From: a virus
Reading direction: 5' to 3' (one strand)
DNA: 64,000 nt
Virus record (IMG/VR): IMGVR_UViG_3300045988_154277
Shown here: positions 1-64,000 of the stretch, piece after piece
Numbering within the stretch: position 1 is the stretch's first letter
How the letters are laid out: each line of letters starts with the position of its first letter
The notes under the pieces: generated by a model
The model's input: the letters and a program-made list of their open reading frames with translations, nothing else
What the model was told of the DNA's origin: nothing
Database searches by the model: none
Translations under genes and position numbers: made by a program

Positions 1-44
1 AGATACGCATGTGTGAGATATAGTCAGTACATCATGCGAAACGC

Positions 45-1241
45 ATGAGCTGGGTAACCATTCCCGGGACGGAAGTAACGACTCCGTCTGAACACAAAAG
101 CGTAAGTATCCACCTCTCTCACTACCTTCCCACTGAGAAGTGTGAAGTGTCTCGTCTTCGTACAGGTTACGAGAAGATCGTAGCCCATCGTTGTAATCCT
201 CCCTTCGCTTATGCTGCAGAAGCAGATGGTGTGATCGAAGCTATCGATCAGGAAGCGAAGATCCTTCGTGTGAAGTACAAAGATAAAACCGTTGCCGTAT
301 CGTTCGGTGATGATTACACTAAGAACGGCGGTGGTGGATTCTACTGTACTCAGAACATCGTAATCAACGGATACGAAGAAGGAGATAAGGTCAAGCGTGG
401 AGATATTATCATCTACAACGACCGGTTCTTCACTCCTGATCCGTACAGCAAACAAGTCAATTGGAACATCGGTGTGTTGAAAGACGTCGTTCTTATCGAC
501 GGTGACAGTACACTGGATGACAGTTGCATCATGGATCATGATCTTGCTAAGGATCTTGCATTCAACCCTGTCCATATCCGTGACATCGTGGTCACCAAGA
601 AGACTACGATCCACAAATATGCATCCATAGGAACAGAGGTCAAATCGATCGATCCTCTGATGATCTTCGACCAGTCGGAACTGAATGAAGATATGTTCGG
701 TGGACTGGATGAAGATGCGATCCGTCTGTTGGGTAAGATCAACAAGAGAACTCCGAAAGCCAAGTTCACTGGTAAAGTAGTCGCACTGGATGCGTTCTAC
801 ATCGGAGGGATCCAAGACATGGCTCCTGGTGTTCGTGGGTTGGTCAGTCTGATCAACAAGATGAAATATCAGAAACACCAAGCTGCGAAAGGAACTGTCA
901 ACCAGGACAACTACCCTGTTTCTCAGAACATCACTCAGTCCAACCGGATCGGTATGACCGAACTGGATGAAGAGACGGTGATCTTCCGGTTCTATATCCA
1001 GCAGGATATGAAGATGAACGGTGGAGACAAAGTGGAGTTCGATAGTTCCTTGAAATCCGTCTGCACAGGTATCTCGAACAACTCCTGGGTGAGTGAAGAT
1101 GGTTCGTTGGTAGGACATGCTCTGTTCTCCACGATCGGTATCGACAACCGTATCATCAACTCTCCTAAGATCGAAGGGATGTGCAACAAGATCTTGGAGA
1201 CTGCGGAACAACAGATCCTCAAGATGTATTTCGAAGAGTGA
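45..1241 (+). CDS. RNA polymerase beta-subunit-like fragment (split multisubunit RNAP)
   Basis: Collinear motifs match the bacterial RpoB hybrid-barrel region: EGDKVKRGDIIIYND vs GEPVERGDVLADG, GDSTLDDSCIMDHD vs NGYNFEDSILVSE, FNPVHIRDI vs FTTIHIQE, DMAPGV vs DLAPGV. An in-frame stop at 21-23 makes this a stand-alone fragment gene. The antisense ORF 24..1292 is a shadow. Confidence 0.55.
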   Translation: MSWVTIPGTEVTTPSEHKSVSIHLSHYLPTEKCEVSRLRTGYEKIVAHRCNPPFAYAAEADGVIEAIDQEAKILRVKYKDKTVAVSFGDDYTKNGGGGFYCTQNIVINGYEEGDKVKRGDIIIYNDRFFTPDPYSKQVNWNIGVLKDVVLIDGDSTLDDSCIMDHDLAKDLAFNPVHIRDIVVTKKTTIHKYASIGTEVKSIDPLMIFDQSELNEDMFGGLDEDAIRLLGKINKRTPKAKFTGKVVALDAFYIGGIQDMAPGVRGLVSLINKMKYQKHQAAKGTVNQDNYPVSQNITQSNRIGMTELDEETVIFRFYIQQDMKMNGGDKVEFDSSLKSVCTGISNNSWVSEDGSLVGHALFSTIGIDNRIINSPKIEGMCNKILETAEQQILKMYFEE

Positions 1242-1288
1242 ATAAGGTACTGTAGGGTGATGGATGTCCATCACCCTACAGTACAACT

Positions 1289-1672
1289 TCACAGTTTGTA
1301 GTAGATCTCCGATTCATCATACGGAGTATTGTCCTTGATCCAATAAGACCAGAACCGTTGAAGTTTCGTCTTACCATACCGGAAGAACGACACTTGTTCG
1401 ATCTCCACGAACCCACGGATCGTTTTTGTTTTATCCCCCTTGACACGGGTTGGAGGATCGTATCGCAACGCGTACGTCAAGATCTTGGTATCACGTTTCA
1501 ACGACTCCTTGAAGAAATACGTCGTCAGGACTCGCTGACGGATCGCATGACCCAAGAACTTCTGTAGGATCGGTCCGATCTTGGCTGTGTCGTTCGTGTG
1601 GAATGCTCCGAACCGATAGCTGGATCGGAGGTGCTGGTCCATAGCGGACAAAGTACGGTAGACGTAGAACAT
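1289..1672 (-). CDS. hypothetical protein (about 127 aa)
   Basis: Start taken as the internal ATG, which is preceded by AAGGAG and sits directly after the stop of the upstream gene. The tracked 169-aa ORF over-extends at its N-terminus. Confidence 0.4.
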   Translation of the reverse strand: MFYVYRTLSAMDQHLRSSYRFGAFHTNDTAKIGPILQKFLGHAIRQRVLTTYFFKESLKRDTKILTYALRYDPPTRVKGDKTKTIRGFVEIEQVSFFRYGKTKLQRFWSYWIKDNTPYDESEIYYKL

Positions 1673-1674
1673 CC

Positions 1675-2112
1675 TCAACTCCTTAAGATTGTTGTATAAT
1701 TGGTCTGATCGACATGTTTCAATTTCACGATATCCGTATTCGTAAGCCAGTCGTAAGTCCAGTTCAGGCAGAGCATATCGTCTTCTGACTTCCCCCATAC
1801 GAATGATACACGGATCTCAGCTTGTCCGCAGAGGACGCCTTGCTCAGCAACCTGTTCTTGATACCGGCAGATCTTGTTGATGTCGTATGCATATACCGTA
1901 TACTGCTTGAACTTCAAGAAGTGATACAGGTTCGTAAACTCTCGGTTGATGAGTTGTTCCAACTCATCCAGTCGTACACGACGAGTGAGCATATTCTTGC
2001 TCTTATCGTAGAGAAGATCTGGTCGTTTACGGATCTTCAGCCCGATCTGGTCAGTCGTGTAGTGGATCGCTTGCGTGATGGTGGTGTTCTCCTTGTCTGT
2101 TTTCGTTGTCAT
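1675..2112 (-). CDS. hypothetical protein
   Basis: 145-aa ORF whose stop lies immediately before the SD of the next gene. Codon usage matches neighbouring genes. Confidence 0.4.
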   Translation of the reverse strand: MTTKTDKENTTITQAIHYTTDQIGLKIRKRPDLLYDKSKNMLTRRVRLDELEQLINREFTNLYHFLKFKQYTVYAYDINKICRYQEQVAEQGVLCGQAEIRVSFVWGKSEDDMLCLNWTYDWLTNTDIVKLKHVDQTNYTTILRS

Positions 2113-2223
2113 GTTTTGATTCCTCTTGTGTTGTGGTTGAGTGTACTTAATGGTGTGAGTAACTTAAGTATTTACCAACTACGATTCACCCTATGCGAAC
2201 AAACTTAACATAGGAGAATAACG

Positions 2224-3588
2224 ATGAATATTCTGAGTGACATGGACACATTCGACAGTGGTGACAACCCGAATTTCAACACGGGAACACTGCTCGATCT
2301 ACCCACTGGTAAATACGTACAAGGTGTGGATGATGAGTGGTATCTAACCGGTGGATTACCGATGCACATCACGGTATTCGGTGGTCGTAATGGACATTTC
2401 AAGAGTACGATCACCAACGCTTGTGCTCAACGTATCACCGCGATCTATCCGGACAGTGACCTGATCGTGGAGGATACGGAAGACAGTCTCACCAAAGACA
2501 AAGACCGCGCTTATGCGATGGCTGAAGAGCTGGCTCCGCAAGTGAATAAGAATAACGTTCAGTGGTTGAAAGGCATCGACTACGATCTCGACAGCTTCGA
2601 TAAGTGGTTCAAAGACTACTGTATCAAGAAAGAAGCCAATGCCAAAGATCTCATGGTGGAAACTCCGTTCTACGATGAGAAGACTCAAAAACCTCTTCGT
2701 GTGATGATCCCCACCACGATGATGATGGACAGCATCACTGAACTGGTAACCGCAGTGGAAGAGGACATGGTCAACGGTGAGAAGACTCAAGGGATCGGTG
2801 ACCCGAAGAACAATACTGTCGCTATGGTGGATGGCAACAAGAAAACACTGTGGATCCGAACCATGCGTCGTCGTTGTCAGAAGTACGGGATCATCTTCGT
2901 TGGTACAGGACATTACGATAAGATCCTAGAGATGGATCCTTACTCACCGACTCCCAAAGAGACCATCGTCGGGAAACAGTCGTATAAGTTGAAACGCTGC
3001 GGTAGCAATCTCAAGTTCCTAGCATCCATCTATGCGATCACCAACGCTACCCTCCTTGTCGATAGCAACAAAGAACCGCTTTACGACGATGGTACTTCTG
3101 CATCGAAGGATATCTTCCAAGTGGATGTTACGTTGGAACGTTGTAAGACAGCTTGCTCTGGAACAACAACTCCGTTCGTTGCATCGCAGACCAAAGGATT
3201 CCTGAATGCTGTTACCAACTACCACTACCTCAGACTGAACAACTACTTCGGTCTGAACGGCAACAAGCAAAAGCAGCAACCGTTCCTGATGCCAGATACT
3301 ACGATCTCTCGCAATACCGTTCGTCAGATCGCAGGATCCTCTCCTCAAGTGAGACGTGCACTGGAACTGGCTGCACAGTACTGCTTCATCAAGAACAACT
3401 GGAACACAAGAGATCTTCATGTGGATTTCAGTATGGATCCTGCCAAGGTCTTCGATATCCTGAACAGCGATAAGAAGAAGACATTGGTTCAAGACATCCT
3501 CAACACCAGAGGATACTGGACCTATGGTCAGTGTGACATCCCATACATGAGTCTGATCCGCATGTTGGAGCTTGTAAAACAAGGATAA
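2224..3588 (+). CDS. UvsX/RecA-like recombinase
   Basis: AGGAG SD upstream. The region ITVFGGRNGHFKSTITNACAQRITAIYPDSDLIVEDTE has the same layout as T4 UvsX ILAGPSKSFKSNFGL...YPDAVCLFYDSE. Core length is RecA-like. Confidence 0.5.
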   Translation: MNILSDMDTFDSGDNPNFNTGTLLDLPTGKYVQGVDDEWYLTGGLPMHITVFGGRNGHFKSTITNACAQRITAIYPDSDLIVEDTEDSLTKDKDRAYAMAEELAPQVNKNNVQWLKGIDYDLDSFDKWFKDYCIKKEANAKDLMVETPFYDEKTQKPLRVMIPTTMMMDSITELVTAVEEDMVNGEKTQGIGDPKNNTVAMVDGNKKTLWIRTMRRRCQKYGIIFVGTGHYDKILEMDPYSPTPKETIVGKQSYKLKRCGSNLKFLASIYAITNATLLVDSNKEPLYDDGTSASKDIFQVDVTLERCKTACSGTTTPFVASQTKGFLNAVTNYHYLRLNNYFGLNGNKQKQQPFLMPDTTISRNTVRQIAGSSPQVRRALELAAQYCFIKNNWNTRDLHVDFSMDPAKVFDILNSDKKKTLVQDILNTRGYWTYGQCDIPYMSLIRMLELVKQG

Positions 3589-3596
3589 TACATATC

Positions 3597-3634
3597 TAAC
3601 ACTAGAGTGGCAACAACACCACTCTAGTGTTAGA
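3597..3634. terminator. bidirectional hairpin terminator
   Basis: Perfect inverted repeat TAACACTAGAGTGG-N10-CCACTCTAGTGTTA between convergent genes. Confidence 0.5.
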
Positions 3635-3640
3635 TGTTTA

Positions 3641-4108
3641 TTACGCGGGGATGAAGTAGAAGAGTTTCATCCGATTCGGTGTCTCGGTGGTAACGATGTG
3701 TGTCACACAATACATAAGACGTCCATCCGAAGCGGAGAACTTTTGTTTGCGGATCAGGATCTGACCCTGCATCTGCTCGATGGTATCACCCTCTTCCAGA
3801 TGATCTTTCTGAGCACACCAGTCGGTCCAGAGAGATTCTGTGATCGCAACTGCGTTGCTCGGAACAGAAGGATGCTGGTGATCACTGAAGAACAGTCCGT
3901 CTTCCCAGTAGTAATTGTTACCACTGCCAGGTTCGTTGGTCACGTGTTTGAGCGCCAGTTCCACCGTATCCACAAGACTGAGGATCTTGTTGTCCACAAC
4001 AGCACGACTTGCGGTACTGATGTCGCTCACCATCTCACCAGCGAGAACGGTCTTGATGTACGCTTCCACAGTCTGTTTCAGCTGTGCCTTGAATTGTTCT
4101 TTCGTCAT
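3641..4108 (-). CDS. hypothetical protein
   Basis: GGAG 9 nt upstream of the ATG. Convergent with the recombinase gene, and the two share a bidirectional hairpin. Confidence 0.45.
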   Translation of the reverse strand: MTKEQFKAQLKQTVEAYIKTVLAGEMVSDISTASRAVVDNKILSLVDTVELALKHVTNEPGSGNNYYWEDGLFFSDHQHPSVPSNAVAITESLWTDWCAQKDHLEEGDTIEQMQGQILIRKQKFSASDGRLMYCVTHIVTTETPNRMKLFYFIPA

Positions 4109-4148
4109 AGAAGAACTCCAAACGACCCCCAGCTGATATTCCTCGCAT

Positions 4149-4157
4149 GGGGGGGGG
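4149..4157. repeat. G9 homopolymer tract, intergenic
   Basis: GGGGGGGGGTAAGCCGCCCC in the divergent region between 3641..4108 and 4288..5526. Confidence 0.8.
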
Positions 4158-4287
4158 TAAGCCGCCCCATACTTGGTTCACGAATGTGTTCTATACCATG
4201 CTTCTGTACCTCTGATCACAGCCTCGTCTAACGCCATGCTATGGCTCAAAACTACCTTGAAAAACCAAGCACATAAGGAGCTTAGAT

Positions 4288-5526
4288 ATGTCTACTGCGC
4301 CTATCCCACCTGTGGTGCGTTCTCCCCTCGTAAGGGATGTGACAGACGCATCGCAGAACAGATCGAAGCAGTTCATCCCCTCCGCATACGCCGTCGGCAA
4401 ACTGTTCACCGGCGTTACGTTGAAGGATGACATCGATCTGGATACTTACGTGGCACCAGGTGTGTCGCGTGTGAATACGTATAAAAACGGACCTCCGGTT
4501 ACCAGTCCTGGTTATCTGGTGATCCACACCGTGAACCCGGATGAGGATAAGAGTACCCTCAAGTATCGGTATCGTCAGATCTACTATCCAGACAGCACCA
4601 CGGAGACAACTCCCTATACTCGTGTGGGTAACAGCACGAATGGAACTACTATCACTTGGTCTGTGTGGACCACGATGGGTGGTAACTGGGTATGTGAGAT
4701 CTTGGGTGGTAACAAAACTGGTATCGTCAACTACATGTACCACTCGTTCAACAGCTGGACGCTTACCCTGCCTGATCCTAAACTGTATGTAACAGGAACC
4801 AGGATCGGATTGACCCAGTGGGTGAACAACGGTAAGGTGGTCTGGGGAACGAACGAACAGGTCACAACCCCTGATATCTCTGAAGAAGGAACTGTGGTTG
4901 GTGCCCTTCAATATATTTTTCAGATTGTACCTAAAAAACAACCGGATGGTAGTAGTGTAAACATATGGGCTCTGGATGTAGACAACAACATCGATGGTAC
5001 CGTCGAAAAGTTGGTGGAGAACTTCCAGAGCAAGGTCGATACGATCAATACCACGATCACGAACCTTACGAACCGCGTTGCTAAAGAAGAACAGACCCGT
5101 GCTTCAGAGGACACTGCGATCCGTAATGAGTTCCGTGCAGCAGATACTGCATTAGAGAACGATTTGAATGCGAAAATCGAAAAGAAGCAGCGTTTGATGA
5201 AGCACTTCATCAATGTAACTAACGCAACAGTTACGAATGGTTCTGGAAACTACGATATATCCGAGTTCGACTATACGCTGGAAGTGATCGCTAATGGAAC
5301 CATTTCAATCTATCCATCCAGCTCCGGAAATGCAGGACCGCATGGCGCACGACTTGTGTTGCATCTTCATCCAGGAATCACCACCGTTGTCAAATACATC
5401 AAGGGGGGACCTGAATATGCAGAGGAAACATTCCAAAACACAAGCACGTCCGATATCCTTGTTATCGATATGCAACTTACATACGTTAACAACACAACGA
5501 CGTGGACTGTCCTGGAAGTAGGATGA
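4288..5526 (+). CDS. tail-fibre-like protein with central coiled coil
   Basis: AAGGAG SD. A long heptad-repeat segment (VEKLVENFQSKVDTINTTITNLTNRVAKEEQ...) is flanked by Thr/Asn/Gly-rich beta-like regions. First gene of a plus-strand structural block. Confidence 0.4.
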   Translation: MSTAPIPPVVRSPLVRDVTDASQNRSKQFIPSAYAVGKLFTGVTLKDDIDLDTYVAPGVSRVNTYKNGPPVTSPGYLVIHTVNPDEDKSTLKYRYRQIYYPDSTTETTPYTRVGNSTNGTTITWSVWTTMGGNWVCEILGGNKTGIVNYMYHSFNSWTLTLPDPKLYVTGTRIGLTQWVNNGKVVWGTNEQVTTPDISEEGTVVGALQYIFQIVPKKQPDGSSVNIWALDVDNNIDGTVEKLVENFQSKVDTINTTITNLTNRVAKEEQTRASEDTAIRNEFRAADTALENDLNAKIEKKQRLMKHFINVTNATVTNGSGNYDISEFDYTLEVIANGTISIYPSSSGNAGPHGARLVLHLHPGITTVVKYIKGGPEYAEETFQNTSTSDILVIDMQLTYVNNTTTWTVLEVG

Positions 5527-5551
5527 TCTATCTAAATAAGGACACAACATC

Positions 5552-7369
5552 ATGCCTAATGATTTTATCACAACAAGAACCCCAGGTTCCCGTACTTCAA
5601 CGTACGGACTGGCGGATCACATAGCGGATACAAATGCTAATCCGCATCCTCAGTATCTGCTGAAGGACGATTACATCACTGGTGGTGCTGTAACTGACGG
5701 TAAATTGGAAGCACATATCAAAGATCTCAATGCACACGCTGGCGTACTCGCTTCGATCCAAATGCTGAACAACTATGTGTTGATATCGAAGTTCACTGAG
5801 CTCTTGAGTGCGAATCTGTATCATGATTATGCAAACGACAGTAGCGAAGCACATGCTGCATCTATGTCTGCTGTGAATGGCGCATATGGTGCAGCGCTGA
5901 CTGCGCTGAGCCAACATACGGTTCAGTATGCACAAAATGCCGCAGTAACAGGGCATCGTGATTCTGAGAACCAAGAGCTGTATGCACATCGAGTGCATAC
6001 ACATACATTGGAAGAACTGGGTGGAGCTACCAGTTTGCTCCCAGATCTGGATAAGAGGTATTCTCAACTTGGTCATAACCACGATGACCGATATGCTCTT
6101 ATCACACACTACCACAACTACCTTGCGCAGTCTGATCTTGAATCAGTCGGTATCTATCCGAACACGACGATCGGTATCGCTGGTACTGATACAGAGACTG
6201 GTGCTGTTACCGATCCGTTTGATTTCAATGACGAGACGCAACAGGGGAATGTTTCGATATCTCCTACTGTGATGTCTTCTGCGTTGAACAAACCAGACAT
6301 CACAACTCCGAGTGCCGCTTCGTTTTTGAATATCACCACAGAGATAACCTCTGCTGACAAAGAAGACGATAGTGATACTACCATCTACGGAGAACGGTAT
6401 GTGTCTCAGTCTTTGACCACCGATAATGGCATCTACTACCGTATCGGTCATCGTGCTGCTGGTTCATTGGCTGAAGGTCAGGATGAGTCTGCTCTCTGGA
6501 CTTGGAGTGATTGGCAACCTGTTGGTGGAGGTTCGAAGGATATCTTCGAGGTGTTTTACTCGACATCAACGGCTACACCAAGAGGCGCATTTCCACTGTG
6601 GACTGGTGAGATGATCACGAACTGTAAAACGCTATATCCGACGTTCTACCAGAAAGCGCTGGAATATCAAACCAGCGGTAAGATCCGAGTGGTTACCCCC
6701 ACTGTTTACGAACAAGAGCTGACTACGTACGGTGAGTGTGGTGCATTCGTGATCGACACAGCGACTGGTAACATTCGTCTTCCGAAGATCACAAGATTTA
6801 TCAGTTCTTTGGATGCGGTTGGTGATATCGGCGTCGCGAAGAACGATATGCTTGTTGACCACACTCACACAAATGATTACACAAATGTCAGTGGCAACGC
6901 ATCCCCGACTGCTGATGGAGTTCATGGTAGTGCCATGCCTGCAGAACGCGCAACTAGAAACACTACAGTGTCTGCAAGTAATTCTAAAACCACAGTTGGT
7001 AATGAAGTCCAACCCAAACACGTTCGTTTGGCGCTGTACATCCAGGTGTACAACTCGATTACGGCATCTGCGATCACTGATCTGGATGCTCGTGTTGGTG
7101 TGCTGGAACAAAATGCGATCATGTTCGCAAGACATGATTTCACAGCATCCCAGTGGAACGATAACAGTGATGGTACCTTCACTTATACGTTCAATACGAA
7201 CCACTTCACTTCATCTCACATTTACATGAATGAGACAGGAGGGTCGGTCCTTGTTGATGAATCCGTAGAAGTGCATATTGAGGGTCCAACTGAAACTGAC
7301 GCATCTTCGCGTAAAGTCAGATTGGTCTCCCCACAGCGGTTCTCCGGATACATCATCACATTGGGGTAA
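5552..7369 (+). CDS. tail fibre protein (His-rich repeats)
   Basis: AAGGA SD. The segments NANPHPQY, AHRVHTHTLEEL and LGHNHDDRYALITHYHNY resemble the HxH metal-binding repeats of long-tail-fibre tips. Thr/Ser/Gly-rich. Confidence 0.5.
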   Translation: MPNDFITTRTPGSRTSTYGLADHIADTNANPHPQYLLKDDYITGGAVTDGKLEAHIKDLNAHAGVLASIQMLNNYVLISKFTELLSANLYHDYANDSSEAHAASMSAVNGAYGAALTALSQHTVQYAQNAAVTGHRDSENQELYAHRVHTHTLEELGGATSLLPDLDKRYSQLGHNHDDRYALITHYHNYLAQSDLESVGIYPNTTIGIAGTDTETGAVTDPFDFNDETQQGNVSISPTVMSSALNKPDITTPSAASFLNITTEITSADKEDDSDTTIYGERYVSQSLTTDNGIYYRIGHRAAGSLAEGQDESALWTWSDWQPVGGGSKDIFEVFYSTSTATPRGAFPLWTGEMITNCKTLYPTFYQKALEYQTSGKIRVVTPTVYEQELTTYGECGAFVIDTATGNIRLPKITRFISSLDAVGDIGVAKNDMLVDHTHTNDYTNVSGNASPTADGVHGSAMPAERATRNTTVSASNSKTTVGNEVQPKHVRLALYIQVYNSITASAITDLDARVGVLEQNAIMFARHDFTASQWNDNSDGTFTYTFNTNHFTSSHIYMNETGGSVLVDESVEVHIEGPTETDASSRKVRLVSPQRFSGYIITLG

Positions 7370-7379
7370 TTACCCCCCC
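7363..7379. repeat. palindrome GGGGTAATTACCCC plus C7 run, centred on the tail-fibre stop codon
   Basis: Perfect 14-bp palindrome at 7363-7376 containing the TAA stop of 5552..7369. C-run 7373-7379. A GGTAATTACC core recurs at 9478-9487. Confidence 0.8.
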
Positions 7380-7437
7380 TCAGTTTAAATATACGCTTAT
7401 TGACTGGGGCGGGGTAACCGCTGCTCGCATCACAGGG

Positions 7438-9069
7438 TTGGAGTCGAATGAGTCCAACATATCAGCGTTGTACGTCCCATCCTTCATCACAGATGAGGAT
7501 GGGGTACAGTATCCTGTGAAATCTGTTGGTTTGAAAGCGTTCGCGGGTAATCCGAACCTTGTCAAAATCTATTTTGGAGAAGGTATCGAAGAGCTTCGTG
7601 AACAAGTATGTTACCACTGCTCTAACTTGGAGTCGGTATCACTTCCGTCTACACTACGTTATATGTGGAATGCGTTTCAAGAGTGTGGGAAGATAACTAC
7701 GTTGGAGTTACCAGCTAATCTGGAATACCTCGGATCAAGTTGGATATATTCGATGGTAGGACTTACTGGGGTGATCAACATCCCAGCTAAGGTAACTGAG
7801 ATCAATATAACAGCCATCTCGTCAGAGCATATAACCGGGTTTAATGTAGCAGCTGCTAATCCCAACTACAAATCCGTCGATGGGTGCTTGTTCACCAAAG
7901 ATGGAACAACGTTGTGTTTAGTACCGTCATCCGCTGATTGGGTGACTGAATATGTTACACCAGATGGTGTAACAACGATTTGGACAAGTGCATTTTCTAC
8001 CAACCGCAGTCTTGTCACATTGACACTTAGCGAAGGGGTTGTATCTGCACCAAGCGCAATCGGTAGCTGCACAAAGTTGATACAGTTGAATCTACCGTCT
8101 ACTCTAACAACCAACCCATTCCAATCCCTCGCCAATATGTACAGCTTATCTGCGATTACCGTATCGGAGAATAGTCAGACATTTGCGGCGGTGGATGGAG
8201 TGATGTTCACCAAAGATCTGAATACATTGATCAAGTATCCTCCTAAGAAAGAAGCAGCATATATCGTACCTTCTACTACCAAAATACTTGGTAGTGGTGC
8301 GTTCTCTTTAGGTAGGATGCAGTCTCTCACCTTGAATGAAGGATTACTTGCTATTTATTCAGATGCATTACGGTCTGTGATCAAAGTTCCAAGTGATAGT
8401 ACACTGAATGTGTTGCGTATTCCGAACACGGTCAACTCTATCGCCAACAACGGATTGTTTGAAGCGTTCTGGTCTGGCTTTGAAGTAGACAACACACATC
8501 CTTATTATTCCACGGATGGTTCTGTTCTTTATAACAAAAATAAGACTGCAGCTCTTGTGTATACCTGTGATACCTCCGCTCCTCACGATCGAGAAGTAAC
8601 ACTTCCATCTACCGTTGAGGAGATCGGTTTAGGTTTCTCACATAACAACAGTCCACTTGTGAAGTTAGATCTGAGTCGAACCAAAGTAACGGTTCTTCCG
8701 CAGTTCACTTGGTTCTCAACAGCGAACGACGGTAATGAACGAACTCTTTTGCTTCCAAACACGTTAACAAGGATCAATTATAACAGCATCCGAATCGTAA
8801 GTGCAAGAACTCTCACGATACCGGCTGGTGTAACTACCATTGAATCTGCTGCGATAGGGTTGGATAATGCAGAGGAGATCGTGTTCGAAGATCCAGGGCA
8901 AGCTGGATCTGATGGAGTTAAGGTGTTCAACCTGACAACCTTCAACAGCATCTTCTGGACTATATCTCCAAGGTGTGTTGTTCGTGGGTATAAAGGATCT
9001 GAAGACAACTTGTCTCCAGCTGAACAAATCGCCAAGCAGTATACATTGCTGTTTGAACCACTCGGTTAA
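7438..9069 (+). CDS. BspA-type leucine-rich-repeat protein, putative receptor-binding protein
   Basis: A 20-25-aa repeat with conserved L/I/V/N/F spacing runs through the protein (for example LPSTLRYMWNAFQECGKITTLELPANLEYLG). The frame is open from 7315 but the first start codon is TTG at 7438. There is no ATG for about 80 codons and no SD. Confidence 0.45.
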   Translation: MESNESNISALYVPSFITDEDGVQYPVKSVGLKAFAGNPNLVKIYFGEGIEELREQVCYHCSNLESVSLPSTLRYMWNAFQECGKITTLELPANLEYLGSSWIYSMVGLTGVINIPAKVTEINITAISSEHITGFNVAAANPNYKSVDGCLFTKDGTTLCLVPSSADWVTEYVTPDGVTTIWTSAFSTNRSLVTLTLSEGVVSAPSAIGSCTKLIQLNLPSTLTTNPFQSLANMYSLSAITVSENSQTFAAVDGVMFTKDLNTLIKYPPKKEAAYIVPSTTKILGSGAFSLGRMQSLTLNEGLLAIYSDALRSVIKVPSDSTLNVLRIPNTVNSIANNGLFEAFWSGFEVDNTHPYYSTDGSVLYNKNKTAALVYTCDTSAPHDREVTLPSTVEEIGLGFSHNNSPLVKLDLSRTKVTVLPQFTWFSTANDGNERTLLLPNTLTRINYNSIRIVSARTLTIPAGVTTIESAAIGLDNAEEIVFEDPGQAGSDGVKVFNLTTFNSIFWTISPRCVVRGYKGSEDNLSPAEQIAKQYTLLFEPLG

Positions 9070-9134
9070 CAACATGATAACTTCTTGGGAGTATGTATCT
9101 CCCAAGAAGTTCTATTAACAACAAGGATAACATT

Positions 9135-9482
9135 ATGTCTTACATCAAACATATGGGTAAGTTGGAACACGGAGGTGCTATCGGTGTCCCTGATTACCAA
9201 CAAGGGATCGTTATCCCTTGGGTAGATGGGTCCGGTTCTATGCAAGAGATAGGTGGTTCCAGTCGTAATATCCAGAAACAATACACGATACCTCAAGATG
9301 GATGGGTGATCGGACGACTTGGTGCAACTCACTACTCAGTCAACGGGATTTGGGTGAACCAAGGACAGGACAGCTACAACGGAGAAGGTTGTATCCCTGT
9401 GAAACAAGGCGACATCCTTGGTTGTGCAGCCAACTCACCATCAGATCATGTTTATTTCTACCCAGCTGTGGGGGGGGGGTAA
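9135..9482 (+). CDS. small tail-module protein, paralog A
   Basis: Start MSYIKHMGKL follows AAGGAT. Ends ...FYPAVGGG, encoded through a G10 tract directly before the stop codon. Confidence 0.5.
   Translation: MSYIKHMGKLEHGGAIGVPDYQQGIVIPWVDGSGSMQEIGGSSRNIQKQYTIPQDGWVIGRLGATHYSVNGIWVNQGQDSYNGEGCIPVKQGDILGCAANSPSDHVYFYPAVGGG
9470..9479. repeat. G10 homopolymer tract at the 3' end of paralog A
   Basis: Encodes the terminal GGG of paralog A directly before TAA. Part of GGGGGGGGGGTAATTACC. Confidence 0.85.
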
Positions 9483-9512
9483 TTACCTTCTTGATGAGAG
9501 GAGGGCTGCCTA

Positions 9513-9902
9513 ATGTATACCAAATATATGGGAGCTCTCACTCCGAGTGTATGCGGTGCGCCTGATTACTCCAAGGCTGAGAACAGACCTTACACTACCA
9601 ACTCCAACGGCACTCGCGCATTCCATTACACAGAGTCACAATCGGGTTGGTTGTTCATCCAGTATGTGGCTGATGCGTTCGAAAGTAACCGTGCGAATCG
9701 ATTGATGATTGATGGAACTGCATTTGTGTTCAACGATACTAATGGAGCGAAGCATTACATCGATTATGTGTCGTATCAAGTTCCGATCGGTGCAGGAAGT
9801 ACTTGGGATTTCTCCTTCCAAGGGCAACGTGCTACAGTCACGTTCGTTCCATCGGGGGGGGGGTCGTTAGCTAACGACCTGATCTACGAGGAGGTGGCGT
9901 GA
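9513..9902 (+). CDS. small tail-module protein, paralog B
   Basis: GGAGGG SD. Start MYTKYMGAL. An internal G10 tract encodes SGGGS thirteen codons before the stop. Stop and next start overlap as TGATG. Confidence 0.5.
   Translation: MYTKYMGALTPSVCGAPDYSKAENRPYTTNSNGTRAFHYTESQSGWLFIQYVADAFESNRANRLMIDGTAFVFNDTNGAKHYIDYVSYQVPIGAGSTWDFSFQGQRATVTFVPSGGGSLANDLIYEEVA
9854..9863. repeat. G10 homopolymer tract inside paralog B
   Basis: tcgggggggggg tcg encodes SGGGS thirteen codons before the stop. Confidence 0.85.
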
Positions 9903-10234
9903 TGGCTTACGTAAAACACATGGGGATCTTATCCCACGTTTATGCCGATATGGAGATCGACTACGCCAATGCTGTCACGCTTACCAGTAGCGAAACATAC
10001 ATCGCACCCAATGCAGGTGTATACTACGCGAAAGGTCACTCCACGAACAGTGGATCAGCGTCGATCATCGTCAGGGCTGTGAAAGGTGATGTACCGGCTA
10101 TCACCAACCAAGCTATCGTAACAGAAGGTAGCTACGACTTACACGCTAGTGTGGTGGTCGGCAAAGGTGACAGTTGTTCGATGATCGCAACCAGATGCAA
10201 CAATCTCGTGATACGGTTCTATCCATTCAAGTAA
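9902..10234 (+). CDS. small tail-module protein, paralog C
   Basis: Start MAYVKHMGIL. Shares the M-x-Y-[IVT]-K-[HY]-M-G-x-L N-terminus with paralogs A and B. Confidence 0.5.
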   Translation: MAYVKHMGILSHVYADMEIDYANAVTLTSSETYIAPNAGVYYAKGHSTNSGSASIIVRAVKGDVPAITNQAIVTEGSYDLHASVVVGKGDSCSMIATRCNNLVIRFYPFK

Positions 10235-10240
10235 TAGATC

Positions 10241-10276
10241 GTAGGATGTAGGTGGGATATCCCACCTACATCCTAC
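10241..10276. terminator. bidirectional hairpin terminator
   Basis: GTAGGATGTAGGTGGGATATCCCACCTACATCCTAC between convergent genes. Confidence 0.5.
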
Positions 10277-10282
10277 CTTACG

Positions 10283-10870
10283 CTACTTATTGCGTTTGTT
10301 TGTAGTAGTGGTCGTGGTACTCGAGTGATCGTCTACCCGCTGTATCTGATACCACTCTTGTTTCTGTTCACGAGATCCGATCAGCTCCTTTAAGTTGAGA
10401 GTGAGCGTGAACAGGTATCCAATGATGATACCGATACCGCCGATAACTGCAAAGAACGCATACACCCAGATCGACACATGTTCCAAGTGTTTGATACGTT
10501 TCTCAAACCCAGCATGTACATCAGCAGAACTGTTGTTCAGTTCCAATATGTGCCTGATGTTGTTATTGATCTCGGTGATATCTTTTTGCAAACCACTGAT
10601 GTCTTCCTTCTGAGCATTTTGTCGTTGCTCAAAATCACGACGGCGTTCTTGCTCCCCACTGAGAATCGTACCGATCTTAGTCAATTCATTTTTCAACTCA
10701 TTATCCCTCTTTGTTTGATCTAATTGAGAGGTAGTGAGCATCTCAACCATCGTAGTTAAGCGTCCTTCGATCCTCTGGTTTTCCTCTTTTCTAGATTGTA
10801 GAGATGCTTTGATCTCTCCGATCTGCTGCTGTTGAATACAGACAGCCTGATGTGTCGTTTCCTCAGCCAC
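10283..10870 (-). CDS. coiled-coil protein with C-terminal transmembrane helix
   Basis: GTG start 6 nt after GGAGG. About 140 aa of heptad repeats, then the hydrophobic stretch IWVYAFFAVIGGIGIIIGYLF, then a basic/Thr tail. Confidence 0.45.
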   Translation of the reverse strand: MAEETTHQAVCIQQQQIGEIKASLQSRKEENQRIEGRLTTMVEMLTTSQLDQTKRDNELKNELTKIGTILSGEQERRRDFEQRQNAQKEDISGLQKDITEINNNIRHILELNNSSADVHAGFEKRIKHLEHVSIWVYAFFAVIGGIGIIIGYLFTLTLNLKELIGSREQKQEWYQIQRVDDHSSTTTTTTNKRNK

Positions 10871-10884
10871 AACGCACCTCCTTC

Positions 10885-12537
10885 CTAGTGTATCGTAGAC
10901 CAGACTTTGCCGATCGCACCGATGTGATTGTGCTCCACAGCCATCTGACGGGTTGTGGTCGTACCGTAGATGTCGAAACTGACACCCATGTATTTCACAA
11001 TGTTGATCATATCGGTAACCAACGCTTTATCGATCTCCTGATCCTCGGTCAGGTACGAAGTGATATCAGCCAATACCGTGTCGATATCATCCACCATCTT
11101 GACAAGGCTATTCGTCGCTGCCAGATATTTCTCCATATCCAGAAGAGAGAGTCTGACATCTTTAAACTCCTTCATCGTCTTGTAAACGGACATGAACTTC
11201 ACATCCATCGGAGTTTTTTGTTCTGTGAAGACTTTATCCACAGAGCCTTTCAGAGAGTTCAAACTGGTCTCTCTCTGTTTGACAAGGTTCACCATGGGAA
11301 CCAGAGTGCTCTTATAATCTTCACTCCGCATCAACTTCCTTCTGAAATCGATCAGAGCAGCCAGAACACCCTGTCCATACGCCTGGATATCCAGCACTGT
11401 ATAGACTTGTTCCAGACTCATACAAGCGTTCTGGTAGGTACCTTTCATACCGCTTGGGATGGGGATATCTAGGTTCGTTACCTGAGTGATCGGAATGCTC
11501 TCGGCTTTCAGACACATCGTCGTATGCGATTCGTAGTAATACCGCATCTCAGAACGCTTCAGGTCTTTGTAGAATTTGAAGATATTGGTCTTGAATGTAT
11601 TGCCGATCTTGAGGAACACATCGGTCACACCGATGAAGATCTTCAGAAGACCGGTTCCGATCCCTTCGGTAGATGTGGTATCCAGAGTACGGAGGTAATT
11701 GTGATAGACTTCCAGCTTACGAAGGTCCTGATAAAGAGCATCACTGTTCCAAGGAATGAACGGATACTTGGATGCACAGACACGGAGGATCTCTTCTGAT
11801 TTCTCGGACTTATCATCCTTGTCATCTTCTTCATCTTCAGGATCCTCTTCCTCAGAGTCATCTTTATCTTTGTCTTTCTTGGACTTAGACTTCTTGTCTG
11901 ACTTATCATCTTCGTCGTCAGACTCTTCATCATCGTCCTCTTTGTCCTCATCGGAATCTGTATCATCATCTTCGTCAGAATCATCCTTATCATCAGAATC
12001 ATCATCATCGTCTTCTGACTCATCCTCCGGGTCAGGCTCTTCGTCTTCTTCATCCTCAGAGTCCTCATCCTTCTTGGATTTGGCGTTGCGGTAGATATAT
12101 CGTTCTTCAGACTTCTCTTCTTCGTCTTCCGGCTCATCGTCAGAAGTGTCTTCACCACCAACAAGATCCCATACTTTATCGACGAACGCTTTGATTTCAC
12201 GACCATCCTTCTTGATCCAGTCGTATTCAACATCGATCTTGATATCAGTATCGTACTTGTCTTTCAGTTCCTTCTCGATCTTCTTGAGAACATCAGACCA
12301 GTCGTCTTTTGTAAGGCTTTCCAGAGTGGAGAAATTGTGTTCTTCCTTTACAAAATCAGGACCATCGGAATAGTCGTTCAATAGTTTACAGATCATCCGA
12401 GAGATGACGTAACGGTTGAGCTCTTTGTCATCCTCTTCCTTCTCATCGGAACTCTCTTTCTCATTCCGAAGGTGCGTTGGTCGGATCGGTCGAAGACCTT
12501 CCGTCCCTAACGCAGACAAGCTAAACTTGGAAATCAT
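10885..12537 (-). CDS. highly acidic protein with about 150-aa poly-D/E/S low-complexity region
   Basis: AAGGAA SD. The central region has runs such as DEDDDTDSDEDKEDDDEESDDEDDKSDKKSKSKKDKDKDDSEEEDPEDEEDDKDD. The flanking sequence looks globular. Confidence 0.55.
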   Translation of the reverse strand: MISKFSLSALGTEGLRPIRPTHLRNEKESSDEKEEDDKELNRYVISRMICKLLNDYSDGPDFVKEEHNFSTLESLTKDDWSDVLKKIEKELKDKYDTDIKIDVEYDWIKKDGREIKAFVDKVWDLVGGEDTSDDEPEDEEEKSEERYIYRNAKSKKDEDSEDEEDEEPDPEDESEDDDDDSDDKDDSDEDDDTDSDEDKEDDDEESDDEDDKSDKKSKSKKDKDKDDSEEEDPEDEEDDKDDKSEKSEEILRVCASKYPFIPWNSDALYQDLRKLEVYHNYLRTLDTTSTEGIGTGLLKIFIGVTDVFLKIGNTFKTNIFKFYKDLKRSEMRYYYESHTTMCLKAESIPITQVTNLDIPIPSGMKGTYQNACMSLEQVYTVLDIQAYGQGVLAALIDFRRKLMRSEDYKSTLVPMVNLVKQRETSLNSLKGSVDKVFTEQKTPMDVKFMSVYKTMKEFKDVRLSLLDMEKYLAATNSLVKMVDDIDTVLADITSYLTEDQEIDKALVTDMINIVKYMGVSFDIYGTTTTRQMAVEHNHIGAIGKVWSTIH

Positions 12538-12598
12538 AGTTGTATTCCTTTTGTTATGTTGTTTCTATTCGAGTCATACGATGGCTCAAGATACGATC

Positions 12599-12633
12599 TA
12601 TAGGTAGGGTAGTTACACTACCCTACCTATAGA
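12599..12633. terminator. hairpin terminator
   Basis: CTATAGGTAGGGTAGTTACACTACCCTACCTATAG. Confidence 0.45.
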
Positions 12634-12640
12634 TCACGTG

Positions 12641-14323
12641 TTAAGCGAATGGATCGTACGTGTCTTCCTCTGCAGGAGGTTGTTCTGCTTCTACAACCGT
12701 TGGTTCTTTCGGTTCCTCTTCTTTGGGGAGAGGTTCCTGAGGAACAGGTTGTTCTGATTGAGGTTCCGTTACATTCTGGAAAAGCGCCAACCCTCCAGCA
12801 TCCGTCACCTCATTGTTGTTGTCGCTGTAGATATCGGGCACACTAGTGTCCTTATCCAAGTAGATATCATCCATGATACCTAGAACAGGACCCATGAACC
12901 GATACGCACAGTACCGATCCTCCTTCGGCGGCGGCGGCTCATCACGGTGTTTACTCCAACATAACGTCAAATAAGGCACTTCGTTCATGTTCCTTTCGAT
13001 ATACATGAAGATCAATCCAGTCAACTCCCTTCGGAATCCTTTACAGTCACCGAGATGGATCGCACCGTAGGATTTGACAACGTTGGCTTGACCACTTGCG
13101 TTTAACTCCTCAGCACGACTATCCAACTGAAGACCATGCAGCATCAGACAGTTGTTCCTCTGTCCGTAGTTGTACATCTTCTGCATCAACTTCTGAAGAC
13201 GTTTGGCTGGATTGTCACTATCCTCATCTACTCTCATCAGTGTGATGTAGTCGATGACCGTTGCAACAACCTCGTAGCCTTTCCTTTTCAGTTCTTCCAT
13301 CTCTTTCACGAAGTCTGAGTAACCGAAGTTCTCATCCTTACGCATCATGATGAACTTGATCCCGTTGCTGTTGAAATACCGAGCAACTTGCTCAGCCATC
13401 TCGCGCATCGGCATGTCTTTGGGAGGCTCTGCTCTCATCGCATTAACATAAGCCGACACCACCATACTGTTGGCGTTCTCAGGAACTTCGTTCTCCAAGG
13501 AGATCAATACCACACATGGGATCATACCAGGTTGTACATCTACTTTCCCGTAGACCGTACACCATCTGGCACAGTTCATCAACATCTGAGATTTATAGTT
13601 GTGAGAGGATGCTGCGAATGCCCACGACTCTCCTCTCTTGAATCCTCTGTCTTCTCCCAACATCCGGTTCAATGCCTTCAACCCAGTTGGGAATACATTG
13701 GATTTCCTCTTGTTCCTGTAGTTATCCAGAGACTTCATCAGAGCATTCGCATCTGTCATATCGACGTTGTCGATCGTCTCTGACATCCCGAATCCACCCT
13801 CTGCTGACTTCACCAGATCTCTTGCATATTCCGCCACATCATTCAAGATGATGTCGTTTGTCATGTCATCCGTTGGGTTGAATTGACTTCCACGGATCTG
13901 CATCTTCTGGATGATTCCCATGGACTTCGCCATCGCAACCCAGTTGCTCATCCTGTGAAGCAACCGAGTGACGCGCCGATCACTGATCTCTTCACTGTTT
14001 AGAAGAAGACTGCTTAACTGCTCCACGATCACGGGATCTTTCTGAGCCAGATCACTCTTCTTCAGTTTCACCACGATACGATTGATCTCTGCTTTCTTGC
14101 TGAGATCCGCATCTCTGGTGACGATATCCTGGATGATCTCGAAGAACACATCCAGATCTTTGTTCAGGATCTCTGGCTTCTTCTTCTTCGTAGCCATGTA
14201 GATATCCAAGATCGAGCCCAATGTCTCCTTGGAGTTGTCTGATTTAGAAAATGCTGCCAGACATACAGCATCCAACATGAAATCCGTATTAATCGCTATC
14301 ACGAGTTCACCTACCTCTTCCAA
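12641..14323 (-). CDS. DnaB-family helicase homolog with degenerate Walker A
   Basis: VVATVIDYITLM matches the DnaB H2 motif LIVIDYLQLM. LQLDSRAEEL...RELTGLIFMYIER matches SQLNRSLEQR...DADLIMFIYR. The P-loop position reads AASSHNYKSQ instead of AARPxMGKT. Pro/Glu-rich C-terminal tail. The start is uncertain: TTG at 14323 or GTG at about 14302 after GAGGTAGG. Confidence 0.55.
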   Translation of the reverse strand: MEEVGELVIAINTDFMLDAVCLAAFSKSDNSKETLGSILDIYMATKKKKPEILNKDLDVFFEIIQDIVTRDADLSKKAEINRIVVKLKKSDLAQKDPVIVEQLSSLLLNSEEISDRRVTRLLHRMSNWVAMAKSMGIIQKMQIRGSQFNPTDDMTNDIILNDVAEYARDLVKSAEGGFGMSETIDNVDMTDANALMKSLDNYRNKRKSNVFPTGLKALNRMLGEDRGFKRGESWAFAASSHNYKSQMLMNCARWCTVYGKVDVQPGMIPCVVLISLENEVPENANSMVVSAYVNAMRAEPPKDMPMREMAEQVARYFNSNGIKFIMMRKDENFGYSDFVKEMEELKRKGYEVVATVIDYITLMRVDEDSDNPAKRLQKLMQKMYNYGQRNNCLMLHGLQLDSRAEELNASGQANVVKSYGAIHLGDCKGFRRELTGLIFMYIERNMNEVPYLTLCWSKHRDEPPPPKEDRYCAYRFMGPVLGIMDDIYLDKDTSVPDIYSDNNNEVTDAGGLALFQNVTEPQSEQPVPQEPLPKEEEPKEPTVVEAEQPPAEEDTYDPFA

Positions 14324-14374
14324 AGCTCATGCTATGCTTAAATGTCAACCCCTTACTATAGAGGTATCCAAATC

Positions 14375-16147
14375 ATGCAATCTTTTATCAAGTTCATCGC
14401 GGATGTCACCATCCCTTATAATCCGGACTGGTTGGCAGATCCGGACAAGATGTTCCGTTCGCTTAGCACAGAAGGTAAAGTATACTTCCTGATGCAACAA
14501 GCGATCGCCCTCAACTACCTTGAGCGAGTATACGATAAGGGTCTTCCGACACTTATTAAAGAGTATAAAGAGAAGGTCACCAAATGGTGGCTGGTTGACC
14601 TCGAATATGAGGTCAATGCTCTTGAGACAGACGATCCTTCTCTGGAGAAGGAAGGGTATCTCAATATCCTGGCTCTTCTCGATGATGACCGTAGCAACCA
14701 GATCGATGCGGAACGCTGTTCCGATTGGGCATCTCATCAACGAGAAGATGCTCCTGTTGCTATGAAAAATACATTCTATAGTCCATACTTGCGTTTCGCT
14801 GAACGAGCCCGCAGGTCGGAGACGTTGGCAGACGGTGAACATGCCCAGAGCACAGAGTCATTCAGTGTCCCTGGTCCAGTCACTCTTCCGACGTTCACCT
14901 ACCAGGGAGCGATCCTCAGCGTGCGTCACGATTTGAGTTATTCCGGTTATAAGTACGATTACACATCCAATCACAAATACGGGACATCCCAGTATGGATT
15001 GGGTGTTGGGTCCATCTTCTCCTACTGGAGAGGATATAACTGGACTGACTTCAAATTTAATAGTGTGGTGGGAGTGCTCGCTGCACAGTGTTTGGATTTG
15101 GATACAAACACCTTCCCAAACAACTCGCTCCTTTGGGCTTACTACTTCGTTTACTGCAAAGTGACCGGATGGCAACCGAAAGGTGCAAGTGAATCGAATT
15201 ACATTTGGCTCTCGTCTGAATCGAACTTTCTCAGACGCTGTGTGCTCAGCTTCTTGATCGATCTTCGTGATCGATACAAGGTCCAGTTTGACGATAGTGA
15301 GCTTCTGGCTCGCTTGATGCAAGGGGATACGGCTGAGGATGCAGATCAACTACACGCATTTCTGAAGGCATCCGAGCCGACAGAAGTAAGTGTCGAGATG
15401 TATCACGCTTTTCAGAAGAGTCCCTTCGCTCGTTTCGACGAGCTCGACTTGATCAAACATAAGAGGTTGTCTAGTCGTGAGTTGATGGATGCTACCATCG
15501 ATGCGAGGAACTCGGAAACGGACCCATCCGACACCCAGCAGGATGATGATTCAACATCGGGTAGATCCCGTCGTCGCAGAACCAGTAGACCCTCCAGTGA
15601 ACCGAATCTGTCGGACAGCAGCTTCGATCAACTGGATGAAGAGACTGGGATGACGGAAGATCCGGCACAGCCTGATGGTGAAGACGAAGAAGCTGCGGCC
15701 ACTGAAGATCCCAACACTGATGAGTTGTCGGACAACAACTTCGATGAGTTGGATCAGAACATGGACCCGGAAGCTGACGCTACTACTCCTGACGAAGAGC
15801 CGACCGACCCTGAAGGGAACCCTGAGGGCACAGAAGATACAACACACAACACACAACACACACAAGTACCTGATATGCCCGATATGGATGACAAGAAGGG
15901 CGTGAAGCTCGAACTGAGTGCGGGTGAGACCGCAAATTCGGTTCTTTACAGGATAGAGTTGGAGTCGTTCATTGATTCACTCCTAGCGAACTCTCCCAAT
16001 TTCTTGTCAGCACAGAAGGTTGAGCTGTTGAAACGTGTCAAAGCGTACTGGCTCAATCGTCTTTCACCTGAAAGCTTGGTGAACTTGCTGAACTCCATCA
16101 TCAAGTTACCCAAGTATCTTAACATCAACAAGAATAAGGACAAATAA
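14375..16147 (+). CDS. hypothetical protein with acidic, disordered C-terminal third
   Basis: AGAGGT SD before ATG 14375. The C-terminal 150 aa are D/E/T/P-rich. It lies immediately upstream of the capsid candidate. Confidence 0.45.
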   Translation: MQSFIKFIADVTIPYNPDWLADPDKMFRSLSTEGKVYFLMQQAIALNYLERVYDKGLPTLIKEYKEKVTKWWLVDLEYEVNALETDDPSLEKEGYLNILALLDDDRSNQIDAERCSDWASHQREDAPVAMKNTFYSPYLRFAERARRSETLADGEHAQSTESFSVPGPVTLPTFTYQGAILSVRHDLSYSGYKYDYTSNHKYGTSQYGLGVGSIFSYWRGYNWTDFKFNSVVGVLAAQCLDLDTNTFPNNSLLWAYYFVYCKVTGWQPKGASESNYIWLSSESNFLRRCVLSFLIDLRDRYKVQFDDSELLARLMQGDTAEDADQLHAFLKASEPTEVSVEMYHAFQKSPFARFDELDLIKHKRLSSRELMDATIDARNSETDPSDTQQDDDSTSGRSRRRRTSRPSSEPNLSDSSFDQLDEETGMTEDPAQPDGEDEEAAATEDPNTDELSDNNFDELDQNMDPEADATTPDEEPTDPEGNPEGTEDTTHNTQHTQVPDMPDMDDKKGVKLELSAGETANSVLYRIELESFIDSLLANSPNFLSAQKVELLKRVKAYWLNRLSPESLVNLLNSIIKLPKYLNINKNKDK

Positions 16148-16149
16148 CA

Positions 16150-18387
16150 ATGTCTGCTATTGACAAATACCTGAAGCAGCTTGAAACTGCGTTCGCCAAT
16201 ACTGGCAAAGCTGGTGATCTGGTTGGTATCGGTCGCTCGACGTACGACGCTGTTGGGAAATACCTTACCACCCGCAACATGATCAAGCGTGGCGCCTATG
16301 AACAGATGTCCATCAGCAACGAATCCATGAGCTTCGAAACTGCGATGAACGCGCAGGGCGTCGATGGTCTGAAAGACCTCGTTGAGAGTTGCGGCGTTCC
16401 GCAGGCTTACGTCAAGGACTGCTGCAAGACCATCCTGAACATCATGAACCGTTGCTCGCAGGGTGCGGCCGCTGCTTGGCAGCAGCAGAACCTCCGTGCG
16501 GATCACACGGCCAACGGTCAGGCGGAAGCTCGTCCGCTCTCCTCGATCTACAGCTCCGACGTTGCTGGCATTCTGAACAGCACCGCTGTGGCCGGTCAGG
16601 AAGCGTTCGGTACCAACGTCGATATGGCGGTTCCGGATATGAAGGTTGCCATCACGGTTGCCATCATGGACTTCCATGTCCGTCTGATCCCCCGCGTTAT
16701 GCCGACCCGTTCCACGACTCAGCCGAACGTCTCCTACACCAAGGAGTGGCTGGAAGTTTACGATCTCACCGGCAACACCAAAGACAGCCAGCGTCTCGTT
16801 GACCTGTACGCCGATCCGTCCTTCGCTCGCAATGAGCTGAAACTGATCGAAGTCAACCCGGCCAACGATCCGGAACAGAAGTTCATCAACGGTGATGGTA
16901 CGCTCAAGTTCGGCCCGAAGGCCAACATCCTCGAGCTCTCCACCCGTGAGGACAAATACGGTTACAGCCATATCAACCGCACCGACCTGATCGCGGACAA
17001 CGTCCAGATCAAGTTCGTTCGTGTCGCTCTGACCTTCAACGGTGGCGAAGCGGAATACTTCGACTGCGAAGTTCCGATCAGCAAGAACCGTCTGACCCGT
17101 ATGGTCAACGCCAACGACTCTGCGATGCGCAATGCAGACATCAAGTTCCGTACCTACCTCCGCAAGAGTGCGATGATGGCGAACGGCTCTGCGTCCGGCA
17201 TCCTCTCGAACCTGAGCGACAGCGAAGCGTTCGTCCTTGACTTCAACGTCAAGCCGAGCATCTCTCTGAAGTGGGGTATCGCGGACTGTCTTGCGGACGT
17301 CAGCGTCAGCGTTCGTCACGATATCGACAACGCTCAACTCAGCGGATTCGCGACCTCTCTGATGAGCAGCGGCGCTCTGAGCCTGATCGGTTATGAACTC
17401 GACGCTCGTTTCTCGGAAGAGAACCTGCGCAAGACCTCCATCGCGGTTATGACCCACCGTGTTCCGTTCTCGTTCGATATCCCGATCGGTCGGAACTATG
17501 TGTTCGATTACGCGATCGGTCAGGTCAATGCGGAAGAGAACGCCACCAACCTCACCAAGGTCATCGGTCTCGGTCAGGACAAGGTTGCGCTCGAACTCGG
17601 CATCCGTACCATCGAAGATGTCTACGATCGCATCCGTGCGGTCAGCCCGAACCCGGTCGATCGTCCCGAATATGTCGGCACCAACTATGTTGCTGGCGAC
17701 AAGGTTCGCCCGTCCATCTTCATCGGCGATCTGGATCTGACCAATCTGGAAACCATCCGTGATGCTGACCGTGCTGGCGACATCAAGCAGAAGGCCATCT
17801 CCATGCTGACCGCTGCTACCAGCCGTATCCTTCAGGAGTCCTTCCTGCAGCAGCAGCTCGGTGGTTCGACCACGGCTACCTTCAAGGGTATCACCAGCAT
17901 CGAGATCCTCGGCAACGTCATCGGTATGCCGCACATCCACGACCATATGTCCAAGGATGATGGTCGCAACGTCGGTGACGGTGTGGAATACGTTCTCGTT
18001 CTGCCGAACGGCGTGAAGATCGAGTTCGTGACCTCCACCTTCGACAGCATGCGCGACAAGATCGTCATGTGGCCGACCATCCCGAACAACACCGAAAGTG
18101 AACTGCACTTCGCTCACAACTGGGACTATGGGTGCATGGTTGCCCATTACACCCCGAGTGGTGAAGCGGCTCACCATCGTCTGTTCGGCAACATCCGTGA
18201 ACTGCCGATCGTCGTCAACCCGCTGGGTCTCATCATCCAGGTCAAGGGTATCGAGCTGGCGAACGGTATCGCTCTCGATGGCGTCGTCCGTCCGACCTTC
18301 AACGTCAACGTGGAAGGCTCGGTTGTCACGACTGTCAACGGAACGATCACCACGGCTCCGGAACAGGGTGGCACTGAAGAGCCCTGA
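16150..18387 (+). CDS. major capsid protein candidate (abundant structural protein)
   Basis: 745 aa with AAGGA SD. Codon usage is sharply GC3-rich (CTG, CGT, GGC, ACC, AAC) unlike its neighbours, as expected for a very highly expressed gene. The size matches phiKZ-type major capsid proteins. The antisense 828-aa ORF is a shadow. Confidence 0.4.
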   Translation: MSAIDKYLKQLETAFANTGKAGDLVGIGRSTYDAVGKYLTTRNMIKRGAYEQMSISNESMSFETAMNAQGVDGLKDLVESCGVPQAYVKDCCKTILNIMNRCSQGAAAAWQQQNLRADHTANGQAEARPLSSIYSSDVAGILNSTAVAGQEAFGTNVDMAVPDMKVAITVAIMDFHVRLIPRVMPTRSTTQPNVSYTKEWLEVYDLTGNTKDSQRLVDLYADPSFARNELKLIEVNPANDPEQKFINGDGTLKFGPKANILELSTREDKYGYSHINRTDLIADNVQIKFVRVALTFNGGEAEYFDCEVPISKNRLTRMVNANDSAMRNADIKFRTYLRKSAMMANGSASGILSNLSDSEAFVLDFNVKPSISLKWGIADCLADVSVSVRHDIDNAQLSGFATSLMSSGALSLIGYELDARFSEENLRKTSIAVMTHRVPFSFDIPIGRNYVFDYAIGQVNAEENATNLTKVIGLGQDKVALELGIRTIEDVYDRIRAVSPNPVDRPEYVGTNYVAGDKVRPSIFIGDLDLTNLETIRDADRAGDIKQKAISMLTAATSRILQESFLQQQLGGSTTATFKGITSIEILGNVIGMPHIHDHMSKDDGRNVGDGVEYVLVLPNGVKIEFVTSTFDSMRDKIVMWPTIPNNTESELHFAHNWDYGCMVAHYTPSGEAAHHRLFGNIRELPIVVNPLGLIIQVKGIELANGIALDGVVRPTFNVNVEGSVVTTVNGTITTAPEQGGTEEP

Positions 18388-18430
18388 TCTTGGCATAACC
18401 AAGACACTCGTATAACGAGTTAGTATAGGC

Positions 18431-18463
18431 ATCAGGTGTAGTAGGACAACCTACTACACCTGA
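18431..18463. terminator. bidirectional hairpin terminator
   Basis: ATCAGGTGTAGTAGG-ACAA-CCTACTACACCTGAT between the capsid candidate and the minus-strand block. Confidence 0.5.
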
Positions 18464-18477
18464 TCCTAGCTATTTGA

Positions 18478-18807
18478 TTAGTTGTATTGTTTTGTAACTT
18501 CGTGGTATTGCAGTTCCATCGAACCTGCATGATGTTGTTGGTAAAGAAGTTGAGCACGATGTATTGTACCACAACAAGTAACTTCCCAATAAGATCGATA
18601 TACATCCATGAGATCAGCGTTTTCATCCATTTCAGCACGCTTCAATTCAACAGAACATTTGGCACATCGGACATTACACACTGCGAATTGATTTTTGGCG
18701 TAAGGGCACAACAACCCAACTCGATCATCTCCTGGTAACTTCTGTACATAGATGTTACCTTTTATATCGATATCGATCCTTTCCGACAACATATCGTATT
18801 TGATCAT
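18478..18807 (-). CDS. Cys-rich zinc-ribbon-like protein
   Basis: AGGAGG 5 nt upstream. Motif CPYAKNQFAVCNVRCAKC. Confidence 0.4.
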   Translation of the reverse strand: MIKYDMLSERIDIDIKGNIYVQKLPGDDRVGLLCPYAKNQFAVCNVRCAKCSVELKRAEMDENADLMDVYRSYWEVTCCGTIHRAQLLYQQHHAGSMELQYHEVTKQYN

Positions 18808-18840
18808 AAAAACCTCCTGTTATAGCAAGCGAAAAAGAAA

Positions 18841-18867
18841 AGGAGAAGGACGAAATATCCTTCTCCT
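18841..18867 (-). terminator. hairpin terminator after the polymerase fragment gene
   Basis: AGGAGAAGGACGAAATATCCTTCTCCT. Confidence 0.45.
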
Positions 18868-18888
18868 GTACAGTGGTGCAGGGACCTC

Positions 18889-20703
18889 TTATTTTGAGGT
18901 CTCTACGCTCACACGGTTGGTTGGAACTTGGATCGTTTTTAGGTCCAGATTCAGGTGATGTTGTTCTGCGAACAGACTGAGCATTTCGTCATATCCAGGG
19001 ATGTTGAAATGCTGCTCACAAAGCTTGACTGCATTCTCTACAACGGCTGGATATCTGGAGAAGAACTCGAAGATATACTCAGCGTTCTGTTTGACGATCT
19101 TGTCTGCATACTTCTTCTCTGCTTTGGTCTTCTCTTTCGGTGGGAGAAGATCGATCTCTTCTCTCATCCTTTGTAGTTCCTCGATCGAATATGGACAACC
19201 TGTGATCCAGAGTACCGTAGCCTCTTTTGTCTCACGGGAGATGTTCATCGCGATCGTGATACTGGGATAGAACGAAGTTACATCCAAGTCACAACAGAGT
19301 CGATAGATGCCGGTTGGATCGTCAGACTCCTGCATACAACGACTACCCTTGTATCGCATCAGAGATGGACTGAGTACAGTACCGCCGACGTTGCTGATTA
19401 GTTTATCATAACTCTTCGCCATGGAACCAGATACGGTTCCAGGCACAGCTCCTTTAGATAGGCAATACTCGTAGAACTGTGCTTTTAACTGTACTGTCTG
19501 ATGAGCGAAGTCGTCCAACAGGGATGGTCCTGTCAACATGATCATCGAGGATATGTCGGTTGTGACATGATCTAGGATGTTGGGTTGCAGAACGTCGAAG
19601 CAGTTATATACAGCGTAGCCTACTTTGTCCTTGGTCTGCATCAGGTAGTGAGTTTGATTTGATCCGAACTTCATCTTACCAGCACCCAGGTTCTTCCCAC
19701 AAATATAATCCAATGTGTACATGACCTCACGTCCTTTTACCTTACGGAGTCGTCCATACAGACACATGGGATCCACCCAGTAACTATATCCAGGACATTT
19801 CAAGATATGCCACTTGTCTGCCAGATGTTCCACCTTCCGTTTGTCCTCTTCGAATTTAAACATTCGAAACTCAGGAGGAACATCAGGGTGTGCGAAGAGT
19901 TCAACTGGATCCAACCCACGGAACAGAGCACGTCTTGGGATCCAATCCAATTCGTAAGCATCGTTCCAAGCCAACAAGAAATCTGGTTTACACAGGATCG
20001 CTGTTCTTACGGATTGCTCGATCAACTCTTTCTCATTGGAGCACATGATGAACTTCGGTGTCCACTCTTCTGGGATGAACACTTTTTTGGCTTTGTCATT
20101 GAGCTGACTGTAGATGTTGTTCAACTCAAGATTCCACCGATCCATCAACTCCTGTCTCCAGTTCTCAGATGGTTGGAACCATTCTTGCAAGATCCAACAG
20201 TAGATCGTCCGGGTTTTCCAATCACAGTAACCGTTCAGGATGATCTGCTCATCTCCGAGAACGGAGGTTTCAATATCCATCACTCCGATGTCATAGGTTG
20301 TGATACCCTTCTTCGAAGCTTCGATATACTCCAACTTCATTTGGATCTCAGGATCGATATCTGCTCCATACACATAAGGACTCTCTAAGAGCTTCCGTGT
20401 GTTGATGTAGCCATATGTAGGGTAACCTAACGCTTTCGCTAAGGTCTCTCCCATCTTCTTATACTGACAGATATAGACATCCAGTTCTGACAGTTTTGCA
20501 CTCTCTCGTTTGTTCTCGTAGTTGCGAAGTCCTTTTCTCGCAACCCACACTCGTACCATAGGGTTCCTTACGATGTGTAGTTTGGACTCCAAGGTATCGA
20601 CATCTTTCACCATAGCCACGATCCCATCCATACCGGAAGGATTGTTGGATGGAGGGATATAACAACTGTGGATGAAGTTACAATTCGGTATCGGGTTATA
20701 CAT
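18889..20703 (-). CDS. family-B DNA polymerase, N-terminal part (3'-5' exonuclease plus motif A)
   Basis: Exo I MDIETS, Exo II YNCFDV, and polymerase motif A DVTSFYPSITIAMN (consensus DxxSLYPS). The ORF stops about 100 aa after motif A and a hairpin terminator follows. Motifs B and C are not present in the adjacent sequence. Confidence 0.6.
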   Translation of the reverse strand: MYNPIPNCNFIHSCYIPPSNNPSGMDGIVAMVKDVDTLESKLHIVRNPMVRVWVARKGLRNYENKRESAKLSELDVYICQYKKMGETLAKALGYPTYGYINTRKLLESPYVYGADIDPEIQMKLEYIEASKKGITTYDIGVMDIETSVLGDEQIILNGYCDWKTRTIYCWILQEWFQPSENWRQELMDRWNLELNNIYSQLNDKAKKVFIPEEWTPKFIMCSNEKELIEQSVRTAILCKPDFLLAWNDAYELDWIPRRALFRGLDPVELFAHPDVPPEFRMFKFEEDKRKVEHLADKWHILKCPGYSYWVDPMCLYGRLRKVKGREVMYTLDYICGKNLGAGKMKFGSNQTHYLMQTKDKVGYAVYNCFDVLQPNILDHVTTDISSMIMLTGPSLLDDFAHQTVQLKAQFYEYCLSKGAVPGTVSGSMAKSYDKLISNVGGTVLSPSLMRYKGSRCMQESDDPTGIYRLCCDLDVTSFYPSITIAMNISRETKEATVLWITGCPYSIEELQRMREEIDLLPPKEKTKAEKKYADKIVKQNAEYIFEFFSRYPAVVENAVKLCEQHFNIPGYDEMLSLFAEQHHLNLDLKTIQVPTNRVSVETSK

Positions 20704-20751
20704 AAGCGTTCCTTTTCGTTGTTCGTCAAAGTATCGTTCGAAGTGCTTACT

Positions 20752-20773
20752 TAGTAATATATACGTAAGATAG
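20752..20773 (+). promoter_or_regulatory. AT-rich conserved intergenic motif, copy a
   Basis: TAGTAATATATACGTAAGATAG. It overlaps a hairpin and lies 48 nt from the polymerase-gene ATG, which is on the minus strand. Confidence 0.35.
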
Positions 20774-20802
20774 GGCTGACCCTATCTTACGTATACACTA
20801 GT

Positions 20803-21273
20803 TCAAAGCTGTTGTACGTCAGCATCTCGCAGATCGATCTCAACCTTCTTTGGTTGAAACGCTTGGCTCAATGTTGCTTCCATCTTGGGATCATCCAGTT
20901 CCACATGGAACGGGTCTCCCAAACACGCTTTCCCTCTACGGTCCATCACGAGTCCTTGGAACTCAAGATTCGTCAACTGCATAAACTGAACCGTGTGGTT
21001 GTTCCCTGAATCATAGAGCCCACGATCATCCATCGCAGGTAACAGTTTGTGTACCTGGATCGGTACGAGACTCTTATCGTCTTTGGGATTACCAACACAC
21101 ATACATCCTGGTTTCGAGATGGAGATGAAGTTCCACCCAGGATAACGTTTCATGATGTTGAGGAGATACTCTCCGATGTTGTTCATATCAACTGTATCAG
21201 AGGGAGTACGTTTCGGTTCCATCCCTGCAGCTCGTAGAGCGCGCCGTCTCTTCTTCGCTTGTCGTTCGGACAT
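20803..21273 (-). CDS. hypothetical protein with basic N-terminus
   Basis: 156-aa ORF with N-terminal KKRRRALRAAG. Confidence 0.35.
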   Translation of the reverse strand: MSERQAKKRRRALRAAGMEPKRTPSDTVDMNNIGEYLLNIMKRYPGWNFISISKPGCMCVGNPKDDKSLVPIQVHKLLPAMDDRGLYDSGNNHTVQFMQLTNLEFQGLVMDRRGKACLGDPFHVELDDPKMEATLSQAFQPKKVEIDLRDADVQQL

Positions 21274-21287
21274 GTTTAGATCCTATC

Positions 21288-21842
21288 TCACTTCTGGTTC
21301 AATACATTACAACAGAACGTCCAGTTACACGCGATCGCATCCGCTGAATGTTCTTTCAACTTATATCTTTCGGACTCTTCGAACTGGATCTCCGGGATCT
21401 TGCGGATGGCTTTCTGCACATCCAGTTTACCTGAGTCTCCACGTCCGACTGCTCGTTTGATCACTTTCGGTTGGAAGGTATACAGTTTGATCTGATACGT
21501 CTTCCATAAGAACAACTCGACAGCTGTGATCCAACCCAATAAGGCTGCATACGCTGACGGTCTAAATCGATTAAAGAATGCATCTTCCGAACAGATGTAG
21601 TTCGGTCTGTATTCTGCATAGAGATCACTGACCATCTCTTCTGTCTTCAATAGAGTCAGAAGACGACGTCCACACAATTCCACCATCGGTCGCATGATCG
21701 ACCGATCCAAGTCTTTGGATGGTTCCATCACTCCGTAATCCAAGATCTGGAGTAGATTTTGACCCTTGTAATAATCACCGATCGCCCATCCTGCGAAGGT
21801 GAGTCCGGGGTCGAAGCTTAAGATCCGTACTGCATCCGACAT
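21288..21842 (-). CDS. RuvC-like Holliday junction resolvase
   Basis: AGGAGG SD. LSFDPGLTFAGWAIG matches the RuvC motif IDPGxxxxGxA. Downstream acidic residues SEDAFF and EHSADAIA sit where the catalytic residues are expected. Confidence 0.55.
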   Translation of the reverse strand: MSDAVRILSFDPGLTFAGWAIGDYYKGQNLLQILDYGVMEPSKDLDRSIMRPMVELCGRRLLTLLKTEEMVSDLYAEYRPNYICSEDAFFNRFRPSAYAALLGWITAVELFLWKTYQIKLYTFQPKVIKRAVGRGDSGKLDVQKAIRKIPEIQFEESERYKLKEHSADAIACNWTFCCNVLNQK

Positions 21843-21869
21843 GATACCTCCTGATCAGGTACCACATCG

Positions 21870-22007
21870 TTATTCTTCGATGTCTTCAAGATCATCGCCT
21901 TCGTTGTTCTCCACTGTGGAAGAACCGGGATCCATCACTTCCAGACTATCGAGAGTCACCTCTTCTTCAGTTGCCTGAGGAGGTTGTTTTTGTTTCTGTT
22001 TCGGCAT
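21870..22007 (-). CDS. small acidic protein (45 aa)
   Basis: GGAG 8 nt upstream of the ATG. The product is MPKQKQKQPPQATEEEV...DLEDIEE. It fills the gap between a terminator and the resolvase gene. Confidence 0.3.
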   Translation of the reverse strand: MPKQKQKQPPQATEEEVTLDSLEVMDPGSSTVENNEGDDLEDIEE

Positions 22008-22039
22008 ATGTACATCTCCGTGTTGATCAAAAAGAAAAT

Positions 22040-22064
22040 AGGAGAGGATGCAAGATCCTCTCCT
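22040..22064 (-). terminator. hairpin terminator after the abundant 157-aa gene
   Basis: AGGAGAGGATGCAAGATCCTCTCCT. Confidence 0.45.
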
Positions 22065-22088
22065 AGTATGGTGAACTCAGTTCACCGA

Positions 22089-22562
22089 TCAGCCATGGAT
22101 CGCCTTGAACGCAGCTTCCACTTCTTTGGCAGCCTGATCCAGAGCTCCGCCTTCCTCAGCCAGACGCTTCGGAACTTTGTGCTGGAACTTCACGGAGACC
22201 ACGCCGTAGTTGTGATGAACTTCGCCGTTCGGATCACGGGGGTTCTTCGTTTCGACATGCTCTTTCATGCCGACAACGATACGACCGTTGCCGAGTCCGG
22301 CTTTGAGAACGCAGTCACGATGATCGTTCTTGACGTGATCCTTGAGGAACCCAACCGAACGTTCGGTGAGAGTGTCGATGGCCGCAGATTCCGCTTTCTT
22401 GAATTCGGCATATTCCGGAATGCCGTTCTCCTTGAAGAACTTGTTCAGTTCATCCTGAGACATGGTGAAATCGCCGTTCGACCGACGGGTGACCTCGCCA
22501 AGTCCTTCGACGTTGTAAGACTTCTGTTCGAATTCCTTCTTCTCTTTCGCTTCTTCGCTCAT
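22089..22562 (-). CDS. abundant small protein (157 aa), function unknown
   Basis: GC3-rich host-optimised codons that differ sharply from the flanking genes. Hairpin terminator at 22040-22064. Its ATG overlaps the stop of a 42-aa upstream ORF as ATGA. Confidence 0.5.
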   Translation of the reverse strand: MSEEAKEKKEFEQKSYNVEGLGEVTRRSNGDFTMSQDELNKFFKENGIPEYAEFKKAESAAIDTLTERSVGFLKDHVKNDHRDCVLKAGLGNGRIVVGMKEHVETKNPRDPNGEVHHNYGVVSVKFQHKVPKRLAEEGGALDQAAKEVEAAFKAIHG

Positions 22563-22686
22563 GAGAAAACTCCTGTTTTGATGTTGTTGTCTTTGATGTA
22601 CGCTACCTTATTACCGTAGGTGTCCAGGACTACGGGAAGCTTCACACTAACTTGTGTTCCAGGTTCACTTATCAGGATCTGCTTCA
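22559..22686 (-). CDS. small ORF (42 aa) coupled to the abundant-protein gene
   Basis: Its stop overlaps the downstream start as ATGA. Its ATG lies 3 nt from the reverse complement of an AT-rich motif copy. No SD. Confidence 0.25.
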
Positions 22687-22687
22687 T

Positions 22688-22709
22688 AGTGTTATATATA
22701 CGTAAATAT
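22688..22709 (+). promoter_or_regulatory. AT-rich conserved intergenic motif, copy b
   Basis: GTGTTATATATACGTAAATATG upstream of the abundant 157-aa gene. Confidence 0.35.
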
Positions 22710-22859
22710 GTTTTGACGTGATTTGACACAAAAGAGAAAGTATGCGAACATATTAATGGAAAGTGTTCTGTCCAGAGAATCACTTCCCAAATTAGTATGC
22801 TAACAAAACAATGATAAGTCAGGATTTCGTTGTAATGTTAGCATATCACTCGTTGTTTG

Positions 22860-23012
22860 TTACTGACGGATCACACAGTCATAAGTGTGACCGGTCAACC
22901 AGACCTCATACTGGATCTGGGCAACGGCACGTTGCATGGCGGTCAACAAATCATCACCACGTGCTAGAAACTCGTTTTTCAGAGTCTCGTATCTGTAGCC
23001 AAACTCAGACAT
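22860..23012 (-). CDS. small protein, paralog 1 (50 aa)
   Basis: The ATG follows the SD GGAGGTGGAACT. The product ends ...DDLLTAMQRAVAQIQYEVWLTGHTYDCVIRQ. Confidence 0.4.
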   Translation of the reverse strand: MSEFGYRYETLKNEFLARGDDLLTAMQRAVAQIQYEVWLTGHTYDCVIRQ

Positions 23013-23252
23013 AGTTCCACCTCCTCTCGTATGACGTTGTGTGATGCTATCAAGTTACCTGACAATTTGACGGCTCACGGTTGTATGTAATCAGGACGAA
23101 ACTAACAACGAGACACAGAGAGGTAGTGTGTAGCTACCTCTCTGTACCTTCTATTGTAAGTTCTCCTGTATGTAGTAAAAAAGAATCATCAAGCATCATG
23201 TTCTGAGTCAGGATCAGAACACAATACTTGATGATCGTAGGACTATAGCTAA

Positions 23253-23390
23253 TTAGCTATAGGTACGTCCTGTTGTACGGACTTCGTACTGTATCTGTGA
23301 CACAGCCAAATTCATCGCATCCAGGATATCGTACCCAGCAGCTACGAATTGGTGATACAATTCATAGTAGCGTTGATGAAACGTCTTCAC
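23253..23390 (-). CDS. small protein, paralog 2 (45 aa)
   Basis: GTG start after AGGAGG. The product ...YDILDAMNLAVSQIQYEVRTTGRTYS shares the D-[IL]-L-x-A-M-x-x-A-V-[AS]-Q-I-Q-Y-E-V core with paralog 1. Confidence 0.4.
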   Translation of the reverse strand: MKTFHQRYYELYHQFVAAGYDILDAMNLAVSQIQYEVRTTGRTYS

Positions 23391-23620
23391 GTATTCACCT
23401 CCTTTCTGAGAGTTGAACACAAGTAGGCAGCTTCCTGACAACTGTTCTACCTGTGTTGTGATCTCTTGACTTCAAACAAGACACTGTACCGTAGCTCGCA
23501 ACTACGGTACAGTGTCGCTTTCTATCAAGAAACCACAGGGTTGAAAAAGAGAGCGACGATACAGCAAGTGTCGCTCTAAGAATCGCGGGTGCACAAACTA
23601 GTGCACCCGCATCTTACACT

Positions 23621-23643
23621 AAGTAATATATACGTGAAAATAG
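23621..23643 (+). promoter_or_regulatory. AT-rich conserved intergenic motif, copy c
   Basis: AAGTAATATATACGTGAAAATAG, preceded by a hairpin, about 63 nt before the Rad50 ATG. Confidence 0.35.
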
Positions 23644-23705
23644 TTCCATCTACACTTTTCTAAGTGACTGTTCAAAACCATCTTTTGAATCAAAAAGAGG
23701 TCATT

Positions 23706-26282
23706 ATGTTTATCACACGTTTTGAAATACACTTATACAAACCACTCCTACACAACAACATCAAACATGTAGTTGTGAATGATCTAACTCAGCAGACGGT
23801 ATTGGTTGCACCGAATGGATTCGGGAAGAGTTCGATCATGAGAGAGTTGACTCCTTACCCTGCTTGTCGCTCTGACTATGAGAAGCAAGGTAAGAAGATC
23901 ATCGAGATCCAACATGAGAAATCTTACTACATCCTTACATCGGATTTCAGTAAGATCAATGGAGCACATAGCTTCATCAAAGATGATGAAGAACTGAACC
24001 AGAGTGGCACCACAGAGGTGCAGGAGAGCTTGGTTGCACAACATTTCGGATACACTCAGGTGATCGACAAACTGTTATCCGGTGAGTATCAGGTCTGCTC
24101 TATGAGTGTAGCTGCTCGTAAGGAGTTGATCTACAGTACTTACCCAACATCATTAACGTTCATCTTGGATAAGTACCAAGCTTTGAAATCCAAGATCAGA
24201 ACATGCAGCAATCAGTTGAAGTTGCTGAATGAGAGAAAACTCAAGTTAACCGATCTTCTGTTGAAAGACGAAACACTTCAGTACTTTGAACAGTATCGGA
24301 AAGATCTCAACCGTGCACTCAGTGTTTTGGATCGTGAGATCTATGCGATGAACAAAACGTCTGGTGATATCAAGAACCGAATTACGACGTTAAAGATGGA
24401 ACGTGGGTCTGAAGCTGAGGTATCATTAGAGACGATCCTTCAGGAGTGTAAGAACATCTCCATGGAGATGTTCGAACTGAAGTTGAACCATGAGGTAGAT
24501 CTTGTTGTCCCTGCACAACTGGATCGGCTGATCGGGAAGTTAAGTGCACAAGCTGAGACACATCATGAGAAGAAGAACACTTTAACAGAACGAGGAACTC
24601 AGTTGAGTTCTGAGATCGATAAGATCCGTACTTCTCTTCAGAACGACACGGCTACGGCGATCCAGGAGTGTAAACGGTTGATCGAAGTCCAAGAGGAGAT
24701 CGTCCGGCAGAACACGATGGACGACGATACACCTGTTGTTCCATTGGAAGAGGCTCTGAAGTTGGAAGAGAACATAGATAAGATCCGAGAGGATCTTCAA
24801 TTCTTACAGGGATATCTTCCACTGATCACGCATAAAGAGTACAACGATCTTCTAGCCAAACGCGCACTACTGGAAGGCAGGATCCATCAGGTAGAACCGG
24901 AAGTATCACGGTTGGAGAATGTGATCGGTGAAGTCCAGAAGAAGATCCACTCTTTAAAGGACAAACACTCGTATCCATCAGACTGCAAACGCACTTGTAA
25001 GTTGAGAGAGAACTTGGAATCCGTTCTTCTATCTTACCAATTGGAGTTGAAAGATTACGAGACTTCTTATCAACGGGATCGTAAGATCCTACAGGAAGCA
25101 AAACAGCAGTATGACGAAGCAAATACAAAGGTTGAAGGGCAGAGAGCAGCGAGGCTTATTTTGCTCAAACTGGAGACACTTTTCACCCGCAAAACCTGGG
25201 GTCTTTTTGTGTGTTCTGATCTTGATCCATTAGACGCGATCAATCAGGACGTTACGAAAATCATCAACCGTTGTCTGAAGGTTGTTCAGAAAGCCAAAGC
25301 ACATGCTAAAGTCAAAGAGGCAGAGGACAAACTAACAGGACTTCGTGCGAAGTTGTTAGGTCTCCAAGCATCCGATCAACCTGTGAAAGAGTATCTCACG
25401 AAATCTCTGGTTGAGAAAGAGTATGAGTTGAATCAGATCGGGAAACAACTCTCCTTACTGGATCAGAGATTATCGTCTACAGAACTCGCTCTTCAGGTTT
25501 ACAAAGATCATCTGAATCTCCATAATCGTATCACTCACCTCAATGGTGTGTATCATCTATGGCAACAGCTCTATGTGCATGAAGAGGAGTTGCGATGCCT
25601 GGACGATATGGTGTGGTATCTTCAAGATGTGAAGAATCAGATCAACGAGAAGTTGAGAGAGTTGGAGACGATCGTCAAAGAACAGTCCGGATATCTGACC
25701 CGATTGAAAGAAGAGATCGAACCATCGATCCAGGAGATCTCAGGTAAGATGAAGAAGTTGGTCGCTGTAGCGGAACAACTATCTCCTGTATCAGGGATCC
25801 CTTATCGGTATACCGTAAGATACGTCAACACAGTTTTGCAGTTGGCGAATATGTTTATCCGTCAGGTGTGGAACTACGACATCGAACTGGCTTATTTCGA
25901 TGAGAACAAACAGAATGATTTCGACTTCAACTTCCGGTTGTTGATCAACCACAACAGTGAAGTGAAAGATATCAAACTCTGTTCGAAGAGCCAGAAGTCG
26001 ATCATCAATCTGGTGATGCGGTTGGCGATCTGCATCTATCGTGGATACATCCATCAGTATCCTCTGAAACTGGATGAGATCGATGATGGTTGCAGTCCGA
26101 TCCATCAGGATCGGTTGACTTCGTTCCTTGTGGAGTTTCTGAACAAAAAGAATATCCTACAAGCGTTCATCGTCAACCAATCGGTTGCTGTAAGCAGTAG
26201 CTTCACGGATGCTGGTATGATCTTGTTGTCGGAAGATGAGATCGTTCCGGAACACTGTGTTGTAAAGTCCAAAGTCAATTGA
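23706..26282 (+). CDS. Rad50/SbcC-family ATPase
   Basis: AAAGAGG SD before ATG 23706. Walker A VLVAPNGFGKSS, long coiled-coil middle, signature-like SKSQKS, Walker B LKLDEIDDG. Confidence 0.65.
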   Translation: MFITRFEIHLYKPLLHNNIKHVVVNDLTQQTVLVAPNGFGKSSIMRELTPYPACRSDYEKQGKKIIEIQHEKSYYILTSDFSKINGAHSFIKDDEELNQSGTTEVQESLVAQHFGYTQVIDKLLSGEYQVCSMSVAARKELIYSTYPTSLTFILDKYQALKSKIRTCSNQLKLLNERKLKLTDLLLKDETLQYFEQYRKDLNRALSVLDREIYAMNKTSGDIKNRITTLKMERGSEAEVSLETILQECKNISMEMFELKLNHEVDLVVPAQLDRLIGKLSAQAETHHEKKNTLTERGTQLSSEIDKIRTSLQNDTATAIQECKRLIEVQEEIVRQNTMDDDTPVVPLEEALKLEENIDKIREDLQFLQGYLPLITHKEYNDLLAKRALLEGRIHQVEPEVSRLENVIGEVQKKIHSLKDKHSYPSDCKRTCKLRENLESVLLSYQLELKDYETSYQRDRKILQEAKQQYDEANTKVEGQRAARLILLKLETLFTRKTWGLFVCSDLDPLDAINQDVTKIINRCLKVVQKAKAHAKVKEAEDKLTGLRAKLLGLQASDQPVKEYLTKSLVEKEYELNQIGKQLSLLDQRLSSTELALQVYKDHLNLHNRITHLNGVYHLWQQLYVHEEELRCLDDMVWYLQDVKNQINEKLRELETIVKEQSGYLTRLKEEIEPSIQEISGKMKKLVAVAEQLSPVSGIPYRYTVRYVNTVLQLANMFIRQVWNYDIELAYFDENKQNDFDFNFRLLINHNSEVKDIKLCSKSQKSIINLVMRLAICIYRGYIHQYPLKLDEIDDGCSPIHQDRLTSFLVEFLNKKNILQAFIVNQSVAVSSSFTDAGMILLSEDEIVPEHCVVKSKVN

Positions 26283-26284
26283 TA

Positions 26285-26320
26285 TCTAGAGGTAGTGGAG
26301 GATCCTCCACTACCTCTAGA
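26285..26320. terminator. bidirectional hairpin terminator
   Basis: TCTAGAGGTAGTGGAGGATCCTCCACTACCTCTAGA between convergent genes. Confidence 0.5.
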
Positions 26321-26326
26321 ACTCTA

Positions 26327-27190
26327 TCACATCTTAGTGATCGTAACATCGTTGTTGTTGGTGGATACACGGAACTTCTTATCGGTCCCTCTGATCGCAA
26401 TGACATTTTGAGATTCGTTGATCAACTCGTAACTTCGTTTTACGAAGGGGTGTTCTGAGTTGTTCAAGATATACTCGATCACTTGATAGTGGTACTCGTC
26501 AAGTTTCTTATACTTGATATACTCGTTAAAATCTGAGTTGATGGGATGAACTTTCCCTGAGATGTGATCCGTTTCGAATGAGTGACTGACGATCATCTGG
26601 CATTTCGTCTCAGCGTAGATCACCATCTGAGTACTGCGGTCTACGAAGTTCACAACATCGTAGCAGACCGTCTTCGGGTAGTCGATCGCTCCTGTTACCG
26701 TGAACAGTTGGTTGTTCAGACTGAAATCGAAGTTCTTCCTCTGTGCATCAGTCACAGCAGTACGGATCAATGTGACATTGTACTCCTGTTCATCTATCTG
26801 TGCGATCGTTAAACAAGAGATGTAACTCTTACGACAAGCGTTCACCTGGATGTCGATGATCATACTGTTGTTGTACAGGTACATCTCATTATAGTTCTCC
26901 AAATCAACGTACAGTCGGATGCTGTCATTGTTTCGTTCGATCGCATACGTGAATGTCTTACCATGCTCCAGATCAACGATCTCCAATGATCCTGCGATAC
27001 AGACGTTAGAAAAGAAGGTATAGTTGAAATGGTACCGTTCTCCTCCGACGATTACATCGTACTTCATGTACTTGTCTTTAATAGTTTTCTGAAGTACAGT
27101 GATGTTGTACTCATCGTCAAAACGTTTGTGTCGAGGCATGATGTTGTTCACGACGGTAGCGTTCGCATACCACATGAATTTAAGGTCCAT
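26327..27190 (-). CDS. hypothetical protein
   Basis: GGAGG SD before ATG at 27190. Divergent from the next gene. Confidence 0.4.
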   Translation of the reverse strand: MDLKFMWYANATVVNNIMPRHKRFDDEYNITVLQKTIKDKYMKYDVIVGGERYHFNYTFFSNVCIAGSLEIVDLEHGKTFTYAIERNNDSIRLYVDLENYNEMYLYNNSMIIDIQVNACRKSYISCLTIAQIDEQEYNVTLIRTAVTDAQRKNFDFSLNNQLFTVTGAIDYPKTVCYDVVNFVDRSTQMVIYAETKCQMIVSHSFETDHISGKVHPINSDFNEYIKYKKLDEYHYQVIEYILNNSEHPFVKRSYELINESQNVIAIRGTDKKFRVSTNNNDVTITKM

Positions 27191-27303
27191 GTTACCTACC
27201 TCCAACGTTATAAGTTATAATGTGCATACCATGACTCCTAGCCCCACTGTTCCGGGTCATGGTATGGCAAAATCAACAGAAACTAGAATGGAAGGAGATC
27301 ATC

Positions 27304-28116
27304 ATGAACAATGCGATCGATCTTGCTTTAACAACGATTACGAATGAAATACCTCCTGATGTGTTGGCTTATGCGTTCAGCACCAGAGAGGAAGAAGAGA
27401 AGACATGGAGTGTTCAGCAGATGGTTCTGGATAAGGTGATCCAGGATCGTGTGTTGAAAGATATGAACGTTCACGGTGGTAAACTGAAACATATCGTTCT
27501 ACTCCCCAAATACAGAGAAAAACTCCGTATGGATGTACAGGATGCTTATATGCACACGGGTCCGTTCTCCCTGTATCGTATCCCACCGGAGGAACGGGAA
27601 GGGCTTCCTCTCGTAGAAGTACATGGGTTGACGTATCGCGGCAACTATGCTGGATATGTCCCCAATATGAACGGCTGGGCTGGTGGTGTGAATCTAAACA
27701 CACTTGGACAGGCTGTGTTAGACAGTCATACTTTCGCATCCTCTCCGCCGAAGCCCAATGTGGAGCTTCTGAGTGGTGACCTTGTGAAGCTATGGCCTGC
27801 ACAGCATTCGATCATCGTGTGGGTGATGAGTTGTCGTATCGCTTACGACAAGGACTTCACCAACCTGAACACCAGTGCGTTGGAGACATTTGAAGAGTTG
27901 TGCCTGGAAGCTACCAAAGCCTACATCTACAATCAAACGATCATCGCTCTTGATAGAGGATACGTGGAATCTGGTTATGAGATCGGTGAGATGAAACGTA
28001 CCATCGACACTTACGCTGATAGTCGACAACGCTATCGTGAGTTAAGAGAGCAACTCGTCGGAGCTATGAACTTGGATCCGAGCCGGATCATCGAACTGGC
28101 AAGCTTCATCCTTTGA
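27304..28116 (+). CDS. hypothetical protein
   Basis: GGAAGGAG SD before ATG 27304. Confidence 0.4.
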   Translation: MNNAIDLALTTITNEIPPDVLAYAFSTREEEEKTWSVQQMVLDKVIQDRVLKDMNVHGGKLKHIVLLPKYREKLRMDVQDAYMHTGPFSLYRIPPEEREGLPLVEVHGLTYRGNYAGYVPNMNGWAGGVNLNTLGQAVLDSHTFASSPPKPNVELLSGDLVKLWPAQHSIIVWVMSCRIAYDKDFTNLNTSALETFEELCLEATKAYIYNQTIIALDRGYVESGYEIGEMKRTIDTYADSRQRYRELREQLVGAMNLDPSRIIELASFIL

Positions 28117-28129
28117 TGTGAAACAAAAA

Positions 28130-28165
28130 GAGAAGGTAGGACCTGGATGGTACCTACCTTCTCTT
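28130..28165. terminator. bidirectional hairpin terminator
   Basis: AGAGAAGGTAGGACCTGGATGGTACCTACCTTCTCT. Confidence 0.5.
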
Positions 28166-28167
28166 AC

Positions 28168-28548
28168 TTATTTGGATTTTTCATCAGATCGCTTATCAGG
28201 TTCCAGATCTAACGATCGTGTAATCCGTTCTGGAAGTTGATAGATCGGATTTACCTTGACCAACGATTCCAACTCCTTCATGGCCTGACGATGAAATGTC
28301 TTTGCAAGTTCTTTATCGATCTTCAAGGCATTCTTCATCCAAGCGTTGTCTCTCAGATTACAAATGTAGTTCTTCAGACCATCGATGGTGGTTAACAACG
28401 ACAACACGATCCTCCAGAGTAACTTGGTCTCCACTGAGTAGTTCAGTGCGATCGACACGTGGTGCATACCAACGAAGATCGACGCAAGTACACTCAGGAA
28501 CGCCACGAGTGTCATCAACCAACAGTATCCGTTCCAATCACCCATCAA
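28168..28548 (-). CDS. small membrane protein
   Basis: N-terminal hydrophobic helix WLMTLVAFLSVLASIFVG. First of four consecutive small membrane-protein genes. Confidence 0.4.
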   Translation of the reverse strand: MMGDWNGYCWLMTLVAFLSVLASIFVGMHHVSIALNYSVETKLLWRIVLSLLTTIDGLKNYICNLRDNAWMKNALKIDKELAKTFHRQAMKELESLVKVNPIYQLPERITRSLDLEPDKRSDEKSK

Positions 28549-28565
28549 CTGATCTCCTTCCGTGT

Positions 28566-28859
28566 TTACAGATGTCTTCTATTGATAATGTAAGTATTAC
28601 GATATTCACGCATCTCTTCGAAAACTTTGAGACGGTCTTCTTTCGATGGAGCGTAAGCGGCTTTATTGGATAGTTCTGTGATCTTCTGGTCACGATACTT
28701 CGAACACCAGATACGATCTTCAACCGTCTTGATGCCAACTTTCACAACAAGTCTCGTGATATCAGCGATGATAAGTGAAATCAATGTTACCAACAACATA
28801 ACACCTGCCATGAGCATGACGGTGTAGTAATATGCCCATTCCAATGTTAGATCAATCAT
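28566..28859 (-). CDS. small membrane protein
   Basis: GGAG SD. Start MIDLTLEWAYYYTVMLMAGVMLLVTLISLII. Confidence 0.4.
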   Translation of the reverse strand: MIDLTLEWAYYYTVMLMAGVMLLVTLISLIIADITRLVVKVGIKTVEDRIWCSKYRDQKITELSNKAAYAPSKEDRLKVFEEMREYRNTYIINRRHL

Positions 28860-29128
28860 CACTTCTCCGTTTGTTTGATGAGTGTTGTATAGTTGCGAGA
28901 AACTTTGATGATCTGGGCACAAGCATTATCAAGGGTTTGTAAACACTCGTTGTGTTTGCCTTGCTCAGCAAGGACTTTTGCTTTGGTGACCAACAGACCG
29001 ATCGCGTTGAACTGTCTGGTAAGTCTGTAGAATTTGAGAACCTTGTTCAGGTCCTTAATCGTAGATCTTGCGATGTAGATCGTCTCAACTGCGAGAACGA
29101 TCAACAGAATACTGTTGAATAGTGTCAT
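28859..29128 (-). CDS. small membrane protein
   Basis: Start MTLFNSILLIVLAVETIYIA. Overlaps its neighbours by start/stop coupling. Confidence 0.4.
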   Translation of the reverse strand: MTLFNSILLIVLAVETIYIARSTIKDLNKVLKFYRLTRQFNAIGLLVTKAKVLAEQGKHNECLQTLDNACAQIIKVSRNYTTLIKQTEK

Positions 29129-29526
29129 GATATCTCCTTCAATAATGTAAGTGGTTGTTCGAACTCACTAAGTGTGAGTCCATCTGGGTTGTAATAGGTA
29201 AACGCTGTCTTGACATTCTCCCTGGCTGCTAAGTAGTGTGTCTTGATATCAAGGATCACTTCTCGTTCCAGCTCAGGTGCGATGTTCCTCTGTTTCAGCT
29301 TAACGTAATTATCCATAAGCTCTAACACAGTAGTGTATTGTATCAGAGCTAATGTGATGTATTCCGAGTATCGCATCACTTGAATGAAACGTTTTCTTAT
29401 CTTGATGAAGAGCCATAAACTCGCGATTACCTCCAATACGAGAAAAGAGCAAAGTATGATAACCAATATATCCATAAGAACCTCCGTATCTAATGTGAGC
29501 CATACAACTATCCATAGGGTAGTCAT
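29125..29526 (-). CDS. small membrane protein (two predicted helices)
   Basis: Hydrophobic segments LWIVVWLTL and ILVIILCSFLVLEVIASLWLFI. Stop/start overlap with the next gene. Confidence 0.4.
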   Translation of the reverse strand: MTTLWIVVWLTLDTEVLMDILVIILCSFLVLEVIASLWLFIKIRKRFIQVMRYSEYITLALIQYTTVLELMDNYVKLKQRNIAPELEREVILDIKTHYLAARENVKTAFTYYNPDGLTLSEFEQPLTLLKEIS

Positions 29527-29549
29527 ACGCTCACATTAGATACTTGATG

Positions 29550-30539
29550 TTATTTGGTGATGTTGAATCGTGAAGCACTCACCAAAGTGATCAGGTTCTT
29601 GAAGAATACGGTGAAGCGTGCATCCTCACCATACTCGAGAACACCAATCCTCTTCAGATCCTCTTTGCATTCCGGAGTATTGAGAACATCCGGAAGGGCG
29701 ACATCGTCTATGTCGTCAATAAGATGCGCGAGCAGATCGTTCAGGATCTCATTGTACCGACGCTCCGATGTTCCATAGATACCGAACTGGTTCGTAATAG
29801 CTGCGATGAAATGGTCCATCAACATACGACCGATCTCCGGTGTGAATTCGCAATTGGATGATACAGACGGGACACACACTTTGACCGATGATGCTTGGTC
29901 CACTTGTTTGGTCACGATGTTCCGTTCTATTTTGAAGATCTCAGAGAACTCTTCGAGTCTGGGATCCGTATGATCTGAACTCACACGGAGCAAATATCTC
30001 AGGAAGAAGAACGGGATCTCTCCCAGTCTTCCGATGAACTGAGCGGACTCCTCACCGTGGTTGTCCGTGATGTGATCGAGTATCGCCACGAGCTGCCAGT
30101 AGCGGATTTCATGTTTGTTAAACGGAACAACGAGTTCCTTCCGCTGAAGTTGACCCATCGGGTCATACAGCTCAACCACGATCCTGTTTTCGGATCTCTT
30201 CACGGAGAAAAAGTACCGCGTGAACCGTCTTTTCAGTTCCGTCAGTTCCTGGATCAACATCCACTCGTATTCACGAGCCATGTAGTCCGTCACTGACGAC
30301 GCTGTCAATATAGAACTGACGATGCGTCCCGTAATCAGACCGGCTTCATGGGCGAACGCCTCCGGGTTCTGATCAACCATGTAGTTCCGTTGCGGTACTC
30401 CGATATTCGGAACCGCAGCCTGCGGGATGATCTGCGCGAAATTAGTGTTGACAAAGTCAGGCGACTGTCCATACATGTTGTTTTGCATCTTTTGTTCTCC
30501 TATGCTTGATGCGTTAAGGGATGGGTGATATGGTATCAC
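29550..30539 (-). CDS. hypothetical protein
   Basis: Shares a domain with 31077..32417: RYFFSVKRSENRIVVELYDPMGQL vs RFYFQVWYDQSTHTIRVELHDPFDMI. Confidence 0.4.
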   Translation of the reverse strand: MIPYHPSLNASSIGEQKMQNNMYGQSPDFVNTNFAQIIPQAAVPNIGVPQRNYMVDQNPEAFAHEAGLITGRIVSSILTASSVTDYMAREYEWMLIQELTELKRRFTRYFFSVKRSENRIVVELYDPMGQLQRKELVVPFNKHEIRYWQLVAILDHITDNHGEESAQFIGRLGEIPFFFLRYLLRVSSDHTDPRLEEFSEIFKIERNIVTKQVDQASSVKVCVPSVSSNCEFTPEIGRMLMDHFIAAITNQFGIYGTSERRYNEILNDLLAHLIDDIDDVALPDVLNTPECKEDLKRIGVLEYGEDARFTVFFKNLITLVSASRFNITK

Positions 30540-30553
30540 CCATCCCGATTGTT

Positions 30554-31087
30554 TTACTTGAACCAGAGTTTGGTCTCACTCTTAGTCAGCTTGAAGTCAT
30601 ACTGTTCAGCGATCTTCATCCACGTACGGATCATCTCTTTCGGGATGATCCCCGAAGAGTAATCGAGCAACTTAATGTAATCTTTCTCGACGTACATGAT
30701 CCGGTTGTTGGGATACTTGTCGTGATCCGTATGAGTTGTGATCAGATATCTTCTCTTCGCATACTGGAAGAAGAACTTGTGAACTCCTCTTACCAGATGG
30801 GAGGTATATCCCTGATCGCGTTTGGTCACCATCTCATAACCTCTTCCGAGGAAGAGGAAGAGCTGGTATGCATGTTTGATGTAGTCTTTCTTCTTGGTAG
30901 GGAGTTTGTTGAACTCCAAGTCCAACTCACTTTCTTCCAGCTGGAAGAACTCCATCAGGAACTGATCGGATGTCTTCTCTTTCAGAAGACCCAGTGTTCC
31001 AACCGTCTGTGTGATGATCTGACAAAGGCAGACCATCGCTGATTCGTTGAATTTGCTTACTGCTTTAAAGTCGTAGTCAATTTGCAT
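30554..31087 (-). CDS. hypothetical protein
   Basis: 177-aa ORF in the same operon-like array. Confidence 0.35.
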   Translation of the reverse strand: MQIDYDFKAVSKFNESAMVCLCQIITQTVGTLGLLKEKTSDQFLMEFFQLEESELDLEFNKLPTKKKDYIKHAYQLFLFLGRGYEMVTKRDQGYTSHLVRGVHKFFFQYAKRRYLITTHTDHDKYPNNRIMYVEKDYIKLLDYSSGIIPKEMIRTWMKIAEQYDFKLTKSETKLWFK

Positions 31088-32417
31088 TATTAGCCTCCAT
31101 TTCTTTTCTGATTTCAGATTTCACAAACATTCCAAGATCGGTGTAGATAAACGTGTCTTGCTTACATACACAACAACCATTGTCCGGATCCGCCTGGATC
31201 ACTCCAGAATACAACAAACGTCGATATTCACGTTTATGTGTATCGTACTTATAATACGGGAATACAGCTTTCTTGGTGGTATCTTTCAGTGTATTATAGA
31301 ACTCGAGTTTCCACTCCTCATCTGCATCACCGAGTATGTTGTCGAACCATGCAAGCCATGAAAACTGCAACGGTTCCAGAGATGCACCCACCTCTTCTCC
31401 TTTCTGAGTCAGACGATACTTGACAGTGGTAGTTGACCCGGACTTCTGAATCAACCCTTGGTTGTACATTGTTGCGAGTAGAGTCTTATGCTGAATCTGT
31501 GTGATATTGATGTCCAGAAATCCTCTGATACAAAGACTAGAAACCTCTTCTACTCCTTTCTGCTTGAGAGCATAAAGTATTCTGAGATTCATCTCACGAC
31601 ACTGCCGTGCGACTACTTTGTTCCCGTTAGACCGAAGATCCTCATTAATCACCGAAACACGTAACTTCTTCACGCGCTCACGAACCGATGGAACATTTTC
31701 TTCCCCATCTTTCGGAACATCCTCGAACGGGTCATCTTCCTTCGGTGGTTCCTGAGGCTTCGGAGGCTTAACAGGAACAGGTACATCTCTCGTCCTAACC
31801 ATGATACCGTGTACTCTCTTGTCCTCCGGGATCATATCGAAAGGATCATGAAGTTCAACGCGGATCGTGTGTGTGGACTGATCATACCACACTTGGAAAT
31901 AGAACCGAGCATACAACCCGTTCTTCATCTGGGACAACATCTGCATGATGTGCCAGATCATCTCGTAGATGGCCACAGTACCAAGCACTGTATTGAATTT
32001 AGAAGAGATGTCCATCAAGATCCGTTGTACTTCTTCTAAATACTGCTGTACCAGATTAATCTGCGGTTCAGTATACAACCTGGGCGGTTGCTGCTGATGT
32101 AAGATCGATGTGTTGTAGAAACACTGTTGCGCCTCTTTCTGTTTGGCGAATTTGTACTTCATCTGTTCAACGATCTTATTGACAGATTCTCTGGCAACCT
32201 CTTCAGGAGATTGCGTATTAGGTGTCATGTTGATCTTGGATAAGATCATGTTGGTGATGTCCTGCCCATGAAGCGTCCATTCATTCGTTGCGAAATTAAT
32301 GAACTCATAATCTTCCACAGCTAGGATAGCTGTGCGGACCATCATTTCGACGTTGATGTTGGTTGGAAACATACTGTTACCTCCTTGTTTATTTTGTTTT
32401 GGTTGGGTGTTGTACAT
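31077..32417 (-). CDS. hypothetical protein, paralog of 29550..30539
   Basis: Shared central domain (see 29550..30539). Pro-rich linker PVKPPKPQEPPKEDDP. Confidence 0.4.
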   Translation of the reverse strand: MYNTQPKQNKQGGNSMFPTNINVEMMVRTAILAVEDYEFINFATNEWTLHGQDITNMILSKINMTPNTQSPEEVARESVNKIVEQMKYKFAKQKEAQQCFYNTSILHQQQPPRLYTEPQINLVQQYLEEVQRILMDISSKFNTVLGTVAIYEMIWHIMQMLSQMKNGLYARFYFQVWYDQSTHTIRVELHDPFDMIPEDKRVHGIMVRTRDVPVPVKPPKPQEPPKEDDPFEDVPKDGEENVPSVRERVKKLRVSVINEDLRSNGNKVVARQCREMNLRILYALKQKGVEEVSSLCIRGFLDINITQIQHKTLLATMYNQGLIQKSGSTTTVKYRLTQKGEEVGASLEPLQFSWLAWFDNILGDADEEWKLEFYNTLKDTTKKAVFPYYKYDTHKREYRRLLYSGVIQADPDNGCCVCKQDTFIYTDLGMFVKSEIRKEMEANNAN

Positions 32418-32467
32418 TGTAAGAATAGGGCTAGCTGAGAGATACGAACGATTAGATTGCTGATACT

Positions 32468-32638
32468 TTACGTCTCAACAACTAACCGATCACCTTGACG
32501 AACGACGCGTTTGATCGGAACGCGTCTACCATCCTGTGAACGAAGGGCTAATTTGTCCACAGGAATACGTCCTTTCGCAACATCTCTCAAAATACGAGAT
32601 AATGTGTGACCGGAGACCGTCATAGTCATGCCAGGCAT
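32468..32638 (-). CDS. small protein (56 aa)
   Basis: Not in the ORF track because it is under 60 aa. GGAGGTGAGAACT SD. Product MPGMTMTVSGHTLSRILRDVAKGRIPVDKLALRSQDGRRVPIKRVVRQGDRLVVET. Confidence 0.35.
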   Translation of the reverse strand: MPGMTMTVSGHTLSRILRDVAKGRIPVDKLALRSQDGRRVPIKRVVRQGDRLVVET

Positions 32639-32765
32639 AGTTCTCACCTCCTTCCTAAAGTTGCTGGACGAAGGTTTGTATTGAGGTGTTGTATGGTGAT
32701 TACAACTCGTCCTATTGTAATCACCAGGATGTTATCAGGTGATCTCAGCTAGAACCTATTCTCAA

Positions 32766-32790
32766 CTAGTTATATATGCTTAAAAATACG
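32766..32790 (+). promoter_or_regulatory. AT-rich conserved intergenic motif, copy d
   Basis: CTAGTTATATATGCTTAAAAATACG followed by two hairpins. Confidence 0.35.
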
Positions 32791-32895
32791 TTCAACTACA
32801 CTGGATAGTGCGCACTATCCAGTGTAGTTGCTATGTTTGTTGTCGATATATAAGTGTATACTGGAGTAGATTACCTCTACTCCAGTATACAACAT

Positions 32896-34149
32896 TTACG
32901 CTCTCTTGAAGGTAAGCAAGATGAAGTACAGGATCACAGCTGTACGGATCGATACCTTAGTAGCATCTCTTTTGTACTTCGTGTGTTCGTGGACGAACTT
33001 GTCCATACTGTACTTGATCGTGATGATGTCAGGATCATCAACACGAGAAGACTTAAATGCATTTCGGATCATCTCCAAGATCTGCATATTACTCCTCATG
33101 TCGACTTTCTTCAACACACAATACCGATAACATTTCTGGATGATCTCGGTAACCAAGATCCGAAATCCAACGAAGTATTTCTGACCTTTGATCGTCACAA
33201 CTTTGTCTTCTTCGTGGTGTCGATACTGCAGTGTAGCCATATCAGAAAATGCGATCAAAGCTTCTTCCAACATAGGAGGAGTGATCGTCTTCGTCAAAGC
33301 ACAGACTGACTTGATATCCAGATAACTCAAGAACGAACTGGTGTTCGTTACAACACCACAGACATTGATGATGGTGTTATCCAAAGTAGCACGGAGGGCT
33401 TTTAACTCACGTTCTCCTTCTGCATTCAACTGAGTCGCATCAGAACTCTTGATAATCACACCTTTGGCTACATTCTCATAGTAGTCGTGAGATACATTCG
33501 AGATCTTGGATGCCAACCGAGTGTGTAGGTCAGAGATCACATAGAGTACATTGGAATCAGGAGAGAACGTATGAAGCGTGTGATTGTGGACACTTTTCTC
33601 TGCTAATATCGTCTCACAGTGATCGTAGATGATCGCTCTCCATGTAGGAGTCTCTGGTCTCTTGATGTCGTTCTTCGCCGACAGTCGATCGATCGTCGCT
33701 TGCATGACATCGTGGTTCACTCCTTTGGGGAAGAACGTTTGGACTTTCCCTGTGAAGAACTTGTAGTTCAACAGAGCTAAGATCCAGAACGCACCATCAT
33801 GTTGCATCTGAGGATTCAGGTTGCTCTTCAGATAGCAGTACACCAACCAGATACAGAGGATGTTGAAATCATTCCCTGTAACATGGAACGACTTATTCAC
33901 TGAAACACAATCGTGGATCGCCCTGTTGAAATCAGGGCGATAGATGTTGAAGTTGTCGAACATGAACGCAGCATCCTTCGGTAAGAAGTATGCTCTGGAT
34001 ACAGCTAGCATGGGAGTATTGAACGCCGCAGGGTTCTGATCTCTCAGTTCGTACATCTGAACATATCGGATCAACGATCTCGTCTGAGCGATCGTCGGCT
34101 GGATGTCGAACTTATCCATGAAGAGCTGTTTAAGAGTAAGAGGTTGCAT
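32896..34149 (-). CDS. hypothetical protein downstream of terminase
   Basis: 417-aa ORF whose start abuts the terminase stop. Confidence 0.4.
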   Translation of the reverse strand: MQPLTLKQLFMDKFDIQPTIAQTRSLIRYVQMYELRDQNPAAFNTPMLAVSRAYFLPKDAAFMFDNFNIYRPDFNRAIHDCVSVNKSFHVTGNDFNILCIWLVYCYLKSNLNPQMQHDGAFWILALLNYKFFTGKVQTFFPKGVNHDVMQATIDRLSAKNDIKRPETPTWRAIIYDHCETILAEKSVHNHTLHTFSPDSNVLYVISDLHTRLASKISNVSHDYYENVAKGVIIKSSDATQLNAEGERELKALRATLDNTIINVCGVVTNTSSFLSYLDIKSVCALTKTITPPMLEEALIAFSDMATLQYRHHEEDKVVTIKGQKYFVGFRILVTEIIQKCYRYCVLKKVDMRSNMQILEMIRNAFKSSRVDDPDIITIKYSMDKFVHEHTKYKRDATKVSIRTAVILYFILLTFKRA

Positions 34150-34150
34150 A

Positions 34151-36244
34151 TCAGAAATACTCCTTCAGCTTGCGAAAATCGAATGGTGTGAACTGCTGTG
34201 CTTTCGAAGCTTGTTGTTTCACTTGGTCAGCACTGATCAGGTTATCATCGACCAACTTATCGTCTACCAAAGACTCTAAGTGTCGCAGTTCACGTTCATA
34301 CGATGTCTTCACCATAGCGTTGGAAGTGCCCAAGATCAATCCTTTTAACTCTCCGATCCTCTCACGGATCTTAAGCTGTCTACTCTTCGCTTCTGGATCC
34401 ACATGCTCTCCTTCCAGGTTCACTCCTTTCAGGACTTCTCCTTTGGGGATCCCATACAAGTGGTGGTTCTTACCATAAAGAGCGAAGAAACACGTTAACA
34501 ACCAAGCGATCACCATATCGTCATGGGATCCGATCGGATGGTCAACACGTCCATTCCTCACAGTAAGTGATTTGATTTCACTTGCCAAATCAGCATCAAA
34601 CAACCGGTTTGCCATGTACTGAAGACTGGTGATCAATACACGCCCATAGAGGATATTACGACTATCCTGACTGCTGGTGGTGTTGAACCCGAAGTGCTTA
34701 CGTTTGGTTCCATCTCCGATGTCGATCTGACTGATATCCAAGAACCCATCGCTTCCATCTTGGAAATAGGTATTATAGATCCGATAGAACGGGTTGATCC
34801 TCTTCTTGATCATCATGTCGATCAGAAGATCGATCATGAACGCTCCGTTCTTATTACGTTCTGGGATCAGGATACTGTTCGGTAGCATATCCATCAACTC
34901 TGCGATACACGATGCGACATTTACCAAGTTAGTAACGTTACACTTACACGTTGCTACCACAGAGAGATCCAATGGATCAGAGATCACCAATGTAGTATTA
35001 TCACGTCCTACGTTGTCCGAAGTATCCAACCCGATCAGATAGTTCCTCTTGCGATTTTCATCATTCATCAGGATAGAACGTTTAACATACCAACGCACGA
35101 TCAACCCACCGTGTGTGGTGAACTCCGTAGGTTCGCAGATCGATGCGTTGAGGCGATTCAACAACTCGATAGGAACGATCGACTGTCCAGTACCCAACTG
35201 CCATTCGTTGAGATAGTCGACAGCCACCGTAATAGCATCTTTCCCATCGGACATCTCTTCCAACCACGCATCATCCTCTCCTAACTGTTTATAGGAGTAT
35301 TCGAGATACATCATCGTCTTGCCGCCCATCCCTCTCATCCACTCTCGAACAGCAGCAACGTCTTTAAGGTCATAAACACACTCGTTAAACCGTGCACTGT
35401 TGGACTTCAGATGGAACGCATAAGCGCCTGCTGGGTCGTTGAGCATACCTGCCGTTGTAGTGAGGATGTTCGCAGAGGGGATCCCTCGTTCGAATGCCAT
35501 CTTCCTAGCGGTAGCACACGCACCTGTGGCAGATGGATACGACTTATGGTTGTTCACATAGTACGCCATCTCATCCCACCATTGTGAAGACGTGGTCTCA
35601 CCACGTCCCTGTCTTGCAGCACGACGCATATCCTGCTGAGCAACGAAGGATTTAACAGCATTCTTCAATCTACGATAAGTAACGTCTTCCTGGTTCTTGG
35701 TGTCGTTCTTATAATCGACAAGGTACTCAGGAAGACTGTTACGGATCTCCTTGATACGTTTAATGTTCTCAGAACGAAGACTATCGTCCTTCGCGAAGAT
35801 CCCGATAGTGATGTTCTTAGCAGCTAAGAACTCCTCCCACGACAGGATACACACAACACCGATGGTCTTACCCTTCTGGCGAGGCATGGTTAAGAAGCTA
35901 TCGATGGAGTTCAAGAAACACCAGTTCAGAGCTAAGTTCGCTCTGGAGAACTGATAGTGGATCGGATCACCGCCAGGGGCAGGCACACGAATCACTTCTC
36001 TTAAGTAATACCAAGGGTTGACCTTACACTCATAAGCGATCCTCTGTCTTAGTTCTACAGAAGGATCCTTTAGATCGTAAGGGTCATATTTTTGGAGATC
36101 TGGTTGTGACAAGAACAAGAAGAACTTATTGTTCTTGATCCCCATATCCTTCAGGATACGATACATACGGAAACAAGAAGCATTCGTCGTGTTCGTATCC
36201 AAAATACCACTGTGAGTATTATAATCATCTAAGAATAGTAGCAT
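34151..36244 (-). CDS. terminase large subunit (T4 gp17-type)
   Basis: Walker A variant MPRQKGKT (T4 gp17 has SRQLGKT). Walker B WWDEMAY. Nuclease-domain acidic cluster LGLDTSDNVGRDNTTLVISD. Confidence 0.7.
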   Translation of the reverse strand: MLLFLDDYNTHSGILDTNTTNASCFRMYRILKDMGIKNNKFFLFLSQPDLQKYDPYDLKDPSVELRQRIAYECKVNPWYYLREVIRVPAPGGDPIHYQFSRANLALNWCFLNSIDSFLTMPRQKGKTIGVVCILSWEEFLAAKNITIGIFAKDDSLRSENIKRIKEIRNSLPEYLVDYKNDTKNQEDVTYRRLKNAVKSFVAQQDMRRAARQGRGETTSSQWWDEMAYYVNNHKSYPSATGACATARKMAFERGIPSANILTTTAGMLNDPAGAYAFHLKSNSARFNECVYDLKDVAAVREWMRGMGGKTMMYLEYSYKQLGEDDAWLEEMSDGKDAITVAVDYLNEWQLGTGQSIVPIELLNRLNASICEPTEFTTHGGLIVRWYVKRSILMNDENRKRNYLIGLDTSDNVGRDNTTLVISDPLDLSVVATCKCNVTNLVNVASCIAELMDMLPNSILIPERNKNGAFMIDLLIDMMIKKRINPFYRIYNTYFQDGSDGFLDISQIDIGDGTKRKHFGFNTTSSQDSRNILYGRVLITSLQYMANRLFDADLASEIKSLTVRNGRVDHPIGSHDDMVIAWLLTCFFALYGKNHHLYGIPKGEVLKGVNLEGEHVDPEAKSRQLKIRERIGELKGLILGTSNAMVKTSYERELRHLESLVDDKLVDDNLISADQVKQQASKAQQFTPFDFRKLKEYF

Positions 36245-36303
36245 AGCAACTCCTTTGTGAATCTATCAAAAAGCATACCATGCTCCAATCTACAAAAGAA
36301 ATA

Positions 36304-36339
36304 GTATCTAGAGGATAGTATCGACTATCCTCTAGATAC
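36304..36339. terminator. hairpin terminator
   Basis: GTATCTAGAGGATAGTATCGACTATCCTCTAGATAC. Confidence 0.45.
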
Positions 36340-36340
36340 A

Positions 36341-36934
36341 TCAATCTACTTTGAACGGTATGATATCACTCATATCCAATCCAGAAGCATTCGATCGCAG
36401 TTCTATCTTCACAGCGAATCCTTCTGACTTGCTAGGACTGAGTGTCATACGGACGAAGATATTGATCATCGTACCAGTGTTGTTGATCGGCTCCATCGAT
36501 ACGAAACATTTATGTCTATGTGTGGTATTCCACTCATTCATCGAGTCGTTGAAATAAACTCTCAATTCCTCGATACCGAACTGACCTCTATGCTTGAGTG
36601 ATTCGATCCTGTCTTTGTAGAACACCAATAGAGAACAGAGTTCTTCATCGATTACAGCATCAGGATGTTCTCGATTGTGTAAGATTGCGACACACTTATC
36701 CTGGAGATCTTTGATCTTGATCCTTGGGTCTCCGTAGTACACCTGTTCAAATACGATCTGTTGTAACTCAGCAACGCATTCAGAACACAGTAACTCTTCG
36801 TATAGACCAACTTGTTTCAAGGTGAGCTCTCTTGCAAAATACTGATTAAGGATGTCGATCATCTCTAATGTTCTGTTACAACAGCAACATCTGTGAGGCA
36901 CACCCTCTTCGAAATCATCTTCCTCTTCCATCAC
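36341..36934 (-). CDS. Cys-rich zinc-finger protein
   Basis: HRCCCCNR...CSEC near the N-terminus. Confidence 0.35.
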   Translation of the reverse strand: MMEEEDDFEEGVPHRCCCCNRTLEMIDILNQYFARELTLKQVGLYEELLCSECVAELQQIVFEQVYYGDPRIKIKDLQDKCVAILHNREHPDAVIDEELCSLLVFYKDRIESLKHRGQFGIEELRVYFNDSMNEWNTTHRHKCFVSMEPINNTGTMINIFVRMTLSPSKSEGFAVKIELRSNASGLDMSDIIPFKVD

Positions 36935-37185
36935 GATGTCCTTATCTTGAAGGTATACGGACCTTGCTTTGCCAACACACTGTCACCCGGTACGGTGATG
37001 ATCACTGTAGTATATGGCTCAAAATGGTGTAGCTCTACGCTTGCGTTTTGCGTCACAGGCAACACATCTTTCACGCACTCTGATACGATCTGTAAGATCT
37101 CATTGATGCTACAGATTGCATGATGTTTTTCTTGATAGTTGATGTAGTCTGTGATCCGATCCTTCAATGGGTTATGGGTATCCAT
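36931..37185 (-). CDS. hypothetical protein
   Basis: GGAG SD. Overlap coupling with the downstream gene. Confidence 0.35.
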   Translation of the reverse strand: MDTHNPLKDRITDYINYQEKHHAICSINEILQIVSECVKDVLPVTQNASVELHHFEPYTTVIITVPGDSVLAKQGPYTFKIRTS

Positions 37186-37244
37186 GTTGTTGACTCCTCA
37201 GTAAAAAAGAAGGTGATACTTCATGTATCACCTTCATAAATTGA

Positions 37245-37793
37245 TCACCGACGTTTGTCGGAGACTTTGCGGCGAGGAGCCTCTTTCGCACCTCTGTGTT
37301 CTTTGATCCGAACGTTGTGTTCCTTGTCGTCCTCTTTGGACTGACGAGGCTTGTGCGCCTGTTTGGGCTTACTGTCGTGTTTCTTGACCGTTTCCCAATC
37401 ATCGTCCGATTCGTGTTCTTTGATGATATTCATGGTCTTTTCCACAAACGCATCGGACACCACATAGTTGAGATCGATCAGCTTCGTCTCTTTCATGATG
37501 GTGAGCTTCTTGCTGGATAGAGGAAGTTCATTGATGGTTGCACGGAGTACTTTGACCTGATCTTGCAAGAAGTCTTTCAGCTTGTCCTTGACGGGATGTT
37601 TCCTCCCAACGACCTCTTTGTAGTCCCTCAGGATGATCTGAAGAACCCACTTCTCCTGTCCAAGAAGTTTATCGTTCATAGCGGTCTGCACCTCTTCGTG
37701 CTTATTGCAAGCACGACCTTCACCGTACCGTTTGCTGGTACGGCGAGTGCACGATTCACCACAGATTACACAGGTAAACGTCTGAAATCCCAT
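37245..37793 (-). CDS. zinc-ribbon protein with basic C-terminus
   Basis: AAGGAG SD before MGFQTFTCVICGESC. An earlier in-frame ATG at 37847 is the alternative start. Confidence 0.4.
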   Translation of the reverse strand: MGFQTFTCVICGESCTRRTSKRYGEGRACNKHEEVQTAMNDKLLGQEKWVLQIILRDYKEVVGRKHPVKDKLKDFLQDQVKVLRATINELPLSSKKLTIMKETKLIDLNYVVSDAFVEKTMNIIKEHESDDDWETVKKHDSKPKQAHKPRQSKEDDKEHNVRIKEHRGAKEAPRRKVSDKRR

Positions 37794-37852
37794 TTGTTTT
37801 CTCCTTAAGTTAAGATGGGTGTTGTTACGTGTATAGGGTATACACATTGTAA

Positions 37853-37877
37853 CAAGTTATATATACTTGAAAATAGG
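37853..37877 (+). promoter_or_regulatory. AT-rich conserved intergenic motif, copy e
   Basis: CAAGTTATATATACTTGAAAATAGG followed by a hairpin. About 60 nt from the start of minus-strand gene 37245..37793. Confidence 0.35.
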
Positions 37878-37918
37878 TCGACCTACAGGGTGATATCACC
37901 CTGTAGGTCTTATAACGA

Positions 37919-38746
37919 TTACTGAGAGATCTTCTTGAATCCAATCGTGAATGCGATGTCATCCGTGGCTTTGCCGAGGATCTTACCAAGTTCATACACC
38001 TGGTTGTAAAGTACGATACGATCTCCGACCTTAACGGTCTTCATCGTAAGTACGATATCTTCCAGAGCCATACGGATACAACGATAAATCATCCAGCCTT
38101 TCAGGACTTCTGTGATCGGTACTTCATAATCATCAGAACCCACAGAAGGAGCGATATTCACACTCTTGCTGAGGAACCGGATCCAGTCGATATTGACGAA
38201 CCAGTTCATCATCGTCCCATACGGCGTACGATCGAAGAGACGATAATTCGGCACAAGATCCAGTCCTTCGAACAGATCATCGTACGAAGAGAACTCCATC
38301 TCTGGGAATGCTTTGATATCGGTGTAGATGATACCGAAGTTGATATCACCAACGGATACCTTCATGTGAAGTTTGTTCGCTGGATAGATAACTTTCCAAG
38401 GTTCCTCTGCTCTGATAAACACTTCTCTGAGGATATTGAGAACGATATCTCTGCAGATCTTGGGGATCAGATACTGCTGAGGTTCTTGCCAAACCTTGAG
38501 TGTGTTCTCCAACAGATAACGTTTCGAGATCGATTGAAGTGTGGTGTCCTCAAGATAGTACACGTTGTTGGTTACACCTTCCAAAATCTGTTCTCTCACT
38601 TGGAGTTCTGCCAAGATCATAGAACGGATGTCTGCGTAGTTCTTGTTGATGAACTCCTTCAGTTCCTGGTAAGCTGCAACTACTTCATCCGATACAGTGT
38701 CGCAAGTGCAGGTGGTGCACGGTGTCGTGCAAGTACAAGTTGTCAT
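37919..38746 (-). CDS. hypothetical protein with Cys/Thr-rich N-terminus
   Basis: MTTCTCTTPCTTCTCDT at the N-terminus. Confidence 0.4.
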   Translation of the reverse strand: MTTCTCTTPCTTCTCDTVSDEVVAAYQELKEFINKNYADIRSMILAELQVREQILEGVTNNVYYLEDTTLQSISKRYLLENTLKVWQEPQQYLIPKICRDIVLNILREVFIRAEEPWKVIYPANKLHMKVSVGDINFGIIYTDIKAFPEMEFSSYDDLFEGLDLVPNYRLFDRTPYGTMMNWFVNIDWIRFLSKSVNIAPSVGSDDYEVPITEVLKGWMIYRCIRMALEDIVLTMKTVKVGDRIVLYNQVYELGKILGKATDDIAFTIGFKKISQ

Positions 38747-38774
38747 AGGTTGTCTCCTTAAGTGAATGTGTATA

Positions 38775-39137
38775 TCATTTTGACTCTAAGGAGAGATCTA
38801 CGTAACAGAAGGAGCAGATAAGCACTTCGTCTGACTCATCCAACATGGTGTCGTTCGTAAGTGGGATTTCAACGTTGGTGACGTATCCATCTTCATCTCT
38901 ATCCGACTCCAGGACCGAGAGTTCGTCATATCGATAAGACCGTACTGGATGGGATGTATCAATGTTCTTGATTACGATCTCGTCTCCTGTGGATCCCAAA
39001 CAGAATCGATACAACTTGACGTAGTTGATCCCTGTCATCTCATCGGTATAAAGGTGGATGAGATAGGGTTTTCCTTGGATCAACAGTTCTCCTGTAGCGT
39101 TGACCTTCAGGATCGTGGTGTGTAAAAAGCGATGCAT
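38775..39137 (-). CDS. hypothetical protein
   Basis: GGGAGG SD. Confidence 0.4.
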   Translation of the reverse strand: MHRFLHTTILKVNATGELLIQGKPYLIHLYTDEMTGINYVKLYRFCLGSTGDEIVIKNIDTSHPVRSYRYDELSVLESDRDEDGYVTNVEIPLTNDTMLDESDEVLICSFCYVDLSLESK

Positions 39138-39231
39138 TATGATTCCTCCCTGTTGGTATGTGAACGTGTGTAAGATAGTGAGAACATCTCAACATCTACG
39201 TTACTGTAATGTAACGTAGATGTTGAACATA

Positions 39232-39696
39232 TTAATTGGCTCTGGATTCAGCACCTTTCGATGTGAATATGACATCCGAGTAAGGATCGTAGAATACTTG
39301 ACGTTGATCAAGATGGAACAGTAATCTGTTCAGGTAATATGCAAAGTCCACGTCTTTACCAACCTCCATATACCCGTACACAATAACCTTAGTGATACGA
39401 TCGGCGAACTCAACAGAGATACCAGTATCAGTTAATACTTTCACCAACTGAGCTCTGTAATCCTCTGACTGACTCACTCCCCGTCTATGGATCAGAAGAG
39501 AAGCGATGATCGTACGATACGCCTCTACACCAGCAACGGTGTGCTCGTAACTTGGATACTTGCAAATATCACGGATCGTATCAGCCGTTCTTACAGCCTG
39601 ACGTTCCAGTTCATCTTGGAACACTACGGTTCCGGTACGACATCCCGCCAGAATGAGCATCACACATCCAACGAAAAATAAAACAAGTTTATGCAT
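39232..39696 (-). CDS. lipoprotein (signal peptide with lipobox)
   Basis: AGGAGG SD before MHKLVLFFVGCVMLILAGC. LAGC is a classical signal-peptidase-II lipobox. Confidence 0.5.
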   Translation of the reverse strand: MHKLVLFFVGCVMLILAGCRTGTVVFQDELERQAVRTADTIRDICKYPSYEHTVAGVEAYRTIIASLLIHRRGVSQSEDYRAQLVKVLTDTGISVEFADRITKVIVYGYMEVGKDVDFAYYLNRLLFHLDQRQVFYDPYSDVIFTSKGAESRAN

Positions 39697-39757
39697 AAGA
39701 CCTCCTATTAGGTTACCCATAGGGTGGTTGAGTTGTTACGCTCAACCCCCTGATAGG

Positions 39758-40681
39758 TTACTTGTGTGACATATATACAGGATTGATATTGTCCATACCT
39801 TCCTGTTTCATATAGTTGACATAGTTATCGACTTTGTCACGAACCCAGTGATCCAATAATTCACACTGGTTATCCAGAGTACGACAGTCCTTCTTCCAAG
39901 GCATATCGACCACCAACCAATGACCACCGTAATAGTAATCATCGTTCATTTGGATCCCGTATAGAACGGCGATAGTGTTCATATCAGGATGTTCAAACAG
40001 ATTCTGGTGAATGATCTTGACTTTGCTATCCGGACAATCCGGAACGTACTGGTTGTTGATGTAGTGTTTTCCAACATTCCAACCAACATCCCCAAGATAG
40101 GCTTTGGTAGCATCTCGTAGATCGTTGTAAATGTACTCGACATCCTGTTCATCCAATGAGTTCCCATCCGTGATATAACACGGCACAGGTCTTGCCAGGA
40201 TGTATTTCGCCAGTCCAATCCGCGATGTGGCTTCTCCAAATTGTTTGGTATACCAATCTTGTAATTCGGACATTGGTTCACCTTCATCAGGAAAGATCGC
40301 GCTGTATTTCCGTATCCAATCTCTGATCTTATCAATCAATGCTTGGTTCTGCATCACTGTAGAAAAGCTGTCTTGGATAGATGTGTTAGATACACGGAAC
40401 GTCTTGTACTTGTTGTCCTTATACTTGAACTGATAGACGGCGTAGTTACCAGTCTTATCGTTATAAGTATCCAATGTGGATATACGAACATCAGAGTCGT
40501 TTGTAACGACTTGATCTAACGTTCTGAACAGTCCACATTTGTAATTGGAAGCTGCAACATCAGAAGCGGTTCTTCCACAGTAATCACTTAAGAAGATCGC
40601 AGCGCAGTTCTTGACAACATCGGGTGCATCTTCACGCACCCGGAATTGTAAACGCATCGCTCGTTTCACTGACATACACAA
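39758..40681 (-). CDS. hypothetical protein
   Basis: 307-aa ORF. Confidence 0.4.
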   Translation of the reverse strand: MCMSVKRAMRLQFRVREDAPDVVKNCAAIFLSDYCGRTASDVAASNYKCGLFRTLDQVVTNDSDVRISTLDTYNDKTGNYAVYQFKYKDNKYKTFRVSNTSIQDSFSTVMQNQALIDKIRDWIRKYSAIFPDEGEPMSELQDWYTKQFGEATSRIGLAKYILARPVPCYITDGNSLDEQDVEYIYNDLRDATKAYLGDVGWNVGKHYINNQYVPDCPDSKVKIIHQNLFEHPDMNTIAVLYGIQMNDDYYYGGHWLVVDMPWKKDCRTLDNQCELLDHWVRDKVDNYVNYMKQEGMDNINPVYMSHK

Positions 40682-40875
40682 TACCCTCCTCTGTTGATCC
40701 CGAAGGATGCTAAATCACATTTGCGTAAACTCACAGTATGGTCTCCGATACTTACCTTGATGTGAGTGGATCGTTCTTCTACGAACTTCCCGTAGATCAG
40801 CTCTCCATTCTGTAACTGAACTCTGACCGTCTTACCAGGCCAACAACAATGATGTTTTGGTTGTCTCTTCATAAG
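40666..40875 (-). CDS. small hypothetical protein
   Basis: C-terminal part of the tracked ORF 40666..40980. The N-terminus is ambiguous because it overlaps the next small gene. Confidence 0.2.
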   Translation of the reverse strand, partial: LMKRQPKHHCCWPGKTVRVQLQNGELIYGKFVEERSTHIKVSIGDHTVSLRKCDLASFGINRGGYCVCQ

Positions 40876-41011
40876 TTGCTTTCTTTTATAATAACTTTGA
40901 TGTTCCAAGCATGCCCACTCTGTTTCAAAGATAGGACGATTTGAGCAGCTTGATCCGGATCTTTGGCTACGCGGATGCAATGCCCATGTTTGGTCTCATA
41001 CTGAATGACTG
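40869..41011 (-). CDS. small protein (47 aa)
   Basis: AGGAGG 6 nt before the ATG. The tracked 113-aa ORF would overlap tRNA-Pro and is therefore truncated to this start. Confidence 0.3.
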
Positions 41012-41117
41012 CTTCTGACATAGTTTCCTCCTGTGCTTTAAGTTTATGATGTAGAACTATAACAAAAATATCAACAGAGGAGGCACCAACCTCCTCTGTT
41101 GATATAGATATAATAAA

Positions 41118-41197
41118 TGGTCCGTGTGGAGGGATTCGAACCCCCGACAACTCCTGCTCCCAAAGCAGGCGCGCTAACCAGACTACGCTACACACGG
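41118..41197 (-). tRNA. tRNA-Pro (UGG), CCA encoded
   Basis: Acceptor CCGTGTG/CACACGG, anticodon arm CCTGC-TTTGGGA-GCAGG, T-loop TTCGAAT, 3' ACCA. Confidence 0.7.
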
Positions 41198-41206
41198 ATA
41201 TTGAAT

Positions 41207-41395
41207 TCATCGATTACCGTAACCAGCAGGAAGCTCACCAAGATCGTATCCTAGATCTAGATGACTCGCCTCTTCTTTTATTTTCTTATTCCGGATAGCT
41301 TCGGAGATGATCGCTTCTCGTTCTGCTTTTGCTTTCTTAAGGAAGTCTGCTGTGATCGCACACATACCTACATCCAATTCATCATCGAGGTCCAT
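41207..41395 (-). CDS. small protein between tRNA genes (62 aa)
   Basis: AGGAGA SD before MDLDDELDVGMCAITADFLKK. Confidence 0.25.
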   Translation of the reverse strand: MDLDDELDVGMCAITADFLKKAKAEREAIISEAIRNKKIKEEASHLDLGYDLGELPAGYGNR

Positions 41396-41418
41396 CAGTT
41401 GTCTCCTGTATTCAAAGA

Positions 41419-41489
41419 TTAGTCCCACCAGGATTCGAACCTAGACTAAAAGATCCAAACTCTTCTGTGCTACCATTACACCATGAGAC
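41419..41489 (-). tRNA. tRNA-Gln (UUG); alternative register gives UGG
   Basis: Acceptor AGTCTCA/TGGGACT with a G-U pair, D-arm containing GG, anticodon arm GAAGA-GTTTGGA-TCTTT, T-loop TTCGAAT. Confidence 0.5.
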
Positions 41490-41505
41490 TACGAAGTTGT
41501 ATAGG

Positions 41506-41639
41506 GTGAATGTGGTAGGACTCGAACCTACACCAGTTTTCACTGACTTGTCATTCTCTGAGCTTGAGGTATATATCTCAGGATTCTCCAAGCGACCGAG
41601 GGACCAGCTCGGGACTCTAACCAGTTGAGTTACACATTC
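41506..41639 (-). tRNA. aberrant tRNA-like element (Thr-GGU-like) with about 65-nt insertion at the variable-loop position
   Basis: Perfect acceptor GAATGTG/CACATTC, D-arm ACTC-AACTGGTTA-GAGT, anticodon arm CCGAG-CTGGTCC-CTCGG, T-arm GTAGG-TTCGAGT-CCTAC. A 65-nt insert with two hairpins separates the anticodon arm from the T-arm. Confidence 0.35.
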
Positions 41640-42506
41640 ATGGTGGAGGTGGCGGGTTATTCTCCCGCGTCTTACCTTACTTCAGATCAGTTTCGTTCAC
41701 AAGCTTAGTTTCGCTTATATTAGTCACACAGTCGATGTACGAAACTTGAGGAATCTCAGAGTGCTACTCTGTATCATTCTAACTGTACTGTGTCAAGTCA
41801 CTTCATGTGGGCGCTACTCCACTTCATGGATGCTCCCAGTAGTGTACCATCCTGGGCTACATCGACAACCAATCTGTGCGCATATTCTAACGATTCACGA
41901 TTGGTGAACCTCATTAGAACCCGAACCAAAGAAACGAGAGCGAATCATCGAGTCTTTGAAATTGCACTACTAGTCTCGTTATCGGAGTCCGAGACGTTCG
42001 TGGCCATCACGCAGCAGCGAGAAGGGCTTCTTCAGTGTTGTTGACACTTATTGTTTTGATCAGCTTTTATACAGGCCAACTGATCAACCTGTGCTTGCAA
42101 CTTAATCTTCCACAAAGCAATCGAAATAAAATCACCCCCGTGAAAAGAGGAACTGTGATCGGTGATGGGCACCGATCTTCACCCGGACTTCGTCAACAGG
42201 TTGGGGCAGTTCCAAGCTCCCATCGAGGTGATATAGACACCTCTTACAACAGCGAACATAACTCACAAAGATCACCACTCCTCAGAGTGTTACGAGGAAT
42301 CGGGATTTACCGGGATCCGGACGATGTATTCAACTATCTGATCTTGAGAGAGGAATCAAACTCTTGATCAACTCATGGACTAACCCTGCATCTACAGTGC
42401 TCCGTTAGATCCATCATCGTTTACTTTGCATCGATTACCCTGTCACTCGCATCCTGTGTGTCCACTGGAGTATACATTAGGTAGACTCAGTAGATTATTA
42501 CTGAGA

Positions 42507-42833
42507 TTACACGAACGACCAAGCTGTCGTGAAGAACGAAATGTCATGTCTTGGATCATCGATCGATACGAACAACACTCCATCCGAACCGAGACTGATC
42601 AGACGAATCGGAACCTGGTTGATGATCGCTGTTTGGATATCATGAAAGTTGTTCGGATAAGTCATCTCAGCTTTTGAATCTTGTTTGTTGTAGATTGTAA
42701 GATTCAACCGATGGAGATCTTTGTTGGTGTCCTGAAGGGTCATTTCCAACAGGATTGCTTGTTCTTTTTCACGTGTGATCGCACTTGTAGTGCACTGCTT
42801 GATGTGTCCATCCATCAATGGTTCATGTTCCAT
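42507..42833 (-). CDS. hypothetical protein
   Basis: AGGTAGGT SD. Confidence 0.4.
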   Translation of the reverse strand: MEHEPLMDGHIKQCTTSAITREKEQAILLEMTLQDTNKDLHRLNLTIYNKQDSKAEMTYPNNFHDIQTAIINQVPIRLISLGSDGVLFVSIDDPRHDISFFTTAWSFV

Positions 42834-42902
42834 ATATTACCTACCTTTCAATTAGGGTTGTGTTATGTTAAGTGTGATGCATCCATACACCACTATCACT
42901 TC

Positions 42903-42923
42903 GTAATATATAGCCAAAACATC
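42903..42923 (+). promoter_or_regulatory. AT-rich conserved intergenic motif, copy f
   Basis: GTAATATATAGCCAAAACATC, about 65 nt from the start of minus-strand gene 42507..42833. Confidence 0.3.
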
Positions 42924-43010
42924 ATTGAAAAAAAGGTGGAGGAGTTGAACCTCCCTGTCGGATAGTGCAGTCCGACCCATCACCGGATGGTTATACACTC
43001 TCGTGTTCGT

Positions 43011-43412
43011 CTAACTCGAGGGAGTATCGTTGGTGTTCCAAGATCCTTCACGTATCTTGAAGTTCGTGATCAGATCGCCGTATGGGAGATTCAAGGACTT
43101 CCTGATGACGATAGTTGCCCGATCAGAATCTCCTATACAGATACCACCATGGATCGTGCTATACGCACGTGATGATGGAAACTCTCTGTATAGGAATATG
43201 CGACCTGAGTTAAAGTTACATTTCTGTAACAACTCTTTCGCACACTTTTCAGAACAACGGATGTGTGCCGTATCGATGTTCCTAAAGAACTCTCTTAATC
43301 CGCTGATATCAGTATCAAGTGCATCGAATATATCGTTGCGCCACCCGATCATCATACCATCCAGTACGGTATGCGCCTCCAATACCAAGTCGATTCCCTT
43401 CTGAAAGCTCAT
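43011..43412 (-). CDS. hypothetical protein
   Basis: AAGGAGG SD before MSFQKGIDLV. Confidence 0.4.
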   Translation of the reverse strand: MSFQKGIDLVLEAHTVLDGMMIGWRNDIFDALDTDISGLREFFRNIDTAHIRCSEKCAKELLQKCNFNSGRIFLYREFPSSRAYSTIHGGICIGDSDRATIVIRKSLNLPYGDLITNFKIREGSWNTNDTPSS

Positions 43413-43429
43413 AATTAAACCTCCTTTTC

Positions 43430-44407
43430 TCACACAGGTGTTACCTTGGATACTTTGTATTCTGAACCATGCAACAGAACGTCAATGGTCTCTTTCACTC
43501 CCTCCTGATACAACACAAACCTCGGGAAGTCGTCCAAGTATACTCTTGTATTTTCGAAGAGTTTCTCTTCTAATGTCGTATTGAGATATCGAACCACTCC
43601 TCTCTTTTGTCCGTGGGTTTCCAACTGATTGACCATTGTCATCAGATCTGTTGGTACCTGTTTCATCCTCAAGATACCAAGGAGGGCTGCCCAGTATTCC
43701 TTCAGATAACACTGAAGGTGCTCAGGGATATCAGTAAGAGGATCCTTATACGATTCATCTTGTGCGATATCCTTCAGGGTGATGAGTTGAGGCTCGTCTC
43801 GATATGTTCCATTGACCTTGCAGCAACGGTAAGTATCGATGCGTGCTTCTCTCAGGATATCCAGAGACAACTGCTGCTTCTTCCTCCAGTCATCTTTGAT
43901 CTCTTGAGTCGGTGCTTCGGAACGATCTTCCATATAGAAGACATTCGTAACTCCCGCTTGTTTGAGAAGTTTCGCACAGCTGTGACATGGCGGTAACGTG
44001 ATGAACGCATAGCATCCGTCAGTACGCATACCACTGAACGCTGCGAAACAGATCGCGTTGGCTTCTGCATGGACTACATAATCCATCTTCACTTCACGAT
44101 CCGCATAGCGTTCCGGAGTATCCGCAACATCACGACAGAACCCATTGAACCCAGTTGACAGGATCTGTTTGTTGGTGGGCGATACCAACACACAACCAAC
44201 TTTCGTCTTGTCTTTGGATTTGGAAGCCACGACAGTGGCGATATCCATGAAGTACTTGATCCAAGAATCCGTCATAGGAGCTGGATAGTTCTCCAAGATA
44301 TCACGAATGCCAGGTTTCCAATGTTGCAGTGAGATATCCGGCATAGCACCGAAACCAGTATAGGACTTCCCGTTTTCGAAATACAACATGTTGTATAGAT
44401 CGACCAT
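43430..44407 (-). CDS. dCMP deaminase with N- and C-terminal extensions
   Basis: Zinc-binding signature HAEANAI ... PCHSCAKLL (H-A-E ... PCxxC). Confidence 0.65.
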   Translation of the reverse strand: MVDLYNMLYFENGKSYTGFGAMPDISLQHWKPGIRDILENYPAPMTDSWIKYFMDIATVVASKSKDKTKVGCVLVSPTNKQILSTGFNGFCRDVADTPERYADREVKMDYVVHAEANAICFAAFSGMRTDGCYAFITLPPCHSCAKLLKQAGVTNVFYMEDRSEAPTQEIKDDWRKKQQLSLDILREARIDTYRCCKVNGTYRDEPQLITLKDIAQDESYKDPLTDIPEHLQCYLKEYWAALLGILRMKQVPTDLMTMVNQLETHGQKRGVVRYLNTTLEEKLFENTRVYLDDFPRFVLYQEGVKETIDVLLHGSEYKVSKVTPV

Positions 44408-44467
44408 GATAGTTCCTCCGTAAATAGTGAGCAGGGAGAGTATACAGTCTCTCCCTGCTCAGATGTA

Positions 44468-45571
44468 TTAGTTCTTGGATTCCATCACTCCGAGCGGGTC
44501 GACTTCCGCTTCTTTGAGGATGGTATCGAGTGTCTCCTTGGGAAGATCGTTGGCTTTGTCGACGTAGACTGCGGCATCCGTCTTGAATCCGGTCACTTCG
44601 ATTTCGACGTTTTCACGGAACTCATCCGATACCGCTCTGTACACGACAGAGGAGACCACAGTCAGATCACCGGTCTGGATATCCAGTTTGCCGGTGCAGA
44701 AGATGGTCAGCTTGACATCCTCTGTGAAGTACTTGCCCCAGAAATTAAGCACATCTTCACCAGAGCGCGGCTGCTTATCAAGTGACTGGAGGAGACCTTT
44801 CGCTGTAGTCTCGATCATGAACGCAACCGTGCGCTCACTTGCGTTCTTGCTGATCCCGTACACGAACTGATTGTGTTTGTCGTCATTCACTTTCAGAGTG
44901 AACAACGAGCAGAAATCAGGTTCCTTATTGGCTTCTTTCTGTTTGTCAATGATCCGAATATGGAGATCTGTGATCTTTGCACGTTCCACGATCTTGTCAC
45001 CATTCCAATCGTGGTAGTATTCCGGAGCGTGATTCAAGAGATTGAGTTTCTCCTTGATCGGCAACCACTCAGTCGTCAGAGTCTGCGTTCCGAAGTCTTT
45101 GGTCTCTTTCTTCTTGGCAGCAGTATGCTCCGTATACTGGATCAGTCGCAGGAACTTGGCAGCATCCTCATTCACGATATCTTTCCCATCTTTGAAATGA
45201 CGAGTGATCGTGAGAGCTTCTTTGTTGAATGTATAAGAAATCTCAAGGTCTGAAAGTATCAGTTCGTCCTTGGTGATATCCGTAGTGAATGTAACCGGGA
45301 TTTCTCTCTTGTTCGTTCCATTCTGCTGCTTCAGGAGTTTGATAGCAGTATCCAGTGTTCCTTTACACAGTTGATGATAGTATTCATACACTCTGAGCGG
45401 GATACCGCTTACCACAACCGTGGTAAGGACCTGAGTGATCTCCTTCTTGAATGCAGCGAAATCACAGGGTTTCCCAAGAGCAACAAAGTTATACGAGCTG
45501 AGAGAGCTCTGCTTCTTCTCCTTTTTGGGATTGGTGTTGACGGGATGGTACTTGCTTTTCTTCTTAGGCAT
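44468..45571 (-). CDS. hypothetical protein with basic N-terminus
   Basis: 367-aa ORF. Confidence 0.4.
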   Translation of the reverse strand: MPKKKSKYHPVNTNPKKEKKQSSLSSYNFVALGKPCDFAAFKKEITQVLTTVVVSGIPLRVYEYYHQLCKGTLDTAIKLLKQQNGTNKREIPVTFTTDITKDELILSDLEISYTFNKEALTITRHFKDGKDIVNEDAAKFLRLIQYTEHTAAKKKETKDFGTQTLTTEWLPIKEKLNLLNHAPEYYHDWNGDKIVERAKITDLHIRIIDKQKEANKEPDFCSLFTLKVNDDKHNQFVYGISKNASERTVAFMIETTAKGLLQSLDKQPRSGEDVLNFWGKYFTEDVKLTIFCTGKLDIQTGDLTVVSSVVYRAVSDEFRENVEIEVTGFKTDAAVYVDKANDLPKETLDTILKEAEVDPLGVMESKN

Positions 45572-45782
45572 AGTGATTCCTTTCTTTTGGTATTTTCATA
45601 CGCCTTACAGCTGAAACTAAACGTTGTTTTACATTGGGTGGGATAGGCTCCTCTGCTCTGGTGAGCAGAGGGCCTCCTAAACGATCAAGCGTTGCGTAAC
45701 AACGCTTGCAAACATGGACTTCTAGAATGGGATATTCCTTCAGTTCTCTGTTTTGATCACAACAGGAACATGCTCCAGACAT
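45564..45782 (-). CDS. zinc-ribbon protein
   Basis: MSGACSCCDQNRELKEYPILEVHVCKRCYATLD. Confidence 0.35.
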   Translation of the reverse strand: MSGACSCCDQNRELKEYPILEVHVCKRCYATLDRLGGPLLTRAEEPIPPNVKQRLVSAVRRMKIPKERNHYA

Positions 45783-46486
45783 TAGTCCTCCTTGAGTTTG
45801 AAGTACGAGATGCAACGATCGACGAAATGATTGTACTGTTGTGTGAACGTTCTGTTAAAGATATAGATGCAATCGATTCCCGTTGTTTTGTCGAAATACG
45901 GGATGACCGGATAGTGCATCCAATCAGCAGTAACGAATGATGCAACAACCTGACGGTTCTCACATTTATCAACGTCGAGCAATCTCTGATGCCTCAACTT
46001 GTTGTGAAGAAGAGTCAGCGAAACCTTCTTGTCGAACCAATAGCGACTGAACACATAGTCCTCAGGTTGACAAAAACTGTAGCTGACGTAGACACGTCCG
46101 TCTGCCTTCTTCTGTGCACCGAAGTATCCGACCACTCGCAGCTGTTCCCAGTTGGCAACTTGAGTGCACAACTTGTTGTACCGCAGCATGTTGGAAGCGA
46201 ATCCTTTGTAGTTCGATATGAAGATACCGGCTTTGATCGGGTGGATTATAACGCCTTTGGACGGTTCGATAGGAATACACGCGAGTTTCTCGATGCCGAA
46301 ACCGTTCGCGGTCATGACATCCAACAGGCCTGTCGTCATATCGAACTTGGTCTGGGTGTTCTCCATACGACCAAACGTTCTGCATATCCGGACCGATAAC
46401 GGAATACCATCCTTAACCATCCTGCGGGCATGCTCACGGCATACTTCTTGATAGTCCCAATTGACAAATTCGATTGTGTTGTCCAT
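45782..46486 (-). CDS. hypothetical protein
   Basis: 234-aa ORF. Confidence 0.4.
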   Translation of the reverse strand: MDNTIEFVNWDYQEVCREHARRMVKDGIPLSVRICRTFGRMENTQTKFDMTTGLLDVMTANGFGIEKLACIPIEPSKGVIIHPIKAGIFISNYKGFASNMLRYNKLCTQVANWEQLRVVGYFGAQKKADGRVYVSYSFCQPEDYVFSRYWFDKKVSLTLLHNKLRHQRLLDVDKCENRQVVASFVTADWMHYPVIPYFDKTTGIDCIYIFNRTFTQQYNHFVDRCISYFKLKED

Positions 46487-46586
46487 GATTGATTCCTCTC
46501 AGTGGTGTTGTTATAGTGTTCTCCAGTTCCAGAATCGAACTGAAAAGGAGGAAGGCAACCAACCTTCCTCCTGACCATCCTGGAGA

Positions 46587-47330
46587 TTAGAAGCACTTAT
46601 AGTACTCATTGAACTGCATCTTGGGATGCAACTCATACCGGTCTACATAATCCGGTTCAGCAAGTGTCCCAGGAACTCCGTTCGGACGTTCATACCGGAA
46701 CCGATAGATCGTCCGCCGATACGCATCGACGACATCGAGCGTATCACCCATTTTTACACCTCTGGAGATCATCAGATCCGTCCAAATCGCCAGGAGAGCA
46801 TCTCCTGCTTTGCATGCGATGTAAGCCTCACGGAGAGTCATGTTCGTACCAGGGACTTGCTCCTGGAAGAACTTGACCGGATCCAGCTTGATCTCACACT
46901 TATCTTCCGTGACCTCTTTCACAAGATCCAGATAAGGTTCACTATCAGCCTTACCTTCGATCTGCTGATAAGGAAGATAACTTCCCATGATCTTCCCTTT
47001 GATGATCGAACCAACTTCCAGTCCATTCATCGAGATAACCAGAGAGTTCTCTTTGGGGATGTTGCAGAACTTCTTCAACATGGAGAGGAATATACGGTAG
47101 TTGAGTCTGGCGTACAACGGACTCGTATAGGGGACAGTATACTTGGTTTTCAGTTCAGTGATCAGATCGATCAAGCTGATGTAATCGTGGGATGAGATGG
47201 TGACATTCCCATCTTTGTCCAGTCCGTTAAACAGAGCTCGTGTGATGTTCTGTGTGTTGTAAACACACAGACTCAGCTGTCCAACTTGGTTACGGATGTT
47301 GTCGGTTTCACGTTTGATTGTGTTTTCCAT
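46587..47330 (-). CDS. hypothetical protein
   Basis: 247-aa ORF with a hairpin downstream. Confidence 0.4.
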   Translation of the reverse strand: MENTIKRETDNIRNQVGQLSLCVYNTQNITRALFNGLDKDGNVTISSHDYISLIDLITELKTKYTVPYTSPLYARLNYRIFLSMLKKFCNIPKENSLVISMNGLEVGSIIKGKIMGSYLPYQQIEGKADSEPYLDLVKEVTEDKCEIKLDPVKFFQEQVPGTNMTLREAYIACKAGDALLAIWTDLMISRGVKMGDTLDVVDAYRRTIYRFRYERPNGVPGTLAEPDYVDRYELHPKMQFNEYYKCF

Positions 47331-47561
47331 CTTCTGATCCTTTCGATTTGTTGAGATGGTTGAACATTGAGATCAGTTATCCTTTCGATATACCGATCTA
47401 TGACGATGTGTTCTATCTTAGCGTTACCCGAGGTGAACCACGTGGAGGTTTAGAACATCTCACCTCTGATGGGAAGGACTCTAGGAGGTAGGTATTAAAT
47501 CCTTCCCATCAGGTACCATATCACAACACCCAAAGACTCTTGGTACCGATATTACTCCAAA

Positions 47562-47583
47562 GGTAATATATACTTGAAACTAC
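47562..47583 (+). promoter_or_regulatory. AT-rich conserved intergenic motif, copy g
   Basis: GGTAATATATACTTGAAACTAC, abutting the stop codon of 47580..47930. Confidence 0.35.
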
Positions 47584-47930
47584 TTTGAGTTATGCCTGAT
47601 AATGCTTGTTATGACGTCCATGACCACAGGGCGTATATCTGAAGTATCGTTGATTGTGGATCTGATCTTACGCATATCATCCATACATCCACAGAACTTC
47701 TTGAATCTTGCTCTCTTTGTAACAATACTGGGACTATCCTTCGGATACTCATACACACCATCTGGTGATACGAAGCATCCTTGCAATTGATTTTTGTCTT
47801 TATCCCAGTATAGGGCCAATCCGAGCGGGTGCAATACTTGATCATTGATCGCGGTGATAATACCTAGTTCAGACATCAGTTTAGCATCCAAGACGTACGG
47901 TCTATCAGCAGTTGTTTCTGAATCACTCAT
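47580..47930 (-). CDS. hypothetical protein
   Basis: 116-aa ORF. Its stop codon abuts an AT-rich motif copy. Confidence 0.35.
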   Translation of the reverse strand: MSDSETTADRPYVLDAKLMSELGIITAINDQVLHPLGLALYWDKDKNQLQGCFVSPDGVYEYPKDSPSIVTKRARFKKFCGCMDDMRKIRSTINDTSDIRPVVMDVITSIIRHNSK

Positions 47931-47943
47931 TGGTCTTTGATTC

Positions 47944-48987
47944 CTAAAGTTTAAGATCTGATTGGATCATGTTCGCAAGATAACGGATCTGTGGATGTGC
48001 ATCAGATGCTGTTCTCAGTTTGAGGAAATGATCCCATGCTTCTTTAGTTCCTGTCACACAGAACTCACTCTTCAGAGATTGGGGTAGTACAGAACGAGCT
48101 TCCTGAGGAGACAACTTGCGTTCGATCATTTCATTGTACACACGTTCACACGCCTCCATGTGTTGTAACCACAGCCGCATGGTGTGGAAAGTAGCCATCA
48201 ACTCAGAAACTCCCTTAAAGGAAACTCCGTTCATGCAAATCAAAGATACATCACCTTTCTCTTCGACACATCCTCCCTTTTTCAAGAGGTTGTATAGGAA
48301 CTGCTCATCACTGTCGTCTTCCGTAGGAGACCAAAGAAACGGGATCGGAAGACAAAAGGTCACACCCTTTTTATTGTAGTTACAATAGCGGGTAGACTCC
48401 ACTGTGAACGACATGTTGTATCGATGACGTGTCCACTCTGCCATCACACCACGGTCTGTGACCACATGGTAGGTTTGGTATTGCATATCTTCGCTGATAC
48501 GCAACATTCCATCTTTGGGTTCCAAAGGTGTGTCTTCTTTGATCAAAGATTCAAAGATCGGTGGGAACAATTCTGCAAGGAAATGTTTCACATACCGGAA
48601 GACATACCAATAGGGCAATGGTGAAGATAACCAATCAAGATAAGCTCTGAAGTTACCAGTGATCGTGTACCATTCACTTTTATCATCCGACGTATGACTC
48701 AAGAACACATGTGGTTGAAGATACTCAGAAAGAACTTCAAAGTCTGTCTTAGTGAAAGAAGAACGTTTGATATCCAGAGTGATCCTGGCATGTTCCAACA
48801 CACTCCAATGACCACGCTGTACGATCCCTTTGATAAATCTGATGTAACTATCATCCGTGATCTTGTCTTCAGAACGATACGCGATCCTTCCACATCGCTC
48901 TATCTTTTTCATCAGAGCGATGTTTAACGGTATATCCTGATTGTTCGTAATATCAACACTGGTAACGCTCGGTGCTACTAATTCCAT
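47944..48987 (-). CDS. thyX: flavin-dependent thymidylate synthase
   Basis: ThyX signature RHRxxSxxxxSxR reads TRHRYNMSFTVESTRY. Confidence 0.65.
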   Translation of the reverse strand: MELVAPSVTSVDITNNQDIPLNIALMKKIERCGRIAYRSEDKITDDSYIRFIKGIVQRGHWSVLEHARITLDIKRSSFTKTDFEVLSEYLQPHVFLSHTSDDKSEWYTITGNFRAYLDWLSSPLPYWYVFRYVKHFLAELFPPIFESLIKEDTPLEPKDGMLRISEDMQYQTYHVVTDRGVMAEWTRHRYNMSFTVESTRYCNYNKKGVTFCLPIPFLWSPTEDDSDEQFLYNLLKKGGCVEEKGDVSLICMNGVSFKGVSELMATFHTMRLWLQHMEACERVYNEMIERKLSPQEARSVLPQSLKSEFCVTGTKEAWDHFLKLRTASDAHPQIRYLANMIQSDLKL

Positions 48988-49045
48988 AATGGACTCTCCT
49001 TGTAGTTGGTAGTTGTGTAGGATGTGGATTCGACATAGAAAGATA

Positions 49046-49080
49046 CTCTACTCTGGGAAGGATAACTTCCCAGAGTAGAG
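49046..49080. terminator. hairpin between the IS right end and thyX
   Basis: CTCTACTCTGGGAAGGATAACTTCCCAGAGTAGAG. Confidence 0.45.
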
Positions 49081-49089
49081 AGCCACAGA

Positions 49090-49300
49090 AAGGTATAAAT
49101 GAAAAGTCCTGGTTCCGTTTAGTAATGGAGTGACCGTATAGGCAGGCCCGAAAAGAGGCTATGTGATACGGTCAGTATCAGATCTCATTCACACGGTTTC
49201 CTTACGCTGAGCTGATACGTTTCTGGTGAACTACTCCTTACGGAGCTTCCTCGTATTACCGAGTACATCGACTTACGTCGATGGCCTGTTCCAGGCATTT
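49090..49300 (-). ncRNA. candidate omega/reRNA of TnpB (overlaps tnpB 3' end and right end)
   Basis: Stems GACCGTAT...ATACGGTC and GTATCAG...CTGATAC plus TTAC-loop hairpins lie immediately 3' of tnpB. This is the position expected for the guide RNA of TnpB systems. Confidence 0.3.
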
Positions 49301-50437
49301 ACGTGTGTTATTATCCCACCACATGTACGGATGGATATTGACTATAGATACAGGACCTTTGTACAATCCACTCGATTGTGCTCTTCCTAAGTGCAAGATG
49401 TTCAACGCAGCATTGATGTCTCGGTCTATCTCAAGACCACAATGTTCACATGTGAATGTTCTTACTTTTAGGGAGAGCTTCTCAGTGTGTTTTTCACCAC
49501 AGTACGCACAGGTCTGTGAAGTAAACATCGGATTCACAGGAACAAGATGATTTACCTTGTACTCTAGCATACTGATGAACTTACCAAGTTGTTGATTCCG
49601 TATCTCACGATTACGTCCAGTTGCTTTGGATTCAGACATCCTCTTAACCTTTAAGTCCTCTACGTACACTGTATCGTAACGACTGGACAGATCTTTAGAG
49701 ATCTTGTGAAGTTGGTCATTCGTTTTACGACTCTTCACTCTATACAGCTGTTTGATGACTTTAGTGAGATGTCTGTATCTATTTGATCTACGTTTGTGGT
49801 TGGTGTCCCTCCTTGCTTTTAGTTTATCTATTTGTTTATCATACCACTTCTGATGATTCGGTCCTCTGATCACTTGTTGATCAGATGTTGTTACCAAGTT
49901 AGCCGTTCCAAGATCGATACCCACATCAGTTGGCTGTCTAACTTTTACAGGGTTGTAATCTGTAGTGATGCTGACATACCAGTGATCTGAATAACAGATG
50001 GATATCATTTTAATAGCACCTTGGATAGGTCTATGTAGCACAATTGGTATTTCACCATATGCTTTGGTGATTAGCTTACGACCTCTAATCGAATATCCAT
50101 TTTGTGGATATGTGATGTTGAAGAAATTAGAACAACTTCTAAAACTAGGCGGATGGATCACTACCTTTTTGAAGAACGACTGGTATGAGTTATGTACTCT
50201 AATAGGTACTTGTTGTAACACTTGTGAGTGTATCTCGTACAACGTAGGATCCTGTCTCTTCAGTTCAACCAATTTAGAGTTGAGTCGATATTGGTTCAGA
50301 TACGATTTGTTGTTCGTATACTCAGTTTGTTCTGCTTGGATGAACTGGTTGTATATCCAGTTCAATCTGCAAGAGTGGTTCCATAGTTTCTTAACTTGCT
50401 GGTTAGAAGGTCGTATGCGAAACTTATAAGTTCGCAT
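49256..50437 (-). CDS. tnpB: TnpB (OrfB) RuvC-like RNA-guided endonuclease family
   Basis: GGAG SD. RuvC-I VGIDLGTANLV. Zinc finger CAYCG...CEHCG. RuvC-III DRDINAALNIL. 393 aa. Confidence 0.75.
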   Translation of the reverse strand: MRTYKFRIRPSNQQVKKLWNHSCRLNWIYNQFIQAEQTEYTNNKSYLNQYRLNSKLVELKRQDPTLYEIHSQVLQQVPIRVHNSYQSFFKKVVIHPPSFRSCSNFFNITYPQNGYSIRGRKLITKAYGEIPIVLHRPIQGAIKMISICYSDHWYVSITTDYNPVKVRQPTDVGIDLGTANLVTTSDQQVIRGPNHQKWYDKQIDKLKARRDTNHKRRSNRYRHLTKVIKQLYRVKSRKTNDQLHKISKDLSSRYDTVYVEDLKVKRMSESKATGRNREIRNQQLGKFISMLEYKVNHLVPVNPMFTSQTCAYCGEKHTEKLSLKVRTFTCEHCGLEIDRDINAALNILHLGRAQSSGLYKGPVSIVNIHPYMWWDNNTRKCLEQAIDVSRCTR

Positions 50438-50604
50438 GTAATTACTCCAACCTTTGGTTGTTGATGTAGTTATGTAACGTATCTATGGATACGTTACATG
50501 CTGTTACTAGAAAATAAGACGGTTGATCTTAAGATACGTGATCCGTAGTCTACATCTCTCCAATATGTAGAATCTAGAGCATTAAGATCCTTGCTATAGC
50601 AGGC

Positions 50605-51138
50605 TTAATTTGCCTTAACTTTGTCAATGACACGATTCAACTGATCTTCACTCGCCACGATGAACACATTCATCTGGATCGGTGCGTAAATCACCTTACC
50701 TTCACGAACAGCTTCAGACAACCACATCTCTCTGATGGGATTAGAATCTGTTGGCATCTGTTTTGGTTGTGGAACAATTTCAGGAACGATCGGTTCCGGT
50801 TTTACTTCCACTTTAGGTTCCTCTGTAACAACAGGTGTGGTAGTGATCGTTGGCTGTACAACAGATGTTGTTGGTTTTGCAACAGACTTGGCTGTACGAA
50901 CAAGTGACGTCTTCACTGAGTGAGGGATTTCACGTCCTTCACGAATGCTCTGCTCGATGATACCGATCTGAGTCCGCATCATTTCATCTTTGTATTTTTT
51001 CGTGTCTTTCCCTCTGCAAATGTCATTGCAGTACTTCTTGTCTCTATCAGCGTACTCGAAGGTTGCATTGCACGTGGCACAACGCTTAGGGTGAGCGTAA
51101 TAGAGGGCTTTCTTCTGTTTGAGAGTGAGTTCCGACAT
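50605..51138 (-). CDS. zinc-ribbon protein with Pro/Thr-rich linker
   Basis: CATCN...CNDIC near the N-terminus. Confidence 0.4.
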   Translation of the reverse strand: MSELTLKQKKALYYAHPKRCATCNATFEYADRDKKYCNDICRGKDTKKYKDEMMRTQIGIIEQSIREGREIPHSVKTSLVRTAKSVAKPTTSVVQPTITTTPVVTEEPKVEVKPEPIVPEIVPQPKQMPTDSNPIREMWLSEAVREGKVIYAPIQMNVFIVASEDQLNRVIDKVKAN

Positions 51139-51253
51139 AATGTAAAATCCTTTCGTTTTGGGTTGGTTTCATAAGATATTATCATCCGCAGTAATTTTTT
51201 ACAGAGAATATATCTAGGTAAGTAGGGAGAACCTACTTACCTAGATAACACGG

Positions 51254-52114
51254 TTAACAAACAGATCTGAACAGATACATCATTTCAACTCTATCTCCAG
51301 AGGAACTAGGCGACATAATCTCCGTACAGATCCCCGGATCTTTCAATCCGATCGTGCTGAACATACGCTGAACTTCTTCTTGGATCGACGACGCATCACA
51401 TGCGTCATCTACAACAACATGTATCGCGTTGGCGATTAGATCAACCATCGGTTTGTGGTCTTTTCCGTTCTTGCGAATGTACCCACTTAGATCCTGACCT
51501 TCAAGCGCCGCATATATCGGGAGCATCGAAGTGTATCGTTTCGCTTGGTTGAAAATATCAAACAAGGGATAGAAACACATACTCGGAGCTTTGATGACGG
51601 TTGTGTAGTCAATAATCCCTCTATCATAACTACAACGAGCGACCTCGATCACTATGTCTCGATAGGTCAGGATTGCCGTTCCTGTATCATATCCTCCATC
51701 CAAGCGCTCTGTGCGATCGTGCAACCGAACATACAGATGATTCGATATTTGTTCATATTGAGCCAACATCGATTGCTGTTGCTGAACCAAGCAAGGATCG
51801 TTGATGGACATGTTGTTGAACTTGTGAACCAGTCCAAACAAGTATCCGATGAACGCTTGCATACGGACATATCCATCAGTCGAGTCAAGAGTTGGGAGGT
51901 ACTTCTTTACAGTCTCTGTGAATATCGAACCGTTCGCCAGAGCGAGTATGCATTTACGGAACAAGTCCGGGTATGCAACATCTTCATGTGTGAACAGTTC
52001 CAAACCGAACGGCTGTAGGAACATCCCTTTGTCGTTGAATTCGACAATCATCTCGGTATCATCGAAGTTGTTATACAACGATGTTGGTACGATGAAGCTT
52101 TGTGTTGTAACCAC
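51254..52114 (-). CDS. hypothetical protein
   Basis: 286-aa ORF. Confidence 0.4.
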   Translation of the reverse strand: MVTTQSFIVPTSLYNNFDDTEMIVEFNDKGMFLQPFGLELFTHEDVAYPDLFRKCILALANGSIFTETVKKYLPTLDSTDGYVRMQAFIGYLFGLVHKFNNMSINDPCLVQQQQSMLAQYEQISNHLYVRLHDRTERLDGGYDTGTAILTYRDIVIEVARCSYDRGIIDYTTVIKAPSMCFYPLFDIFNQAKRYTSMLPIYAALEGQDLSGYIRKNGKDHKPMVDLIANAIHVVVDDACDASSIQEEVQRMFSTIGLKDPGICTEIMSPSSSGDRVEMMYLFRSVC

Positions 52115-52131
52115 TGTAACAGTCTCCTTTC

Positions 52132-52581
52132 TTAGACGACGAGGAAGTCGACTTTGTGGGCGACATGTGTTCTTCCACCTAGCGTGTTGATATCGCTATG
52201 TAGTTTCAGAGGGATGATCTTACCCTCGTAGTGAGAGAACTTCTCTTTCACAGCTTCGTTCCACTGAGGAGAAGTATCTGAAAGTTGAGTAAGCTTATTT
52301 GCGAAGTCAGAGAATGTCATCTCCATCGGAGTGCGTGTACTGCTGCTAAACAGAGACTCTATCCATCCCCTAACGAACTTCAGAAAAGCTTTCTCAAATG
52401 GATCCGTGTGAGAGGTTCCTATCGTACTTTTACATACAGATATGTCCATGCGGACATCGTGTGTTTCGATCATGCCACCCGCACGATTCGTTCTATACAG
52501 ATCGATCTCGATAGCTGGTCCACCATCCACAGCGAACACATCATGTTTGATCCAATCTTTGTAATCAACACATTCTTCCAT
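52132..52581 (-). CDS. hypothetical protein
   Basis: 149-aa ORF upstream-adjacent to the dUTPase gene. Confidence 0.4.
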   Translation of the reverse strand: MEECVDYKDWIKHDVFAVDGGPAIEIDLYRTNRAGGMIETHDVRMDISVCKSTIGTSHTDPFEKAFLKFVRGWIESLFSSSTRTPMEMTFSDFANKLTQLSDTSPQWNEAVKEKFSHYEGKIIPLKLHSDINTLGGRTHVAHKVDFLVV

Positions 52582-52584
52582 CGT

Positions 52585-53184
52585 TCACCTCCCTGTGGAT
52601 CCGAATCCTCCAGAACCTCTATCGGAATCTGTATCCAACGATTCAAACTCTTCTTTGTCGACAGAGATCAAATGAGTGATCGGTTGATAGAGGAACACCA
52701 ACTGGGCGATACGATCTCCACGTTTGATCTGATAAGGTTCTTGTTTCGTATTGAACATGATCACACAGATCTCTCCTTTGTACGACTGATCGATCGTACC
52801 AGGGCTGTTCAGAACGAAAAGACCTTGTTTCAGAGCAAGTCCTGATCTGGATCTCACATCTGCCAGCATGTGATACTGAACGATATCTAGTCCCATAGAA
52901 CGATCGACCTTGGGATGCATACAGATGTGTACCCCAGTATGCACAAGTGTTACACTCATCGGAGCAAGGGTGATATCCTCTTTACTTCGCAGATCATATC
53001 CAGCATCATCATCGTGAGCTTTCGATGGGATGAGATCCTCACAACCTTCATCCATTAAAAGGTGTACATTCTGGGAGATGTGATATGAACACTGTGGCTC
53101 ATTCCAATTGACTGTTATGAGATTGTCGGCTTCCGATGGATATGTCATCTCATTAAAATTTGGCTGTTTGGGTTCTTCAGACAT
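52585..53184 (-). CDS. dut: dUTP diphosphatase
   Basis: All five dUTPase motifs are present: AGYDL, RSGLALK, GTIDQSYKGEI, RGDRIAQLV, RGSGGFGSTG. Confidence 0.8.
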   Translation of the reverse strand: MSEEPKQPNFNEMTYPSEADNLITVNWNEPQCSYHISQNVHLLMDEGCEDLIPSKAHDDDAGYDLRSKEDITLAPMSVTLVHTGVHICMHPKVDRSMGLDIVQYHMLADVRSRSGLALKQGLFVLNSPGTIDQSYKGEICVIMFNTKQEPYQIKRGDRIAQLVFLYQPITHLISVDKEEFESLDTDSDRGSGGFGSTGR

Positions 53185-53249
53185 AGTAACTCTCCTGTAA
53201 ATATAGATGTAAGGGTGGAGTATACTCCACCCTTACAGAGGTTTATCGG

Positions 53250-53840
53250 TTAGAAATAATCGTCAGATGCAGCAGCTCCACCATTGGAACCACCGTTGTT
53301 ACGAGCTCCACCACTGGAGCCTCCACCATTCTGTTCTCTCCGTTTGTTGGTAAGAACCATCTGGAGAGGAACGGTCGTGTTCAACCAGTTGCGCAGATCA
53401 TCGATACCGTAGAACGACGCATCCGCTTCGCTGATGTTGTCAGACCCGAAGGACACACCATAAGCTCCACGGATCGGAGCATCGTAACGATTGCCTTTCC
53501 AGTTCACGATGATGTGGTAAACCAGTTTCTCATCCTTTTGAAGTTCGATACCCCATTCCGGAACTTGTTTCTTCTGTTCGTTGTCCCAGCGGGAGAAGAT
53601 GATGGGATCTTTGGTACCGGGGGATTTGGAGATCAACGAGTTGATGTGATCCCACAAGATCCGTTGACGGATCGGGTTGAGCGTCTGACTCCAGAACGCT
53701 TTCCACTCTCCCGTCTTGTTGACTCCGATCCGAAGGGAACCACCGAACACGCTGAACGAGATTTCTTCCGTTCCCGTTGCGCATTTGAACTTACGATCCG
53801 CATAACGCAGATCACCGAGACCATACGGTACGTTAGCCAT
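53250..53840 (-). CDS. possible ssDNA-binding protein (Gly-rich linker and acidic aromatic C-terminus)
   Basis: The C-terminal tail GGGSSGGARNNGGSNGGAAASDDYF resembles the flexible tail and acidic tip of SSB or gp2.5. The N-terminal fold was not recognised. Confidence 0.3.
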   Translation of the reverse strand: MANVPYGLGDLRYADRKFKCATGTEEISFSVFGGSLRIGVNKTGEWKAFWSQTLNPIRQRILWDHINSLISKSPGTKDPIIFSRWDNEQKKQVPEWGIELQKDEKLVYHIIVNWKGNRYDAPIRGAYGVSFGSDNISEADASFYGIDDLRNWLNTTVPLQMVLTNKRREQNGGGSSGGARNNGGSNGGAAASDDYF

Positions 53841-53870
53841 ACTTGTAACTCCTATGTGTTGTGATGGGTG

Positions 53871-54749
53871 TTATTTACTTGTGATTTGGAAAGGAACCCT
53901 TACTCCGATCTCATGTAACCGTTCTTTGGTCCACTGTGGAGTATGGATATTCCAATGTTCGTGGGTGGCTACTTCGATCAACTTCTTCTTGACACCTGGG
54001 GAGATCGAGGATTTAATATCCACACTATCTCCCAACACAGCGTGTGTGTAAATGTTGAAGGGAAGGACATCCGTACCGAACACCTTATGGTTCAAGTCCT
54101 CTGGTTTTAAAACATGACCAGTGAAACTTTGAACCAACCGATAGTGTGATGTTGACTTACAGATGTGATAATCCAAAGGATGACTGGTCACATGAGTGAT
54201 CCTGTGGTTGTTCTTGATGTATCCCAACTCGATATCCAGAAGCTTATGTGGGAACTCACCATTCAAGATCGGGATCTCGATCAGGGTGATGTTCCTCACT
54301 TTGGTTACCGAACGTTTGGGCGTCATCGACGAGATCAACAACTGTTCTGCTGTTGTCAACACACGTTTCCCAGGTGTTGGTACACGGTACGACGTCGACG
54401 GGATCGTCTTCTGATAATCACAGAAGTAAGCGATCAACGTCGGGTTTAAGATACTCTTGTTCGCATCGAACATCTCCACGATATCATTCAGTAACATGGA
54501 GATCTCCGCTTTGGTGCGATTCAACAACGACATGGAAGGACGATCGGTCTCCTTACCCAGTCGTTTTTCTGCTCGAACCATCTCCGAGATCTTCTCTGTC
54601 TGTGCACAGTTACGGATGATGGTTGCGACATTGAACATCACGATCTCCGCAGGACTGTCTCGCCTTATGATCTCATCGATCAACGAGTTGTACATGGGAG
54701 TCGTCCCATACGAGTATTTTGAATTCTCGAGATCAATTGGCTGTATCAT
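53871..54749 (-). CDS. hypothetical protein
   Basis: 292-aa ORF. Confidence 0.4.
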   Translation of the reverse strand: MIQPIDLENSKYSYGTTPMYNSLIDEIIRRDSPAEIVMFNVATIIRNCAQTEKISEMVRAEKRLGKETDRPSMSLLNRTKAEISMLLNDIVEMFDANKSILNPTLIAYFCDYQKTIPSTSYRVPTPGKRVLTTAEQLLISSMTPKRSVTKVRNITLIEIPILNGEFPHKLLDIELGYIKNNHRITHVTSHPLDYHICKSTSHYRLVQSFTGHVLKPEDLNHKVFGTDVLPFNIYTHAVLGDSVDIKSSISPGVKKKLIEVATHEHWNIHTPQWTKERLHEIGVRVPFQITSK

Positions 54750-55872
54750 CGAGGATCTCCTTGATTTCTTGTTCTGTCAACGGTGTATCCGTTCCTTTCA
54801 GACTCTCTGCTATCATAGAGGGTAAATTGTCCTCTGTGATCACAGGTAGTTCATCTAGTACTTGAACCAGTTCTTCCGTATTAACATCTTGAGTGACGGT
54901 TGACTTCTTGGTCACAACAACATTGTGGAAGTTGTCTTTCACATAGGCTGCGACGAAGTCACTGTTCCCTGCGATCCTTAAGAAGATCTTAAGATCAGGG
55001 TCTTTCCTTTGTTCACGGATCTTATCAACAACAGACCCGATCCTTATCAGTGCATCCTCAACATTGAACGTGGTGTCCAAGTCTACGGTTACGAACGGGA
55101 TCGCATCTTCGTTGATAACAAATGTATACTGTATCTTGTGAGTAGTTGGAGTATAGGTGAGGAGGAAGTATCCTTTATCCTCTTCTTCTCCGTGTTGTAG
55201 TCTCTCAAAACTTCCCCCATTGAACACTTTCTTGTACACATTGGGTATATGCACATGTCCATTCAAGATCGCACCTTGGATATAAGGTTCAATCCTGTTG
55301 TAGATCAGTGTGTTGTGTGGTAACTGAGTCAATCCCTTCGGTAGGAGATGTTCCCAGTACCCATGGGAGAATAAGAAGTCTACTTTCTTCAACTTGTGTG
55401 CTTCGATTACATCGATCACCGCTTGTGTGACATCCTGATAAGGTTGATCATCCGGACAATACACAACCGAGATTTTCAGATCTTCGAACAGTTCCAATTC
55501 GATGTTGTCGATCACTCGAACCAAGGGTTTGTTGTGTAACATCAGAGGGTTCCTGTAGTTCTTCGTCAGAAACAGCCTGTTCTGGTAACGGTCGTGAGAG
55601 AACGTACCTCTCACGACCCTGATGTAAAACTGATAACGCTCGGCGTATTGAATCAACTCATCTACGATCAATGCGGCATATATGCCATCGTCACTGTTCA
55701 AGTTGCACAGTCTGTCAAAGAAATCACCTACGATCGCTAGGATCTGTATCTCTTCTAATTTGGGATATACATACTTCACAAGATGTTCGTGTACCATGTG
55801 TGGTGGTACATTGGGTCGACCGATATGGAGATCAGTCAATTCCAATATCTTAACATCAGAGTGGTTCGACAT
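54733..55872 (-). CDS. Mre11/SbcD-family nuclease
   Basis: Phosphoesterase motifs I LTDLHIG, II IVGDFFDR, IV FSHGYWEH, V LNGHVHIPN. Confidence 0.6.
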   Translation of the reverse strand: MSNHSDVKILELTDLHIGRPNVPPHMVHEHLVKYVYPKLEEIQILAIVGDFFDRLCNLNSDDGIYAALIVDELIQYAERYQFYIRVVRGTFSHDRYQNRLFLTKNYRNPLMLHNKPLVRVIDNIELELFEDLKISVVYCPDDQPYQDVTQAVIDVIEAHKLKKVDFLFSHGYWEHLLPKGLTQLPHNTLIYNRIEPYIQGAILNGHVHIPNVYKKVFNGGSFERLQHGEEEDKGYFLLTYTPTTHKIQYTFVINEDAIPFVTVDLDTTFNVEDALIRIGSVVDKIREQRKDPDLKIFLRIAGNSDFVAAYVKDNFHNVVVTKKSTVTQDVNTEELVQVLDELPVITEDNLPSMIAESLKGTDTPLTEQEIKEILDDTAN

Positions 55873-56497
55873 CTACATCCTCTATATTCGTGCGTATCTG
55901 TTCTGTATGGGATGTAGCACCATCCGTTGTGTTAGAAATAACACGGTTCGGATCTCGAATCGCACCTTGACGTTTCAATGTGTTCGTCATCCGTTCGGCT
56001 TGATGACGAGCTTCATTGAGCTGACTCTCTGGGTTCGCCATACGGATCGCGCGTTCAAAGTACGAACCCCACATGATCTTCTTCCTGTCGAACTCATCAG
56101 GAAGTTTACACGCGTTGGCGAATGCCGTAGCGATATCACTTCCTTCTTTCACAACATTCACAGGATTGATCCTGTTGAACATCGGAGGGATCTCTAGAAC
56201 GATCTCGTTGGTATCATCCTCTTTGATCCTTACAGGGTCGAAGTTGGAGAACCGGTTCATCCACTCGATACAGAGTTCGTTGAATCGTTCATCTCCGATC
56301 TCATCTCTTCCTGTTAAACGGAAGATCGGTTCGTACTGACGGAACTCTGAAAGATAGATCGTGTTACGGGCTAACTTCGCTTCCCGTAATACCTCGAATG
56401 CTTTCTGAGCTTCTTCATCATCTTCATTCATCCGCTCCACTCGGATGTGTAAGTCTTCATCCGGTACAGATACGAATGGCTGGTTATCAATATCCAT
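55856..56497 (-). CDS. hypothetical protein
   Basis: 213-aa ORF. Confidence 0.4.
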   Translation of the reverse strand: MDIDNQPFVSVPDEDLHIRVERMNEDDEEAQKAFEVLREAKLARNTIYLSEFRQYEPIFRLTGRDEIGDERFNELCIEWMNRFSNFDPVRIKEDDTNEIVLEIPPMFNRINPVNVVKEGSDIATAFANACKLPDEFDRKKIMWGSYFERAIRMANPESQLNEARHQAERMTNTLKRQGAIRDPNRVISNTTDGATSHTEQIRTNIEDVDVEPL

Positions 56498-56894
56498 GAG
56501 TATCGATCTCCTTTAAATCAGATTTCAACAGGATTTCACCATCTCTCACCACAACGTCATCCATATTGATCACGGGGACGTTCATCCCATCTGCGATGCG
56601 GATGATCAGAGTGTAAGTGTTCACACCTACCTGTTCGTAACTGACGTTCGCTTGCCAGTCTGCGTGGTAACGCTTCACAGCCGCATCCAAATAACGTTGT
56701 AATGCCTGTGGAAAGTCGGGCACATCTTGTGTGTATTGAGCCCTGATCTTTCGCATGGATACGAGAGTATCTTCGATCTGGCTGGAGGTCCAACCAGGGT
56801 TCCATATCGCAAACTTCAACAGGGATGCCATGATCTGGCTGTCATCCGTGATGATCGGTTGATTGATATTCAATGTAGGTAATGCGTAAGGCAT
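56487..56894 (-). CDS. hypothetical protein
   Basis: 135-aa ORF. Confidence 0.4.
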   Translation of the reverse strand: MPYALPTLNINQPIITDDSQIMASLLKFAIWNPGWTSSQIEDTLVSMRKIRAQYTQDVPDFPQALQRYLDAAVKRYHADWQANVSYEQVGVNTYTLIIRIADGMNVPVINMDDVVVRDGEILLKSDLKEIDTHGY

Positions 56895-57013
56895 GATAAT
56901 AGTCTCCTTCTGTATCGGATGGTCAGTAGTTCACAGAATCTATATCGACTCCATCCTATGTCAAAAGATGTACAGTATACCAAGGATATTAACCCTTATA
57001 AAAGGATATCACC

Positions 57014-58060
57014 ATGAAGACTGATTTTCCATACAAGGCTCAACTGGAGAAGATCGGCGATCACTCCATCGAAGAACTGATGCACCTGCAGCTTGCACAG
57101 CAGATCGAATCGGATACCACTCAGCTGGATGAACTGGATGCTCATCTGGATGAAGTGACATATCTGTACGGACTGCGAGATGCGGTGCTCCTGAAAGGTG
57201 TCACACCTGCGATCTTCCAAGACTACCAGGAACACATGTGGTCGAAGTACGAGTTCGATCTGGAACCGTTCGTCAACGGCAGCAACGAACAACTGACCTA
57301 CTGCATGGAAGGACTGGGTTCGATCATCACCAGGATCCTGCTCAAGATCAAAGAGATCATCACAGCTGTGATGGAGTGGTTCTCTACAGAATCGATCTTC
57401 AAGACCTGGTTCAACAATATGTCGTTCTACAAACGTCAACTCAATATCCTCTACAGCGAGTATAATCCGAAACGTGACAGAGTAATAAGAGATGTCTATG
57501 GAAGACAGTTCATCTCTGGATACGACTACGGGACCTATACACGACTGTTGTCGGCGATGAGTGTGTTCATCACACACATCAAAAAGATCAATGTTCCTGC
57601 TGACATATCCAAATTTGGAGACACCGCATCTGTAGATGAGCTGAACGATAAGCTGTATCAGTGCGGTTATATACTTGACGAAACACACATCTATGCGACT
57701 GGAGCAATCACCTATCGTAGAGATACGATCCTGGCGATGGGATGGACCGTCAACTCTGTATTCAAGAAATACAACGATCTTCAGAATTACATCTTCAAAC
57801 ACGATCTTGATCTGGGTAAGCTGAAATACGCACTTACCCGTGCCACGATCCAGTGGTCACGGAATATCGATGATCTGCTGAAGAACAAAGTTCCGATGAC
57901 AGATGCTCAACTCCAGAATGCGCAGATGATGAAGATCAGCTGTGTACTCCTGAAACGACTGACACGATTGGTAATGCAGCAAAGCTCTGGCATGGCTGCA
58001 CAGTGGTGCCGGATGGTACGACTGATCGATGCAGCATTGCCTGCGAACACCAATTATTGA
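57014..58060 (+). CDS. hypothetical protein (lone plus-strand gene)
   Basis: AAGGA SD 8 nt before the ATG. Hairpins on both sides. The antisense 268-aa ORF is a shadow. Confidence 0.45.
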   Translation: MKTDFPYKAQLEKIGDHSIEELMHLQLAQQIESDTTQLDELDAHLDEVTYLYGLRDAVLLKGVTPAIFQDYQEHMWSKYEFDLEPFVNGSNEQLTYCMEGLGSIITRILLKIKEIITAVMEWFSTESIFKTWFNNMSFYKRQLNILYSEYNPKRDRVIRDVYGRQFISGYDYGTYTRLLSAMSVFITHIKKINVPADISKFGDTASVDELNDKLYQCGYILDETHIYATGAITYRRDTILAMGWTVNSVFKKYNDLQNYIFKHDLDLGKLKYALTRATIQWSRNIDDLLKNKVPMTDAQLQNAQMMKISCVLLKRLTRLVMQQSSGMAAQWCRMVRLIDAALPANTNY

Positions 58061-58073
58061 ACAAAAGAAAAGG

Positions 58074-58108
58074 TTCCCTATACGGAGGATCAACCTCCGT
58101 ATAGGGAA
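58074..58108. terminator. bidirectional hairpin terminator
   Basis: TTCCCTATACGGAGGATCAACCTCCGTATAGGGAA. Confidence 0.5.
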
Positions 58109-58115
58109 CACTTAT

Positions 58116-58778
58116 TTATCGACGTTTCTTACGACGTAACTGACCGATCTTGTTCGAAGGATCGGTGGGATCTCGCATCTCACCACCTTCACGCATCTGA
58201 TCTCTCAGATACTTCTCGACCCAATCACGGGTCGCTTCGATCGCATCAAGTTCATCGAAGGTAAGGTTCGGGTCCGTGGTCACCCACTCTTCCACCATGT
58301 AGTCGGGGATCTTCCCATCTGCATAGAAGTTCTTGTTGAGTGTCACTTTGCCGTTGTCGATCAGACGTCCGAAGACATCCTCTTGTGGAAGGTTCTCTTT
58401 GCAGAACCCATATCCGTAGATCCGATCTTGCTCGAACAGTTCCCGGATGGGTTGATACATCAATATCGGCAGCTGCATCGATACTGGTGTATTATACAGT
58501 TGCTCTTCGCTGGTGATCGCTTGGATCTGGAGAGGGTTCGATACAGCAAGAGAAGTCTGCTGGACCATCATGTTCGTATCAACCAGTTGCGTCTGAACCA
58601 ACGTCATCAGGTTGTTGAACCGATCTGCCAGGGGATCTCCTGCCTGTCCGAAGATCACTCCGTTCTGGTTCCCATACTGGTGGTTGAGATAACTCAGTAC
58701 ATCCGAAGTTGCACTGGTTCCCAACAGAGAACCCAAAGACGGGGTGATCAACGCTTCTGCTAGTGGTGCGATATACAT
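58116..58778 (-). CDS. hypothetical protein
   Basis: 220-aa ORF next to the ACP gene. Confidence 0.4.
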   Translation of the reverse strand: MYIAPLAEALITPSLGSLLGTSATSDVLSYLNHQYGNQNGVIFGQAGDPLADRFNNLMTLVQTQLVDTNMMVQQTSLAVSNPLQIQAITSEEQLYNTPVSMQLPILMYQPIRELFEQDRIYGYGFCKENLPQEDVFGRLIDNGKVTLNKNFYADGKIPDYMVEEWVTTDPNLTFDELDAIEATRDWVEKYLRDQMREGGEMRDPTDPSNKIGQLRRKKRR

Positions 58779-58786
58779 AAGTCACC

Positions 58787-59086
58787 TCACTTGGAGGCTT
58801 CTTCTGCATCACTTCCAGACGCGGACACCTCTTCTGATTCTGCGGGATTGAGAACACGATCCATCAGATCCACGACATCCTTCACGGTGACACACTTCTC
58901 AGCATCTTCATCCGTGATGTTGACATTGTACTCTTCTTCGAAGGACATCAGAACTTCGACTTTGTCGAGGCTGTCCATCGTCAGATCTTCCAAGGTCATA
59001 TCCTCGGTGATCGGATCATCTTGATCGTAAGCCACCTGTTCTGAGATGACTTCGATTACTTTCTGTTTGACTTCTTCACGAGTCAT
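58787..59086 (-). CDS. acpP: acyl carrier protein
   Basis: Phosphopantetheine-attachment motif DLTMDSLDKVEVLMSFEEEY (consensus DLGADSLDxVELVMALEEEF). Acidic, 99 aa. Confidence 0.7.
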   Translation of the reverse strand: MTREEVKQKVIEVISEQVAYDQDDPITEDMTLEDLTMDSLDKVEVLMSFEEEYNVNITDEDAEKCVTVKDVVDLMDRVLNPAESEEVSASGSDAEEASK

Positions 59087-59095
59087 TCCATTCTC

Positions 59096-59366
59096 CTATG
59101 CAGGTTGTTCAGCTTCGTCGAACTGTCTGGGATCGTTGATATAACAGTTCAAGGCGATCGCTGCTTCTTTCGTGATCATGACATCACTTGTGATCCCGAT
59201 GTCATCTCCCGCCAACAGTACATTAGCAGGGTGCATGTTCATTAATGCAGGTATCATTTGCAACTCTTTGATGGATACTCCATTCATCGCTACTACCCGT
59301 GCCTTATACACGGGGCTAGACTGTCCTTTCGTCATATGTACACGTGCACTTGTACAGTTAGACATA
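59096..59366 (-). CDS. hypothetical protein (about 90 aa)
   Basis: GGAG SD before MSNCTSARVH. The tracked ORF extends further into GC-rich non-coding sequence. Confidence 0.3.
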
Positions 59367-60123
59367 CCGTCTCCAGTCGTTGAAGCGGATCTATCAAGTT
59401 GAACTCCTTCAGTACCCGTTAAGTACCTCAACCGTGGTCTATCGGGCTCGCTAGACGCTACTCTAGCACCTTCTCTCTTCGTGGAGATGTGCGCTTCGCA
59501 CCCTACTACCTTACCCCTCACCCGGCAGGCCATTCACTTGATATATTTAGATCTGAGCTGCTGATAGCACCATTTTGCTGATCATACACATCGACTGTAA
59601 CCATCTATGTTCAACATATAGCAAATCAAGGTTGTTACACCAAAATTACAGTCGTATGCATCATCAACCATCGATAGAGAACCGGAGTGTGGTCAAGATA
59701 GAGCAACACGTATCGAATGTGCGCTACAACACCAGCCACGCGATGTATCTCCAGCTTTTATTTCATCTCATCGACATCCCAAGACGTTGTTTCTGTCTCA
59801 CGACACCTCAGTGAGGTCTCTTGGGCTTTAGGACGTCCCAGCTATTTACGGTAATTCACGCACACAGTTTCCTGTATACGGGCCAATGATCGGTTAGATC
59901 ATAAGCATCTCCATCATAGTCACTTACATTCCAAGTACTAGCGTGTGATTCAAGTACTCCGGTTCGCTTAAGGAACCTGCCCATACTCTTCGTATGGAAA
60001 TCGATTATATCTCAACCCTCAGCTTGATCTGTTAGGGCAACCTTCGTTTACGTCTACCATTACACACGTTGTAGACCTACGTGGTCTTTCACCACTAATC
60101 TGTGAACACATCCTGATAATAGT

Positions 60124-60208
60124 TTGGTAGGCGATAAGGGACTCGAACCCTTACGTCTTACGACACTGGATCCTAAATCCAGAGCGTCTACCAATTCCGC
60201 CAATCGCC
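60124..60208 (-). tRNA. tRNA-Leu (UAG), type II, CCA encoded
   Basis: Anticodon arm CTGGA-TTTAGGA-TCCAG, long variable arm GTCGTAAGACGT, T-arm AAGGG-TTCGAGT-CCCTT, 3' ACCA. Confidence 0.7.
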
Positions 60209-60211
60209 CAA

Positions 60212-60287
60212 ATGGAGCCCCGTGCAGGAATTGAACCCGCCTCCCAACCTTACAAGGGTTGACTTGAGCCACTCAAGCTAACGGGGC
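60212..60287 (-). tRNA. tRNA-Thr (UGU), CCA encoded
   Basis: Acceptor GCCCCGT/ACGGGGC, anticodon arm CAACC-CTTGTAA-GGTTG, T-arm GCGGG-TTCAATT-CCTGC, 3' TCCA. Confidence 0.65.
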
Positions 60288-60982
60288 ATTATCAAGACTT
60301 CGTTACTGGTTACACATTATGACCATCCCTTAGCACGTATATTTGTACGCTTTTATTTCAGCATAGGACATCTCGATGTTTCTTTCTATCTTTCGATCAC
60401 ATTCACGCCCGCCTTTTGAGCCACGTTGTAGTACATCGAGCTTTAGTTGCTTCCAGTTATTAGAAGGTTTACGCACCACATCCTTTCAGATATAGTGTTC
60501 TGTGCTAACCCCTTGATAATCAAGATGTTAGACAAAATTTGGGGCCGCGGATATTTCGGGAGATACTCCTATCGTCACATCTCCATACTCGCGTTTGAAC
60601 TTTGTTGCAAATAATGTAAATATGGCACCTAGTCGAAGGGACGGATTCCTGCCAACACCTATGTTCGTTACAAGACGCTACTCTTATAACCGCGCCATTA
60701 CGCGCAGTACTACTTTCGTAGTTCTTAGGTCAGACTAGATCTCAAACTTGACTATCGTCAAGCCCACTACCGTTTCCATCACCATATCGCTTGTGATGTA
60801 CTCCCGGAGATTAACCCGGGATAGTCGTTGCACCGTATCTCTCCGTTAAGGAGAGGCTTGGCCAGGGTTAGCATATACCTCACGATACTTAGCGTTCCCT
60901 GTTTTCAGTAGTGTCTGCTACGGGGTATCACTATCCCGTAGTCCTTGTAGTTTGACAGCTTACTTTGTCAATAAGTTGTCAA

Positions 60983-62134
60983 TTACGTTAAGAGACAGGT
61001 CAATCCCCTTACATAGTCCATGCCATATTTTCTGCACTCTTCTTTGCACTCTTCGATCAGAACATGCAACAGGTTGTAGATGTCCTCATCGAACTTTGCC
61101 AATGCAGCGTTGTGTTTCGCTACCGCTTGCGGTATCGTCAATCCCATCCGTTTGGTCATCAGATTGATCAATTCCAATTTCCAACAGACCACACCGATCA
61201 GGTATGGAAGATGGAGTTCATCCGCTTCATGTGGTTCGGTGATCGGTACGATCACACCTCGGAACGAACAATGGAGTCGTGCACCCATAACCAACTTACG
61301 GATATAACCGATCTTACTGATCAGTTTCACCTTGGAGATCAGAGTGCTGTATTCCACGATCGACCGTTGGATCTCCCACATCCGTTGATCCACGAACTTG
61401 GGACCAACTGTTCCATAGTTGAATACGTAGATCAGAGCGGACAACTCTGCTTTCGCATCCAAGATCGCTTCCACGGTATCATCACTGTATTGCATGGTAC
61501 CGGAGGTTGTGATCAGATGGAGAGCTTGGTTCAACACCGGAATATGTCGAATGAAGATCCTGTTGCGATAGCGCTGGATATATTCGGCGATCCCTTCTGA
61601 CCTAGCTCTTGCGGATGGTTGTTTTAACGGCGCATAATCGTTGAGGAAGAACCTTACGATGTCGTCGAAGTTATTGTAGAAATACTCAAACCCCTGACCG
61701 AGCAGTCCTTTCAACGGTTGCGGTAACTCAACATCGACATTGAGTAAGGACTCCAATATCGATACGGATTTGCACTTACCGAGCCACTTATCCAACACTC
61801 GATAGACTGCAGGATGGATGACACTTGGTGCAAAAGGAGGCAACTCCAACCAAGCACGGAACTTCACCTTATCGGCGAAGTAAGTACGAACAGGTGTATG
61901 ACACCTGCTACACACAGTGCCTTCATAGAAGTTACCTTCGAGATGTCCACACTCACAAGATGCGACGAAGTTCAGTTCCTTGACACCGTCCTGGAATAGG
62001 TTCTGGATCTGTTCTCTCATCTGACTCTTGGATGTGAACTGCTGATCACAAGGGATGACTTTCGCATCCGGATCCTCCCAGAACATCTTCTCGTAGTCTG
62101 TCGGGATCAACCGTACAAGTTTCCGTGTTGCCAC
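60983..62134 (-). CDS. RNA polymerase beta-prime N-terminal fragment (split multisubunit RNAP)
   Basis: Zinc-binding cluster CECGHLEGNFYEGTVCSRCH matches the CxC...CxxC N-terminal module of beta-prime. GARLHCSFRGVIVPITEP matches the beta-prime segment KRVDYSGRSVI. Confidence 0.5.
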   Translation of the reverse strand: MATRKLVRLIPTDYEKMFWEDPDAKVIPCDQQFTSKSQMREQIQNLFQDGVKELNFVASCECGHLEGNFYEGTVCSRCHTPVRTYFADKVKFRAWLELPPFAPSVIHPAVYRVLDKWLGKCKSVSILESLLNVDVELPQPLKGLLGQGFEYFYNNFDDIVRFFLNDYAPLKQPSARARSEGIAEYIQRYRNRIFIRHIPVLNQALHLITTSGTMQYSDDTVEAILDAKAELSALIYVFNYGTVGPKFVDQRMWEIQRSIVEYSTLISKVKLISKIGYIRKLVMGARLHCSFRGVIVPITEPHEADELHLPYLIGVVCWKLELINLMTKRMGLTIPQAVAKHNAALAKFDEDIYNLLHVLIEECKEECRKYGMDYVRGLTCLLT

Positions 62135-62231
62135 CTTGTACTCCTTGTTATTGGGTTCCTGTGAAAAATAGAAGAGGATAGCCTGGATCTATCCTCCCCT
62201 ATAAGGTTACTGCTGTTTACTCTGATCGAGA

Positions 62232-63815
62232 TCAGAGGCAGTAGATGCTCTGCTGATTGGCGTACGGATACTGACCAACCATGACACGGTTCATCTGGGA
62301 GAACCCAGTGAAGTCGTTCGCCTGAGAAGTCATCAGAGGCGCAACGCTGTAGGTCGAGCTGGACGGAGTATCGTAGTTGAGCTTGACGCCCGCCTGATTC
62401 AGGATGGTCGCGATCGCGATCGCGAGTTTGCTGTCGAGGACCACGGTCGTGGTGGTGTAGAGATTCTCAACACCATCGGAGAAGATCCCCTTGACTTCGT
62501 TGATGTGTCCTTCCGGAAGGTTGGACTGACGCAGCAGAGGACGGATCTTGCTGAGGGCGTTCTGCATCTTCGGAGCCAGACGGAGGTAGTCCACCCAACG
62601 GGTGTCCTTGCCGATGCCGTTCTCCTGGTACACACCGGTGAAGTTCCGGCACATCCAGACAGCGACGTCACGTCCGAGGATCTCCGGACCGAACCCACCG
62701 TAGATGCCGTTGCCGAGGAACATCTGCAGAGACGCCACGAACTCAGCACGCTTGTCCTGATAGATCATGGCATCGATGCCGACCGGACGCGCACGTCCTT
62801 CGGTGATGTCGACCGCGAGGAACGGTTTGATCAGCGACTCGTTCACGAAGCGATGGAACTCGTCCACGCTGGTGATGTTGTAGGGCTGCTGAGTCTTCGG
62901 ATCCGTGTACAGGTTGCCGAGGTTCGGCTGATCCTTCTGAGCGAAGGAGGCGTACGGACGGCTCCACAGGGACTGCATGATGAACGCATCGGTCGCCACG
63001 GAGAGCGCCAGGGCCATCAGGTTCTGGTTCGGGATCTTGCAGATCACGTCGGTGATCACGGCAACCGGGATGAACTTACCCGCACCGGTATCTTCAGGAG
63101 AGAGGATACGGGTGTAGCCGGTGATCGCCATGAACGGCTGCTGATCGATTTCTGGCTGACCGAACCGGTTCGTGGTGCCGGTGGGCACGTCGATGCAGAG
63201 CAGGATGCCGATATCGTTCCGAGCCGGAACCGCATGCGGGCTGTTCTTGGAGGTCCAGTCATCGACCGCTTCTTTGCGGGTGATCACGGAGAACCGTTCG
63301 TTGCGGAGGGACTCGACGTTCAGGACGCTGCCACGAACGCAGGAGTTGATCGAGTTCATGATGAACGCGGCCATGTTGTCCGCCTTGGCATAGTCTTCTT
63401 TGCGAACCACGATGGACTGCAGAAGCTTCGCATCGCCGCGCATGTTCTTCAGCATGTTCGCGAAGTCACGGGACTGTTCGGAGATGCTGTTGCTGTCGAC
63501 AGCGCCATAGGTTTCAGCGAAGATCAGGTTGATCGCGAACTTCGACTGTTCGTCGATGAACGCACGCCCTTCCGCACGGGTCGTCGCGATCGGATAGGAA
63601 CTGATCGTGGACTTGAAGTCGACCAATTTCTTGTCGATCTTCTGGATGTAGAACTGACCTTCTTCGGACAGTCCGGTTGCCGATGCGGTTCCTTTCAGGA
63701 ACTCGCTCAGGCGGATGGCGTTCGGGATGGTGGTCTTCGGAGCGGCGTTGTCCATCGGCGAAGATCCGTTCATGTTGGTGTTGTTGGCTGTGGAGCCAGC
63801 GGTTTTCTGTGCCAT
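62232..63815 (-). CDS. abundant 527-aa protein; phage-nucleus shell (chimallin-like) protein is one hypothesis
   Basis: TAAGGAGG SD. GC3-rich host-optimised codons. It lies immediately upstream of the beta-prime fragment gene, which matches my recollection of phiKZ gp54-gp55 synteny. The antisense 448-aa ORF is a shadow. No sequence motif was recognised. Confidence 0.3.
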   Translation of the reverse strand: MAQKTAGSTANNTNMNGSSPMDNAAPKTTIPNAIRLSEFLKGTASATGLSEEGQFYIQKIDKKLVDFKSTISSYPIATTRAEGRAFIDEQSKFAINLIFAETYGAVDSNSISEQSRDFANMLKNMRGDAKLLQSIVVRKEDYAKADNMAAFIMNSINSCVRGSVLNVESLRNERFSVITRKEAVDDWTSKNSPHAVPARNDIGILLCIDVPTGTTNRFGQPEIDQQPFMAITGYTRILSPEDTGAGKFIPVAVITDVICKIPNQNLMALALSVATDAFIMQSLWSRPYASFAQKDQPNLGNLYTDPKTQQPYNITSVDEFHRFVNESLIKPFLAVDITEGRARPVGIDAMIYQDKRAEFVASLQMFLGNGIYGGFGPEILGRDVAVWMCRNFTGVYQENGIGKDTRWVDYLRLAPKMQNALSKIRPLLRQSNLPEGHINEVKGIFSDGVENLYTTTTVVLDSKLAIAIATILNQAGVKLNYDTPSSSTYSVAPLMTSQANDFTGFSQMNRVMVGQYPYANQQSIYCL

Positions 63816-63900
63816 AGTAATTCCTCCTTATGGCTGTTCTTGGGTTGTTAATGTTTTGTGCACAAATCATCACACGACCCACTCGTACGATGATTCTATT

Positions 63901-63922
63901 TAGTTATATATAGGTGAGACTC
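63901..63922 (+). promoter_or_regulatory. AT-rich conserved intergenic motif, copy h
   Basis: TAGTTATATATAGGTGAGACTC, about 85 nt from the start of the abundant 527-aa gene on the minus strand. Confidence 0.35.
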
Positions 63923-64000
63923 TGTTGAAGAAAATCCTACCCAGAGCATGCTATGTCAAACAGAAAAGGAATCTTCTCATGTTCAACATCATTTTGAAAT

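Follow-up and report, generated by a model that had tools for sequence, protein, structure and literature searches.

Occurrence of the motif in the window

What is the function of a short AT-rich motif that recurs eight times in the window, the whole 64,000-nt stretch of viral DNA analysed here, always in the same orientation and, according to the first-pass annotation, in front of genes on either strand? The eight copies were all found where they had been placed, from 20752 to 63901 (Table 1), and their confinement to a single strand is real: when one mismatch at most is allowed, GTWATATATAC has 8 matches in the window against 1.26 expected, all of them on the plus strand, and none of 100 shuffled sequences attains this number. 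Scored with a 25-nt PWM, the eight copies reach 15.7-31 bits (31.1 for copy 3) while the rest of the window stays at or below 12.5 bits, and all eight strong sites are intergenic though 87% of the window is coding. As for the second half of the consensus proposed before, GAAAATAG, it is exact in two copies and merely A-rich in the others. The sequence beyond about 25 nt around the copies is unrelated from one copy to another, and therefore the motif is not a mobile repeat.

Table 1. Motif copies (putative promoters, read on the minus strand), hairpins and genes of the window
Feature	Position	Strand	Core	Evidence or remark
Motif copy 1	20750..20774	-	GTATATATTAC, 20764->20754	PWM 27.6 bits, intergenic
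Motif copy 2	22687..22711	-	GTATATATAAC, 22691-701	PWM 27.8 bits
Motif copy 3	23619..23643	-	GTATATATTAC, 23623-33	PWM 31.1 bits
Motif copy 4	32765..32789	-	GCATATATAAC, 32769-79	PWM 24.5 bits
Motif copy 5	37852..37876	-	GTATATATAAC, 37856-66	PWM 30.6 bits
Motif copy 6	42899..42923	-	CTATATATTAC, 42903-13	PWM 15.7 bits, weakest
Motif copy 7	47559..47583	-	GTATATATTAC, 47563-73	PWM 28.2 bits
Motif copy 8	63899..63923	-	CTATATATAAC, 63903-13	PWM 26.1 bits
Hairpin	20755..20800	.		3' arm (minus sense) overlaps upstream half of copy 1
Intrinsic terminator hairpin of upstream gene	32793..32830	-		19-bp perfect arms; T-tract AACGTATTTT enters copy 4
Intrinsic terminator hairpin	37880..37909	-		T-tract GACCTATTTT enters copy 5
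Terminator-like hairpin, then ACCTTTTTTT	42938..42954	-		24 nt upstream of copy 6
DNA polymerase, downstream of copy 1	18889..20703	-		phrog_3011, E 4e-90
Chimallin (phage-nucleus shell) structural homolog, from predicted model; first gene of copy-8 operon	62232..63815	-		AlphaFold2 + Foldseek
phiKZ gp55 homolog, second gene of copy-8 operon	60983..62134	-		phrog_2987
C-terminal part of split phiKZ gp178 homolog (virion RNAP beta-type subunit)	45..1241	+		BLASTP

Orientation and reading strand

The motif had been oriented backwards; on the minus strand it has the form YT-Y-A-M-[G/C]TATATAT[T/A]AC after a T-rich stretch, with T-G/A about 5-6 nt downstream. The GAAAATAG half is this T-rich stretch in reverse complement; for copies 4, 5 and 6 it coincides, moreover, with the T-tract that belongs to the terminator hairpin of the preceding gene. 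The apparent paradox of an orientation fixed regardless of gene strand arose because the near-palindromic TATATATA core was read on the wrong strand. Read properly, the copies do not front genes on either strand, since each of the eight is followed by a minus-strand ORF of the same orientation that has a Shine-Dalgarno site, the relevant start codon being 51-233 nt away and not 50-130 nt as was first estimated. Only copy 3 also adjoins a plus-strand gene (Rad50/SbcC-like, likely ATG 23705), in a divergent intergenic region where the motif points away from that gene. With a probability of roughly 0.8, and by analogy with characterised phages, we assign the motif to the early promoters of a nucleus-forming jumbo phage of phiKZ type, as a new member of a class already known.

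The spacing of the individual copies can be read in this light. From copy 1 to the ATG of the DNA polymerase gene (20703), which has a Shine-Dalgarno site, the distance is 51 nt; copy 2 is followed after 129 nt by the ATG at 22562 of a 157-aa ORF (with AGGAG), copy 5 after 63 nt by the ATG at 37793 (182 aa, AAGGAG), copy 8 after 88 nt by the ATG of the chimallin-like gene (AAGGAGG), and copy 6 stands 70 nt upstream of an ORF at 42507-42833, next to which come tmRNA and tRNA genes. Several points speak against an early promoter: the first convincing ORF is 233 nt off for copy 7 (ATG 47330, 247 aa, AAGGA) and likewise for copy 3, which faces left into 0.9 kb of small ORFs and hairpins, where a strong Shine-Dalgarno site first occurs at the ORF with the GTG start at 23390; the nearest ORF of copy 4, 131 nt downstream, is only a predicted one of 56 aa (ATG 32638), and the large ORF of 431 aa (ATG 32372) begins about 400 nt downstream, both having Shine-Dalgarno sites; and copy 6 is weak. 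Moreover, late-looking genes occur in motif-headed blocks, namely the terminase-like gene at 34151-36244, which has its own CATGGTATG motif after a terminator.

In a sister genome, 96% identical, all 17 copies found at contig positions 38-168 kb (about 130 kb) have the same orientation and are co-oriented with the downstream genes. This confinement to one strand would reflect the position of the early operons, all of which are on that strand. A second motif, CATGSTATG, serves as an internal control: its copies are found on both strands, on whichever one carries the gene they precede, and therefore promoter-like motifs in this genome track gene strand. The earlier alternative of a strand-specific signal for DNA processing, be it nicking, replication or packaging, would also suit the confinement to one strand over about 130 kb and a core that, being AT-rich, melts easily; it is nevertheless extremely improbable, as the copies are dispersed every 1-16 kb without clustering, 16 of the 17 in the sister genome are intergenic at promoter-like distances upstream of co-oriented genes, they are conserved at syntenic gene fronts, the early-promoter motif of phiKZ has the same one-strand bias, and the known promoter class covers sequence, position and conservation without any extra assumption.

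Adjacent hairpins and terminators

The copies had been described as usually adjacent to a perfect hairpin, which is true of five of the eight (1, 3, 4, 5 and 6), with none adjoining copies 2, 7 and 8. Copies 1, 4, 5 and 6 come after their hairpins, and the strong hairpin of copy 3 is downstream of the motif. The T-tract GACCTATTTT at copy 5 is the GAAAATAGG of the earlier description read backwards. We suggest that the adjoining hairpins serve the preceding operon as intrinsic terminators; they would form compact terminator-promoter junctions and would themselves lie outside the recognition element.

If the motif were merely a part of intergenic terminators or of a repeat family, without promoter activity, the four copies that follow a hairpin would be expected, as would the fact that, in copies 4, 5 and 6, the A-rich half is the T-tract of a terminator. 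However, three copies have no adjoining hairpin and that of copy 3 lies on the wrong side, at least nine strong minus-strand terminators have no core, and the distance between hairpin and core varies from overlap to 24 nt, so that this explanation is very unlikely.

Conservation in relatives

The window belongs to a distant phiKZ-type phage from metagenomes; its GC content is 46% (the first 50 kb of phiKZ have about 37%), and its DNA polymerase is about 27% identical to jumbo-phage polymerases. One genome, with about 70% DNA identity, keeps syntenic copies, and its flanks and hairpin sequences differ. Copy 1 is kept upstream of the DNA polymerase gene in L001 and L002, and the counterpart in L002 has the same hairpin overlap with a different stem sequence. 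Syntenic counterparts are also found for copy 2 (L002:8028), copy 3 (L002:6947, there too directed away from the SbcC ortholog) and copy 5 (L037:2424). In front of the chimallin-like genes of relatives, with proteins 59% and 35% identical, copy 8 is the only island of conservation in otherwise diverged DNA. Two observations count against the proposed promoter: L128, with a chimallin-like protein 36% identical, has a degenerate motif, AATATATTTCA, in front of that gene, and a copy outside the window falls within a called 253-aa ORF (L124:11469), although it is conserved there in relatives.

The chimallin-like operon and the RNA polymerase subunits

The first gene behind copy 8 encodes a protein without a match by BLASTP, Pfam or PHROGs. 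Its AlphaFold2 model (pLDDT 80.4), searched against the PDB with Foldseek, gave chimallins as all of the best nine matches (E 3e-17 to 1e-14, TM about 0.6, 12-14% identity), the first match after them having E 0.02; judged from this model, the product appears to be a structural homolog of chimallin. The product of the second gene matches PHIKZ055 by BLASTP (E 5e-31, 25% identity over 360 aa); gp55 is annotated as an RNA polymerase beta subunit in the phiKZ record, and the literature groups it with the non-virion RNAP subunits. The order copy 8, chimallin-like gene, gp55-like gene has its parallel in phiKZ, where gp54 and gp55 come after the motif at 45568.

Only one homolog of a virion-RNAP subunit was identified, the split gp178 homolog, a point against the proposed reading. 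The part in the window matches PHIKZ178 residues 1067-1442 (BLASTP, E 1e-46), and the N-terminal part is outside it, to the left, where an upstream 1121-aa ORF (L119:3684-7049) matches residues 468-1072 (E 4e-70). By analogy, the gp178 homolog is the presumed reader of the motif.

Proposed mechanism and the class of the promoter

By analogy with phiKZ and AR9, an injected, virion-packaged multisubunit RNAP would bind an AT-rich element of about 10 nt around -10, and transcription would begin about 6-8 nt past the final C and run leftward. The operons served would include those of the DNA polymerase, of chimallin with the gp55-like non-virion RNAP subunit, of small hypothetical genes, and of the ORF leading to the tmRNA/tRNA cluster. 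The original guess of a phage-RNAP promoter is favoured by sequence, placement and conservation, and by the presence of the gp178 and gp55 homologs, and the polymerase is assigned by analogy; we likewise infer the start sites and the early timing from the known phages.

AT-rich as it is, the motif might be taken for the -10 box of a sigma-70-type promoter used by the host RNA polymerase, TATATT or TATATA being similar to TATAAT. We consider this to have a minimal probability: there is no -35 element at 16-18 nt, the conserved upstream element being just 1-8 nt from the core; a scan for sigma-70 sites gave lower counts than shuffled sequences did (22 vs 38; 24 vs 36), with none of the sites built on the cores; the invariant TAC end and the flanks agree with the early promoters of phiKZ; and for phiKZ, transcription independent of the host has been reported (PMC10914365).

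A minus-strand promoter that belongs to the middle or late class and is used by the non-virion RNAP, or by both polymerases, is somewhat more probable, because the timing is assigned by analogy and the downstream DNA polymerase and nucleotide-metabolism blocks could be middle genes. Still, it is unlikely. The core fits the early consensus of phiKZ and AR9, not the middle (weak, AT-rich, about -24) or late (TATG) promoters of phiKZ; the motif heads the operon of chimallin and the gp55-like subunit, which should precede the existence of the non-virion RNAP; and a separate TATG-type motif fronts the capsid, terminase-like and other genes.

Comparison with known promoters

In N4 the hairpin itself is the recognition element of the virion RNAP, and the enzyme is a single-subunit one. 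The motif proposed here as an early promoter would share with N4 a virion-injected polymerase, besides hairpins near the promoters; however, the hairpins of the window are missing at three of the eight copies, have neither a constant sequence nor a constant distance, and behave like terminators for the genes upstream.

The late promoters of phiKZ have the form T-3 A T G+1 (PMC7598289). CATGSTATG resembles this type in its TATG end and is found on both strands in front of non-early genes, those of the capsid operon and the terminase-like gene among them; it differs by a longer conserved prefix, CATGS.

A motif of about 10 nt, AT-rich and near -10 of presumed early operons, is described for every RNAP-encoding jumbo phage, presumably recognised by the virion RNAP (PMC7598289). 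For the Bacillus phage AR9, the early consensus AAATATATATTAT-N6-G was first noticed because it is over-represented in front of early genes; dRNA-seq and primer extension later confirmed it (PMC5312081). Its core of about 10 nt, ATATATATTA(T/C), is likewise upstream of the start site, whereas AR9 is more distant, its DNA contains uracil and its core ends in TAT, not TAC.

The closest likeness is with phiKZ, whose early promoters, with the core TATATTAC, are attributed to the virion RNAP by Ceyssens 2014 as cited in PMC7598289 and are also covered by ONT-cappable-seq (PMC10914365). The 150 kb of the phiKZ genome examined contain 17 good copies of TATATTAC preceded by an ATTTAAA-type stretch, all on the plus strand and fronting plus-strand genes, among them PHIKZ054 and PHIKZ260; by dRNA-seq, the primary start site of PHIKZ054 carries the early-gene promoter motif, and PHIKZ260 has a primary start site (PMC8244752). 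The window differs in a core one TA longer, [G/C]TATATAT[T/A]AC, where T or A is tolerated third from last, and in an upstream element TTTCA(M) in place of ATTTAAAcag; protein identity is only about 25-30% for the DNA polymerase and RNAP subunits compared. In both phages, the core ends in TATATTAC, a T/A-rich element lies few nt upstream and TG 5-6 nt downstream, the copies are intergenic (35-73 nt before start codons in phiKZ) and confined to one strand, and one of them precedes the pair of chimallin (or chimallin-like) and gp55 (or gp55-like) genes, in a genome with gp178-like and gp55-like RNAP subunits.

Occurrence and orientation of the AT-rich motif

Allowing at most one mismatch, the core GTWATATATAC has eight matches in the window, all on the plus strand as written, against 1.26 expected, and none of 100 shuffled sequences gets to eight. 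A 25-nt weight matrix, trained on the window copies together with copies from relatives, scores the eight at 15.7-31 bits, while the best other score on both strands of the window is at most 12.5 bits. Both the pattern scan and the weight matrix thus recover the eight copies reported in the first-pass annotation, and its view of a non-random motif is borne out by the same counts. Moreover, all eight copies are intergenic, in a window that is 87% coding.

The near-palindromic core does not reveal its own strand, which must be deduced from flanking sequence and context. Read on the minus strand, it is [G/C]TATATAT[T/A]AC, with eight copies in the window and 17 in the sister genome (a 96%-identical IMG/VR contig), and the aligned copies run from a T-rich stretch through Y-T-Y-A-M to [G/C]TATATAT[T/A]AC-t, with an invariant T four bases ahead of the core in 15 of the 15 copies compared. 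In fact, the string GAAAATAG, previously taken as the second half of the motif, is the reverse complement of this T-rich stretch; it is exact in two copies, and the others are only A-rich there.

Positions of the two motifs and of the genes that follow the AT-rich copies (for these copies, numbered from left to right, the position is where the match to GTWATATATAC begins, and the strand is that of the following gene)
Feature	Position	Strand	Downstream gene	Start, distance	Basis
AT-rich copy 1	20754	minus	DNA polymerase	ATG 20703, +51	ORF + Shine-Dalgarno
AT-rich copy 2	22691	minus	157-aa ORF	ATG 22562, +129	ORF + Shine-Dalgarno
AT-rich copy 3	23623	minus	small ORF	GTG 23390, +233	ORF + Shine-Dalgarno
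AT-rich copy 4	32769	minus	56-aa ORF	ATG 32638, +131; then ATG 32372	ORF + Shine-Dalgarno
AT-rich copy 5	37856	minus	182-aa ORF	ATG 37793, +63	ORF + Shine-Dalgarno
AT-rich copy 6	42903	minus	ORF 42507-42833	42833, +70	ORF + Shine-Dalgarno
AT-rich copy 7	47563	minus	247-aa ORF	ATG 47330, +233	ORF + Shine-Dalgarno
AT-rich copy 8	63903	minus	chimallin-like	ATG 63815, +88	ORF + Shine-Dalgarno
CATGSTATG	4235-4243	plus			exact
CATGSTATG	14328-14336	plus			exact
CATGSTATG	27225-27233	minus			exact
CATGSTATG	27258-27266	plus			exact
CATGSTATG	36274-36282	minus			exact
CATGSTATG	63947-63955	plus			exact
CATGSTATG	4192-4200	minus			one mismatch
CATGSTATG	12575-12583	minus			one mismatch
CATGSTATG	56952-56960	plus			one mismatch

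Gene context of the copies

Each of the eight copies is followed by a co-oriented ORF with a Shine-Dalgarno site, and between 18.5 and 64 kb nearly all genes lie on the minus strand. A plus-strand gene adjoins copy 3 alone, namely a Rad50/SbcC-like gene with a likely ATG at 23705; this is a divergent region in which the motif is directed away from that gene, and the layout is retained in L002, a syntenic relative about 70% identical in DNA. The earlier description of the motif as preceding genes of both strands does not hold, since each copy precedes a co-oriented ORF on the minus strand; the odd look of the finding is an artefact of reading the wrong strand. That the cores are host sigma-70 promoters, with a TTGACA-like -35 element 16-18 nt before a TATAAT-like -10, is scarcely credible: consensus scans put no such site on the cores, the one 9/12 match close to copy 5 is built on other hexamers, and sigma-70-like sites are rarer than in shuffles.

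Several neighbouring regions merit attention in their own right. The 0.9 kb or so between copies 3 and 2 (22701-23623) holds only ORFs of 45-62 aa together with three very strong hairpins (23516-23480, 23233-23187 and 23149-23111); it carries an indel relative to the 96%-identical strain, and blastn fails to align it with the 70% relative while the flanking promoters are conserved. One possibility is an early, hypervariable region encoding small proteins or non-coding RNAs. The ORF that follows copy 6 leads into an RNA gene cluster (41118-42139, minus), which comprises a tmRNA (RF00023, 71 bits, 499 nt against a 374-position model; no ARAGORN call), two tRNA-Pro(tgg) genes, and an unusually long Rfam tRNA match of 133 nt (41507-41639), perhaps with an intron or insertion; tRNA-Leu(tag) and tRNA-Thr(tgt) are found farther right (60125-60287, minus). 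Besides, a TnpB/IS605-family ORF at 49256-50437 (minus; Pfam OrfB_IS605 and Cas12f1-like TNB; phrog_506) scores lowest in codon usage among the large ORFs of the window and is likely a mobile-element insertion amid nucleotide-metabolism genes.

Hairpins beside the motif

The earlier observation of an adjacent hairpin is true for five of the eight copies, at varying side and distance, and copies 2, 7 and 8 have none adjoining. Three hairpins read on the minus strand (32830-32793, 37909-37880 and 42954-42938) each precede a T-run, and by score they are intrinsic terminators of the gene before, their T-tracts extending into copies 4, 5 and 6, respectively. A GC-containing stem-loop with a T-run on the transcribed strand is found at these three copies and is lacking at copies 2, 3, 7 and 8; these four have the T-rich element all the same, which assigns it to the promoter. 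The copy-1 hairpin extends over the core's upstream half, an overlap also seen in L002, where the stem has another sequence, and at copy 3 the hairpin lies downstream. The distances to the core in the upstream cases are overlapping, 13, 13 and 24 nt, with unrelated stem sequences, and at least nine minus-strand terminators of equal strength have no core following them. Such variable or absent hairpins and core-less terminators indicate that the hairpins are neighbours within terminator-promoter junctions and lie outside the motif. It is accordingly highly improbable that the motif is a terminator or a repeat only, as this would have to accommodate both the three copies without a hairpin and the terminators without a core. 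We also considered and rejected an N4-type hairpin promoter, as the five hairpins differ in side, distance and stem and a conserved hairpin at a fixed position is not seen.

Many intergenic hairpins of this genome are perfect palindromes of 13-19 bp with loops of 0-4 nt (1247-1284, 10241-10276, 12584-12646, 18431-18464, 26278-26327, 30518-30546, 32793-32830, 36304-36339, 37880-37909 and 53208-53237). Several have CTAC/GTAG and GGTGAT/ATCACC stem content in common, and several sit between genes and read as terminators on either strand. Directly downstream of the core, hairpins occur at copies 3 and 5 as well. In addition, a stem-loop with the core ACGAGTGGGTCGT (about 63871-63889, minus) lies roughly 15-30 nt past copy 8 in the 5' leader predicted for the chimallin mRNA, and is kept at the same place in L127, a contig whose chimallin-like protein is 59% identical.

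Orientation and conservation across related genomes

The search was widened by extending the window 10 kb on each side and by walking along the sister contig (contig positions 38-168 kb). In these approximately 130 kb there are 17 copies; all point the same way, which is also the direction of the gene that follows each of them, and 16 are intergenic. Five further IMG/VR scans of the sister contig for opposite-strand copies gave none in the 130 kb. The confinement to a single strand is therefore real, yet it follows the early operons as in phiKZ. A nick, packaging or replication signal, which the fixed orientation had suggested, has next to no probability, because the copies are dispersed, intergenic with one exception, and tied to gene starts, all being upstream of co-oriented genes. 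The exception (L124:11469-11479, right of the window) lies within a called ORF of 253 aa (249-254 aa across the contigs), about 440 nt ahead of the next gene, and may be an internal promoter; this one copy, also found at L118:1471-1481, L127:1458-1468 and L129:2211-2221, is conserved in relatives down to that with a 35%-identical chimallin-like protein.

In the 361-kb relative, the motif is found at syntenic sites before the DNA polymerase gene and in the two preceding intergenic regions, with different flanks and hairpin sequences. Upstream of the genes for chimallin-like proteins of 59% and 35% identity, the core is essentially the sole conserved island (tcacCTATATATAAC and tcacTTATATATTAC), and a relative with a 36%-identical protein has a degenerate motif, AATATATTTCA. 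An exact-pattern IMG/VR scan with TTCAMGTATATATWAC is informative only for the contigs of sample 3300045988, chance dominating among the matches listed.

The phage, its RNA polymerases and its chimallin-like protein

Against GenBank phages, neither megablast with 20 kb nor tblastn with the capsid-like protein gives a match; the DNA polymerase (18889-20703) and an RNAP fragment (45-1241) match phiKZ-like jumbo phages at about 27-30% identity. Identical proteins are found in ENA metagenome contigs of 245-278 kb, and IMG/VR holds a 197-kb contig 96% identical and the 361-kb contig about 70% identical. The ORF at 45-1241 corresponds to the C-terminal portion of a homolog of phiKZ gp178, a virion-RNAP subunit (E 1e-46); this homolog is split, and its N-terminal portion (1121 aa, E 4e-70) is just left of the window. 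With this one subunit homolog a virion-type multisubunit RNAP is encoded, its packaging into the virion being putative. The ORFs of 1121 and 398 aa are about 770 bp apart, and since this gap (L119:7043-7401 and L119:7477-7825, the latter reaching window 1-48) has two sub-threshold matches to the group I intron family RF00028 (43.1 bits, E 2e-9, and 21.7 bits, E 0.005; gathering score 50), the split may represent one or two introns and not two separate subunits. The ORF at 60983-62134 is a homolog of phiKZ gp55 (E 5e-31), a protein assigned in the literature to the subunits of the non-virion RNAP.

For the 527-aa protein behind copy 8 (62232-63815, minus), BLASTP against phiKZ gp54, Pfam and PHROGs gives no match, nor do PDB sequence searches with the single sequence or a profile, and hhalign against gp54 is no more than suggestive (probability 1.5, E 0.034, though colinear across 223 columns). 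Its AlphaFold2 model (pLDDT 80.4) finds by Foldseek in the PDB, as the best nine hits, the chimallins of Goslar, 201phi2-1 and PhiPA3 (E 3e-17 to 1e-14, TM about 0.6; 12-14% sequence identity to the solved structures), the following hit having E 0.02. Judged solely by structure prediction and Foldseek, the protein is clearly a predicted structural homolog of chimallin, the shell protein of the phage nucleus; its 23 metagenomic homologs (24-99% identity) are all unnamed. From the RNAP-subunit homologs, this structural homolog and the phiKZ-like matches taken together, the phage is a distant nucleus-forming, two-polymerase jumbo phage. Copy 8 stands ahead of the genes needed first, for the nuclear shell protein and a non-virion RNAP subunit, in the order of motif, chimallin-like gene and gp55-like gene, and phiKZ is alike, with its motif at 45568 followed by gp54 and gp55.

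A second motif

Besides the AT-rich motif, CATGSTATG occurs in six exact copies against 1.22 expected, 6-45 nt ahead of a gene start. Including one-mismatch variants there are nine intergenic copies, five on the plus and four on the minus strand, each directed at the next gene, so that promoter-like motifs in this genome do switch strand with the genes. CATGSTATG often fronts genes without the early motif, and is followed by a 412-aa gene, the capsid-like operon, a terminase-like gene, two divergent genes at 27.2 kb and the gene that runs divergently from chimallin. Its end matches the TATG of the phiKZ late-promoter element, T-3 A T G+1 (PMC7598289), which suggests a candidate late promoter class read by the non-virion RNAP; that the AT-rich motif is itself a middle or late promoter class is unlikely. 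Opposite the chimallin promoter in L127, the second motif seems conserved as CATGGTATG.

Interpretation

Altogether, we consider the AT-rich motif, with a probability of about 0.8, to be an early promoter read by the virion RNAP. This polymerase, injected with the DNA, would recognise the AT-rich element and transcribe leftward early operons, and the upstream hairpins would end the transcripts of the operons before. The first-pass guess of a phage-RNAP promoter was right as judged by motif, gene context, conservation and likeness to phiKZ and AR9; from these we infer the early timing, the reading polymerase, and initiation some 6-8 nt past the final C.

In T7-like phages, DNA entry is driven by transcription. 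It is very unlikely, though conceivable, that early promoters on one strand and in one direction over at least 130 kb, as in phiKZ, are functionally required, for example with virion-RNAP transcription pulling the genome in a single direction into the cell or a phage nucleus that is just forming; if true, the compact palindromic terminator-promoter junctions would pace such transcription-driven genome entry. More directly, our analysis offers a workable early-promoter consensus for an uncultivated jumbo phage that encodes chimallin and recurs in public metagenome assemblies, some with sample names suggesting human gut cohorts; together with the candidate late-type motif, it would make early and late operons predictable from sequence alone.

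Comparison with known promoters

Every RNAP-encoding jumbo phage has a highly conserved AT-rich motif of about 10 nt near -10, upstream of presumed early operons, and where transcript data exist this has been shown to be the early-promoter consensus, presumably read by the virion RNAP (PMC7598289). In AR9 the early consensus mapped by experiment is AAATATATATTAT-N6-G (PMC5312081). The core [G/C]TATATAT[T/A]AC corresponds to those of phiKZ (TATATTAC) and AR9 (ATATATATTAT), and its placement is that of the same class, intergenic and co-oriented at the operon front for all window copies, and co-oriented throughout the 130 kb. Promoters go unmentioned in a 2025 survey of chimallins (PMC12625630).

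In 150 kb of phiKZ (NC_004629), TATATTAC with an AT-rich upstream stretch is found 17 times, always on the plus strand before plus-strand genes, so the single-strand bias is likewise a property of phiKZ. Among the genes that follow are PHIKZ054, the nuclear shell protein gene, and PHIKZ260; a primary start site is reported for both, that of PHIKZ054 bearing the early-gene motif (PMC8244752). Comparing these 17 copies with 15 of this phage, the consensus is.tT.tAtT.AAA...aTTTaAaa..TATATTACaaat.TG in phiKZ and.ttta..TcAa...a.ttTcAcgTATATATtACt...Tga here, the common layout being a T/A-rich element, a TATATTAC-type core, and a TG, in the predicted start region, 5-6 nt past the core and 5-7 nt at the widest. 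The promoter class is already well described and no new mechanism is revealed; what is new is a member from an uncultivated phage, in which the early-promoter architecture of phiKZ persists though the compared proteins are only about 25-30% identical to those of phiKZ.

Follow-up and report, generated by a model that had tools for sequence, protein, structure and literature searches.

A probable 5'-truncated IS200/IS605-family insertion sequence with an intact tnpB gene and a predicted omegaRNA scaffold beside thyX in a gut jumbo phage

The tnpB Locus and Its Phage Context

The viral DNA analyzed here (64,000 nucleotides, referred to as the window) derives from a source contig of 278,450 bp that encodes a capsid protein matching PhiKZ_MCP, in agreement with its original assignment to a jumbo phage. 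A tnpB gene on the minus strand (49256-50437) is located between thyX (Pfam Thy1), correctly named before as one neighbor, and a gene for a Cys-rich protein of 177 amino acids, as which the other neighbor, formerly listed as a zinc-ribbon gene, is described here. The tnpB gene runs in the same direction as the phage genes on either side, with GGAG as its ribosome-binding site; a sigma-70-type promoter, which may not be the lineage's own promoter type, was not found upstream on the coding strand. Megablast and blastn searches of INPHARED DNA with the region yielded no match, and the thyX protein reaches at best crAss-like phages with ca. 30% identity. As far as sequence comparison goes, the phage lineage is absent from deposited phages. 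A type V CRISPR-Cas system (Cas12f-like) was considered and rejected on the grounds that no CRISPR direct-repeat array is present near 48-52 kb and that the protein is closer to TnpB than to Cas12f structures.

The tnpB product comprises 393 amino acids, and its recognition as TnpB by RuvC and zinc-finger motifs holds true. An HMM search returned all three relevant Pfam domains, HTH_OrfB_IS605, OrfB_IS605 and Cas12f1-like_TNB, above their gathering cut-offs (3/3), and the ISDra2 TnpB structures 8bf8/8h1j match residues 5-349 in a full-length alignment (E=7.5e-26). The motifs GIDLG, YVEDL and DRDINAALNIL are found at positions 173, 258 and 338, respectively, the RuvC triad D175/E260/D340 is complete and the CxxC...CxxC zinc finger (CxxC at 310 and 330) is kept. 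As judged by these residues, TnpB is catalytically intact.

Limits of the Insert

Comparison with relatives carrying an empty site established that the element does not span 49030-50600 as had been proposed, but is represented by an insert of 1311 nt (49226-50536, minus strand) that consists of a tnpA remnant, tnpB, the omegaRNA scaffold and the right end. In blastn alignments, positions 1-1439 of the sibling locus L043 correspond to window positions 51975-50537 and positions 1495-7294 to 49225-43418, while homology to a second sibling locus, L001, picks up again at 49225. TnpB is absent from the site in both of these close relatives. The alignment to insertion-less phages that had been suggested for defining the ends fixes the right end exactly at 49226 and yields GTTAG from the empty site. 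The empty-site junction in L001 and L043 reads ...GCGTTGTTAG|CAGAAACGTATCAGCTCAGCG, i.e., ...GTTAG|CAGAAACG..., and the window continues at CAGAAACG straight after TTCAC. The right-junction polymorphism is seamless and without target-site duplication; the left junction has been deleted in the window. Among tnpB-carrying loci, L005 shares 50497-49226 with the window and L007 shares 50523-49226. Empty sites for the insertions in L005, L007, L009 and L048 were not found, the intergenic DNA being too diverged or outside the loci examined.

Right End and omegaRNA Scaffold

The right end at 49226 (...GGAAGCTCC-GTAA-GGAGTAGTTCAC|) belongs to a widespread type. Followed by unrelated flanks, the same 3' motif was located at 28 sites in IMG/VR and at 120 or more sites in GTDB genomes, the general form GGAAGCTCC-loop-GGAGTAGTTCAC| recurs in numerous IS copies from phages, bacteria and archaea, and the family copies L005, L007, L009, L045, L046, L048 and L050 all have this right end and unrelated DNA after it. 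In every copy, GTTCAC gives way at once to unrelated DNA, so that TTCAC (49226-49230, minus strand) constitutes the final right-end bases, the transposon-encoded motif (TEM). In the window copy, the right-end hairpin has a GTAA loop and a stem shortened to 5 bp, as compared to 8 bp in most copies.

The predicted core of the omegaRNA scaffold coincides with this right end (49226-49298, minus strand), covers the last 14 codons of tnpB, may reach up to about 49400 on its 5' side and contains four helices (GCCTG-GAA-CAGGC, CATCGAC-GTAA-GTCGATG, CTCG-GTAATA-CGAG and GCTCC-GTAA-GGAGT). The hairpins previously noted as having TTAC loops are real and correspond to helices 2 and 4, with GTAA on the coding strand. 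The structure is based on a close-family alignment and a covariance model, which replaced an alignment of 27 sequences over the 240 nt upstream of the right end that proved too divergent for RNAalifold. RNAalifold and pair counts for 11 family copies gave 98% of cells paired vs. 33-46% when slid, with compensatory changes at six pairs. Covariance model R1, built here, has the core as its sole match in the window (84 bits), and its whole-model matches at 40 independent loci are 94% paired and contain 17 covarying pairs. When 48500-51000 and L044 were scanned permissively against Rfam, only chance matches and no omegaRNA or riboswitch family came up. A conserved omegaRNA-like structure is present at 49226-49298 and not at 49030-49225; instead of occupying the ca. 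170 nt beyond the open reading frame, as originally supposed, the scaffold shares the 3' end of tnpB and stops at 49226.

Directly adjacent, the predicted guide segment CAGAAACGTATCAGCTCAGC (49206-49225, minus strand; length taken from known TnpB systems) would be templated by flanking phage DNA. The guide region is identical to L001 7765-7794 at 30/30 positions and identical to L043 from position 1495 onward, where GTTAG stands just before it. The unfilled site in the sibling jumbo phages, ...GTTAG|CAGAAACGTATCAGC..., matches the predicted guide perfectly.

A Conserved thyX Leader Downstream of the Element

The ca. 170-190 nt of structured DNA downstream, which had been counted as part of the element, are conserved in TnpB-less relatives (L001, L043, L002/L044; four related contigs). 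They represent a phage thyX leader of 190 nt that lies outside the element (49036-49225, minus strand), features two hairpins and two invariant segments of ca. 22 nt and has folding z-scores of -5.2 and -5.0. The leader includes a 15-bp intrinsic terminator (49046-49080); this hairpin, one of those thought to bracket the element, is real and belongs to the phage backbone. Neither Rfam nor model R1 provided a match to the leader. Searches for further thyX leaders by an IMG/VR 18-mer and by a two-block pattern in JGI metagenomes retrieved the same phage clade only, and two lambdoid-phage loci recovered with a looser pattern (L041, L042) were judged chance matches on reading. Derivation of the leader from an old omegaRNA was rejected because, besides failing to match the covariance model, it lacks an end of the GGAGTAGTTCAC type and is kept in a distant TnpB-less relative. 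The annotation is corrected accordingly: the downstream structured RNA is an uncharacterized conserved thyX leader.

The Left Side: a tnpA Remnant and a Deletion Junction

The left side of the insert is occupied by a tnpA remnant (50442-50522, minus strand) that consists of the last 26 codons and the stop codon (...PSYFLVTACNVSIDTLHNYINNQRLE*). Residues 108-133 of the TnpA protein of L007 (Y1_Tnp) are 85% identical to window positions 50522-50445 (tblastn, E=5e-9), and the remnant also aligns as DNA to the 3' end of L007 tnpA. The earlier statement that no TnpA is present holds for an intact gene and overlooks this 26-codon 3' remnant. Homology to L043 ends at 50537 and tnpA homology begins at 50523-50527. 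At the resulting deletion junction (50527-50537, minus strand), the phage backbone (...CTACGGATCACG) is joined directly to the interior of tnpA at codon ~104-108, and L043 1440-1494, i.e., 55 bp including GTTAG, are missing from the window. On this comparative evidence, a deletion has taken away codons 1-107 of tnpA together with the true left end, the target-adjacent motif (TAM) and the 55 bp of phage DNA. The left-end hairpin of the family, CCCTTTCC-TTTA-GGTGAGGG, is present in L007, L046, L050 and L027 and absent from the window.

The perfect hairpin reported on the 5' side does exist and is, with 12 bp and a 4-nt loop, longer than stated (ATGTAACGTATC-TATG-GATACGTTACAT, 50472-50499); it is not the left end of a transposon and lies inside the tnpA remnant. 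In L005 the palindrome extends over 16 bp, with outer arms that are different yet self-complementary. The intact tnpA genes of L007, L046 and L048 show at most a weak version of it, and L009 has none. As an alternative left end for TnpA the palindrome was rejected: it is unlike the family left end, and three truncated copies break differently. What had been described as a TnpB-only element with hairpin ends retains only a right end, because the deletion took its left end along with the TAM and the greater part of tnpA.

In the four copies that have a left end, TTA is located 18-19 nt 5' of the foot of the left-end hairpin. Five sites that differ at positions 1 and 5 point to a TAM of the NTTAN type. 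A miniature copy in L043, tried with the window as a filled/empty pair, was rejected (239 vs. 434 nt, inverted 15-mer); this region is rearranged and was therefore not drawn on for the TAM.

Relatives and Selection on tnpB

The TnpB family occupies many unrelated sites. Full tnpA-tnpB copies with an intact Y1_Tnp gene upstream are found in L007, L046/47 and L048/49, and a sibling phage contig (3300045988_142450) contains several copies at other sites. Gene-less miniatures with left and right ends also occur among the relatives, as does a remnant consisting of a right end only (L046 336-510). Each of the three TnpB-only copies is broken off at a different point on the left. A GTDB protein-pattern scan, which detects near-identical peptides only, did not reveal a bacterial or archaeal source.

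Comparison of tnpB from the window with the copies L005, L009 and L007 gave dN/dS values of 0.10-0.15, and the 393-aa reading frames are unbroken in three differently truncated copies that are dS 0.3-0.5 apart. By this measure (dN/dS about 0.1), purifying selection acts on tnpB; the signal could largely be older than the truncation.

Discussion

The evidence presented above makes it probable that the locus harbors a 5'-truncated insertion sequence of the IS200/IS605 family with an intact tnpB and an omegaRNA scaffold. The element is placed in the IS605 group, in the clade with a right end finishing in GGAGTAGTTCAC and the TEM TTCAC as in ISGst2. Since the left-end hairpin is absent and the backbone is fused to tnpA, the window copy is a truncated derivative and not a complete member of the family. 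The element is probably no longer able to transpose.

We infer the history of the locus from the comparisons and the mechanism from established TnpB biology. A full tnpA-tnpB element would have entered directly 3' of GTTAG, without target duplication, in the spacer between the gene for the Cys-rich protein and the thyX leader of a ca. 278-kb gut jumbo phage, and a subsequent deletion would have taken the 55 bp of phage DNA with the TAM, the whole left end and the first 107 codons of tnpA. Transcription across tnpB would provide an omegaRNA that draws its 3' portion from the adjoining phage DNA (CAGAAACGTATCAGC...), and the TnpB-omegaRNA complex would then cut DNA bearing CAGAAACGTATCAGC... beside a TAM of the NTTAN type. 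With the TAM deleted and TTCAC directly next to the target, the phage's own genome would offer no cleavable site, while siblings with the empty allele (L001, L043) would carry the target perfectly. RNA-guided cleavage of empty alleles during co-infection, with recombinational repair afterwards, could let the element persist or spread.

A target and GTTAG that are intact in L001 and L043 and a self locus without TAM amount to an arrangement resembling that of homing endonucleases, and TnpB may cleave the empty alleles of phages that infect the same cell. It is a tentative proposal, and one we hold to be rather less likely true than not, that a gut jumbo phage of the phiKZ type keeps the TnpB-omegaRNA unit, devoid of ends and TAM, under purifying selection as an RNA-guided weapon that serves homing or marker exclusion. 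If so, the thyX-leader region of co-infecting siblings (GTTAG followed by CAGAAACGTATCAGC...) would be cut and the rival converted by repair from the TnpB genome, providing a TnpA-independent, RNA-guided counterpart of T4 Seg and I-TevI. For GstTnpB2, no single change of the TAM is tolerated (PMC10055086), such that GTTAG may or may not be cleavable by TnpB from the window.

The truncated element could also be an inert relic, in which tnpB is unexpressed or inactive and the reading frame is intact merely because truncation was recent. Loss of the left end, the TAM and tnpA, the shortened right-end hairpin and the lack of a promoter match are in line with such decay, which the right-end-only remnant and the gene-less miniatures indicate to be common in the family. 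We regard it as unlikely nonetheless, given the intact 393-aa frames in the three truncated copies with their divergence and low dN/dS, the conservation of all catalytic and zinc-binding residues and of every omegaRNA helix, and the co-orientation with phage genes together with the ribosome-binding site.

Far less probable is a domesticated function, in which TnpB-omegaRNA controls thyX via its own leader in a TldR-like manner or targets host DNA. The guide does match the 5' edge of the conserved leader directly upstream of thyX, the element is immobile yet conserved, and domesticated TnpB regulators are known (PMC10705468). However, the RuvC triad is intact, unlike that of nuclease-dead TldR, the self target is flanked by TTCAC, which is not a TAM, the upstream TAM having been deleted, and relatives express thyX without the element. 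Furthermore, the family is found at many unrelated sites, so that the guide is simply whatever flanks the right end.

A complete, potentially mobile TnpB-only element of ~49030-50600, with the palindrome as left end and the omegaRNA in the ca. 170 nt downstream, is highly improbable and refuted by the empty-site comparison, for although the hairpins and the structured region do exist and TnpB-only is the commonest form of tnpB (PMC10055086), the downstream DNA is kept in TnpB-less relatives with homology restarting at 49225, the family omegaRNA model matches 49226-49298 only, the palindrome resides in the tnpA remnant and is unlike the left-end hairpin of the family, and the three TnpB-only copies differ in their left break points.

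The truncated IS200/IS605-family element is of a known kind. TnpB is present in 425 INPHARED records, it is common in phages including huge ones (PMC12607003), and reviews have already suggested that it homes into co-infecting phages (PMC13565253); for these reasons the find itself is unsurprising. What the locus offers is a natural test case: sibling gut phages of ca. 278 kb with and without the element, in which the predicted guide equals the empty allele. As the occupied allele is devoid of both TAM and transposition, TnpB-driven bias of inheritance can be separated from TnpA-driven transposition, a distinction for which no experimental test in phages was found within the literature searched.

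Comparison with Known Systems

Among the closest known systems are the ISGst2-type elements of the IS605 family in Geobacillus stearothermophilus, with TnpB2 and an omegaRNA (Meers et al., PMC10055086). The TEM of ISGst2 is likewise TTCAC, and its TAM, TTTAT, shares the T-T-A pattern with the NTTAN motif found here; in both cases the omegaRNA extends over the 3' end of tnpB, one genome contains miniature (PATE-like) copies next to autonomous ones and ones without tnpA, and the predicted role is the cutting of empty sites, which biases inheritance. The systems differ in that ISGst2 resides on a bacterial chromosome rather than in a phage genome and that the right-end hairpin is shortened in the window. 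Moreover, tnpA-less copies in G. stearothermophilus keep both ends and are mobilizable in trans, whereas the window copy is without left end and TAM.

TnpB of ISDra2 from Deinococcus radiodurans (8bf8, 8ex9, 8h1j) shares the domain order, the D-E-D triad and the zinc finger with the protein studied here, and its guide RNA likewise stems from the 3' end. Sequence identity is low, however, and no match to an ISDra2-type RNA was obtained. The TAM of ISDra2 is TTGAT.

IS608 from Helicobacter pylori, a prototype of the IS200/IS605 family with a Y1 TnpA, has imperfect subterminal hairpins at both ends, as do the full-length relatives of the window copy (8-bp stems with a T.T mismatch), and inserts 3' of TTAN, ca. 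18-19 nt from the left-end hairpin, without target duplication. The window copy lacks the left end and tnpA, and the transposition pathway of IS608 therefore cannot act on it.

With regard to its predicted working, the locus resembles those of the free-standing and intron-encoded homing endonucleases of T-even phages, such as SegF, SegB and I-TevI, the last in the td thymidylate synthase gene. There, as here, the gene for a site-specific nuclease lies among conserved phage genes, in the present case beside a thymidylate synthase gene, is polymorphic among siblings and has its target intact only in siblings without the nuclease, an arrangement by which co-infection leads to homing or marker exclusion (reviewed in PMC13565253). 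Recognition is protein-based in the T-even enzymes and predicted to be RNA-guided here, so the resemblance is one of working and not of family.

Identification of the element

The insert at window 49226-50536 (minus strand) is a truncated IS605-family element in which tnpB is intact, the scaffold of an omegaRNA is present and the right end (RE) is exact, and it is polymorphic among sibling phages, the empty alleles of which hold a perfect target beside an NTTAN-type motif. The original prediction of a TnpB protein was correct, since the 393-aa ORF (49256-50437, minus strand) matches Pfam HTH_OrfB_IS605, OrfB_IS605 and Cas12f1-like_TNB above all curated cut-offs, solved structures of ISDra2 TnpB align with residues 5-349 (E=7.5e-26), and the RuvC residues D175 (GIDLG), E260 (YVEDL) and D340 (DRDINAA) as well as both CxxC pairs at residues 310 and 330 are kept. 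The neighboring genes are likewise those described before, i.e., thyX for flavin-dependent thymidylate synthase (Pfam Thy1, 47944-48987) and a gene for a Cys-rich 177-aa protein without Pfam match (50605-51138).

The right end was delimited by three close copies at unrelated sites (L005/L006, 93% amino acid identity; L009, 89%; L007, 77%), which share with the window the terminus ...GGAAGCTCC-(loop)-GGAGTAGTTCAC and diverge completely from the first base past it. The terminal motif is found at 28 IMG/VR sites and at least 120 bacterial and archaeal genome sites, the DNA beyond always being different. The final base of the element in the window is 49226.

Alignment of the last 73-89 nt of 11 family copies revealed four helices, with 98% of cells paired vs. 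33-46% when partners were slid, and compensatory changes at six pairs. A covariance model made from this alignment gave a single match in the window, 49226-49298 (84 bits), and none in 49030-49225 or elsewhere in the window. Among 40 further loci, which had been picked by terminal motif only and were recovered by the model, pairing amounted to 94% with 17 covarying pairs, figures that are somewhat inflated because the alignment was fitted to the model. No Rfam family matches the scaffold. Helices, covariation and the single match argue that the predicted omegaRNA scaffold overlaps the last tnpB codons, as in characterized TnpB systems; the tnpB stop codon falls within the helix 3 loop. Helices 2 and 4 of the omegaRNA correspond to the TTAC-loop hairpins reported earlier, which are real. 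The placement of the omegaRNA downstream of the ORF was mistaken.

Loss of the left end

In the full copies L007, L046/47 and L048/49, a Y1 transposase gene (tnpA) is located directly upstream of tnpB. Window 50522-50445 encodes the last 26 residues of L007 TnpA (85% identity, tblastn), and 18 and about 8 tnpA codons are left in L005 and L009, respectively, such that the three tnpA-less copies have three different break points. The human gut contig L043 (279,059 bp, about 93-95% nucleotide identity) carries the same upstream gene as the window; homology ends at window 50537, and the window lacks a 55-bp backbone segment (L043 1440-1494). The family left-end (LE) hairpin, CCCTTTCC-TTTA-GGTGAGGG, occurs in L007, L046, L050 and the miniature copy L027, has the same architecture as the long-form RE hairpin (8 bp with a T.T mismatch) and is absent from the window. 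The tnpA remnant, the 55-bp loss and the missing hairpin thus point to a deletion of the LE, the target motif 5' of the insertion (TAM) and tnpA codons 1-107, with the junction somewhere between 50537 and about 50527. TnpA presumably can no longer move the window element.

The hairpin originally assigned to the left end does exist as a perfect 12-bp palindrome (50472-50499), but lies inside the tnpA remnant and differs from the family LE hairpin. The L005 palindrome (3936-3971) is likewise perfect and comprises 16 bp, and its outer arms differ from those in the window yet are mutually complementary. An arm-complementary palindrome in two differently truncated copies hints at a selected or mechanistic role; the hairpin may have mediated the deletion, or an RNA/DNA structure may be under selection. 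The truncation point of L005 coincides with the hairpin foot of its palindrome. The palindrome as a TnpA substrate was rejected on similarity.

With regard to activity, the evidence points in both directions. All omegaRNA helices are kept, dN/dS is 0.10-0.15 at dS 0.3-1.3 for window tnpB compared with L005, L009 and L007, a GGAG ribosome-binding site precedes the ORF, and tnpB has the same orientation as the neighboring genes, all of which suggests a live element. On the other hand, the RE hairpin is shortened, a search for a sigma-70-like promoter of tnpB found none, and the selection signal may be partly older than the truncation, which argues against activity.

A conserved thyX leader outside the element

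The related jumbo-phage contigs L001 (197.7 kb, thyX 96% identical), L043 and the more distant L002/L044 (361 kb, thyX 64%) have no TnpB in the interval separating thyX from the upstream gene, and all contain a counterpart of window 49036-49225 (minus strand; L001 7765-7955, L043 1495-1690, L002 7755-7945, L044 60-250), blastn homology to L001 and L043 restarting exactly at 49225. The space proposed for an omegaRNA was therefore mis-assigned and is instead a conserved thyX leader RNA of the phage, outside the transposon. In the predicted fold, a pair of hairpins is accompanied by a single-stranded segment, which is conserved, and by a strong intrinsic terminator just before thyX; folding z-scores are about -5. 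In hairpin 2, L002 has GACTAAGG/CCTTAGTC vs. GACCGTAT/ATACGGTC, i.e., eight pairs are retained and five positions altered on both sides in a compensatory manner, and two blocks of about 22 nt, AGCGTAAGGAAACCGTGT... and ACTCCAnnnnTAAACGGAACCA, are invariant. The layout resembles that of a riboswitch or attenuator. The leader has no match in Rfam and, in searches of IMG/VR and JGI metagenomes, was seen only in the present phage clade; this uncharacterized RNA is a side observation of the study.

Target site and guide

The empty sites of L001 and L043 both read ...GCATGCGTTGTTAG|CAGAAACGTATCAGCTCAGCG. As IS200/IS605 elements insert 3' of the target motif without duplication (PMC10055086), the original TAM would be (G)TTAG. 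Four LE-bearing relatives exhibit GTTAC, GTTAT, CTTAA and TTTAT at a distance of 18-19 nt upstream of the foot of the LE hairpin, hence NTTAN. From 49225 downward, the predicted guide agrees fully with L001 over 30 nt and also with L043, where the match continues over 39 nt. At the window's own locus, TTCAC occupies the position of the TAM, the upstream TAM having been lost with the deletion. A tandem motif resembling the RE terminal motif (TEM) in the L043 backbone (1461-1470, TTCACTTCAC; GTTACTTCTC in L001), some 25-35 nt upstream of the empty site, is probably a coincidence.

Phage genome and related copies

The window codes for a UvsX-like recombinase, a DnaB-like helicase, a DNA polymerase, an SbcC-like protein, a large terminase and a PhiKZ-type major capsid protein (16150-18387, plus strand; Pfam PF25620, E=8e-15), and therefore stems from a phage. 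The capsid protein and the occurrence of exactly the same TnpB on a 278,450-bp metagenomic scaffold support the proposed jumbo phage. A second, shorter ORF (44468-45571, minus strand) matches PF25620 weakly and below threshold. Four tRNA genes are present on the minus strand (41118-41197, 41419-41491, 60125-60287), two for tRNA-Pro(TGG) about 220 nt apart and tRNA-Leu(TAG) adjoining tRNA-Thr(TGT). Long near-perfect intergenic hairpins of 15-30 bp (3586-3643, 12584-12646, 26278-26327, 49046-49080) are apparently the usual terminators of the phage. A degenerate 3-nt-periodic acidic repeat (Asp/Glu/Ser-rich; 11800-12150, minus strand) lies within a 550-aa ORF (10885-12537), and a BspA-type leucine-rich-repeat protein (7438-9069, plus strand; Pfam LRR_5, E=1e-31) is unusual for a phage replication/structural region.

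L001 is 97% identical to the window as far as window 51165. A strongly diverged 194-aa allele replaces the Cys-rich gene (window 50605-51165 vs. L001 7182-7764); only its C-terminal part recognizably resembles the 177-aa protein, and its ORF extends 36 nt into the thyX leader. The difference amounts to a gene-sized replacement tract ending exactly at the IS insertion site. Beside the tRNA-Pro genes, a rearranged segment (window 41669-42102 vs. L043 8675-8913) is 434 nt long in L001 as in the window, and 239 nt long, including a miniature IS, in L043; the 15-nt stretch ACAGGCCAACTGATC is inverted between window and L043.

In the sibling contig 3300045988_142450, other sites are occupied by a TnpB with 89% identity, by a second TnpB of 417 aa, which is also present on another contig of about 278 kb, and by a gene-less miniature element consisting of LE hairpin, omegaRNA core and RE. 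Such PATE-like copies (L027 8900-9124, L043 8660-8874), in which an LE-type hairpin is followed by about 100 nt of unrelated filler, omegaRNA core and RE, would need TnpB in trans. L046 contains a solo RE-like remnant (336-510) with an inverted copy of itself in front (GTGAACTACCCC...GGGGTAGTTCAC); the full tnpA-tnpB element of this contig lies about 3 kb away.

Possible homing and comparison with known systems

During co-infection, the TnpB-omegaRNA complex could cleave the empty alleles of sibling phages, and the element could then be copied into the sibling genome by recombination. "Transposon non-restorative homing" into co-infected phages is already part of the review literature (PMC13565253), the bacterial counterpart of this mechanism was demonstrated by Meers et al. 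(PMC10055086), and TnpB is well documented in phages including huge phages (PMC12607003). The element type is therefore already known and its anatomy is corrected here; interest is modest, the main value being a naturally occurring system in which RNA-guided homing from phage to phage could be tested. ISGst2 shares its TEM with the terminal TTCAC of the window element and has TTTAT as TAM, and the coexistence of autonomous copies with tnpA-less and PATE-like ones, known from ISGst elements (PMC10055086), is also found in the phage clade.
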